Source: a virus
DNA length: 28,288 nt
Virus record (IMG/VR): IMGVR_UViG_3300022777_000088
Reading direction: 5' to 3' (one strand)
In this document: in pieces, positions 1-28,288 of the stretch
Numbering within the stretch: the first letter of the stretch is position 1
Layout of the letters: each line of letters begins with the position of its first letter
Position numbers and translations under genes: made by a program
Notes under the pieces: model-generated
The model's database searches: none
Seen by the model: only the letters and a program-made list of their open reading frames with translations
What the model was told of the DNA's origin: nothing

Positions 1-2
1 GG

Positions 3-722
3 TTGTTAGATCCTGAAAGTAGGGAAATAAGGTATATTGGCGTTACGAAAAAGTCAATAAAGTCAAGAATACGAAAGCACTTGAGAAGGGTTCGTAAGAG
101 AAAAGAACAAGGTGAAGGACTGACATACAAACAAAACTGGTTGGACACCTTTGTTGAAGACTATAACGCTGATGAAGTTCCGTATGTTTTGATTGACGAA
201 TATGAAAACAGAGATAAAGCTTATGAAGCAGAAACTAAGCTTATAAAAGAGACGGATAACTTGATTAACTACATTGAAAATACTGTTCCTCCATATATTC
301 GCAAAAGAAGTCGGTCTCCGCTTAGTGAAGAGACGAAGAAGAAAATCGGAAAAGCTAATAGCGGTGAAAGCAACGGGATGTATGGTAAGAGTGGAGAAGA
401 AAATCCAGCTTCTAGAGAGGAAGTTAGAGAAAAGATAAGTAAAAAGTTGAAAGAATCTGAAGACTTCCAAGAAGCTAGATACTCCGACGAATGGAAAGAA
501 AATATGCGAAAATCAAGGGGAATGGCTGTTTATATTTTTGATGAAGATGGGGTTGTTGATCGTTTTGAGTCTTGCACGGCTGCGGCAGAATGGTTAGATT
601 GTACTAGAGGAAATGTGAAGAACGCGCGGCGAAACGAAAGAAAGATTTATGGGAAGTATCGTGTTATAGCTGAAAAAGATTTACAGAACGATGAGTCGGG
701 TTACGAAGAACAAATATCCTAG
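3..722 (+). CDS. GIY-YIG homing endonuclease with NUMOD3 and NUMOD1/IENR1-like DNA-binding modules (5' end probably outside window)
   Basis: 'IRYIGVT...RIRKHL' YIG motif and conserved Arg, 'AYEAETKLI', 'LINY'; NUMOD3-like 'PLSEETKKKIGKANSGESNGMYGK'; C-terminal 'RFESCTAAAEWL' HTH. Confidence 0.85.
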   Translation: MLDPESREIRYIGVTKKSIKSRIRKHLRRVRKRKEQGEGLTYKQNWLDTFVEDYNADEVPYVLIDEYENRDKAYEAETKLIKETDNLINYIENTVPPYIRKRSRSPLSEETKKKIGKANSGESNGMYGKSGEENPASREEVREKISKKLKESEDFQEARYSDEWKENMRKSRGMAVYIFDEDGVVDRFESCTAAAEWLDCTRGNVKNARRNERKIYGKYRVIAEKDLQNDESGYEEQIS

Positions 723-1146
723 TACTTGTCATCTGAGTTGGAGTCCAGAGAAGCACCGTGACGACTCCTATCACCCCGACGAGAGTTTCTTTGAAGGCAA
801 GGAAGTCGTAGTTCTGGAAAAGATGGACGGGGAAAACTGTGTGGATGGTAAATCTATCATAAAAACCGAAGATGGTGAGAAAACAATAAGAGAGATTTGT
901 GAAAAGCAGTATGACGGCCGTGTTAGAGCTTATGATACTGAAAAAGAAGAAGTGGTTTGGGATAAAGTTGATGGATGGTTTGTTCAAGAAACAAAAAATG
1001 AAGAGTGGTATGAACTTGAAACTGAAGAAGGAGAACTAATCAAACTAACGGGAGATCACCGAGTATATCTTCCGAATCTTGACTGCTATCGCCGGGTTGA
1101 TAAGCTGAAGGGAGACGAAAAAGTTGTTGTCATGACAGAAGATTGA
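691..1146 (+). CDS. RNA ligase N-terminal extein (aa 1-49) fused to split intein N-half (aa 50-151)
   Basis: 'KYPSTCHLSWSP' and adenylation motif I 'EKMDGEN', then intein block A 'CVDGKSIIKTEDG' (Cys codon 838-840) and block B 'LTGDHRVY'. Confidence 0.9.
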   Translation: MSRVTKNKYPSTCHLSWSPEKHRDDSYHPDESFFEGKEVVVLEKMDGENCVDGKSIIKTEDGEKTIREICEKQYDGRVRAYDTEKEEVVWDKVDGWFVQETKNEEWYELETEEGELIKLTGDHRVYLPNLDCYRRVDKLKGDEKVVVMTED

Positions 1147-1183
1147 TTCATATTTATGAAAAAGGTCAATCTTTTGATAAAAC

Positions 1184-1191
1184 TATAAATA
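1184..1191 (+). promoter_or_regulatory. TATAAATA (T4 late-promoter-like) just upstream of the endonuclease ATG
   Basis: Exact TATAAATA ending 6 nt before ATG 1198. Confidence 0.35.
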
Positions 1192-1197
1192 AGTGTC

Positions 1198-2238
1198 ATG
1201 GATAACAAATGTCCGTTCTGTGAAAATGAATACTCGCGACTCGGAAGACATGCGCCTTATTGTGATCAAAAACCTGAAGAAACAACAAAAGATGAAGCAA
1301 AGATTGAATCAATCAAAGCTAGATCTAAAGTTGATGTAAATAAAGAAAAGTTGGTCAAATGGTATTATGAAGACGAAAATAGCCTAACAGATATATCAAA
1401 TAAGACTAAGTTGAGCGTGGGGTTGGTAAGCAACCTTTTTGAGTTGTATGGAGTTGAAAAAAGATCTTTGAGTGAAGGGAGCAAAAAAGCAGTTGATAAG
1501 TTTGAGAAAACCTGTAAAGAAAAATATGGAGTAAGCAACCCGTCAAAACTTGATTCGGTAAAAGAGAAGAAGAAAGAAACTTTTTTGGAGAACTATGAAG
1601 TTGATAATATATTCAAGGCTGATGGGTTTAGAGATTGGGTTGATCAACTAATGAGAGATCGTCATGGAAAAGGGTCTGTTCCGAATAAAAATGGGAATGG
1701 GGGCGTTGATTTTCATGACGAGGAAACCCGACAGAGGCTTTCGCGAAAAATGAAAGAGTGGTGGGATAGTCTTTCTAATGAAGAATGGAAAAAAAGATCT
1801 GAAAAAGGAAAGCAATGGTGGAAAAATCTTTCTGATGAAGAGAAAGAGAAACATGTAGAAAAAGTCTTTTCGTCACAAAAATATGAAAGCGAGTTAGAAG
1901 ATAAGTTTGAAGAAAATGTGTTGAAAAAGTTACTGGACGATGAACAATATAGAAAACAATGTTTCATATCTGGAAAAGCGTTTGATTTTTATGTTCCTAA
2001 TAGCAATCTTTTAGTAGAAGTCAATGGGGATTATTGGCACGCAAACCCTGAAATATATGATGAAAGTGACATCATATCTTATCCAGGTGGTGAAGTGGTG
2101 GTGGGAGAAATAAGAAAGCGAGATCAGTCAAAAATAAATCTTGCTGAAAAGACAGGGTATAATGTTTTGGAAGTTTGGGAATCCGATATAGAAAATAAAA
2201 CTTCGCTTGTTGTAGAACAAGTTAGAAATGGGCTATGA
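1198..2238 (+). CDS. Vsr-like/DUF559-type homing endonuclease with N-terminal CxxC and DNA-binding repeats
   Basis: 'CPFC' start; 'KTCKEKYGVSNPSKLDSVKEK' repeats; C-terminal 'FDFYVPNSNLLVEVNGDYWH...RDQSK...GYNVLEVWE'. Confidence 0.85.
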   Translation: MDNKCPFCENEYSRLGRHAPYCDQKPEETTKDEAKIESIKARSKVDVNKEKLVKWYYEDENSLTDISNKTKLSVGLVSNLFELYGVEKRSLSEGSKKAVDKFEKTCKEKYGVSNPSKLDSVKEKKKETFLENYEVDNIFKADGFRDWVDQLMRDRHGKGSVPNKNGNGGVDFHDEETRQRLSRKMKEWWDSLSNEEWKKRSEKGKQWWKNLSDEEKEKHVEKVFSSQKYESELEDKFEENVLKKLLDDEQYRKQCFISGKAFDFYVPNSNLLVEVNGDYWHANPEIYDESDIISYPGGEVVVGEIRKRDQSKINLAEKTGYNVLEVWESDIENKTSLVVEQVRNGL

Positions 2239-2879
2239 AGACTGTAAAGTTGAAATCCGTAAATAAAGTTGAGAAACCGAAGAAAAAGTATGACATAAGT
2301 GTTCATACGAATAACAACTATTTTGCGGACGAGATTTTAGTTCATAACTGTAACATTTATTCAGACGGCTCTTGGCACGCACGTTCCGTGGACACGCCGT
2401 ATCACCCGACGAGAGAGTGGGCGGGGCGCATCGCCGGTGAAGTCGGATACAAACTTCCGGACGGATGGAGGATCTGCGCAGAAAATCTTTACGGCAAACA
2501 CTCCATCAAATACACCGACCTTCGGGCGTACGTTCAGGTGTACGGCATTGTCAACGGCGACAACGAGTTTCTTTCGTGGCCCGACGTCGTGATGTGGTGC
2601 GAGCTCCTGGACTTGAATCACGTGCCTGTCCTGTGGCGTGGAAACTTTGATCGCGACCGAATTTCGTCTTGGACCGAAGAGGACATTTGCGAAGCCGCGG
2701 GGCGAGAGTCGGAAGGATACGTCATGCGAACATTGAACGGCTTTCCGGTTCCCGACTTTGAGTATCACGTCGGCAAGTGGGTAAGAGAGGGACATGTAAA
2801 CACTTCAGAACATTGGTTACGAGACTGGGAGAAAAACGGGGAAGTAAACGAGTTAAGAGAGGATGTCAACAAAGGTTGA
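2235..2879 (+). CDS. Split intein C-half (38 aa) fused to RNA ligase C-terminal extein
   Basis: 'YDISVHTNNNYFADEILVHN|C' intein blocks F/G; extein 'HARS', 'ICAENLYGKHSI', 'VPVLWRG', 'EGYVMR', 'KWVR' ligase motifs. Confidence 0.9.
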   Translation: MKTVKLKSVNKVEKPKKKYDISVHTNNNYFADEILVHNCNIYSDGSWHARSVDTPYHPTREWAGRIAGEVGYKLPDGWRICAENLYGKHSIKYTDLRAYVQVYGIVNGDNEFLSWPDVVMWCELLDLNHVPVLWRGNFDRDRISSWTEEDICEAAGRESEGYVMRTLNGFPVPDFEYHVGKWVREGHVNTSEHWLRDWEKNGEVNELREDVNKG

Positions 2880-3332
2880 ATGTTTTCTTTTTAGTTTGCG
2901 GTTTGTATCATCGTAAAGAAAATCATACAACTCTTTGATTTGGGTTTTTGGGTTAGAAAGATATATGGCGTTGCCGTCTCTAGTTTTTCTAGTTTGAATG
3001 TTATTTTCGGTTAGTTTATTTTGAGTTTGGGTGATAAAATCTTCAGAACCGCTGTAAATCATCCACTCTGGATTTTTGTCATCCGTACCGACATAACCGT
3101 CTCCATCAAAGTATCCTCTTATAAAGTCGGCATCGTACTTTTCGGATATGTGATTAGGATAAGTTATGTTTTCGGTCTTGTTTTTAATACACCCTTTTTT
3201 AGATAAGTGGTTACATACTTTCTGACTTGATAATCTGAATGCAGAAAGTTTTGAATGAGCGTTTTGAGTATTTTTTATGGGGTGGTCTGAGTTAATATCC
3301 GATTTAAACTTTTTGAGATGAGAACGGTCTAA
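2853..3332 (-). pseudogene. LAGLIDADG homing endonuclease, apparently 5'-truncated (only the second motif present)
   Basis: 'FIRGYFDGDGYV', 'HLKKFKSDINSDHPIK', 'LYDFLY...LKRK'. The first ~57 aa of the predicted 2853-3503 ORF are the antisense of a + strand gene. Confidence 0.7.
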
Positions 3333-3596
3333 TCGCTTCTCAAGAAAGCAGACTACCCGATTTTTCGCGATGACGAAATCCAGTGGGGAGAGGCGGCGGC
3401 TTCTCTTTTGAGCCTTGAACAGCCAACTTTCAAGTATCTGGACAGTCCGCCGATCAAGCCGGTGAATCGGCTTCTTTCTGTGAACGGGGAAGACTACTCC
3501 CACCGAATGTTTGTAATGTATCTTCTTTCACTCGGCTTCAAAAAGCATGAAGCCGAATACGCTTCGAATCGAAAAAACGCTTTTGGTTATGCCTAG
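3333..3596 (+). CDS. Hypothetical HExxY-motif protein, probably 5'-truncated (first start TTG 3408)
   Basis: Open frame after TAA 3330-3332: SLLKKADYPIFRDDEIQWGEAAAS...LGFKKHEAEYASNRK. Confidence 0.55.
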   Translation, partial: SLLKKADYPIFRDDEIQWGEAAASLLSLEQPTFKYLDSPPIKPVNRLLSVNGEDYSHRMFVMYLLSLGFKKHEAEYASNRKNAFGYA

Positions 3597-3927
3597 CAAC
3601 GATCCACGAGACATTCCTTCAACATATCTTGATTGCTACGCCGACTTCAAAAACCGCGTAGAGAATCGCGACTTGCGTCAAACCAACATCCATAGTTTTC
3701 AGCAAGAGTGGGGAGACACGACTTGCGGACATGGGGGAGTTGGAGGGCAAGCGATTACGCCGTCACAGACCTACGTGTTTGACGTAATGGGCGGGGGTTG
3801 GTACGTGTACCAAGGCGGCCGGTTTTCTTATCATGTCGAGAGGCCGAACGACGAGTTTTTCAACGATTTGCGAAGCTGGAACCTGGTTGGAGAGGTAGAT
3901 TATGAGGGGCAGTATGAACAACCGTAG
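3589..3927 (+). CDS. Conserved phage hypothetical protein
   Basis: 'FQQEWGDTTCGHGGVGGQAIT...VYQGGRFSY' resembles a motif I recall from phage hypotheticals; overlapping start at ATG 3589. Confidence 0.7.
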   Translation: MPSNDPRDIPSTYLDCYADFKNRVENRDLRQTNIHSFQQEWGDTTCGHGGVGGQAITPSQTYVFDVMGGGWYVYQGGRFSYHVERPNDEFFNDLRSWNLVGEVDYEGQYEQP

Positions 3928-4147
3928 CGGAATGCAAGAGTGGATTTCGAATCCGTCGCGACCGAGCTACGGAAATCAAGCCGAAACAGAACCTCTTGCC
4001 GAAAACTTTTGGGGCGCAGGGCAGCTTCAACTGTTTGTAAAGGGACTTCGAAAGCGCGGATTCCAAAAGCACGAGTTGAACTATATCAAAACGAAGGGAC
4101 AACCGAGAGACGAAAACATTGTCGATAAAGTGCTTCACATCCGATGA
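3914..4147 (+). CDS. Small HExxY-motif protein
   Basis: 'LRKRGFQKHELNYIK'; overlaps both neighbours. Confidence 0.65.
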   Translation: MNNRSGMQEWISNPSRPSYGNQAETEPLAENFWGAGQLQLFVKGLRKRGFQKHELNYIKTKGQPRDENIVDKVLHIR

Positions 4148-4302
4148 TTAGCCTTTCAAAAATCAAGAACTACTTTTCGTCGAAGCCGTCAGAGCTTGAA
4201 GAGTTTTGTAATCACGAAAAGTACTACATGCTCAGAAAATCTAGCTCTGAAGAGAAACAGCCGGATATGGCGGAACGAATGAAACAGCTTGCAGGGTTAT
4301 GA
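4144..4302 (+). CDS. Small HExxY-motif protein (52 aa) ending RMKQLAGL
   Basis: Own translation MISLSKIKNYFSSKPSELEEFCNHEKYYMLRKSSSEEKQPDMAERMKQLAGL; ATGA overlaps on both sides. Confidence 0.65.
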   Translation: MISLSKIKNYFSSKPSELEEFCNHEKYYMLRKSSSEEKQPDMAERMKQLAGL

Positions 4303-4433
4303 ATGAGAAAGAGCGAACACTTGAAGCTGTTCGGCGGGCGTGCCACGAAGCCGCAAAAGATATGATGGAGAAGCGGCTGAAGCGGTGGGGGTGCGTCGAA
4401 CATGAAATCAAATACGCACGAAAAAACTTTTGA
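4299..4433 (+). CDS. Small HExxY-motif protein (44 aa)
   Basis: Own translation MNEKERTLEAVRRACHEAAKDMMEKRLKRWGCVEHEIKYARKNF. Confidence 0.65.
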   Translation: MNEKERTLEAVRRACHEAAKDMMEKRLKRWGCVEHEIKYARKNF

Positions 4434-4436
4434 CAT

Positions 4437-4628
4437 ATGAACTTTCGCGACGCCGTGAAAGAATCAGCGGAAAGTCATATGAAGCTGACGAAAGACAATC
4501 TACGTAACATCATTCAGGAAGAGATTCGCGACGTATCTTCTTCCATCGAAGACCTCAAATCTTTTGAGTCACCACCACAGTTTCGAGTCCTCAAGCGGCA
4601 TGAGAGGGTGTACGTGATGGACAATTGA
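4437..4628 (+). CDS. Small HExxY-motif protein with internal MKLTKDNLRNIIQEEI motif
   Basis: 'VLKRHERVYVMDN' at C-terminus; tightly packed with neighbours. Confidence 0.65.
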   Translation: MNFRDAVKESAESHMKLTKDNLRNIIQEEIRDVSSSIEDLKSFESPPQFRVLKRHERVYVMDN

Positions 4629-4696
4629 AACGTCTTTCACTCACAAAGCTGGTTTCGGCTCTATTTATAGGTGAATCAAAGAGCCAAAAACCAGTT

Positions 4697-5023
4697 ATGC
4701 CAGATCAAGAAGAAGACCCTTTCGACACCGCAGACAAGCAGTTCGACACCGTCGACGAGTACCTTGACCGCTTGAAAGACGATCTTGCAGAGAAAGGGTA
4801 CGACGTCGAGTGGGGAGAGCGCATCGAAGAGGACGGAAAAGAAGCCGTCGAGGTAATCCACGAAGGCGCAGTACTCGAAGACCTGCGTGTCCCCGTCAAT
4901 CTTGAGGTCATCAATAAGCAAATGGGGCCTCTCACGGGATACGACATGATGCTTGACACGGTAGAGAGCGCACTTTATTACGACGAGAGCGAAGGAAGCC
5001 TTCCATTTCTCGATCAATCATGA
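4697..5023 (+). CDS. Acidic hypothetical protein
   Basis: ATG 4697 after CTATTTATAG element; D/E-rich. Confidence 0.7.
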   Translation: MPDQEEDPFDTADKQFDTVDEYLDRLKDDLAEKGYDVEWGERIEEDGKEAVEVIHEGAVLEDLRVPVNLEVINKQMGPLTGYDMMLDTVESALYYDESEGSLPFLDQS

Positions 5024-5166
5024 GTAAGATATTCAGCAAGAAGGTGATCAACGTAGAAAAGTTGGAAGAACTCGACGACGGTTTTGACGCCGTACGAATC
5101 ACGTTCGACGACGGAGAAACCGTCGAAGCGGCAGCAAAGTTCATTTTCAAAGATGATGAACTTTGA
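5020..5166 (+). CDS. Small hypothetical protein (48 aa)
   Basis: Own translation MSKIFSKKVINVEKLEELDDGFDAVRITFDDGETVEAAAKFIFKDDEL; ATGA overlap. Confidence 0.6.
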   Translation: MSKIFSKKVINVEKLEELDDGFDAVRITFDDGETVEAAAKFIFKDDEL

Positions 5167-5446
5167 TATGCACGGAGTCGAGTTCAACGACGAAGAGATG
5201 GAGACGATTCGGAGTATCGGCGTCGAAAATGAGGACTATGCAATATGCGCTATATTTGAGAATAGAAACAATGGCGTAGAAGTCGACTACGAAGAAGAGC
5301 GAAAGTTGATTACCGTGAGAGACGGTGAAAACGAAGTCCAGCAAACCGTTCCGATGATTACTGAGGTTTGCGAGTCTTCCGACTCTCTTCAGCGAATCGG
5401 AGTCGGCGTATCGATGCTTGAAGTTGCAGTCAATATCGAAGAATAA
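5153..5446 (+). CDS. Acidic hypothetical protein
   Basis: ORF in operon context; start at ATG 5153, 5156 or 5168. Confidence 0.65.
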   Translation: MMNFDMHGVEFNDEEMETIRSIGVENEDYAICAIFENRNNGVEVDYEEERKLITVRDGENEVQQTVPMITEVCESSDSLQRIGVGVSMLEVAVNIEE

Positions 5447-5658
5447 TGGAAAGATTAGAAGAGCACGACGTCAAGTTTTGCAAGCGCGAAGACGGCCGGA
5501 TCATAGCAAAAATGGAAGATCCGCCGGTCGAAGGTCACGGCGACGACATTGCCGAGGCGCTTGACGACTTGGCGTACGAAATCCGCCAGTTCTCAGAAGG
5601 GGTATGGGAAGCATTTGAACAGTCAATAATATCTTACGACGAAGACTTTCTGGAATAG
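5446..5658 (+). CDS. HicB-like antitoxin domain protein (orphan)
   Basis: 'EDGRIIAKMEDPPVEGHGDDIAEALDDLAYEI' fits the HicB N-terminal pattern (..G-T/D-x-x-EA..L); no HicA nearby. Confidence 0.55.
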   Translation: MERLEEHDVKFCKREDGRIIAKMEDPPVEGHGDDIAEALDDLAYEIRQFSEGVWEAFEQSIISYDEDFLE

Positions 5659-5666
5659 GTTATGAA

Positions 5667-6056
5667 ATGTGGTTATACTTCATGGCGGGAGTTCCGCCAG
5701 TTGCACTTCTTTTATATCTCGCTATGAAAAACGGCTATGTCACATTCGGAATCGGCGGACTTCAGCAGCGTCGAGATCACGACTCGAAAGAGTGGATAAT
5801 CGAAGAATCCATCGTTCCAATCAAGAGTGGAAGTGTGCAGTTTGAAGTCGAAACTGACGTGAAGTGGTGCCCAAGCACGGGAGAGATTTTCTACCGCAAG
5901 CCCAAAGACACTGGTTTCTTCGAGAAAGAGTGGGAAGAGGTTACAGAGTACACAGATCTCTATAAGAAACTTCTCGCGAACTTTCAGCGGAAGTATCAAT
6001 CGCCGCAACGTCGCGGCAACCCAAATAATCGAACTAAATGGACAACAGCATCATAA
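5667..6056 (+). CDS. Membrane-anchored hypothetical protein
   Basis: N-terminal hydrophobic helix 'WLYFMAGVPPVALLLYLAM'. Confidence 0.65.
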   Translation: MWLYFMAGVPPVALLLYLAMKNGYVTFGIGGLQQRRDHDSKEWIIEESIVPIKSGSVQFEVETDVKWCPSTGEIFYRKPKDTGFFEKEWEEVTEYTDLYKKLLANFQRKYQSPQRRGNPNNRTKWTTAS

Positions 6057-6583
6057 TGGAAAACGTAACATCCGAAGCACTCAGCGACTTGGTTATTCAA
6101 CTTTCCGAAGACGGAAAGACGTTGGATACCGATGAACTCGAAGGCTTGGTTGAGGGAGAAGTCGAAAACATGGACGAAGTGCTCGTCTCTTTGGCGAGAA
6201 CGGCCAGAAAGAATGCATTTGCTCCGCACAGCGATTTTCCCGTTGGAGCGGCGCTTCTCACTGAAAAAGGAATATACTTGGGCGGCAACGTTGAAGTAAG
6301 CGGCCGGTCGACGTCGGTTCACGCCGAAATGCTTGCCGCTTACAAGGCAGTGTTTGATGGAGCCCAAGAGTTTCAGGCAATGTCTGTTTCAACTCCACGT
6401 CAAAGCGCAGACACCGGCCCCTGTGGGCTTTGCCAGCACACGTTGAGTCAGTTCACCGACGAGCTTCGGATCATCGAAGATGGTGGAGACGACGACCACG
6501 GCATTTTCTATCTCTCTGAACTTATCGGAGACGGGTACTCCGCATCAACCCGTCATAAAGAATACGTATCTGACACATCATGA
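6038..6583 (+). CDS. cdd: Cytidine deaminase
   Basis: 'AFAPHSDFPVGAALL', 'GGNVE', zinc motifs 'HAE' and 'PCGLC'. Confidence 0.9.
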   Translation: MDNSIIMENVTSEALSDLVIQLSEDGKTLDTDELEGLVEGEVENMDEVLVSLARTARKNAFAPHSDFPVGAALLTEKGIYLGGNVEVSGRSTSVHAEMLAAYKAVFDGAQEFQAMSVSTPRQSADTGPCGLCQHTLSQFTDELRIIEDGGDDDHGIFYLSELIGDGYSASTRHKEYVSDTS

Positions 6584-7329
6584 ACATATACGAACGGTTA
6601 CAAGAAGAAAAGCAGATCGTCGCGTTTTGCGGCAAAAAGCGAAGCGGGAAGGATACGGCAGGAGACGCCATTGCTTCTCACGGCTATTTCCCAATCGCTT
6701 TCGCTGACCCCATCAAAGAGACATGCCAGCTCGTTTTCGAGTTTGACGACGAGCAGGTGTTTGGAGCGAGAAAAGAAGAAGTCGATCCGTTTTGGGACTT
6801 CTCTCCACGGTGGGCGATGCAGACGATTGGCACCGAGCTTTTTCGCGAAGGCATTGACGAAGACGTTTGGGTAAAGTCCTTGCTTGCTCGGATTGACGCG
6901 TCCAGTCACAGCAAGTTTGCCGTGACCGACGTAAGGTTTCCGAATGAAGTGGACCATCTTCAACGTGCAGGAGCGGAGGTGGTCCACATTCGGAGGCCGT
7001 CAAAAGAGCCAGAACTGGACCCGACAAAGAAGTGGTTTGCGCAAAAAGGTGGGATCATCAAAAAAGCGGCTTCGCTTTTCACCGACTTCGGCTCTGAGTA
7101 TCACGCTTCTGAAATCTCTCTCGACAGGCATCCGGTCACTAACAAAGCCGACATTCTGAATGACGGCACGATCGATGAGTTTCGAGTGGCGGTTCGGTTT
7201 TACGTTGAGCAGGTTGAAGAGGGAAACGACGAGTTCGTTGAGCAAGTCCAGCTTTCAGCCAAGTCAATGAACAAAAATGAGCTTCCCGATGGACGGACGG
7301 TTCACGGCGCTAATATGAAGACTGTGTAA
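6580..7329 (+). CDS. Deoxynucleoside monophosphate kinase (T4 gp1-like)
   Basis: P-loop 'GKKRSGKDT', 'FADPIKE', 'PRWAMQTIGTE', 'VTDVRFPNE', 'HASE'. Confidence 0.9.
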   Translation: MNIYERLQEEKQIVAFCGKKRSGKDTAGDAIASHGYFPIAFADPIKETCQLVFEFDDEQVFGARKEEVDPFWDFSPRWAMQTIGTELFREGIDEDVWVKSLLARIDASSHSKFAVTDVRFPNEVDHLQRAGAEVVHIRRPSKEPELDPTKKWFAQKGGIIKKAASLFTDFGSEYHASEISLDRHPVTNKADILNDGTIDEFRVAVRFYVEQVEEGNDEFVEQVQLSAKSMNKNELPDGRTVHGANMKTV

Positions 7330-7375
7330 ATCCATACTTATAGGAAACATCGGTGCCGAAAGTCGGTTATACATA

Positions 7376-7927
7376 ATGCACTATCAACCAACCGACCTTC
7401 CAAAGCAAATGAAACGCAAAGCAAAACAGCTCGCAGAGAAAGCTCACGAAGGACAGCGGAGAAAGTTTGAAGGGCAGGCTTTCGTTGAGCATCCAAAGGC
7501 AGTTGCTTTGCTCGTTCAGAGGGTGACGGACGCAACAGAAGAAATGGTCACGGCTGCTCTTCTTCACGACGTCGTTGAGGACACCGAAGTTGAAATCGGT
7601 GAAATCAAAGACCGTTTTGGAAAGAAGGTCGCGAAGATTGTTCAGTCGCTAACAACCGACAAAGAGAAGCGCGACGAGCTTGGCAAGGCGGCGTACTTGG
7701 GACACAAGATGGCGGGAATGGAAGACAAAACGCTGACAATCAAGCTGTGCGACCGCTATCACAACGTCAAACGCATTGACGAAACCCCCGAGAACTTTCG
7801 GACGCGGTATTCCGCTGAAACGATGGAGACGCTTTCCGTCCTGACCGAACACCGCGATCTGAACAGCACACAGAAGCGCATCGTAAGCGAAATCATCAAG
7901 AAAGTTTCCTGGCATTATGAGCGTTGA
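7376..7927 (+). CDS. HD-domain small alarmone hydrolase, Mesh1/SpoT-hydrolase-like
   Basis: 'AHEGQRRK', 'EHP', 'AALLHDVVEDT', 'IKLCDRYHN'; no synthetase domain. Confidence 0.85.
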   Translation: MHYQPTDLPKQMKRKAKQLAEKAHEGQRRKFEGQAFVEHPKAVALLVQRVTDATEEMVTAALLHDVVEDTEVEIGEIKDRFGKKVAKIVQSLTTDKEKRDELGKAAYLGHKMAGMEDKTLTIKLCDRYHNVKRIDETPENFRTRYSAETMETLSVLTEHRDLNSTQKRIVSEIIKKVSWHYER

Positions 7928-8126
7928 GTCCAGTTTCTTCAAGGACCGTCCGGCGACACGGGAAGAGTTGAGAAACATTCCGAATGAAACGCCCGACGTA
8001 ACAGGATTCACTCAGTTCGAAGACTTGTGTAAGGTCACTGTGGTTGAGTCTTTTGATCATGTTGATCCGAACGGAAATGTCACCGAGCATTCTCACCTGG
8101 AGAACTGGTTCTTTCGATCGAACTGA
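7917..8126 (+). CDS. Hypothetical protein
   Basis: Overlapping ORF in operon. Confidence 0.6.
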   Translation: MSVESSFFKDRPATREELRNIPNETPDVTGFTQFEDLCKVTVVESFDHVDPNGNVTEHSHLENWFFRSN

Positions 8127-8165
8127 TATATAAGGGCCGAACCTCCAAGAAAGTAATCCGGCCAC

Positions 8166-8624
8166 ATGATTCCTGAGATTTCGGGCGTATTTGAGACGAT
8201 TGACTCCTATCGGTACAGCATTACCGTAGGAATCTTGCTTCTTTACTTCGTCCCGATGTTTTTTCCGGTAGGATGGAACGCTGTGAGCGCCACGTGGCAG
8301 TATGCAGCGGCAATCATGTTCTTTCTCGCGGTGGGAATGATTTTGGTTCGCGACGTTTGGCCGCCGGTATATCGGTTGTTCGGAGGCGGGTTTTCGCGAA
8401 CAGAGAAAGATAAGATGGCGACCGCGATTCTTCAAGCAGCGAAAAAGGCTGCGGACGAAGAGAACGGAGAGCCGCCATTCAAGTTCAGCCTTGAAGTTCT
8501 TGACGGCGAGGACGACATTGAAACATACATTGCGCAAGACTTCACCGCCAACGAGTGTTCGATTCAAGATAATCACGTGGTCGTCACCGCCGAAGGACTT
8601 GAAGCGTTGAAGTCACAAATATAG
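8166..8624 (+). CDS. Membrane protein (two TM helices)
   Basis: Two N-terminal hydrophobic segments, acidic soluble C-terminus. Confidence 0.7.
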   Translation: MIPEISGVFETIDSYRYSITVGILLLYFVPMFFPVGWNAVSATWQYAAAIMFFLAVGMILVRDVWPPVYRLFGGGFSRTEKDKMATAILQAAKKAADEENGEPPFKFSLEVLDGEDDIETYIAQDFTANECSIQDNHVVVTAEGLEALKSQI

Positions 8625-8631
8625 AAGAACA

Positions 8632-8705
8632 GGGTCCATAGCTCAGCGGCCTAGAGCGCTTGCTTGACGTGCAAGAGGTCGGAGGTTCGAATCCTCCTGG
8701 ACCCA
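8632..8705 (+). tRNA. tRNA-Val(GAC)
   Basis: Acceptor GGGTCCA/TGGACCC, anticodon arm CTTGC-TTGACGT-GCAAG, T arm GGAGG-TTCGAAT-CCTCC. Confidence 0.95.
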
Positions 8706-8753
8706 CTTTTTGCGCGTAAGTGGTCATATGCGACATGTAAACGCAACTTATTT

Positions 8754-8975
8754 ATTCGAGACATTCTTCCACAAGAAGCCGCTGACGCTTGTGAGCGAGT
8801 GTTTTTCAAGCTTGATGGCGGCGAACCTGATGTCGTAGAAGTATTCATTCGGGCGGGAACAGAAGAAGAACTTGTGAAGAAACTGGAGAAAGCGGAACAG
8901 TTTTCTCCCGACACCGTTGTATTGAACGGTGGTAGAATACGCCCTTTTCAACAGGTTATTGATGTCTACTTATGA
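8754..8975 (+). CDS. Hypothetical protein, paralog of 9550-9861; start codon unclear
   Basis: 'VFFK...EELVKKLEKA..FSPD' aligns with 'VFYK...EELIKKLEIA..AKPD'; no ATG/GTG/TTG in frame between the tRNA and the homologous region. Confidence 0.5.
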   Translation: MRDILPQEAADACERVFFKLDGGEPDVVEVFIRAGTEEELVKKLEKAEQFSPDTVVLNGGRIRPFQQVIDVYL

Positions 8976-9547
8976 CTCAGCACAGGTTCAACGGAACCTT
9001 TGAGTACGAACCCGAATACTCCTGTGACGAAGAAGATCTTGACGGCGTGATGAATGTATTCACAGGTGTTGCTTCAATCACGCCAATCGTTGACTTGACA
9101 CTTGGCGAAGCAAGAGTGGTGGTAGTTTCTGTCCAGCAGCTTCGCTCGAACGACAAAGTGTGCCTCATCCTCAACGCAGAAGACGGCACGAAGTACTTCT
9201 ACAATCCGAAGTACGAAATCCCTTCAAGCAAGAAAGAGCTTGCCGAGACCATGAACGAATGGTCAACAGGTGGGGATAATGTCCGCAAGCGTTCAAATCT
9301 TTGGAAAGAGGCCAACTACATAAAGAACAATACAGATCAAGCTGATTACAAAATCGAACCCGAACCTCTCATTCAACTCGTCGGCGAAGAAGATGTTGGC
9401 GACGAAATGGTTGAGCTTGAGTTCGAGTACGACGACCGGCTTGTTTATGAGGTCGCAGAGTACTACGGCGTCGATCCAGGAGACGTAAACGAGCGGCTCA
9501 TCTCCGATTTCATCACCGTTGCGATTTACAGAGAAGTCAACGAATAA
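8972..9547 (+). CDS. Acidic hypothetical protein
   Basis: 191 aa ORF, ATGA overlap. Confidence 0.75.
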   Translation: MTQHRFNGTFEYEPEYSCDEEDLDGVMNVFTGVASITPIVDLTLGEARVVVVSVQQLRSNDKVCLILNAEDGTKYFYNPKYEIPSSKKELAETMNEWSTGGDNVRKRSNLWKEANYIKNNTDQADYKIEPEPLIQLVGEEDVGDEMVELEFEYDDRLVYEVAEYYGVDPGDVNERLISDFITVAIYREVNE

Positions 9548-9549
9548 CA

Positions 9550-9861
9550 ATGTCTGACATTGAAGAGTTTGCCAAAAAGCTGAACAACCAGCGCCCAATC
9601 GACATTGAAGCGCTTGCCGAAGCCTTCGATAAGGTTTTCTACAAAGAGCCCGAAGGTAAAGATCCCGTTGAAGCGGAACACGTCAACGGCTTGTGGATTA
9701 GTTCTACTGGAAGCGTAGAAGAGCTAATCAAAAAACTGGAAATCGCGAAAGAAGCAAAACCCGACTGGATCCGAATCAACGACAGCGAATACAACCTTGA
9801 TTCGGAAAACAGTTTTCGTCGCCTCATTGACGGAATCCGTATTGGCATCGCGCATGATTGA
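9550..9861 (+). CDS. Hypothetical protein
   Basis: 103 aa ORF with an upstream paralog. Confidence 0.75.
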   Translation: MSDIEEFAKKLNNQRPIDIEALAEAFDKVFYKEPEGKDPVEAEHVNGLWISSTGSVEELIKKLEIAKEAKPDWIRINDSEYNLDSENSFRRLIDGIRIGIAHD

Positions 9862-10435
9862 AACGGATGATCCGCAAAAGCAAGCAATCTACAATTGTCA
9901 ATTATCTCTTTGTGAGCCTTTGGACGGCGAAAAACTTGACGCTGAAGCGGCAGAGGCGGCGTTAGAAGGGATTTGGAATGAAGCCGTTGGGCTTCCCCTT
10001 CGTCCTCCATCAATTCGCTTTAGCATCGAAAATAACGACCACACTTATTGCCCGTGGGAGCACGAAATTGAATTTGGTTGCAAATCGGAAAAAATTCCTA
10101 CTGTATATCTTCTTCACGAACTTGCCCATGCTCGGATTGCGGCACTTGGCATCGGGCCGTTTGTCGAGAGTCATGGTCCGTTCTTTATGGCAGAATTCGG
10201 ATGGATGTGGTCTTTGTATTCGACAAAAGACTACAACGAGTGGCAGCGGCGTTGTCGGGAACAAAACATTCGGATTTCAAACGAGCTTCCAAATTTGAGC
10301 CACCATCCTTGGGCAGTCGTAAAGGAAGGCGGTCGCGAGTATGCGGTGCGTCCGGCGAGCCGAGCCGTGGAGATGGGTTGGAACATCGTTCGCACGTTTA
10401 CCTTGAACGTTCAGGATAATCATCCAATGGCATAA
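9854..10435 (+). CDS. Zincin-like (HExxH) metallopeptidase, SprT-like
   Basis: 'YLLHELAHA' followed by 'ESHGPFF' third-ligand motif. Confidence 0.75.
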   Translation: MIETDDPQKQAIYNCQLSLCEPLDGEKLDAEAAEAALEGIWNEAVGLPLRPPSIRFSIENNDHTYCPWEHEIEFGCKSEKIPTVYLLHELAHARIAALGIGPFVESHGPFFMAEFGWMWSLYSTKDYNEWQRRCREQNIRISNELPNLSHHPWAVVKEGGREYAVRPASRAVEMGWNIVRTFTLNVQDNHPMA

Positions 10436-10438
10436 ATC

Positions 10439-10837
10439 ATGTACAAAATCAAAGGACACAATCTAGGATCAAACAAAATGCGTAAAGATATGGAACAGCT
10501 GTCGAAAAGCAACACGCTTCTCGCTCGATTGAAAAATCTTTTGGAAGAACGATCAATCGACGTTCCTCCTGACATTGAAGAAGGCGTTGAAGAGCAGCTT
10601 GAGAGCTACGAAAAGTATCTGGATCTCAAAATCCAGTCAAAGGCACGAGAGCGGCGAGAAGACCTTGAAGCCGTTGAACGGGCGATGGAGTTGGCTGAAG
10701 AGCGAAACAAAGAGACGGAAGGTCACTCCTACATGCCGCAAAACCTTCGTAGTCTCAGAAACGAGATTGAAAAAGAGGTTCAACGGCTTGAAAGCATGGA
10801 AGCAAAAGAAGTTTTGGCTGATCCAGAGTGGCAGTGA
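10439..10837 (+). CDS. Coiled-coil hypothetical protein
   Basis: E/K/L/R-rich helical sequence. Confidence 0.7.
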   Translation: MYKIKGHNLGSNKMRKDMEQLSKSNTLLARLKNLLEERSIDVPPDIEEGVEEQLESYEKYLDLKIQSKARERREDLEAVERAMELAEERNKETEGHSYMPQNLRSLRNEIEKEVQRLESMEAKEVLADPEWQ

Positions 10838-10846
10838 TACTTATGT

Positions 10847-10921
10847 GGGCCGGTAGCTCAATTGGGTTAGAGCACGCGACTCATAATCGCACGGTTGAGA
10901 GTTCGAGTCTCTCCCGGCCCA
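10847..10921 (+). tRNA. tRNA-CAT, probably Ile2 (lysidine type)
   Basis: Cloverleaf GGGCCGG/CCGGCCC; anticodon arm GCGA-CTCATAA-TCGC matches the bacterial tRNA-Ile2 pattern as I recall it. Confidence 0.85.
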
Positions 10922-10958
10922 CTTTTCGTTTTGATTCTGAATAACCCAAGAAACTTTC

Positions 10959-11360
10959 ATGAGTGATGAACCACTTGACTTAGAACGGTCTGCCTTCCTC
11001 GTGCAGATGAAGCAAGAAATCGAGAGGCTCGAAGACAGAGTTGAAGAGCTTGAAGAAGAGCAAGAGGAAGGCGACGGGCCGACGCTTGCCGAGGACCTTC
11101 ATTCGGTCATTGAGCAAAACGCTGATATCGTGAACGTCAATGTGGCAGACACGGCCATTGAGTTTGGCTTGAGCGACGACCGAACGGTTCAGATTCCGAT
11201 TCGTTGGAGCTGGCGGCTGCAAAACGCTTCGCCCGATGAGCGACAAAAGTACGAAATCGTTGACGACGGAAATCGAGTCATTTGGCCCGACGTTGAAGAA
11301 GTTATCACTGTTCACGGCATTCTCACAGGAGACCCCGCACCACGACCAGAAGAACAATAA
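10959..11360 (+). CDS. DUF2442-domain protein with N-terminal coiled coil
   Basis: 'LSDDRTVQIPIRWSWRLQNASPDERQKYEI..GNRVIWPDVEEVITVHGIL'. Confidence 0.75.
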   Translation: MSDEPLDLERSAFLVQMKQEIERLEDRVEELEEEQEEGDGPTLAEDLHSVIEQNADIVNVNVADTAIEFGLSDDRTVQIPIRWSWRLQNASPDERQKYEIVDDGNRVIWPDVEEVITVHGILTGDPAPRPEEQ

Positions 11361-11365
11361 CAGTT

Positions 11366-11944
11366 ATGGACACGATATTTGCACCAGAATTTCTAGAAAA
11401 CAAAGTCAAATCCAAGTACAAAGAGAAAATCAATCCGACTCATACGTACATTCCGGACTCAACAACGGGAAAGCCGATAGATAATAAAACTTCAATCGGC
11501 CAGAAGCAAACCACCACGCCAAATCCGAGCAAGTGGCCGGTGGATATTGCGAGCGACCCGTTTGTTCAGTCAGTGCTCGACGACCGGAACATTTTCGCTC
11601 AACATGAGCTTGAGTACCTTGACAATAACTGTCCAGACGACATCTTCAACGAGTACGATGAAATGATGCCCATGATGGACGAGTTGGAAAAGAGGATTGA
11701 CGAAGACATTTTCCGGGAGATTCTTGACGAGATCGAAGACGCTGAAAATCCATTTGAGGACCCCGACGACCATCGAGACTGGACGCAAGAGAGGCCGGAT
11801 TGGACGAATCCGGACAGCACTCCTTACATTGGAGACAACTACCAGAAGCTCGACGGAATGTACGAAGAGCAGCGGACTATCGGCATGTTCGAGACCGAAG
11901 AAGAAGTTGAGCAAGCCATAAAGATCATGAACGGCAATGAATGA
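11366..11944 (+). CDS. Acidic hypothetical protein containing HExxY motif
   Basis: 192 aa ORF; 'IFAQHELEYL'. Confidence 0.75.
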   Translation: MDTIFAPEFLENKVKSKYKEKINPTHTYIPDSTTGKPIDNKTSIGQKQTTTPNPSKWPVDIASDPFVQSVLDDRNIFAQHELEYLDNNCPDDIFNEYDEMMPMMDELEKRIDEDIFREILDEIEDAENPFEDPDDHRDWTQERPDWTNPDSTPYIGDNYQKLDGMYEEQRTIGMFETEEEVEQAIKIMNGNE

Positions 11945-12392
11945 GTCCGACGCTCAGAAAACGATATACAAGGACTTCATTCAAGAGAAGCGCCATGTGC
12001 TTGCGGTTCCCAACTGCAAGGCGCTGTACCCGAGAGGCGAGTCGGACTTGATTAGCGTCACGCCCGCGGGGCTTGTTCACGAGTTTGAAATCAAGCGAAC
12101 TGAAAGCGATTTTGAGCGTGACTTCGAGAGCAAGTCCTTCAAGCACGAAGTCCTTGAGGAAGGCGCGCCGATTGATGACAAATGCACGCCGAACTACTTT
12201 TGGTTCGCGATGCCGCGAACACTTTGCGAGAAAGTGGAGGTTCCAGAGTACGCAGGAAAAATGTGTCTCGGGTCAAGCGGCTGCGACGTAAAGAAAAAGG
12301 CGCCTCGTCGGCACTCCCGAAACATTACCGACAGGGCGAGACAGTATCTTGAAAGGGGCGTGACCGTGCGTTTTTGGGACAAAAGTTTTTGA
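11937..12392 (+). CDS. PD-(D/E)XK nuclease-like protein (MmcB-like)
   Basis: 'ESDLISV...HEFEIKRTESDFERD...PNYFWFAMP'. Confidence 0.65.
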   Translation: MNESDAQKTIYKDFIQEKRHVLAVPNCKALYPRGESDLISVTPAGLVHEFEIKRTESDFERDFESKSFKHEVLEEGAPIDDKCTPNYFWFAMPRTLCEKVEVPEYAGKMCLGSSGCDVKKKAPRRHSRNITDRARQYLERGVTVRFWDKSF

Positions 12393-12440
12393 GTTGGGTT
12401 ATATATAAACTCGCACGGCACAAACAAACCCTCTCAAACA

Positions 12441-13265
12441 ATGGATAACCCTCTCAAAAGAAGTTTCGACCTTGAGTTTAAGGAAACCGAAGAAACCGAC
12501 GAACCTTCCGATAAGGTCGATCACGACAAAGCATTTGATCAGTCTCAGGGAGCTGCGAGCTTTCTGAATGAGGAAAGCAACCCGTTCAGCGAAGAAGAAA
12601 CATCCGAAGAGGATGAAGGAATGGACGAAGCTGTTCTTTCCGCTCTTAACGAAGCGCAGGGCGGCGGTTCGCAGTATCAGCCGGAAGAAGTGACGCAAGA
12701 GGAAGAAGAGGTCGAAGAGGCTGATCGTGGAGCAGTCGAAGACGTTCTCGCGCACATCAACGGCAACTACGAGAAGCAAAACGAAGATCGCGACCGAGGC
12801 GCCGTTGAAGACGTTCTTCAAGACTTGAACAGCGAGAACGAGTACGGAAAGAACCTTGGGGATATTTTTGAAGAAGAGGAAGAAGACGGCGACGTTCCCG
12901 AAGAGTTCAAAGATCAGCAAGAGGGGGGTGAAGAGGAAGAAGATATGGAGGAAGCAGTCGATGCCGTGCTGAACCAGGTTCTTAGCGAGCAGCAAGAGCC
13001 GCTTCACGAGGACTGGAAGCAGCGAGTTCTTGAGGACGAAGACCCTTGCTGGGAGGATCACACGATGGTCGGAACCAAGATGCAAGACGGCGAAGAGGTC
13101 CCGAACTGCGTTCCAGAGGATGAAGCTGAAGACTACGAAGCAAACGAGTCAGTGAGCCGACAGGGCTCGATTTCAGAGGACGACGTGATGGATGCCGTGC
13201 TTGAAGATCAGGTCGAAGAGCTTTCTCGACTCGATCAGCTTGCGGAACAAGTACTTAACGGATAA
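12441..13265 (+). CDS. Extremely acidic, repeat-containing protein, possibly virion head-internal
   Basis: 'DRGAVEDVL' twice, 'M(D/E)(E)AV' repeats, motif 'DPCWEDHTMVGTKMQDGEEVPNCVP'. Confidence 0.7.
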   Translation: MDNPLKRSFDLEFKETEETDEPSDKVDHDKAFDQSQGAASFLNEESNPFSEEETSEEDEGMDEAVLSALNEAQGGGSQYQPEEVTQEEEEVEEADRGAVEDVLAHINGNYEKQNEDRDRGAVEDVLQDLNSENEYGKNLGDIFEEEEEDGDVPEEFKDQQEGGEEEEDMEEAVDAVLNQVLSEQQEPLHEDWKQRVLEDEDPCWEDHTMVGTKMQDGEEVPNCVPEDEAEDYEANESVSRQGSISEDDVMDAVLEDQVEELSRLDQLAEQVLNG

Positions 13266-13269
13266 CACA

Positions 13270-13341
13270 ATGATTACTCGAACTGGAGGACATTTTGCGG
13301 ATTTTGCGATGCACGCTAATGGTATGCATAGCAACTACTAA
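13270..13341 (+). CDS. Putative 23-aa attenuator leader peptide MITRTGGHFADFAMHANGMHSNY
   Basis: ATG 4 nt after the previous stop; ends 4 nt before an antiterminator strand. Confidence 0.5.
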   Translation: MITRTGGHFADFAMHANGMHSNY

Positions 13342-13345
13342 CCCG

Positions 13346-13388
13346 CTCGCCAGTTTGTCCGCAGGTGTGAAAAGCCCGAGCTGGCGAG
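13346..13388 (+). promoter_or_regulatory. Putative antiterminator helix
   Basis: CTCGCCAGTTT (13346-13356) pairs with GAGCTGGCGAG (13378-13388), overlapping the terminator 5' arm and loop. Confidence 0.55.
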
Positions 13389-13411
13389 AGCCGGTTCGGG
13401 CTTTTCTTTTT
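13370..13411 (+). terminator. Rho-independent terminator
   Basis: AAAAGCCCGAGCTGGC-GAGA-GCCGGTTCGGGCTTTT followed by CTTTTT. Confidence 0.85.
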
Positions 13412-13498
13412 ATGGGCTTCACATTTTTGCGGGAACTCTTCTTCGCTTTCGTGCATATAAGCACACGCATTGATATAATAATCAACCAGTCAAAACAC

Positions 13499-13774
13499 GT
13501 GGATGACGTAACAGAGGCGAGAAAACGAATCCGGGAGCGGCTTTCCTTGTTACGGGACAGGCGCGATTCAATGGAAGAAATGAAAGACTCCGCTGTTCGA
13601 AACAGTCCGGAGTGGTGCAGCGCTCATAGTTCGTTCCAAGAAACGAAAGAAGAGATTGACTTTCTGGAAGATCTTCTTTCTTTGGGCGCAGAGAAAAATC
13701 CAAATGTTGAGAAAGAAGACAACTCGCCGTGGTATCCACCCGGAGAAGATTACAAAAACGGACGTTGGTACTGA
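13499..13774 (+). CDS. Hypothetical protein (GTG start)
   Basis: Helical sequence from 'VDDVTEARKR'; the upstream part of the 13295 ORF overlaps regulatory hairpins. Confidence 0.65.
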   Translation: MDDVTEARKRIRERLSLLRDRRDSMEEMKDSAVRNSPEWCSAHSSFQETKEEIDFLEDLLSLGAEKNPNVEKEDNSPWYPPGEDYKNGRWY

Positions 13775-13782
13775 AAACACAT

Positions 13783-13859
13783 GGGCCTTAGTAGCTAATA
13801 AGCGGTTGAGCGACTGTTTTGCACGCAGTTGTATGCCGGTTCAAATCCGGTCGGGTCCA
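13783..13859 (+). tRNA. tRNA-Ala(TGC) with 2-nt bulge in acceptor stem
   Basis: GGGCCT-[TA]-G / CGGGTCC with G3:U70, A73; ACTGT-TTTGCAC-GCAGT; GCCGG-TTCAAAT-CCGGT. Confidence 0.85.
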
Positions 13860-13895
13860 CAACCTTTACATTACTTACACAACCCTTTGCTACCT

Positions 13896-14120
13896 GTGAA
13901 CTGGTACGGAGTTGATGAAACGGGCGCTTACATTGTCGCGACGAGATTTTCGGACAGATGCGGTGCTCCAGTTTCAATCAAGTATCACATTGAACGGTGG
14001 GAGAGTTTTGATGGCCTCCCTCCAGCTCCGTCTCGCAAGTGGACATACGGGCTTTACGACTTGACGAAAGAAGAAAAAGAGAGCCTTGAGGACTTCATGC
14101 AAGGGGTTACGGGATGTTAA
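13896..14120 (+). CDS. Hypothetical protein
   Basis: ORF between tRNAs; GTG/TTG start uncertain. Confidence 0.5.
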   Translation: MNWYGVDETGAYIVATRFSDRCGAPVSIKYHIERWESFDGLPPAPSRKWTYGLYDLTKEEKESLEDFMQGVTGC

Positions 14121-14123
14121 AAT

Positions 14124-14198
14124 GTCGGTGTAGCTCAAGTCTGGTAGAGCGCAAGAGTGAAATCCTTGGCGTTGGGGGTTCAAATCCTTCCACCGGCA
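14124..14198 (+). tRNA. tRNA-Phe(GAA) copy 1
   Basis: GTCGGTG/CACCGGC; CAAGA-GTGAAAT-CCTTG (A31:C39 mismatch, G32); T loop TTCAAAT. Confidence 0.88.
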
Positions 14199-14199
14199 C

Positions 14200-14313
14200 A
14201 TGTATTCGTTTTTGGCCAAACATGAAGTTGAATACATTGAGTCCAAAGGCGACGACTACGCAAAGCAAGAGTTTGTTGCTGATTGGATAATGCTGCAAAT
14301 AACGGCTCGGTAA
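14200..14313 (+). CDS. HExxY-motif microprotein (37 aa)
   Basis: Own translation MYSFLAKHEVEYIESKGDDYAKQEFVADWIMLQITAR; stop lies within the next tRNA. Confidence 0.55.
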   Translation: MYSFLAKHEVEYIESKGDDYAKQEFVADWIMLQITAR

Positions 14314-14376
14314 CTCAGTTGGTAGAGTGCCAGATTGAAGATCTGGAGGTCGTTGGTTCAAGTCCAACTCGAGCCA
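14304..14376 (+). tRNA. tRNA-Phe(GAA) copy 2
   Basis: GGCTCGG/TCGAGCC; CCAGA-TTGAAGA-TCTGG; GTTGG-TTCAAGT-CCAAC. Confidence 0.95.
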
Positions 14377-14377
14377 C

Positions 14378-14527
14378 ATGATAAGCTCAATCGAAGACCG
14401 TGTGAAGTTTGCGATTCCGGTTGCAAAGCTGCTCGCTCAACACGAGATTGATTATGTGAACGACCAGTCGCTTTCGGCGCCGGACCGTTTTCTTTCGAAA
14501 CACGGAACGTACTTGAAAAATGCCTGA
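14378..14527 (+). CDS. HExxY-motif microprotein (49 aa)
   Basis: Own translation MISSIEDRVKFAIPVAKLLAQHEIDYVNDQSLSAPDRFLSKHGTYLKNA. Confidence 0.6.
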   Translation: MISSIEDRVKFAIPVAKLLAQHEIDYVNDQSLSAPDRFLSKHGTYLKNA

Positions 14528-14882
14528 CTTCGGTTACGGCAAGCCAATGACGACTGAGCAGCTTGAGCATTACCGGAAGGTGAAAAAGACTCGGCAAGAG
14601 CAGGGGCTTCCCGTGTTGACTGAACAGAAGAAGTGGGATCGCCGGAAGGGCGACGAGCACCCGCTTTTGGGAATGCGACTTCGCGACACTGAAAGCGAAA
14701 GCACTTACGTCGTTGACACGGTATCGAACGTGTGGCTTGACGGGTTTTATATCCAGATGGCCATTCGTGAAGAGGGGACGAACAGCCACGCACTCGTTTT
14801 TTGGGAGAACGTAAGCTCTGAGAACGAAGTCGTGCTTGAAGGCATCGAAGAAGCACAAGAGCGGTACGAAAAGATAGGATGA
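14520..14882 (+). CDS. Hypothetical protein
   Basis: 120 aa ORF with overlapping neighbours. Confidence 0.7.
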   Translation: MPDFGYGKPMTTEQLEHYRKVKKTRQEQGLPVLTEQKKWDRRKGDEHPLLGMRLRDTESESTYVVDTVSNVWLDGFYIQMAIREEGTNSHALVFWENVSSENEVVLEGIEEAQERYEKIG

Positions 14883-15046
14883 ATCAAAAGAAGATTGCGG
14901 AACAAATGGAAGGTCGGACAGTGAAAGACGTGACAGTAAGCAGCTTTCCGGCCGACGTGACAGTGACGTTTGAAGACGGAAGCACTGTGACGTTCACCGT
15001 CAACGAGCCATCTGTCTGGATGACGGGATACTTTGGCGACGAATAA
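14879..15046 (+). CDS. Small hypothetical protein (55 aa), loosely similar to 5020-5166
   Basis: Own translation MNQKKIAEQMEGRTVKDVTVSSFPADVTVTFEDGSTVTFTVNEPSVWMTGYFGDE. Confidence 0.6.
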   Translation: MNQKKIAEQMEGRTVKDVTVSSFPADVTVTFEDGSTVTFTVNEPSVWMTGYFGDE

Positions 15047-15049
15047 GAT

Positions 15050-15124
15050 GTGGGCCATAGTTCAATCGGTAGAACGCTGGGTTGTGATCCCAGTCTGTTC
15101 TCGGTTCGAGTCCGAGTGGTCCAC
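15050..15124 (+). tRNA. tRNA-His(GTG) copy 1 (encoded G-1, C73)
   Basis: G-TGGGCCA/TGGTCCA-C; CTGGG-TTGTGAT-CCCAG; CTCGG-TTCGAGT-CCGAG. Confidence 0.92.
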
Positions 15125-15127
15125 CTA

Positions 15128-15237
15128 CATGTACGGCAGGGCACGTTTGGGTTCGAGTCCCATTTAGAACGGAGCCACGTCCGCTTGGCAAAGAGTTGGC
15201 CGCTCGAAGCGGGGTTCAAGTCCTTGCGCCGTACATG
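15128..15237 (+). ncRNA. tRNA-like RNA with two T-arm hairpins
   Basis: 10-bp closing stem CATGTACGGC/GCCGTACATG enclosing TGGG-TTCGAGT-CCCA and GGGG-TTCAAGT-CCTT. Confidence 0.6.
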
Positions 15238-15242
15238 CACAT

Positions 15243-15319
15243 GTGGGCCATTGATAAGTTCGGTCTAAATCGCTGCACTGTGGCTGCAGTAATCGTGGGT
15301 TCAAATCCCACTGGTCCAC
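15243..15319 (+). tRNA. tRNA-His(GTG) copy 2 (encoded G-1, C73)
   Basis: Same acceptor as copy 1; CTGCA-CTGTGGC-TGCAG; GTGGG-TTCAAAT-CCCAC. Confidence 0.9.
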
Positions 15320-15358
15320 CTACCTTCATTGTAAGTGAACGAAAGCGGATATATACAA

Positions 15359-15706
15359 ATGAACACTGGCATCAAGTTTCTGGCGTTTCTCGTCATTTTC
15401 GGCGTGCTTTTCGGTTCATGCGGAATCACGCACTTCGCGACCAAGACCACTATTGAGTATGAGGTCGACGAGAAAGAAGCAGTCGGCGGGCAAGACGGGA
15501 AATACCTAATCTACACGGCGGAGAACGAAGTTCTCGAAAATCGAGATTCCATTTGGGAACTCAAGTGGAACAGTTCTGACGTGTACGCGAGACTCGACGC
15601 CGGAAAGTGCTATCGAAGTGAAGCGTGGGGCTTTCGCGTTCCGTTCCTTTCGATGTATCGCGGCATCGATCAGGCAGAAGAAATCCCTTGTAGCTCAGTA
15701 CAATGA
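15359..15706 (+). CDS. DUF1523-like secreted/membrane-anchored protein
   Basis: N-terminal TM/lipobox-like 'FGSC'; 'KYLIYT..EVLENRDS..KWNSSDVYARL..GFRVPFLSMYR'. Confidence 0.7.
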   Translation: MNTGIKFLAFLVIFGVLFGSCGITHFATKTTIEYEVDEKEAVGGQDGKYLIYTAENEVLENRDSIWELKWNSSDVYARLDAGKCYRSEAWGFRVPFLSMYRGIDQAEEIPCSSVQ

Positions 15707-16017
15707 ATGACATTTTGCTCAGTTTTCTACTCGGATCATTAGTTACGGCAATCCTCGTTTTTGGCGTCGTCGCGTGCGACGGCCCGTCAAGGGTCAACGT
15801 AAGCGGTAATAACGTTGAGGCGTATGTCGTGAAGCAGGGGGATTTGAAAAACCCGAATGCGCAAAGCCGAGCGGCTGAAACGCAAGGAAGGGCGGGCGTG
15901 CTCTGTATTGAAGGTAAGATGTACACCTTCTACCAAACGTCAGATGGCGTTGGGCTTTCCTCTCAAGGTGAAACGTGTCCGGACGTTCAGATTCAGGACA
16001 CGACGTCGACTCCATAA
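15703..16017 (+). CDS. Putative lipoprotein/membrane protein
   Basis: Hydrophobic N-terminus ending 'VVAC'. Confidence 0.65.
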   Translation: MNDILLSFLLGSLVTAILVFGVVACDGPSRVNVSGNNVEAYVVKQGDLKNPNAQSRAAETQGRAGVLCIEGKMYTFYQTSDGVGLSSQGETCPDVQIQDTTSTP

Positions 16018-16025
16018 CAGCACAT

Positions 16026-16103
16026 TGCTCCGTAGCTCAGCTTGGCCTAGAGCGGAGGATTCATATCCCTCGTCAGCCGAGAGTTCAAATCTCTCCGGGG
16101 CAA
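16026..16103 (+). tRNA. tRNA-Met(CAT)
   Basis: TGCTCCG/CGGGGCA; GAGGA-TTCATAT-CCCTC (A31:C39 mismatch); GAGAG-TTCAAAT-CTCTC. Confidence 0.8.
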
Positions 16104-16124
16104 CGAATCATATAAGAAAGGAAT

Positions 16125-16352
16125 ATGCCTACAATCGAAGAGGTACGCGCGAATCTTGAAGACATCAAATCCAACTCCGACGACGACACTCGAAGTCGTG
16201 CGGCGGCATTTCTTCTTCGTCGCGCTCAACTTCCGGGATCAGATGCCGATGACTTGATTGAAACGGTCCGGAGGCTTGGCAGCGAAGAGGAAGTGATGGA
16301 AGATTCCCCACAACTCAAGCAAGAGATCCTGAACATTGTCAATAATCTGTAA
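16125..16352 (+). CDS. Hypothetical protein
   Basis: SD-like AAGGA before ATG; coupled to next ORF. Confidence 0.7.
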   Translation: MPTIEEVRANLEDIKSNSDDDTRSRAAAFLLRRAQLPGSDADDLIETVRRLGSEEEVMEDSPQLKQEILNIVNNL

Positions 16353-16702
16353 TGGATGTTCTCAAGGAAACGTTCTCTGAAAGCAGTCTCGAATCCGATT
16401 CGGTTGAAGAAGAGATTGAGGCTGTAAAAGAGCAGCTTCGCGACACGCAGCCTGCAGACGACATCGATTTTTACATTGACCACGCGGGCGTCGCCGTGAT
16501 GAAGTTCGGCCCGACTCTGAAAGAGGAAATCCCGAGAACAGGATTCGAGAAAGGATCCGACGTGAAGCGGCTGATGCGCAAGCTCGAAGATCTCGCTTAC
16601 GCGAAAGAGCACGGAGAGTTTCCGGAGTCCGCCCCCCGATATACGCTTATCGGTCACGAACCGAACGAGAGAGAGCAAAAGGCCGAAGAGCACAATGTTT
16701 AG
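16352..16702 (+). CDS. Acidic hypothetical protein
   Basis: TAATG coupling. Confidence 0.7.
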   Translation: MDVLKETFSESSLESDSVEEEIEAVKEQLRDTQPADDIDFYIDHAGVAVMKFGPTLKEEIPRTGFEKGSDVKRLMRKLEDLAYAKEHGEFPESAPRYTLIGHEPNEREQKAEEHNV

Positions 16703-17126
16703 TAGTAAACTGAAGAGTTGGAAGAAATATCGAATCCGAAGAGGCTGGCACGAGTGGTTCGCTTGGTATCCAGTTCCTTTGTACGGCGAAACGGGGTTCG
16801 CGTGGTTTCGCACCGTTGAGCGAAAGTATTATCAGACACACGGTTGCACAGCGGTCAAGAAAGGGCTGAACGAAAGTCAAGTCAAGCCTTGGCGTTCGGT
16901 GGACGTGATGTATCGATCGGTCGGGTCAAACGCCGAGAGAACATGTTATATCACGAAAGGTGGGACGCTCTGGCGAGATTCCAAAGAGCTTATGCGGGAG
17001 ATTTCAGATCGAAAATGGGACCGAATCAGCCGTTCTCTTGACGCTCTTGAAAGCCAACAATCCTTCGATCGCGAGAAATTGCAAGCTCATGAACTTGAAT
17101 ATATGAGAGACTGTGGTAAGTTTTGA
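16695..17126 (+). CDS. Hypothetical protein with WFAWxPV motif and C-terminal HExxY
   Basis: 'WHEWFAWYPV..FAWFRTVERK'; 'KLQAHELEYMR'. Confidence 0.7.
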   Translation: MFSSKLKSWKKYRIRRGWHEWFAWYPVPLYGETGFAWFRTVERKYYQTHGCTAVKKGLNESQVKPWRSVDVMYRSVGSNAERTCYITKGGTLWRDSKELMREISDRKWDRISRSLDALESQQSFDREKLQAHELEYMRDCGKF

Positions 17127-17332
17127 TTCGATTTGAGTTTAACTAAACATCAATTGGAATGTTCAATTGTGACGCAATGAAACCGCCGATCTTGACAAAA
17201 ACGTGAACTTCTGATTGAAGAAAATGTGAAGAAGGTTTGGTATTTGGAACTGGTCGGCCGAGTGTGCGTGTAAGTAGTGGATTTAGAAAGAGGGGGACTT
17301 GAGAGACTTTCCAACCAACCGACCTTGAGACA

Positions 17333-17686
17333 ATGACTATTCTTCGCGTTTACAGAACCGACATTTACAGGGGGATTGAAGATCACGGCACGGTTGACTT
17401 CATTTTTGATGAAGACGACGAATACGCTGGCCTTGACGATTTTGACAGCGAGCCGTATCAGAAGGACGTGCTTCGCGAAGACACGAAGTATGACCACGTG
17501 GATCACAATCTGGAAATCGTGACGCTTTCCGAAATGCGGAAAATGAAAGAAGAGCTTGAAGAAGAGATTAGCGAGCTTGAAGAGAAGCGCAACACGGTTG
17601 AAGATGCGTTGGATAGGGTTGACGATTCGCGGGGTCCTAACGACTACGACAACCCGAGTTGCGCTGCTGAAGGCATTGGTCGGTAG
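17333..17686 (+). CDS. Acidic hypothetical protein with coiled coil
   Basis: 117 aa ORF. Confidence 0.7.
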   Translation: MTILRVYRTDIYRGIEDHGTVDFIFDEDDEYAGLDDFDSEPYQKDVLREDTKYDHVDHNLEIVTLSEMRKMKEELEEEISELEEKRNTVEDALDRVDDSRGPNDYDNPSCAAEGIGR

Positions 17687-17697
17687 TGTAAAAAGAA

Positions 17698-17747
17698 TAT
17701 GAAGAAAGCGGGGGGGATTTGACTTTCACCTTGCCGCCTCTTATAAT
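17698..17747 (+). promoter_or_regulatory. sigma70-type promoter with upstream TATGAAGAA element
   Basis: TTGACT(17719-24)-17 nt-TATAAT(17742-47). Confidence 0.85.
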
Positions 17748-17779
17748 GGCTATTGCACGATGGAGGGAAGGGAAGACAC

Positions 17780-17791
17780 GTTCTTTGACAT
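17780..17791 (+). promoter_or_regulatory. boxA-like antitermination site
   Basis: GTTCTTTGACAT ~30 nt after the promoter; similar sites at 18763 and 19237. Confidence 0.55.
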
Positions 17792-17797
17792 GCGAAA

Positions 17798-18669
17798 AAA
17801 GGCAGTAGGTCCGAGCAAGGGACAGGACCGAAAGCTGGAAACAGGTCTCCGTTAAGGATGGTTCGAATCCATTTTAGCCTTTGAGCCCTCTCTGGCAACG
17901 GGACTGGACGGTTCGAATCCGTAAGCAAAACGATCAAACTGCTGGTTTCGTGCTGGCGAGCTGGCAACTCTTGTTCTTGTTTTGACTTGATAAAGGACGG
18001 TTAGATTCCGTTCTGCAAGAACAAGATAAGGGGACTAGCCTAAATCGAAATGGCTCATAATTCCATTGACGCCCACTACGAAACACGCGCCATCGGACAT
18101 ACAGCTTTCAAAAATGTCCGATTTCTTTTGCCTTAGAAGGGTGAAGAGAGAGGTTACTGAAGCCACGGGCATTAGCACCGTGAGTTGAAACCCTCTATAA
18201 AAAGACTGATGCCGGGCTGATCGGGAAGCCGCCATCGACGCGGTTTTATGGTCAGGTTCAACTTCCACCCAGCTCGGCTGGCCCGTTGCGGCCTACCGTC
18301 GTCGTTTCGTCAGAAGAAAAGTGACCGTCGCCTGATCAGCGACACGGAGCGGATTGGACGGCGAAACGACGGCTCGCAAACGCAACTTATATAGGCTCCG
18401 AACTTGGCGGTCTCACAGACTACGGTTCGAATCCGTTTTCATGGATCATAAAGAGGGTTCAAGTCCCTCCGAGCCTACAAACCAGGTTCACGCCTACTGT
18501 GAAGGGTTTCCCAAGCATATGGTTGGCACTGCTCAAAAGTCAGACGGGGTTCGAATCCCAAGTGAGCTGTTCGCGGACGGTTCCGTGAACCAACGCTTTG
18601 CTTTTTCGCGAACACGTTTTCCGAAATGAAGTTTGAAGGATACTGGAACCAAGGCGGGGCTTCAAATTT
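17798..18669 (+). ncRNA. Large structured non-coding region / array of T-loop-containing RNA modules
   Basis: No credible ORF; seven T-loop-like motifs, most in hairpins; consecutive long closing stems; driven by a strong promoter and boxA-like site. Confidence 0.75.
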
Positions 18670-18695
18670 AAGAGAATGTGAAGAAACTTGAAGTT

Positions 18696-18739
18696 GTTTG
18701 ACATCGGGCTTGCGCTTCCCTACATTGGGTAGTGCGATA
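18696..18739 (+). promoter_or_regulatory. sigma70 promoter, copy 1 of a 44-bp direct repeat
   Basis: TTGACA(18698)-17 nt-TACATT(18721); 43/44 identical to 19091-19134. Confidence 0.85.
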
Positions 18740-18865
18740 CTTGGGGAGAGAGAAAAACGAAATGTTCTTTGACTTTGTGGGATACGACAACGGAGCGGAA
18801 GGTTGACTACCGATACGCTGCCGTTGGTGCCGACGCGTCTAGTCAGCGCTTCAGGCTGTCAAGCG

Positions 18866-18942
18866 AACCCGTTAGCTCAGTTCGGTAGAGCGCCCGTGCT
18901 TATGCGCGGGGTCGGTCGTCGGTTCAAATCCTTCACGGGTTT
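18866..18942 (+). pseudogene. Aberrant tRNA (non-7-nt anticodon loop, mismatched T stem)
   Basis: AACCCGT/ACGGGTT, normal D arm; CCCGTGC-TTAT-GCGCGGG; T stem GTCGG/CCTTC with two mismatches. Confidence 0.65.
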
Positions 18943-18947
18943 GCACG

Positions 18948-19050
18948 CTGCCATTAGCTCAAGTTGGTAGAGCGGCGTCATTGAAGGCGTGAACCCAAAG
19001 CATGGTGTCTTTGGGTTTAGTTGTTGCGGGTTCAAATCCCGCATGGCAGT
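18948..19050 (+). ncRNA. Aberrant class-II-like tRNA (6-nt loop ATTGAA, very long variable arm); Ser(TGA)-like?
   Basis: CTGCCAT/ATGGCAG; GCGTC-ATTGAA-GGCGT; variable arm GAACCCAAAG...CTTTGGGTTT; GCGGG-TTCAAAT-CCCGC. Confidence 0.65.
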
Positions 19051-19090
19051 TTTTTCAATCCCACATTCTTTTGTGAAGAAAAAATAAGCC

Positions 19091-19134
19091 GTTTGACATT
19101 GGGCTTGCGCTTCCCTACATTGGGTAGTGCGATA
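19091..19134 (+). promoter_or_regulatory. sigma70 promoter, copy 2 of the 44-bp direct repeat
   Basis: TTGACA(19093)-17 nt-TACATT(19116). Confidence 0.85.
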
Positions 19135-19154
19135 GAAGGAAAGAAAAAACATAC

Positions 19155-19229
19155 AGGTCCGCAGTTCAGTTTGGAGTGAACGCTTCCCTGTCACGGAAGA
19201 GATCGCGGGTTCAAATCCCGTCGGATCTG
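19155..19229 (+). tRNA. tRNA-Asp(GTC)
   Basis: AGGTCCG/CGGATCT, G73; CTTCC-CTGTCAC-GGAAG; C instead of U at position 8. Confidence 0.92.
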
Positions 19230-19249
19230 CAATCTATGTTCTTTACTTT

Positions 19250-19389
19250 GCGGTCGTGTGGCGAGCAATCGGCAATCGCCGTCATTACCAAAGTCGTTAG
19301 CTACGGCGTTTGGCGTCAAATCGGATAGCCTCCGAAAACACATGTGACCTAGCGGCTCATGTGTGCGGGTTCAAGTCCCGCCGTCCGCG
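19250..19389 (+). ncRNA. Expanded tRNA-like RNA with three UAGC-loop hairpins
   Basis: Acceptor GCGGTCG/CGTCCGC, D-like arm GGCGA/TCGCC, T arm GCGGG-TTCAAGT-CCCGC; three internal hairpins with TAGC loops. Confidence 0.7.
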
Positions 19390-19456
19390 CATTGACATTA
19401 CGGTGCCTCCGTAGAGCCCGCGCGTTTCTTCTTTTCAAGCACAAAAGCAGTAATTA

Positions 19457-19936
19457 ATGCATAAGGTTTTTCGAAAAGTCAAGGAAAACCTCACTTTTGC
19501 CTTCGATTATCGGGTTAAAATGATCGATAACATACTGACAGTCCACTTTGACACGGTTGAAATTTCAGTGGCTTTTTTTGATCATACGAAATTCAAAATC
19601 CATAAGATTCAAGACGTAACTGACGAAAAAATCGAAAACGGGGAAGTTACTTATGATGTCACTGGACTTTACAAAGACGAAGGGTTCAGTGCGGGATATC
19701 GTTCGGGAACAATAACAAATAACTCTTACAAAGAACTAAGCTTTGAGATATACAAAAAGATCCTTGAGGTGAAGAAGCATCTTCACGAAAACAAAGAAGA
19801 TGAGGTTTCTCAGTTTGAAGATATAATTGAAAATGCGGAACCTGTTGATTCAGAAGCGCAACACGAGATCGATGCTTGGCTGGCAGCAGATTCAGAGGAA
19901 GAATGTGAACTGCTTTCTGATGTAAACCTAAACTGA
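19457..19936 (+). CDS. Hypothetical protein
   Basis: 159 aa ORF. Confidence 0.7.
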   Translation: MHKVFRKVKENLTFAFDYRVKMIDNILTVHFDTVEISVAFFDHTKFKIHKIQDVTDEKIENGEVTYDVTGLYKDEGFSAGYRSGTITNNSYKELSFEIYKKILEVKKHLHENKEDEVSQFEDIIENAEPVDSEAQHEIDAWLAADSEEECELLSDVNLN

Positions 19937-19940
19937 TACA

Positions 19941-20582
19941 ATGGGACGGTTACTCAACACATTGAAGTACGACATTCATTACGAAACGACCATCGACCGT
20001 GGCGACGCCCCGTATGGTCGTGACGACGAGATTGTCGATGTCACTTTCAAGAGCGGAATCGATTCCGATAAGTTCGGTGACGTGTATCGCCGCAATTTTG
20101 ACGGCACGGATCGTCAAGAGCGTGCGTACGGATATGCGGCTTCTCGAATCGGATCTATGGATGGCGTATGGAATTCGGACTACTGGCAAGCGGAAGTTGA
20201 GTGGGGATACTATGGTCAAGAGGTTCGCGGGGTTCGCCATGATTACGAAGAAAGAATCGCCCGGCGGCTTGAGAAGTGTGAGAACATGATTCTTGACGAG
20301 GAGATTCGCGAAACGGTGCTCCAGCTTCTCGAATGGGAGTACGGATTTGTTCTTGATCCTCTCAAGCAAGCAGACTTCTCCGAAGAGCGAGTGAGAGCGG
20401 ATGAACTTCACACGCCGAATGAGCGCTACGCCGGAAAGGTAAGCGACGGTGATTATGAAGTAAACACTGATTGGCCGATTGGCGTGTATCTTGACCGTGA
20501 AGTGATTGACGGCTACAACCGACTCGCGCATCTTCGCTCTGAAAATCCGAATCAAACTGTTTGGATCTACAACTTTTCATGA
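19941..20582 (+). CDS. Hypothetical protein with possible C-terminal ParB/Srx-like domain
   Basis: 'WPIGVY..EVIDGYNRL' resembles the ParB/Srx DG(H/Y)xR motif. Confidence 0.55.
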   Translation: MGRLLNTLKYDIHYETTIDRGDAPYGRDDEIVDVTFKSGIDSDKFGDVYRRNFDGTDRQERAYGYAASRIGSMDGVWNSDYWQAEVEWGYYGQEVRGVRHDYEERIARRLEKCENMILDEEIRETVLQLLEWEYGFVLDPLKQADFSEERVRADELHTPNERYAGKVSDGDYEVNTDWPIGVYLDREVIDGYNRLAHLRSENPNQTVWIYNFS

Positions 20583-20875
20583 TGAAAAACCAGTGGGTAA
20601 AGTACTTCCGGATTCCTTGGACGTGGAAAGGCGTTGAGCTTGAAGCGTATGATAATCCGAAGACGGATAATGGTTCCGACCGAATCGACACCTGGAACCT
20701 TGAAATAAGGCGTCGACGCCGAATCGATCACGCTGGCATTGAGTTTGAACTTGAAGGCACAGAGCGGGTTTACCATTTGAGCATCTATGACACCCGCCAC
20801 TGGAACAGTGAAGAAGAGAGGTGGAAAGAATACAACTGGAGCGATAAGTATAACGACTACGTGCCAGCAGAATAA
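20579..20875 (+). CDS. Hypothetical protein
   Basis: ATGA overlap; Trp-rich. Confidence 0.7.
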   Translation: MMKNQWVKYFRIPWTWKGVELEAYDNPKTDNGSDRIDTWNLEIRRRRRIDHAGIEFELEGTERVYHLSIYDTRHWNSEEERWKEYNWSDKYNDYVPAE

Positions 20876-20889
20876 TTTGGAAACATGTT

Positions 20890-21024
20890 TTGGGTACTAT
20901 CGCGATCTTCGCTTTTCTGAAAAAGTTGGCCTTCGTGAAGCGAAGAACAAGCTTGTGCCTGAGTGACGCCGAAACGCGCTTTTTCAGGCATGAGAAGATG
21001 TACGGTCAAAAACGACTCACTTGA
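20890..21024 (+). CDS. Putative HExxY-motif microprotein (44 aa, TTG start)
   Basis: Own translation (M)GTIAIFAFLKKLAFVKRRTSLCLSDAETRFFRHEKMYGQKRLT. Confidence 0.4.
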   Translation: MGTIAIFAFLKKLAFVKRRTSLCLSDAETRFFRHEKMYGQKRLT

Positions 21025-21071
21025 AATCATAGAGCAAACCGAATTGACACTGAGACAATACACAAACCGAT

Positions 21072-21299
21072 ATGTTTGATTCCGAAAAGCAACGACAAGA
21101 GGTTCTTGAACAGCTTGACAGCGTTCGTAAGAGCGGCGAAGTGAACATGATGGATGCCGTTGGGGTCCAACGTGTAGCGTATGAGAAAGACTTGCATGCG
21201 CTTGTGAGCTTTCTTGGCTCTAACCCCGGACGTGGAACCGATTATATAGAACTTCTTGATGAATTTGAAAAATATATTGAAACCAATGATGAAGGTTAA
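21072..21299 (+). CDS. DUF5049-like protein
   Basis: 'VLEQLDSVRKSGEVNMMDAVGVQRVAYEKDLHALVSFL'. Confidence 0.7.
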   Translation: MFDSEKQRQEVLEQLDSVRKSGEVNMMDAVGVQRVAYEKDLHALVSFLGSNPGRGTDYIELLDEFEKYIETNDEG

Positions 21300-21480
21300 C
21301 AAAGACGCATACGTAGAAGACGATTTCAAAGACGACGCCCTTGCTTTTGCAATGGCTCTTGGCAAAATGGAAGCCCACTTGACGGGGCTTGCGGAAAAAG
21401 TGGAGATGGGGGCAAATCCAGAAGCGGAAGAGTATTTGGAAGCGCTGAAAGAAGACGGGTACATTCATGATGATTCTTGA
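21286..21480 (+). CDS. Hypothetical protein
   Basis: Overlapping ORF chain. Confidence 0.65.
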   Translation: MMKVNKDAYVEDDFKDDALAFAMALGKMEAHLTGLAEKVEMGANPEAEEYLEALKEDGYIHDDS

Positions 21481-21739
21481 TCCATCCGACGAAAACGTCA
21501 ATCTTACGGAAGGCATTCCACGTGGAACAGAAGATCCAGGATTTCCCGGCGGAGACTTTGAAGGGGAGCGGTGGCTTTGGCTGTACGTGAACTGGGAAAC
21601 AGAAAGTCCCGAAGCGGTTTCCGAAGAAGAGGCCAAAGAGCGAGACTTCGCTGTGCTGTATGACGGAGAGGAACGTTCGCTTCAGTACCGCCGCAAAGAC
21701 AAGCAGTTTCTTTACTTCAAGGCAAGATACGAGCCATGA
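21467..21739 (+). CDS. Hypothetical protein
   Basis: Overlapping ORF chain. Confidence 0.7.
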   Translation: MMILDPSDENVNLTEGIPRGTEDPGFPGGDFEGERWLWLYVNWETESPEAVSEEEAKERDFAVLYDGEERSLQYRRKDKQFLYFKARYEP

Positions 21740-22008
21740 AACACGTTTCCGTTGAAGACTGGCACGCCCTTTACTATGACGGCGAGCTTATCTATTCGTG
21801 GTTCAACACGAAGCTCGACAAAGTGGCGAACATGCAAAATCTTCTGGACACTTTGAGCCGCCACGGCGTGAACTTCGAAGAAGAAGGGGTGATCAAAGAA
21901 TACGCTGGCAAGAGAGTTCGCGAACGGCTCATCAAAGATAAGGGATGGCCGGAAACCTACGAAGAGCTTGACGAAATGTGGGATATGGGCCTTTACGCTC
22001 TGGGTTGA
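21736..22008 (+). CDS. Hypothetical protein
   Basis: ATGA overlap; 'DWHALYYDGELI'. Confidence 0.7.
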   Translation: MKHVSVEDWHALYYDGELIYSWFNTKLDKVANMQNLLDTLSRHGVNFEEEGVIKEYAGKRVRERLIKDKGWPETYEELDEMWDMGLYALG

Positions 22009-22046
22009 TTTTCTCTCCCGAGGACATATATAAGAATACGAAGCAA

Positions 22047-22119
22047 GCAGCGGTAGCTCAAGTGGCAGAGCGTCGCCCTTCCAAGGCGAGGGCTGAGGCT
22101 TCGACTGCCTCCCGTTGCT
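22047..22119 (+). tRNA. tRNA-Gly(TCC)
   Basis: GCAGCGG/CCGTTGC, U73; TCGCC-CTTCCAA-GGCGA; unusual C53:G61. Confidence 0.9.
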
Positions 22120-22125
22120 CTACAT

Positions 22126-22199
22126 TCCGGGGTAGTTCAATTTGGCAGAACGCTCGGCTGTTAACCGAGTCGCTGTTGGTTCGAGTCCAGCCCTCGGAG
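22126..22199 (+). tRNA. tRNA-Asn(GTT)
   Basis: TCCGGGG/CCTCGGA, G73; CTCGG-CTGTTAA-CCGAG. Confidence 0.95.
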
Positions 22200-22221
22200 C
22201 GATAAAGAAAGTGTGAACTGT

Positions 22222-22250
22222 TTGACATTGTTCATTGTTTGTATTAGATT
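22222..22250 (+). promoter_or_regulatory. sigma70-type promoter
   Basis: TTGACA-17 nt-TAGATT. Confidence 0.75.
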
Positions 22251-22256
22251 GCCTAT

Positions 22257-22375
22257 TGGAAAGTGAGTTGGGGATAGCCGGAAATCGCCGCTCGCGAGTA
22301 CAAGAGTCGCCGCTGCAGGGACTCTCAAAAGAAGAGCAGAGCATCGGGGATAGCTTCCACGATGAGCGCTTTCCA
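22257..22375 (+). ncRNA. Candidate small structured RNA with GGATAGC motifs
   Basis: Closing stem TGGAAAGTG/CGCTTTCCA begins at the predicted TSS; GGATAGC twice, TCGCCGCT twice. Confidence 0.5.
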
Positions 22376-22397
22376 GCGCTATATCAAATAGGAACCA

Positions 22398-22472
22398 CGG
22401 GACGTAGCTCAGTCTGGTCAGAGCCCCGATCTGATACGTCGGTAGTCGGTGGTTCAAATCCATCCGTCCCGA
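22398..22472 (+). tRNA. tRNA-Ile(GAT)
   Basis: CGGGACG/CGTCCCG, A73; CCGAT-CTGATAC-GTCGG. Confidence 0.9.
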
Positions 22473-22506
22473 CTTCTTTTCTGTTCTATTGAGGCTTCTC
22501 AGGCTA

Positions 22507-22743
22507 ATGATGACAAAAGAAAACGCCGAAACGTTTGTCCATAACATCAATGAGGCATTTTCGAGTACAGATCACGTGAAAGCGTGGTCGGAAGTTCATG
22601 GTCAAAGTGAAGCGGAAGTCGTTGTGCAAGTAGATTATGAGGAACAGCAGCGGCTTCATCTTCAAAGTGATCATCAAGCACTGGCTGTTTTCCAGTTAAT
22701 CTATGCGGCAAAGAAAGAGGGACTGCACGACGGTTTGACATAG
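22507..22743 (+). CDS. Hypothetical protein
   Basis: ATG 22507/22510. Confidence 0.6.
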   Translation: MMTKENAETFVHNINEAFSSTDHVKAWSEVHGQSEAEVVVQVDYEEQQRLHLQSDHQALAVFQLIYAAKKEGLHDGLT

Positions 22744-22938
22744 AAATACAAAGAGAAAATCAAAGACAACTTGCCCTTTTGAAGCTGCCGCAAGAGTTTG
22801 ACCGTATATGCGAATCTCTATCACGAAAGCCAATCCCGATAGAGGAAGTGTTGCGGCGAAGTGCGGTAACTGTGGATGAAGGATGGAAGGTCATTTTGTT
22901 ATCATCGCTACACGGGCGGTGTTTGTTTTCTCGTATAT

Positions 22939-23011
22939 GGGGGTATAGCTCAGTCGGTAGAGCACCTGTTTTGCACGCAGGCGGTCAAGAGTTCGAATCT
23001 CTTTACCTCCA
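22939..23011 (+). tRNA. tRNA-Ala(TGC), canonical
   Basis: GGGGGTA/TACCTCC with G3:U70, A73; CCTGT-TTTGCAC-GCAGG. Confidence 0.95.
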
Positions 23012-23104
23012 CTACGTAGGCATTTCAGTTCTTGTCTACTTTGTCGCCCTTTGGCGATACACTCTTGCGAGAAGCAGTCTTGAATCAAAAATAACAACAT
23101 AAGA

Positions 23105-26100
23105 ATGGATACACACAACTTTTCATATAGAACCCTGTTGATGGCCATGAGTTTTCTCATGGTCTTTTCTATTGTGGGCGCAACGTCGGCAATGGGACAG
23201 GTCACGAACGCTCGTGTATCGGGAACAGTGGTGGATGAGAACTCCAAGGCACTGCCCGGAGCGAACGTCGTGATGGTTCACCGTCCAACAGGTACAGAAT
23301 ATGGCACGGTGACGGAGACAGACGGAAATTTCAATTTTGGTAACGTTCGTGTCGGTGGTCCCTACGTGATTGAAGTATCATTTGTGGGATATCGATCAGA
23401 ACGTGAAACTGGATTCCAACTCGATCTCGGTGAAAACCGAACCTTTGAGTTTCAACTGGAATCGAAAACTGAAAAACTTGGAGAGGTAACAGTTGAAGCT
23501 GAAGAAGGATTATTCAGTGAAGATCGACAGGGAATCAAAACTAACATTGATCAAGAGGCAATCGAAACTGCTCCGACGATGGACCGTCAGGTTGCAGACT
23601 TTGCTCGTCTTACTCCACAAGCAATTGTGGGAAATGACGATGATGACGGTTCAAGTATTTCTATCGCTGGACAAAACAACCGATACAACTCGCTTTTCAT
23701 TGATGGAGCGGTTGCGAATGACGTGTTCGGTTTATCTGCACAGGGAACAGATGGTGGACAAACCGGAGCAAGTCCGATTAGCATCGACGCAATTGAGCAG
23801 TTCGATGTTGAAGTTTCTCCATATGACGTAACGCAAAGTTACTTTGGAGGTGGGGCGATCAACGCAGTTACGAAAAGTGGAAGTAATGAGTTTGAAGGTT
23901 CTTTCACTTACGAAACTCGTAACGAAACAGTCTCCGAAGACCTTCCAGAGTTCACAAATAATCGTTACGTCGGAAATGTAAGTGGACCGATTATTGAAGA
24001 TGAACTGTTCTTCTTCGCAAACTTTGATATCAATCGAGAAGAGAGTCCTCAACCCTTCGAAGGCGGTTTTGATGGGTTTCAGGGTGACGCAATCTCTTCC
24101 TCGCAGGACTTGAATGAGTTTGTGAGCTTCCTTGACCAGACCACTGGATTTGATCCAGGTGAAATCAGAGGTCAGCAAACGACTCTTGACAGCGAGAAGT
24201 TTCTTATTCGGCTTGACTGGAATATCAACCAGGATCACAAGCTCATGACCAGGTATAGCCGATCTAATTCGGAAAACGTTGATGCGTTTGGAGGAAGTCC
24301 TACAAATCTTACGTTTTCCAGTCAAAACGAGATATTTCCGAACACGACGCATATTTTTGCGACGGAGTTGAATAGTTCATTCGGAAATCGTTTTGCGAAC
24401 TCCCTTACGTTCTCGTTCAAAAGAGTGAAGGACAATCGGGGAACGAACATCAACAGTAATTTTCCGACTGTGAGTATTACAGATGGTGGAGCAGATGTGA
24501 ACTTTGGCGCAGAGCCGTTTTCTACGGTCAATCTGCTCAAACAAAATGTCATGACAGCTACAAATGACTTTGATATTTATGCTGGTGATCATACCATTAC
24601 GGTAGGAACCCACCAGGAGTTCTTTGATATCACAAATAAGTTCGTTCCATTCAATAACGGTTGGCACATTTTCTTCGATACCAACGATAATGGAACGGGG
24701 ATCGACGAATTCAAACAAACGGTCTGCGCTTCCCCTCAAGTTGACAGAAGCAGCGTTGATGAGTGTTCAAAGTTTCCGAATCGGCCAGCATTCAACGTCT
24801 TTGCGCGTGGATTTTCGCTTCAAGACGACAATCCAAATACTCCTGGATTTGAGGAAACGCTTGGAGACGCTACGAATGCGCAGGGAGCTTTCAACTCGCT
24901 TAACTCTAGCTTCTACATTCAAGACGAGTGGAAGGCAAGTGACCGCTTGACCTTGACTGGTGGATTGCGAGTTGACATTCCATTCTACTTGGATGATCCA
25001 GCGTTTCCGAATCCAAACAATCCACTTTCGCCAGACGATCCAAAGATCAATCCGAAAACGACGACCATTCCAGCTATCAAGAGCATAACGGAAAATGGTC
25101 GCCAATTTCATGATCTTGAAGGCGCAAGAGTGGGAGAAACGCCAAGTCCAAATCCACACATTGCTCCTCGCTTTGGGTTCAATGTGGATCTGCAAGAAGA
25201 GTATGATACGCAGATTCGTGGTGGAACGGGAGTTTTCACGTCTCGACAACCTCTCGTTTGGCCGGGTGGAATGTACTTAAACAACGGAATGAACACAGGA
25301 ACGATTGACTTTGCGTTCGGTCGAAATGAGTTCCGACCGAATCCGGGAGAAGGAAGTGTGGCTACAAGACCACAGTTTGAGGGGCGAAGCCCTTCGGAGC
25401 TTATTCCAAGTGGACGACTTGAAATTTTTGCGGAAGATTACAAGAACCCTCGTTTCTGGCGATCTTCTCTCGCAATCGATCATGAGCTTCCGGGTGGCGT
25501 AACTGCTACGCTTGAAGGACAATTCACTGAAACTATGACGAACATCGCAGTTCGGAATGTGAATTTGCGTCCACCGAATGAGACGACAGACGGCCCGGCG
25601 CAGCGGCCAATCTGGGTTCCTTCTCAGTTTGAACAGCGTGGGGAGTTTGGCGCTGCTGGAGACCAGAGAGTTGATAGCCGATTCTCTAATATCAACGTCG
25701 TAAGCAATACCAGTGAAGGTTATTCTTATGACGTGACTGCCCGATTCCAAAAGACGTTTCAGAATCTAACGGAATCTACGTCGCTTGAGACAGATTTCTC
25801 CTATACGTTCGGTGACTCTTACAGTGAGAACGATGGACTTAGTTCTCAAATTAACAGCGTATGGGAAGGTCCTGAAAATGTAAATGGACTCAACGATCCC
25901 GGCGTCGCGAGAAGTGACTTTTCAATTGGTCATCGGTTTCTTGTGCGTGCGGGAGTTCGCCAAGAGATTAGTGAAAATGTCAATAGCACAGTTTCGCTCA
26001 TTTACGATGGACAATCTGGACGGCCATTTTCCTACGTGATTGGAGGAAGTGACCGAATGGTTCGTGAGCGCGGTGAACCACGTTCTCTTTTCTTCGTTCC

Positions 26101-26647
26101 TGAGGACGCTTCTCAGCTTTCGTTTGCTGAAACACAGATCAATGGAGTGACCGTTACTCCCGAGCATCAAGCAAACGCATTGGACCAGTTTATTTCAGAG
26201 AACGAAACTCTTTCTGAAAAGCGTGGACAGTTCACTGCCAGAAACGATGACCGAACTCCATTTGAAGGCGTGGTTGACCTTCAAACAAACGTGGAGCTAA
26301 CTCATGACATTCTTGGTCGTGATCAAAGCGTGGAGCTTACTGCTCATGTCTTCAATTTCAGTTCACTTCTGGGTGATGCGCTTGGCACCGATTGGGGACA
26401 GCGGTTTATTGGCTTCAGTCGGGTCCAACCGACCGAATTCCAGAGGTTCAAAGACGCTGAAAATGGAGACTTTACGCCAGTCTTTACTGCTCCAAGAGTT
26501 ATCGGTAGCGTTGAAGATACAAACGGCGACGGTGTTGCTGAAAACGTTGAAACACTGGAGCAAGGTGAACTCTTTACCGAACGAACAACTGGCAGTTCGT
26601 TTAGCTCCCAGTGGCAAGTCAAATTCGGTGTTACCTATAACTTCTAA
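23105..26647 (+). CDS. TonB-dependent outer-membrane receptor, Oar-like, with N-terminal carboxypeptidase-regulatory-like domain
   Basis: Signal peptide; 'SGTVVDENSKALPGANV'; plug 'IDGAVAND..SIDAIEQF..GGAINAVTKSGSNEF'; 'YIQDEW..LTLTGGLRVD'; C-terminal BAM signal 'FGVTYNF'. Confidence 0.92.
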   Translation: MDTHNFSYRTLLMAMSFLMVFSIVGATSAMGQVTNARVSGTVVDENSKALPGANVVMVHRPTGTEYGTVTETDGNFNFGNVRVGGPYVIEVSFVGYRSERETGFQLDLGENRTFEFQLESKTEKLGEVTVEAEEGLFSEDRQGIKTNIDQEAIETAPTMDRQVADFARLTPQAIVGNDDDDGSSISIAGQNNRYNSLFIDGAVANDVFGLSAQGTDGGQTGASPISIDAIEQFDVEVSPYDVTQSYFGGGAINAVTKSGSNEFEGSFTYETRNETVSEDLPEFTNNRYVGNVSGPIIEDELFFFANFDINREESPQPFEGGFDGFQGDAISSSQDLNEFVSFLDQTTGFDPGEIRGQQTTLDSEKFLIRLDWNINQDHKLMTRYSRSNSENVDAFGGSPTNLTFSSQNEIFPNTTHIFATELNSSFGNRFANSLTFSFKRVKDNRGTNINSNFPTVSITDGGADVNFGAEPFSTVNLLKQNVMTATNDFDIYAGDHTITVGTHQEFFDITNKFVPFNNGWHIFFDTNDNGTGIDEFKQTVCASPQVDRSSVDECSKFPNRPAFNVFARGFSLQDDNPNTPGFEETLGDATNAQGAFNSLNSSFYIQDEWKASDRLTLTGGLRVDIPFYLDDPAFPNPNNPLSPDDPKINPKTTTIPAIKSITENGRQFHDLEGARVGETPSPNPHIAPRFGFNVDLQEEYDTQIRGGTGVFTSRQPLVWPGGMYLNNGMNTGTIDFAFGRNEFRPNPGEGSVATRPQFEGRSPSELIPSGRLEIFAEDYKNPRFWRSSLAIDHELPGGVTATLEGQFTETMTNIAVRNVNLRPPNETTDGPAQRPIWVPSQFEQRGEFGAAGDQRVDSRFSNINVVSNTSEGYSYDVTARFQKTFQNLTESTSLETDFSYTFGDSYSENDGLSSQINSVWEGPENVNGLNDPGVARSDFSIGHRFLVRAGVRQEISENVNSTVSLIYDGQSGRPFSYVIGGSDRMVRERGEPRSLFFVPEDASQLSFAETQINGVTVTPEHQANALDQFISENETLSEKRGQFTARNDDRTPFEGVVDLQTNVELTHDILGRDQSVELTAHVFNFSSLLGDALGTDWGQRFIGFSRVQPTEFQRFKDAENGDFTPVFTAPRVIGSVEDTNGDGVAENVETLEQGELFTERTTGSSFSSQWQVKFGVTYNF

Positions 26648-26668
26648 GTGAAATTATTATAAAAAACG

Positions 26669-26700
26669 CAGGTGGTGGGGATCGCGATCCCCACCACCTG
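26669..26700. terminator. Perfect 32-bp palindrome, probable terminator
   Basis: CAGGTGGTGGGGATCGCGATCCCCACCACCTG equals its own reverse complement; A-run upstream. Confidence 0.7.
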
Positions 26701-26724
26701 GCGTTGAATTATTGATTTGTTGAT

Positions 26725-27018
26725 ATGCCTCTTTGGTTAAAACAAATAATCGGTTGGTTTGAACGTTCAAAGTACAGTTGGGCTTGTGAGCGTTGTGGCC
26801 GCAAAACAGTTTTGAGACGCACTGTCAATTTAGAAAGTGGAATATTCGCGACGAATATAGGTGCTCTTTGCTGGCAGTGTTGGAATGAAAGTAATTGCAT
26901 CGAAAGGTATATTTATCAAAAAAGGTACTTCAAGCATGAACTCAAGCACAAAGCGCTTTCTGAGAAAATGAAGCGGAAAGTGCTTATCAAAGTGCTGAAA
27001 AATGAAGTTGGGACCTAG
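26725..27018 (+). CDS. Putative zinc-finger protein
   Basis: 'CERC' and 'CWQC'; HELKH variant of the HExxY motif. Confidence 0.6.
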   Translation: MPLWLKQIIGWFERSKYSWACERCGRKTVLRRTVNLESGIFATNIGALCWQCWNESNCIERYIYQKRYFKHELKHKALSEKMKRKVLIKVLKNEVGT

Positions 27019-27037
27019 TAGCTCCAAGGGTAGAGCG
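27010..27037 (+). pseudogene. Orphan 5' fragment (acceptor strand + D arm) of tRNA-Ala
   Basis: GGGACCTAGTA-GCTC-CAAGGGTA-GAGC-G; shares TTGGGACCTAGTAG with the start of the tRNA at 27424. Confidence 0.75.
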
Positions 27038-27040
27038 CTT

Positions 27041-27448
27041 ATGAAACAAGATAGAAAAGGAAGCATATCAGAAACTCGTGTAAAAGCTGAGTATATGGAA
27101 AGAGGGTATAATGTTTTGGTCCCTGAAAATGATGGACTCAGATATGACATCGTTGTAGAAAGAAAGGGTGAGTTCAAAAGAGTTCAAGTAAAAACTGCTG
27201 ACTGGAAAGATGAAAACAGCTTCATACTCAGGTGTTATTCTTCTGAAAATCATAGAGTTTACACAAATGATGAAATAGATTGTTTTGCTCTCTTCGATCA
27301 CAAAGAAGAAACCGTTTATGAAGTTCCGGTAGAAAAAACACCAAAAACTCAAATGAAGTTTAGAGTTTCAGAAACTAAGAACGGACAAGTGAAAAACGTG
27401 AACAGAGCGAAAGATTACGTTTTGGGACCTAGTAGTTCTAATCGGTAG
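27041..27448 (+). CDS. PD-(D/E)XK homing endonuclease (group I intron-associated/PDDEXK_5-like)
   Basis: 'KGSISE..GYNVLVPENDGLRYDIVVE..FKRVQVKT..YTNDEIDCFA'; AT-rich. Confidence 0.85.
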   Translation: MKQDRKGSISETRVKAEYMERGYNVLVPENDGLRYDIVVERKGEFKRVQVKTADWKDENSFILRCYSSENHRVYTNDEIDCFALFDHKEETVYEVPVEKTPKTQMKFRVSETKNGQVKNVNRAKDYVLGPSSSNR

Positions 27449-27499
27449 AACGTCGGTATGGCATACCGAAGGTTGCGGGTTCGAGTCCCGCCGGTTCCA
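27424..27499 (+). tRNA. tRNA-Ala(GGC) with 2-nt bulge in acceptor stem
   Basis: GGGACC-[TA]-G / CGGTTCC, G3:U70, A73; TCGGT-ATGGCAT-ACCGA; GCGGG-TTCGAGT-CCCGC. Confidence 0.85.
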
Positions 27500-27501
27500 C
27501 A

Positions 27502-27594
27502 ATGACAATCCTTTTTTTGGCAGCCATTTTGCTTCACGTCGGAGGAATCGCGGCGTGTCTTCTCATGTATATTCTTCTTCGAAGGTCTGAATAA
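27502..27594 (+). CDS. 30-aa single-TM peptide
   Basis: Own translation MTILFLAAILLHVGGIAACLLMYILLRRSE. Confidence 0.5.
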   Translation: MTILFLAAILLHVGGIAACLLMYILLRRSE

Positions 27595-27612
27595 TCTAAT
27601 CATAAAATCAAT

Positions 27613-27792
27613 ATGCATTTTGCCGAGAGAGAACGGATAGACGGAGACAAAATTGAAAGTATCGAAGACGTTCAAAAAATTATTGATGCGTTAGACATTC
27701 GGGTTGCTCCAGACCACGATTACTATGAAGACTTGAAACCGTTTTTGAGTGAAATTCCAGAGGAAGAAAAAACAAATATAACTTTTGATTGA
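27613..27792 (+). CDS. Small acidic hypothetical protein (59 aa)
   Basis: Own translation MHFAERERIDGDKIESIEDVQKIIDALDIRVAPDHDYYEDLKPFLSEIPEEEKTNITFD. Confidence 0.6.
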   Translation: MHFAERERIDGDKIESIEDVQKIIDALDIRVAPDHDYYEDLKPFLSEIPEEEKTNITFD

Positions 27793-27795
27793 AAT

Positions 27796-28020
27796 ATGAA
27801 CCATTACGCTATACGAGATCCACGAAACGGAAAATACTGCGCAAAGGGTGGGCGAAATAGTAGAGGAACCCATGAAGAGCCGCATGATTTGTTTTATGGC
27901 AAAGGTGGCGTCAAATCGTCAATCTCCCAAAAGAAGCGATATGGGTTCGACCCTGCAGATGAATATGAAATCATTCCCGTGGATGTATCGGTGAACGAAG
28001 ATGAGGTTGAAACGTACTGA
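27796..28020 (+). CDS. Hypothetical protein
   Basis: 'YAIRDPRNGKY' phage-type N-terminus. Confidence 0.65.
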   Translation: MNHYAIRDPRNGKYCAKGGRNSRGTHEEPHDLFYGKGGVKSSISQKKRYGFDPADEYEIIPVDVSVNEDEVETY

Positions 28021-28237
28021 AAACCAGCACGAGCGTTTGTATGCAAACAGAAATTTTCGCGCCCTCGAATTGGTTGCCGCGATAAGGCGGCAGATCTTGT
28101 TCTATACAAAGAAACAAGAGAGTCCACAAAGCACAAAGATGAACGGGACTTTGTGGGTTCGGTCGGTGATGCAACCAGAATTCCGAGTGCTGCTTCACAT
28201 TTTATTCATGGAACGGCGGTTGGTTGAGAGTGTTTAA
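28001..28237 (+). CDS. Hypothetical protein with HExxY motif
   Basis: 'ENQHERLYANRN'; overlaps previous gene. Confidence 0.45.
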   Translation: MRLKRTENQHERLYANRNFRALELVAAIRRQILFYTKKQESPQSTKMNGTLWVRSVMQPEFRVLLHILFMERRLVESV

Positions 28238-28288
28238 GAACCGCATTGAAACCAACCGCCGTTTTTCTATGAAGCTATGAGCGCAACA

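Follow-up and report, generated by a model that had tools for sequence, protein, structure and literature searches.

The window analyzed here, a 28,288-nt stretch of DNA, comes from an uncultured, probably salt-water phage, and no head genes were found within it. A first-pass annotation had listed twelve peptides in it as a dispersed family with the pattern [FL]xxHExxY or a variant of this. All twelve translate as written at their His codons, but only nine of the sites proved to be true; these lie in nine plus-strand genes, referred to below as carriers A–I. In the site at 20980..21003 (plus strand, FFRHEKMY, His codon 20989) the frame scores as non-coding at −0.24 bits/codon, and the same applies to the site at 28019..28042 (plus strand, ENQHERLY, His 28028) at −0.08 bits/codon, where F/L at position −3 is also missing; the 33 training genes used as the reference had a mean of 0.31 and a minimum of 0.10 bits/codon. 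Both ORFs are absent from the protein collection, and their motif matrix scores (8.5 and 8.7) are at the background level. The third rejected site, at 26926..26949 (plus strand, FKHELKH, His 26935), has no Tyr (HELKH) and falls outside the top 20 matrix scores.

The claim that five carriers occur among six consecutive ORFs was borne out at 3507–4628. Carrier A (3507..3596; 29 aa, or 62 aa if it starts at TTG 3408) contains FKKHEAEYA (His 3546) and is the weakest gene call, with 0.04 bits/codon in the motif frame and an ORF that is absent from the protein collection; 3546 is also the weakest of the nine true sites. Carrier B (3914..4147; 77 aa, pI 9.8) contains FQKHELNYI (His 4070), which its homologues retain as FRNHELNYI and FQKHELDYI. 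Carrier C (4144..4302; 52 aa) contains FCNHEKYYM (His 4213), and a contig from run X1 matches it over 4191–4238 only, that is, over the motif stretch. Carriers D (4299..4433; 44 aa; CVEHEIKYA, His 4401) and E (4437..4628; 63 aa; LKRHERVYV, His 4599) have five and four residues beyond the Tyr, respectively. Run X2 gave no variants across the motifs of carriers A–E.

Four carriers lie outside this run of ORFs. In the acidic carrier F (11366..11944; 192 aa) the motif is internal (FAQHELEYL, His 11603), and three homologues retain F-x-x-[HY]-E-L-x-Y-L; the structure model of this protein was too poor for use (mean pLDDT 48.8). Carrier G (14200..14313; 37 aa; near-N-terminal LAKHEVEYI, His 14221) and carrier H (14378..14527; 49 aa; LAQHEIDYV, His 14441) each start at the base directly after a tRNA-Phe gene, the second such gene in the case of H. 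In carrier I (16695..17126; 143 aa, pI 9.7) the motif is C-terminal (LQAHELEYM, His 17088), and the tail that carries it is present in three of five more distant homologues (in one of them as WEFKY) and absent in two. No homologues were found for carriers A, D, E, and G. The His is residue 14, 53, 24, 35, 55, 80, 8, 22, and 132 in carriers A–I, respectively. The motif is N-terminal, C-terminal, or internal, with or without a preceding zinc ribbon. Seven of the nine carriers are shorter than 80 aa.

Counts were made on a plus-strand gene tiling curated by hand (56 genes, 7728 aa). HExxY was observed nine times vs 0.65 expected, and none of 5000 within-protein shuffles reached nine. After family-wise correction for choosing the strongest gapped motif of three residues, equal enrichment arose in one shuffled proteome out of 1417. 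The codon pattern CAYGAR-N6-TAY occurs 11 times on the plus strand of the window and once on the minus strand; the Markov expectation is approximately 1 (maximum 4 in 200), and the same pattern with other spacings (0–12 nt) gave 0–4 matches each. F/L is found at −3 in eight of the nine true sites and I/L/V/M/A after the Tyr in all nine. In the homologues P0021 and P0022 the F/L is replaced by Ser, which shows that F/L is not mandatory there. When the motif matrix was applied in a leave-one-out manner, six sites scored 18.7–21.3 and those at 4213, 4401, and 4599 only 6.5–9.6, i.e. carriers C, D, and E match the other six poorly.

The suggestion that the motif is under protein-level selection gained support from three findings: silent-only codon change in a sister pair, unenriched residue-changing look-alikes, and the lack of a common RNA fold. 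In the zinc-ribbon sister pair L006/L007, 24 of 38 C-terminal codons differ in the residue encoded, whereas the His codon is identical and those for Glu, Arg, Tyr, and Ile differ silently only. DNA look-alikes that change a residue were not enriched (QExxY 2, HDxxY 1, and HExx-stop 0, vs 11). When frame-independence, base-level conservation, and a common fold across the nine sites were tested as signs of a DNA or RNA site such as a promoter, terminator, or restriction site, none of them was found; nor was a shared sigma-70 promoter found at the carriers. HExxY is real as a motif and is selected as protein.

The motif was also recovered outside the window. A matrix trained on the window only ranked three sister-phage sites first (19.1, 16.6, and 15.2; next 7.0), whereas nothing scored above 12.1 over the 100 kb examined from a relative of 484 kb. 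Among ten homologues collected without regard to the motif, six have it exactly, two have an aromatic residue (Tyr or Trp) in place of the His, and two are devoid of the segment; Tyr and Glu are retained in all eight that have the segment. In eight homologue pairs, four of which were found via the motif, its H/E/Y residues are retained at 23 of 24 pair positions vs 44 of 112 for other H/E/Y. The nine-residue motif stretch is never the top-conserved one in these pairs (ranks 3–33), and the flanks in carrier F are conserved as well (12/20 and 13/20 in two pairs). Homologues of carrier I have an indel just upstream, and the motif persists. Carrier H, which stands alone in the window, matches the C-terminal half of P0014, a zinc-ribbon protein of a relative, at 70% identity, and there the same module follows the zinc ribbon; H and the tails of the zinc-ribbon proteins align past the motif. 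The carriers had been described as otherwise unalike, but the match of H to P0014 shows that they are not entirely unrelated. In an alignment of nine carriers or carrier segments, only H, E, and Y are invariant and mean column identity is 23%. Of the similarity past the motif that a single paralogous family would show, the pairing of H and P0014 was the one instance found.

Phage LR756508.1, the 484-kb relative, has the deaminase and a non-coding block in common with the window, and the motif is at background there (17 forward and 9 reverse, approximately 1 per 28 kb). Searches of 61 Rhodothermales genomes, the putative host group, gave weak matches in 28 (best E 0.10), and the 30 loci inspected contained one pair of related proteins and no recurring host protein. 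Since the count in the 484-kb relative is at background and no host protein recurs, the motif is limited to its lineage. Scans of IMG/VR for relatives yielded one distant RNA-ligase locus, which lacks the motif, and nothing else, and the GTDB and metagenome scans for relatives were empty. When a profile of the nine carriers was searched against 1.84 billion proteins, it matched five proteins from the window itself and P0020, a repetitive ORF with no HExxY that was dropped, and no outside family. PADLOC, NCBIfam, and Pfam gave no family for the carriers. Among the openly accessible article texts searched, no paper contained 'HExxY' or described the motif.

A helix is predicted at the motif, and by arithmetic an ideal helix places −3, His, Glu, Tyr, and +5 on one 140-degree face. 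The PDB sequence search gave no matches, Foldseek gave nothing at E 0.001, and the best VIA-align hits (Z 6.1) were generic helical hairpins. The Atlas gave no usable match for H and, for P0014, zinc-ribbon-like leads under 0.9.

The observations cover the enrichment, the frame, codon change that is silent only, the differing positions, and presence or absence on homologous carriers. HExxY is best read as a short portable helical docking label, a reading that we hold to be about as probable as not; it would draw small, fast-changing proteins that otherwise have little in common to a single partner. The first-pass annotation had proposed a helical docking signal. A helix is indeed predicted, and docking on one partner is an inference in keeping with the modular behavior of the motif; no partner was found. 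Within this reading, the greater share of our belief goes to a phage-encoded hub that would most likely be the prohead core, through which a rotating set of payloads would be packaged and injected, and the rest to another phage hub. Counting against a docking label are the motif stretch not being the best conserved, the carrier F flanks kept as in a small folded core, the replacements of His by Tyr/Trp and of F/L by Ser, the poor fit of C, D, and E, a non-N-terminal position that differs from that in T4, and the four carriers without a homologue. Tentatively, and with more doubt, the motif may be a position-independent address code of this lineage's own, a nine-residue helix that would work at the start, at the end, or inside any protein to which it is added. 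A single receptor encoded by the phage would recognize it, directing dozens of quickly swapped effector microproteins into the virion or to one place within the infected cell. If one partner reads HExxY, dozens of orphan microproteins would be tied to one process, and it would show how large phages route changing small effectors. The motif also marks which tiny ORFs of the lineage are real genes.

Encapsulation peptides are helical, are found at either end of a protein, and have an amphipathic pattern, unlike the invariant H-E-Y triad of HExxY. In bacterial microcompartments, one shell reads such a short peptide on unrelated cargo (PMC11157265, PMC4594438); those systems are cellular and the HExxY carriers belong to a phage, so this is an analogy only. 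T4 IPI, IPII, and IPIII are small, often basic, divergent proteins with one short capsid-targeting peptide. It makes up the leading 10 residues of a propeptide that gp21 cleaves from the N-terminus, and it has been proposed as a means by which varied proteins enter the head (PMC9026906). The likeness would lie in one short peptide on phage proteins that tend to be small and divergent and may lean basic. The sequence differs, however, as does the position: here the His is at residues 8–132, mostly nearer the C-terminus, and only G, perhaps also A, has the motif near the N-terminus, so that a signal of the T4 type in the first approximately 10 residues was not found. A label that acts from any position would be unlike the signal of T4, which is N-terminal and cleaved. 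Bacillus phage G has a lineage-specific jumbo-phage expansion of a zinc ribbon in approximately 35 copies (PMC7824862). Many small genes in one lineage are common to both cases, and some of the relatives' carriers are zinc ribbons, but there a whole domain is multiplied, whereas the present carriers have different bodies and share only approximately nine residues.

Alternatively, a single very small helical module could be ancestral to the carriers, having undergone duplication, fusion, and decay; the motif would be its core, kept for folding or self-association and not for an outside partner in common. This is unlikely, yet it accords with the alignment of H and the zinc-ribbon tails past the motif, the conserved flanks of F, the unexceptional conservation rank, and the L-x-x-x-G-[FC]-x-x-x-E turn of carriers A, B, and D, seen also in host RecX. 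The retention of polar His and Glu across contexts (after a Gly turn, mid-helix, and after Pro), the failure of the profile to find an outside family, and the motif of carrier I, which forms a short tail that ends seven residues after the Tyr, argue otherwise. A local resemblance to the RecX-type helix-turn-helix corner shows when one Rhodothermales RecX, LRERGFSDHETNYV, is compared with carrier B, LRKRGFQKHELNYI, but HExxY occurs in 1 of 30 RecX orthologues, and with no NCBIfam or Pfam match for the nine carriers RecX identity was rejected.

In a distinctly unlikely reading, a host complex such as a polymerase, a protease adaptor, or a defence protein is what the motif binds or diverts as a decoy, and the carriers would serve host takeover or counter-defence. 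They are short, clustered, swapped between sister phages, and located in a tRNA and nucleotide-metabolism region, as such proteins could be, but no host protein with the motif recurs, the RecX look-alike rarely has it, and the carriers belong to no PADLOC, NCBIfam, or Pfam family. Improbable, too, is a chemical site, at which one enzyme would modify the Tyr or cut there, or His/Glu/Tyr would form a metal half-site. All three residues are known to bind iron, the register of HExxY is like that of a zincin/deformylase HExxH that has lost its second His to another residue, and Tyr and Glu are constant in all eight homologues that have the segment among those collected without regard to the motif; however, no modifying enzyme is among the window's Pfam matches, and a metal-ligand role for the His is poor because Tyr or Trp replaces it. 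The HExxH likeness is local only, as the second His (+4) is Tyr in all nine carriers, and membership in the zincins or peptide deformylases was rejected. An explanation by chance, or by a site at the level of DNA or RNA, to which two of the 11 plus-strand matches lying outside the coding frame, the 9-bp hairpin around the His-Glu codons of carrier A (z −2.98), and the one equally enriched shuffle would point, is extremely improbable and largely refuted by the silent sister-pair codons, the look-alikes, the nine sites without a common fold, and the out-of-sample sites in sister phages.

PHROGs gave weak matches only; that of carrier F to phrog_9863, a virion structural protein (E 0.0008, residues 83–132), starts at the motif end, covers mostly acidic helix, and was not relied on. 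Against the acidic background of the proteome, the carriers more often have a pI above 7 (five of nine vs 5 of 33; p 0.023, uncorrected for length), and such a basic lean would resemble that of the T4 internal proteins (PMC9026906).

All twelve peptides that the first-pass annotation had assigned to a family sharing a His-Glu-x-x-Tyr (HExxY) motif were present in the window, but only nine counted as true sites. These lie on the plus strand in nine proteins, carriers A–I (His codons at A 3546, B 4070, C 4213, D 4401, E 4599, F 11603, G 14221, H 14441 and I 17088). The peptides at 20989 and 28028 were discarded, having negative codon scores in their frames and background scores with a matrix trained on the nine sites, and the supposed variant HELKH at 26935 lacks the Tyr. 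The HExxY count of nine compares with 0.65 expected in 56 hand-tiled plus-strand genes, and the anticipated enrichment over shuffled sequence was confirmed: HExxY was the top three-residue gapped motif, its score being equalled in one of 1417 shuffled proteomes. Two positions not used for picking sites were also shared, namely Phe or Leu at -3 (8/9 sites) and a small or aliphatic residue behind the Tyr (9/9). Six sites form a tight class and C, D and E are looser; carrier A is a weak gene call within a hairpin.

Ten homologous sequences were found blind to the motif, and HExxY was kept in six (P0012, the L006 orthologue of F, P0017, P0008, P0021 and P0022), P0008 and P0017 being close cluster mates of little weight, while P0024 and the L006/L007 orthologue of I lacked the segment. 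Four further homologues were found through the motif itself (P0014, P0015 and two zinc-ribbon genes). The search gave no homologues of A, D, E and G, and for carrier C a contig of sequencing run X1 matches only 48 bases covering the motif. A conserved non-coding block led to three sister-phage contigs, L005–L007, in which the window-only matrix placed three sites on top (19.1, 16.6 and 15.2; next 7.0). One of them falls in F's syntenic orthologue (FKNHELRYL; 31% identical overall), and the other two in versions of one zinc-ribbon gene that is absent from the window.

The 49-residue carrier H stands alone in the window and recurs as the C-terminal half of P0014, a zinc-ribbon protein of a relative (32/46 identical); the same zinc ribbon in L006 and L007 has more diverged motif-bearing tails. 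The tail of carrier I, present in some homologues and absent in others, survives an indel immediately upstream; either gain or loss may account for its uneven presence. G and H are missing from the syntenic place in L006. The first bases of G (14200) and H (14378) directly follow tRNA-Phe genes, and tRNA processing could give leaderless messages. Where the window has small genes, L006 has endonuclease-like ORFs between tRNAs (reverse strand, 3588–4394 and 5228–5998).

There is perhaps an even chance that the motif serves as a docking label recognised by one shared partner, since the carrier bodies are unlike, a polar-aromatic face is kept, the position is free (His at residue 8 to 132, with 4 to 108 residues beyond the Tyr) and the segment is gained or lost as a tail. 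It would then recruit otherwise unlike bodies to a single partner. Against this reading, the nine-residue motif window was the best-kept stretch in none of eight pairs (ranks 3–33), and in carrier F the flanks are kept too. The closest known parallel is the capsid-targeting sequence of T4, by which small basic proteins of various kinds are loaded into heads (PMC9026906). Basic proteins are commoner among the carriers than in the proteome (5/9 vs 5/33, p 0.023, length not controlled). The T4 signal is defined by its N-terminal position and HExxY is not; thus, HExxY would at most work like it.

In the P0014 model the motif lies within helix 45–69 (mean pLDDT 77.6, four sequences), and the carrier F model is also helical there but unreliable; ideal-helix geometry puts -3, His, Glu, Tyr and +5 on one face. 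The helix often seems to begin with His-Glu, to judge from the Gly turn of carriers A, B and D and from a Pro at -1 in three of the I homologues. Fold and family searches gave no match.

It is possible, though unlikely, that the motif is instead a folding module, and a host-directed motif appears still more doubtful. The 484-kb relative LR756508.1, which has a deaminase and the non-coding block in common with the window, carries the motif at background (17 forward, 9 reverse); profile search of 1.84 billion proteins gave no outside family, and no host protein with the motif recurred in 61 Rhodothermales genomes. Together these indicate a lineage trait rather than a motif evidently copied from the host. 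A RecX look-alike was rejected as host source, as just 1 of 30 orthologues has HExxY. No paper with 'HExxY' and nothing relevant in broader searches was found in the open-access main texts covered. A modification or metal site is very improbable; in two of the ten motif-blind homologues (P0011 and P0023) Glu and Tyr are unchanged but a Tyr or Trp stands in place of the His.

That the signal is a DNA site or chance is scarcely credible: two of the nine sites fold better than shuffles, with differing registers and no common RNA fold, look-alike patterns altering the residue were not enriched, and CAYGAR-N6-TAY, far from being equally common on both strands, occurs 11 times on the plus strand and once on the minus (about one expected; other spacings at most four). 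Between the L006 and L007 zinc-ribbon versions the residue is changed at 24 of 38 C-terminal codons, the motif His is identical and the Glu, Arg, Tyr and Ile codons differ only silently, in agreement with the protein-level selection proposed at first pass.

The window proteins are on record as part of a 134,161-base contig. The window has 15–16 tRNA genes and an acidic proteome (median pI 4.7, 33 genes). Its genes further include homing endonucleases, an RNA ligase that is split by an intein, a deaminase and a dNMP kinase. It also encodes a TonB-dependent receptor, whose top match among 80 kept loci of a pattern-seeded, non-exhaustive search was a Rhodothermales genome (44%). The window probably stems from a large phage whose host is a halophilic member of the Rhodothermota or Bacteroidota. 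The isolated Salinibacter viruses of PMC5776456 are 35–53 kb and do not include the window phage. The phage-borne receptor gene is full-length (1180 aa, 23105–26647, plus strand), and no similar gene was found in the named phages searched. A stand-alone 346-aa endonuclease-like ORF (1198–2238) separates the RNA ligase halves (691–2879, plus), and a LAGLIDADG endonuclease (2853–3503) lies on the minus strand immediately ahead of the motif cluster.

A block of about 700 nt without a convincing gene (17780–18480, plus; second block 18700–19390) is 73–79% identical to LR756508.1 and L005–L007. It has an upstream promoter match (TTGACT-17-TATAAT), five T-loop-like GGTTCRANTCC motifs lie between 17860 and 18548, folding z-scores are modest (-0.4 to -3.1), and Rfam has no fitting family. 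The block may encode a large phage RNA that has not been described before; it lies in a tRNA island, the setting reported for GOLLD and ROOL in 10.1101/2024.12.08.627333. A promoter-like unit (TTGACA-17-TACATT) is repeated at 18698 and 19093 ahead of tRNA blocks, and 18895–19007 gives a weak YrlA-like match (E 0.005). A 29-aa ORF with a good codon score (20877–20966, plus) ends in GLREAKNKLVPE, which we take to be reminiscent of the C-terminal helix of ribosomal L7/L12.

Follow-up and report, generated by a model that had tools for sequence, protein, structure and literature searches.

A candidate translation-controlled attenuator ahead of the tRNA genes of a salt-water phage

Introduction

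Classical leader-peptide attenuators are known from trpL, hisL and pheL, and multivalent ones from the thrL and ilvGMEDA leaders. In the pheM-pheST attenuator of E. coli, whose leader is located behind an upstream gene, Phe codons control a synthetase through the supply of charged tRNA. T-box riboswitches also tie terminator/antiterminator control to tRNA status, but they bind the tRNA directly and have no ORF. The mechanism of leader-peptide attenuation is taken here as outlined in PMC1183508.

The reason why phages carry tRNA genes has been argued for decades, chiefly between codon compensation and counter-defence, and phage tRNAs have been proposed to evade host anticodon nucleases through altered tRNA sequence (PMC10264068). 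That work addresses tRNA sequence, and the terms 'attenuat' and 'promoter' are absent from it. In the literature searched, from which most subscription journals were missing, phage tRNA genes were not found described as targets of leader-peptide attenuation.

Judged by its sequence, the phage locus presented here appears to display the structural features of trp/his/thr attenuators but to control tRNA genes. With trpL, hisL, pheL, thrL and ilvGMEDA it shares a short ORF, alternative 2:3 and 3:4 helices and an intrinsic terminator, and possibly also a 1:2 helix and product-related codons. It differs from them in that it is phage-borne, that tRNA genes instead of biosynthetic enzymes lie downstream, that the leader codons are mixed without runs and that the leader lies close behind an upstream gene. 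Phe codons, a translation-machinery target and the position behind an upstream gene are also common to pheM-pheST; pheM controls a synthetase, whereas the phage locus would control tRNA, with no pheS downstream and two to three Phe codons per phage leader. Identity with a T-box was rejected, as Rfam at the gathering threshold gave no non-tRNA match in the window and none at E<=0.1 in the leaders of the related loci L004 to L010. Finally, the phage tRNA-Phe anticodon loops differ from that of the host, which resembles the pattern that PMC10264068 proposes for the evasion of nucleases.

Results

Layout of the locus and its likely host

The window, i.e. the whole stretch of 28,288 nucleotides analysed, belongs to a contig of 134,161 bases. 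Its GC content is 47%, the encoded proteins are acidic and 15 tRNA calls were obtained with ARAGORN. The features needed below are the following (window positions; L004 to L010 are related metagenomic loci):

12400..12409, + strand: ATATATA motif ahead of the acidic gene, a possible promoter of the leader transcript
12441..13265, + strand: upstream gene and synteny anchor, encoding an acidic 274-aa protein with the motif PCW..G..EVPNCVP
13270..13341, + strand: leader ORF of 23 codons, starting 4 nt past the upstream stop
13279..13301, + strand: segment 1, predicted anti-antiterminator CGAACTGG, pairing with 13350-13357
13346..13357, + strand: segment 2, antiterminator 5' strand CTCGCCAGTTTG, 12/12 pairs with 13377-13388 at -19.0 kcal/mol, covarying in relatives
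13356..13366, + strand: motif TGTCCGCARGT of the antiterminator-loop spacer, conserved in the window and L006-L010, missing in L004/L005
13369..13411, + strand: intrinsic terminator, segments 3:4, with GAGA loop and U tract (U-tract terminator in 7/7)
13432..13461, + strand: promoter-like element GGAAC-N17-CATATAAG past the terminator
13471..13479, + strand: TGATATAAT, extended -10 look-alike, its TATAAT kept in 0/6 aligned relatives
13499..13774, + strand: 91-aa ORF of no known family, in a slot that is variable among relatives and empty in L004/L005
13784..13860, + strand: tRNA-Ala(UGC), first tRNA past the switch, also the first downstream tRNA in 7/7 related loci
14124..14199 and 14304..14377, + strand: two tRNA-Phe(GAA) genes (Phe after Ala in 7/7 related loci, two Phe called in 5/7)
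15051..15125 and 15244..15320, + strand: two tRNA-His(GUG) genes, missing from the syntenic stretch of L005
16026..16104, + strand: tRNA with CAU anticodon, Met or Ile2
23105..26647: phage-borne TonB-dependent receptor, 64–68% identity over the 400 residues tested to its best matches

The best matches of the TonB-dependent receptor belong to Salinivenus, Salinibacter and unclassified Bacteroidetes bins. On the basis of this identity to Salinivenus/Salinibacter proteins, a phage of Salinibacteraceae with Salinivenus/Salinibacter as host is likely. Both Salinivenus genomes inspected contain a four-Trp leader ORF with a terminator before trpE (L291:1235-1315 and L292), and the likely host group thus seems, by sequence, to use the attenuator layout. 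No leader ORF of such kind was detected before pheS or hisG in these two genomes. An origin of the phage leader from pheM was rejected: neither genome has a pheM-like ORF before pheS, and capture from these hosts is therefore unsupported.

Downstream of the switch, tRNA genes and small ORFs without known function are found, with no genes for synthesis or activation of the amino acids presumed to be sensed. The first six tRNA genes are Ala, Phe, Phe, His, His and Met, in this order. A tRNA-Asn gene follows 8.7 kb downstream behind sigma-70-like promoters; scans of the plus strand between the leader region and this gene revealed only short terminator-like sites (5–8 bp). All 12 phage tRNA-Phe anticodon loops listed are unlike the host loop CU-GAA-AA, and 11 of them carry G37.

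Predicted terminator and antiterminator folds are mutually exclusive

The preliminary description of this DNA had reported the leader ORF, a strand 4 nt further on and its pairing into a strong terminator. All these elements were found, and the two predicted folds exclude each other. The strand CTCGCCAGTTT at 13346-13356 has its partner at 13378-13388, and addition of the pair 13357:13377 gives a helix of 12 bp. Such a duplex is not expected by chance (p=0.0005, 2000 shuffles). The terminator stem comprises 17 bp (13369-13406), and its 5' arm and loop (13377-13388) double as the 3' strand of the antiterminator. The region 13357-13415 folds at -33.3 kcal/mol with a z score of -5.1. The spacer motif is able to form a small hairpin in some loci.

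Transcripts were folded with and without 13346-13356 blocked. Transcripts ending at 13392-13398 adopt the antiterminator fold at -21 to -23 kcal/mol, and blocking of the strand leads to the terminator hairpin for ends at 13395-13398. From position 13401 on, the terminator wins whether the strand is blocked or not, and the switch would therefore have to be kinetic.

Conservation and covariation in related loci

Of 211 loci in the metagenome scan 80 were kept, and seven of these, L004 to L010, are true orthologs for which the downstream DNA is available. The element has the same sequence in L004 and L005, so that the seven contigs hold six distinct sequences and seven are obtained with the window; they represent about four independent lineages (window/L008; L009; L006/L007/L010; L004). 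Each of L004 to L010 carries the leader ORF, the antiterminator and the terminator, followed by tRNA-Ala(UGC) and then tRNA-Phe(GAA). The protein ORF past the terminator varies among loci and L004/L005 go directly into tRNA-Ala, which makes the tRNAs the constant downstream feature.

The remaining 73 of the 80 kept loci match mostly over a short motif, and three that were inspected (L011, L013, L015) display neither leader-terminator nor tRNA. Searches of 11900-14400 against annotated phages (blastn) returned tRNA matches only, a protein search of phages with P0048 matched the PCW motif only, and a genome-contig scan with A2 gave no match. Scans of viral contigs revealed no ortholog of the locus: they matched the PCW motif only, nothing at all, or two sequences that had no terminator on inspection. 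In the distant 263-kb phage G003, with 43 tRNA hits, no comparable terminator-antiterminator pair was found across the tRNA region, where one weak pairing (-11.6) is located at a poor hairpin. This phage has on the minus strand (L287:9657-9541) a Glu-free ORF of 38 codons with a broad residue mix; its array of 43 tRNAs begins about 540 nt further on. A perfect 13-bp hairpin without U tract follows this ORF, which is not homologous to the window leader.

Covariation was scored in 12 columns anchored on the terminator arm, with the offset picked for best pairing, as MAFFT alignments misplace segment 2. In this register, 77 of 84 cells are paired across the seven distinct sequences and 6 of 12 columns changed on both sides. 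The helix covariation that the preliminary description had proposed as a check was thereby found, and the attenuator architecture, conserved with compensatory changes in all seven distinct sequences, is strongly supported. Columns 10–12 reach into the terminator loop and read GAG:CTC in the window and L008, TTC:GAA in L006/L010 and CTC:GAG in L004; the loop itself is GAGA in one case and TCAC in another. These loop bases are not constrained by the 3' arm of the terminator, so that copying of a terminator arm would hardly account for their covariation. Breaks in the helix occur in L009, in two of columns 10–12, and in L008, in four other columns.

The contiguous cognate 2:3 helices range from -10.4 to -19.0 kcal/mol across loci. 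Segment 2 of the window pairs at -19.0 kcal/mol with its own arm versus -2.2 to -6.1 with the arms of other loci. Shuffling gave p values for the 2:3 duplex of 0.0005, 0.0015, 0.002, 0.002, 0.022, 0.048 and 0.069, the weak ones belonging to L007 (0.022), L009 (0.048) and L008 (0.069). As a control, 70 terminators were collected from 3.2 Mb (both strands counted), the window's own having been removed from a list of 71. None of them reaches -10 (best -9.4, median about -2.8), including the 18 GC-rich ones, although control hairpins are often shorter than those of the switch terminators.

The leader ORF and its upstream gene

The acidic protein encoded upstream has about 20 full-length homologues with 34–59% identity among 31 matches. 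It belongs to no Pfam family, and its PHROGs matches are all of unknown function.

The leader ORF 13270-13341 reads MITRTGGHFADFAMHANGMHSNY. An ORF of 18–28 codons is present in 7/7 distinct sequences with its ATG 4–11 nt after the upstream stop, a placement reached by 1.5–2.4% of shuffles per locus (20,000 shuffles each), and both other reading frames over the leader are interrupted by stops in 7/7. Across loci the leader stop lies within 0–11 nt of segment 2, and the ORF stays open through whole-codon indels. No Shine-Dalgarno motif precedes the leader, which is normal in this window since an SD-like motif was found in 0 of its 36 genes; the start context is A-rich.

Segment 1 and ribosome masking

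In naked RNA before the terminator arm is made, segment 2 is predicted to be buried against the ORF in 7/7. Compared with codon shuffles, the 1:2 helix reached p<0.05 in only 2/7 (window p=0.20), and a duplex test with long loops also gave p<0.05 in 2/7. Leader codons 7–11 can alternatively pair with the GTCCGCAGGTGT spacer.

A ribosome-masking model predicted a high antiterminator probability with the A-site at most ORF codons, collapsing at or near the stop. With the first setting, the probability at the stop was 0.03 in the window, 0.00–0.04 in L006, L007, L009 and L010, 0.2 in L008 and 0.38 in L004. The model is crude: its outcome shifts with the settings for L007, L008 and L009, and no clean switch was obtained for the host trp leader. 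Its result is thus consistent with a switch and does not prove it. The stop-codon masking geometry put forward in the preliminary description fits six of the seven sequences. The exception is L008, where the leader stop is located 11 nt ahead of the antiterminator strand and a switch at the stop would need the anti-antiterminator pairing of the leader itself.

Leader codons

Ten His/Phe/Ala/Met residues among codons 8–20 and 18 of 23 residues matching eight downstream tRNA types had been noted in the window leader, together with the order of the tRNA genes; all were confirmed. Counted over internal codons, Ala/Phe/His/Met amount to 10/22 (binomial p=2e-4; permutation of amino-acid sets p=0.006) and the eight-type set to 17/22 (p=0.0004). 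The proposed specificity for His, Phe, Ala and Met held for the window and not for the relatives. By set permutation, none of the other six leaders passes with these four residues (p=0.05–0.47), and Ala+Phe alone is borderline (p=0.03–0.09). His and Met together occupy 5/22 codons in the window versus 0–2 per leader in the other six.

Against a background of 6,454 phage codons, a pool of four lineages (95 codons) is enriched in Ala (16/95, p=2e-5), Asn (13, p=0.001) and Phe (9, p=0.04) and depleted of Glu (0, p=1.5e-5), with His (4) and Met (4) not significant. The residues conserved across relatives are Ala, Asn and Phe, and the His/Met bias is mainly the window's own. Tested per leader against phage composition, Ala+Phe gave p=0.009–0.053 and the eight-type set p=2e-5 to 0.03. 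Synteny between L005 and the window extends from the leader to a TTGACT-17-TATAAT promoter, and L005 has one His codon and no His tRNA versus three codons and two His tRNAs in the window. This one contrast is suggestive of leader His codons tracking His tRNA genes.

Other properties of the leaders do not follow the tRNA genes so closely. The conserved Asn mismatches the nearest tRNAs, and so does the absence of GCA, which the first tRNA matches exactly, from all 16 Ala codons of the four-lineage pool. About half of the leader codons are U-ending in six of the seven leaders, versus 27% in phage genes and 9% in host genes. There are neither long single-codon runs nor a dominant amino acid. A core F..[NH][AT]N is kept in 7/7 leaders, with few synonymous changes among L004, L006 and L007, and its third positions are conserved too (TTT in 9/9 Phe codons; AC-RCT-AAT).

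Promoter-like elements

The ATATATA motif is located about 40–55 nt before the ATG in all five loci inspected (window, L004, L006, L007, L008), and it may start the transcript entering the leader. Past the terminator, the extended -10 TGATATAAT had been raised as a possible independent promoter of the tRNA cluster. It is present, but as a conserved promoter it was rejected, TATAAT being kept in none of the six aligned relatives. Instead, GGAAC-N16/17-YATAYAAG occurs in all eight loci (window and L004-L010) and is absent from G001-G003; in the window it has a single match, with none in 100 shuffles. We take it to resemble a promoter for an alternative sigma factor. It may be an independent second input to the tRNA cluster, possibly bypassing the switch, and the attenuator may therefore add to a basal tRNA level rather than gate it fully. 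By eye, a small hairpin with an AUAYAA loop and a GTGC/GCAC stem is possible at the CATATAAG element (window 13450-13467), with a CTC/GAG stem in L004, L006 and L008 and none in L009 or L010.

Additional observations in the window and in L005

A pair of atypical tRNAs lies at 18865-18944 and 18948-19050: one has a UAU-like loop on which ARAGORN was undecided, and the second has a GAA anticodon with a long insertion (Rfam 39.5 bits). Non-coding sequence containing T-loop-like GGTTCRA motifs, not called as tRNA, occurs at window 15127-15240, 17760-18480 and 19240-19400 and in L005 at 7250-7850; a block similar to 17760-18360 is found in L005, where it likewise follows the TTGACT-17-TATAAT promoter. 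A direct repeat of 78 nt (18677-18754 and 19072-19149) places the same TTGACA-17-TACATT promoter ahead of tRNA genes, and a similar promoter is also seen at 22222. An RNA ligase gene in pieces (691-2879), with Hint/intein segments around an inserted DUF559-type ORF, is possibly devoted to tRNA repair. An HD_4 domain protein is encoded upstream of the tRNA region (7376-7927), and from its family resemblance it is possibly a (p)ppGpp hydrolase. In L005, endonuclease-like ORFs end in or beside tRNA genes (5170-6100 and 3700-4400), one CAU tRNA being seemingly split around one of them.

Discussion

We favour, with a little more than even confidence, a transcription attenuator worked by ribosomes, in which slow reading of Ala, Phe or Asn codons, and here also of His or Met codons, would increase transcription of the phage tRNA genes. 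Its parts do not stand on equal footing. It is very probable, from sequence comparison, that the locus is a conserved terminator/antiterminator switch run by leader translation; that the switch reads the supply of specific tRNAs is somewhat probable. Translation of the leader is likely and would probably start by re-initiation 4–11 nt past the acidic gene. At the stop, segment 2 would be masked by the ribosome or, after release, be captured by segment 1, and the terminator would form. If the ribosome were held anywhere in the ORF, segment 2 would remain available for pairing with the terminator 5' arm and loop, with read-through into tRNA-Ala, the two tRNA-Phe genes and onward. The products would be the tRNAs that read the leader, which would close a negative feedback.

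The slow reading would most plausibly come from tRNA loss. A low fraction of regulatory codons lowers the sensitivity of an attenuator (PMC1183508), and a leader of mixed codons would sense mild starvation poorly but would react to the complete loss of a tRNA. A shortage of amino acids would not be cured by extra tRNA, and for this reason loss by cleavage or exhaustion fits better than shortage. Tentatively, and with less than even odds, the phage could audit the tRNA pool, its leader codons spelling the tRNAs it can replace, and host tRNA cleavage would induce tRNAs with altered loops in a self-limiting counter-defence. As part of the same tentative reading, leader codons would change with gain and loss of tRNA genes, as for His here.

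Alternatively, the switch could respond in a general way to how fast ribosomes move or how well transcription and translation are coupled, with late slowing giving read-through and the codons reflecting RNA folding and slow U-ending codons. The masking model, in which a stall at almost any ORF codon favours the antiterminator, is in line with this reading, as are the share of U-ending codons (about half in six of seven leaders, against 27% and 9% for phage and host genes), the lack of long single-codon runs, and the misfit of Asn and the missing GCA with the nearest tRNAs. This reading does not account for the enrichment of Ala, Phe and the eight-type set in every leader relative to phage composition (p=0.009–0.053 and 2e-5 to 0.03), nor for the His/Met excess of the window, which goes along with the extra His and CAU tRNAs encoded there, and we regard it as rather unlikely. 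We give little credit to a real switch that is set by a bound protein or RNA, similar to phage antitermination and with TGTCCGCARGT or ACRCTAAT as possible sites, translation of the ORF being incidental: nucleotide motifs are indeed conserved past coding need and a spacer hairpin is possible in some loci, but L004/L005 lack the spacer motif and still have the ORF and helices, and the ORF remains open through whole-codon indels with its stop 0–11 nt from segment 2.

The core kept in 7/7 leaders, with its few synonymous changes among L004, L006 and L007, could point to a nascent peptide (F-A-x-F-A-x-x-A-N-like) that arrests the ribosome on a ligand or stress, as in TnaC, and flips the same switch. 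Most positions vary freely and lengths range from 18 to 28, though, and the conservation of third positions in the core (TTT 9/9; AC-RCT-AAT) indicates a codon or RNA constraint more than a peptide one, which makes such an arrest very unlikely. Highly improbable, finally, is an ordinary terminator of the acidic gene transcript, in which the ORF and the alternative pairing would be incidental and the tRNAs would be made from downstream promoters only. The full-length terminator does exceed the antiterminator by far in stability, all loci have a promoter-like element behind the terminator, and segment 2 looks like segment 4, from which it could have arisen by duplication; but the compensatory pairing into the terminator loop is not derivable from copying segment 4, such a partner was found in 0/70 control terminators, and the ORF is kept in 7/7.

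For the attenuator favoured here, the compensatory pairing into the terminator loop is the comparative evidence that this locus contributes. If the attenuator is real, classical attenuation would extend from enzyme operons to tRNA genes, in the form of a feedback loop. A sensor wired to tRNA genes makes the question of what phage tRNAs are for accessible to experiment. A rise of read-through upon tRNA loss would mean that the tRNAs repair the pool on demand and that the leader codons reveal which tRNAs the phage expects to lose.
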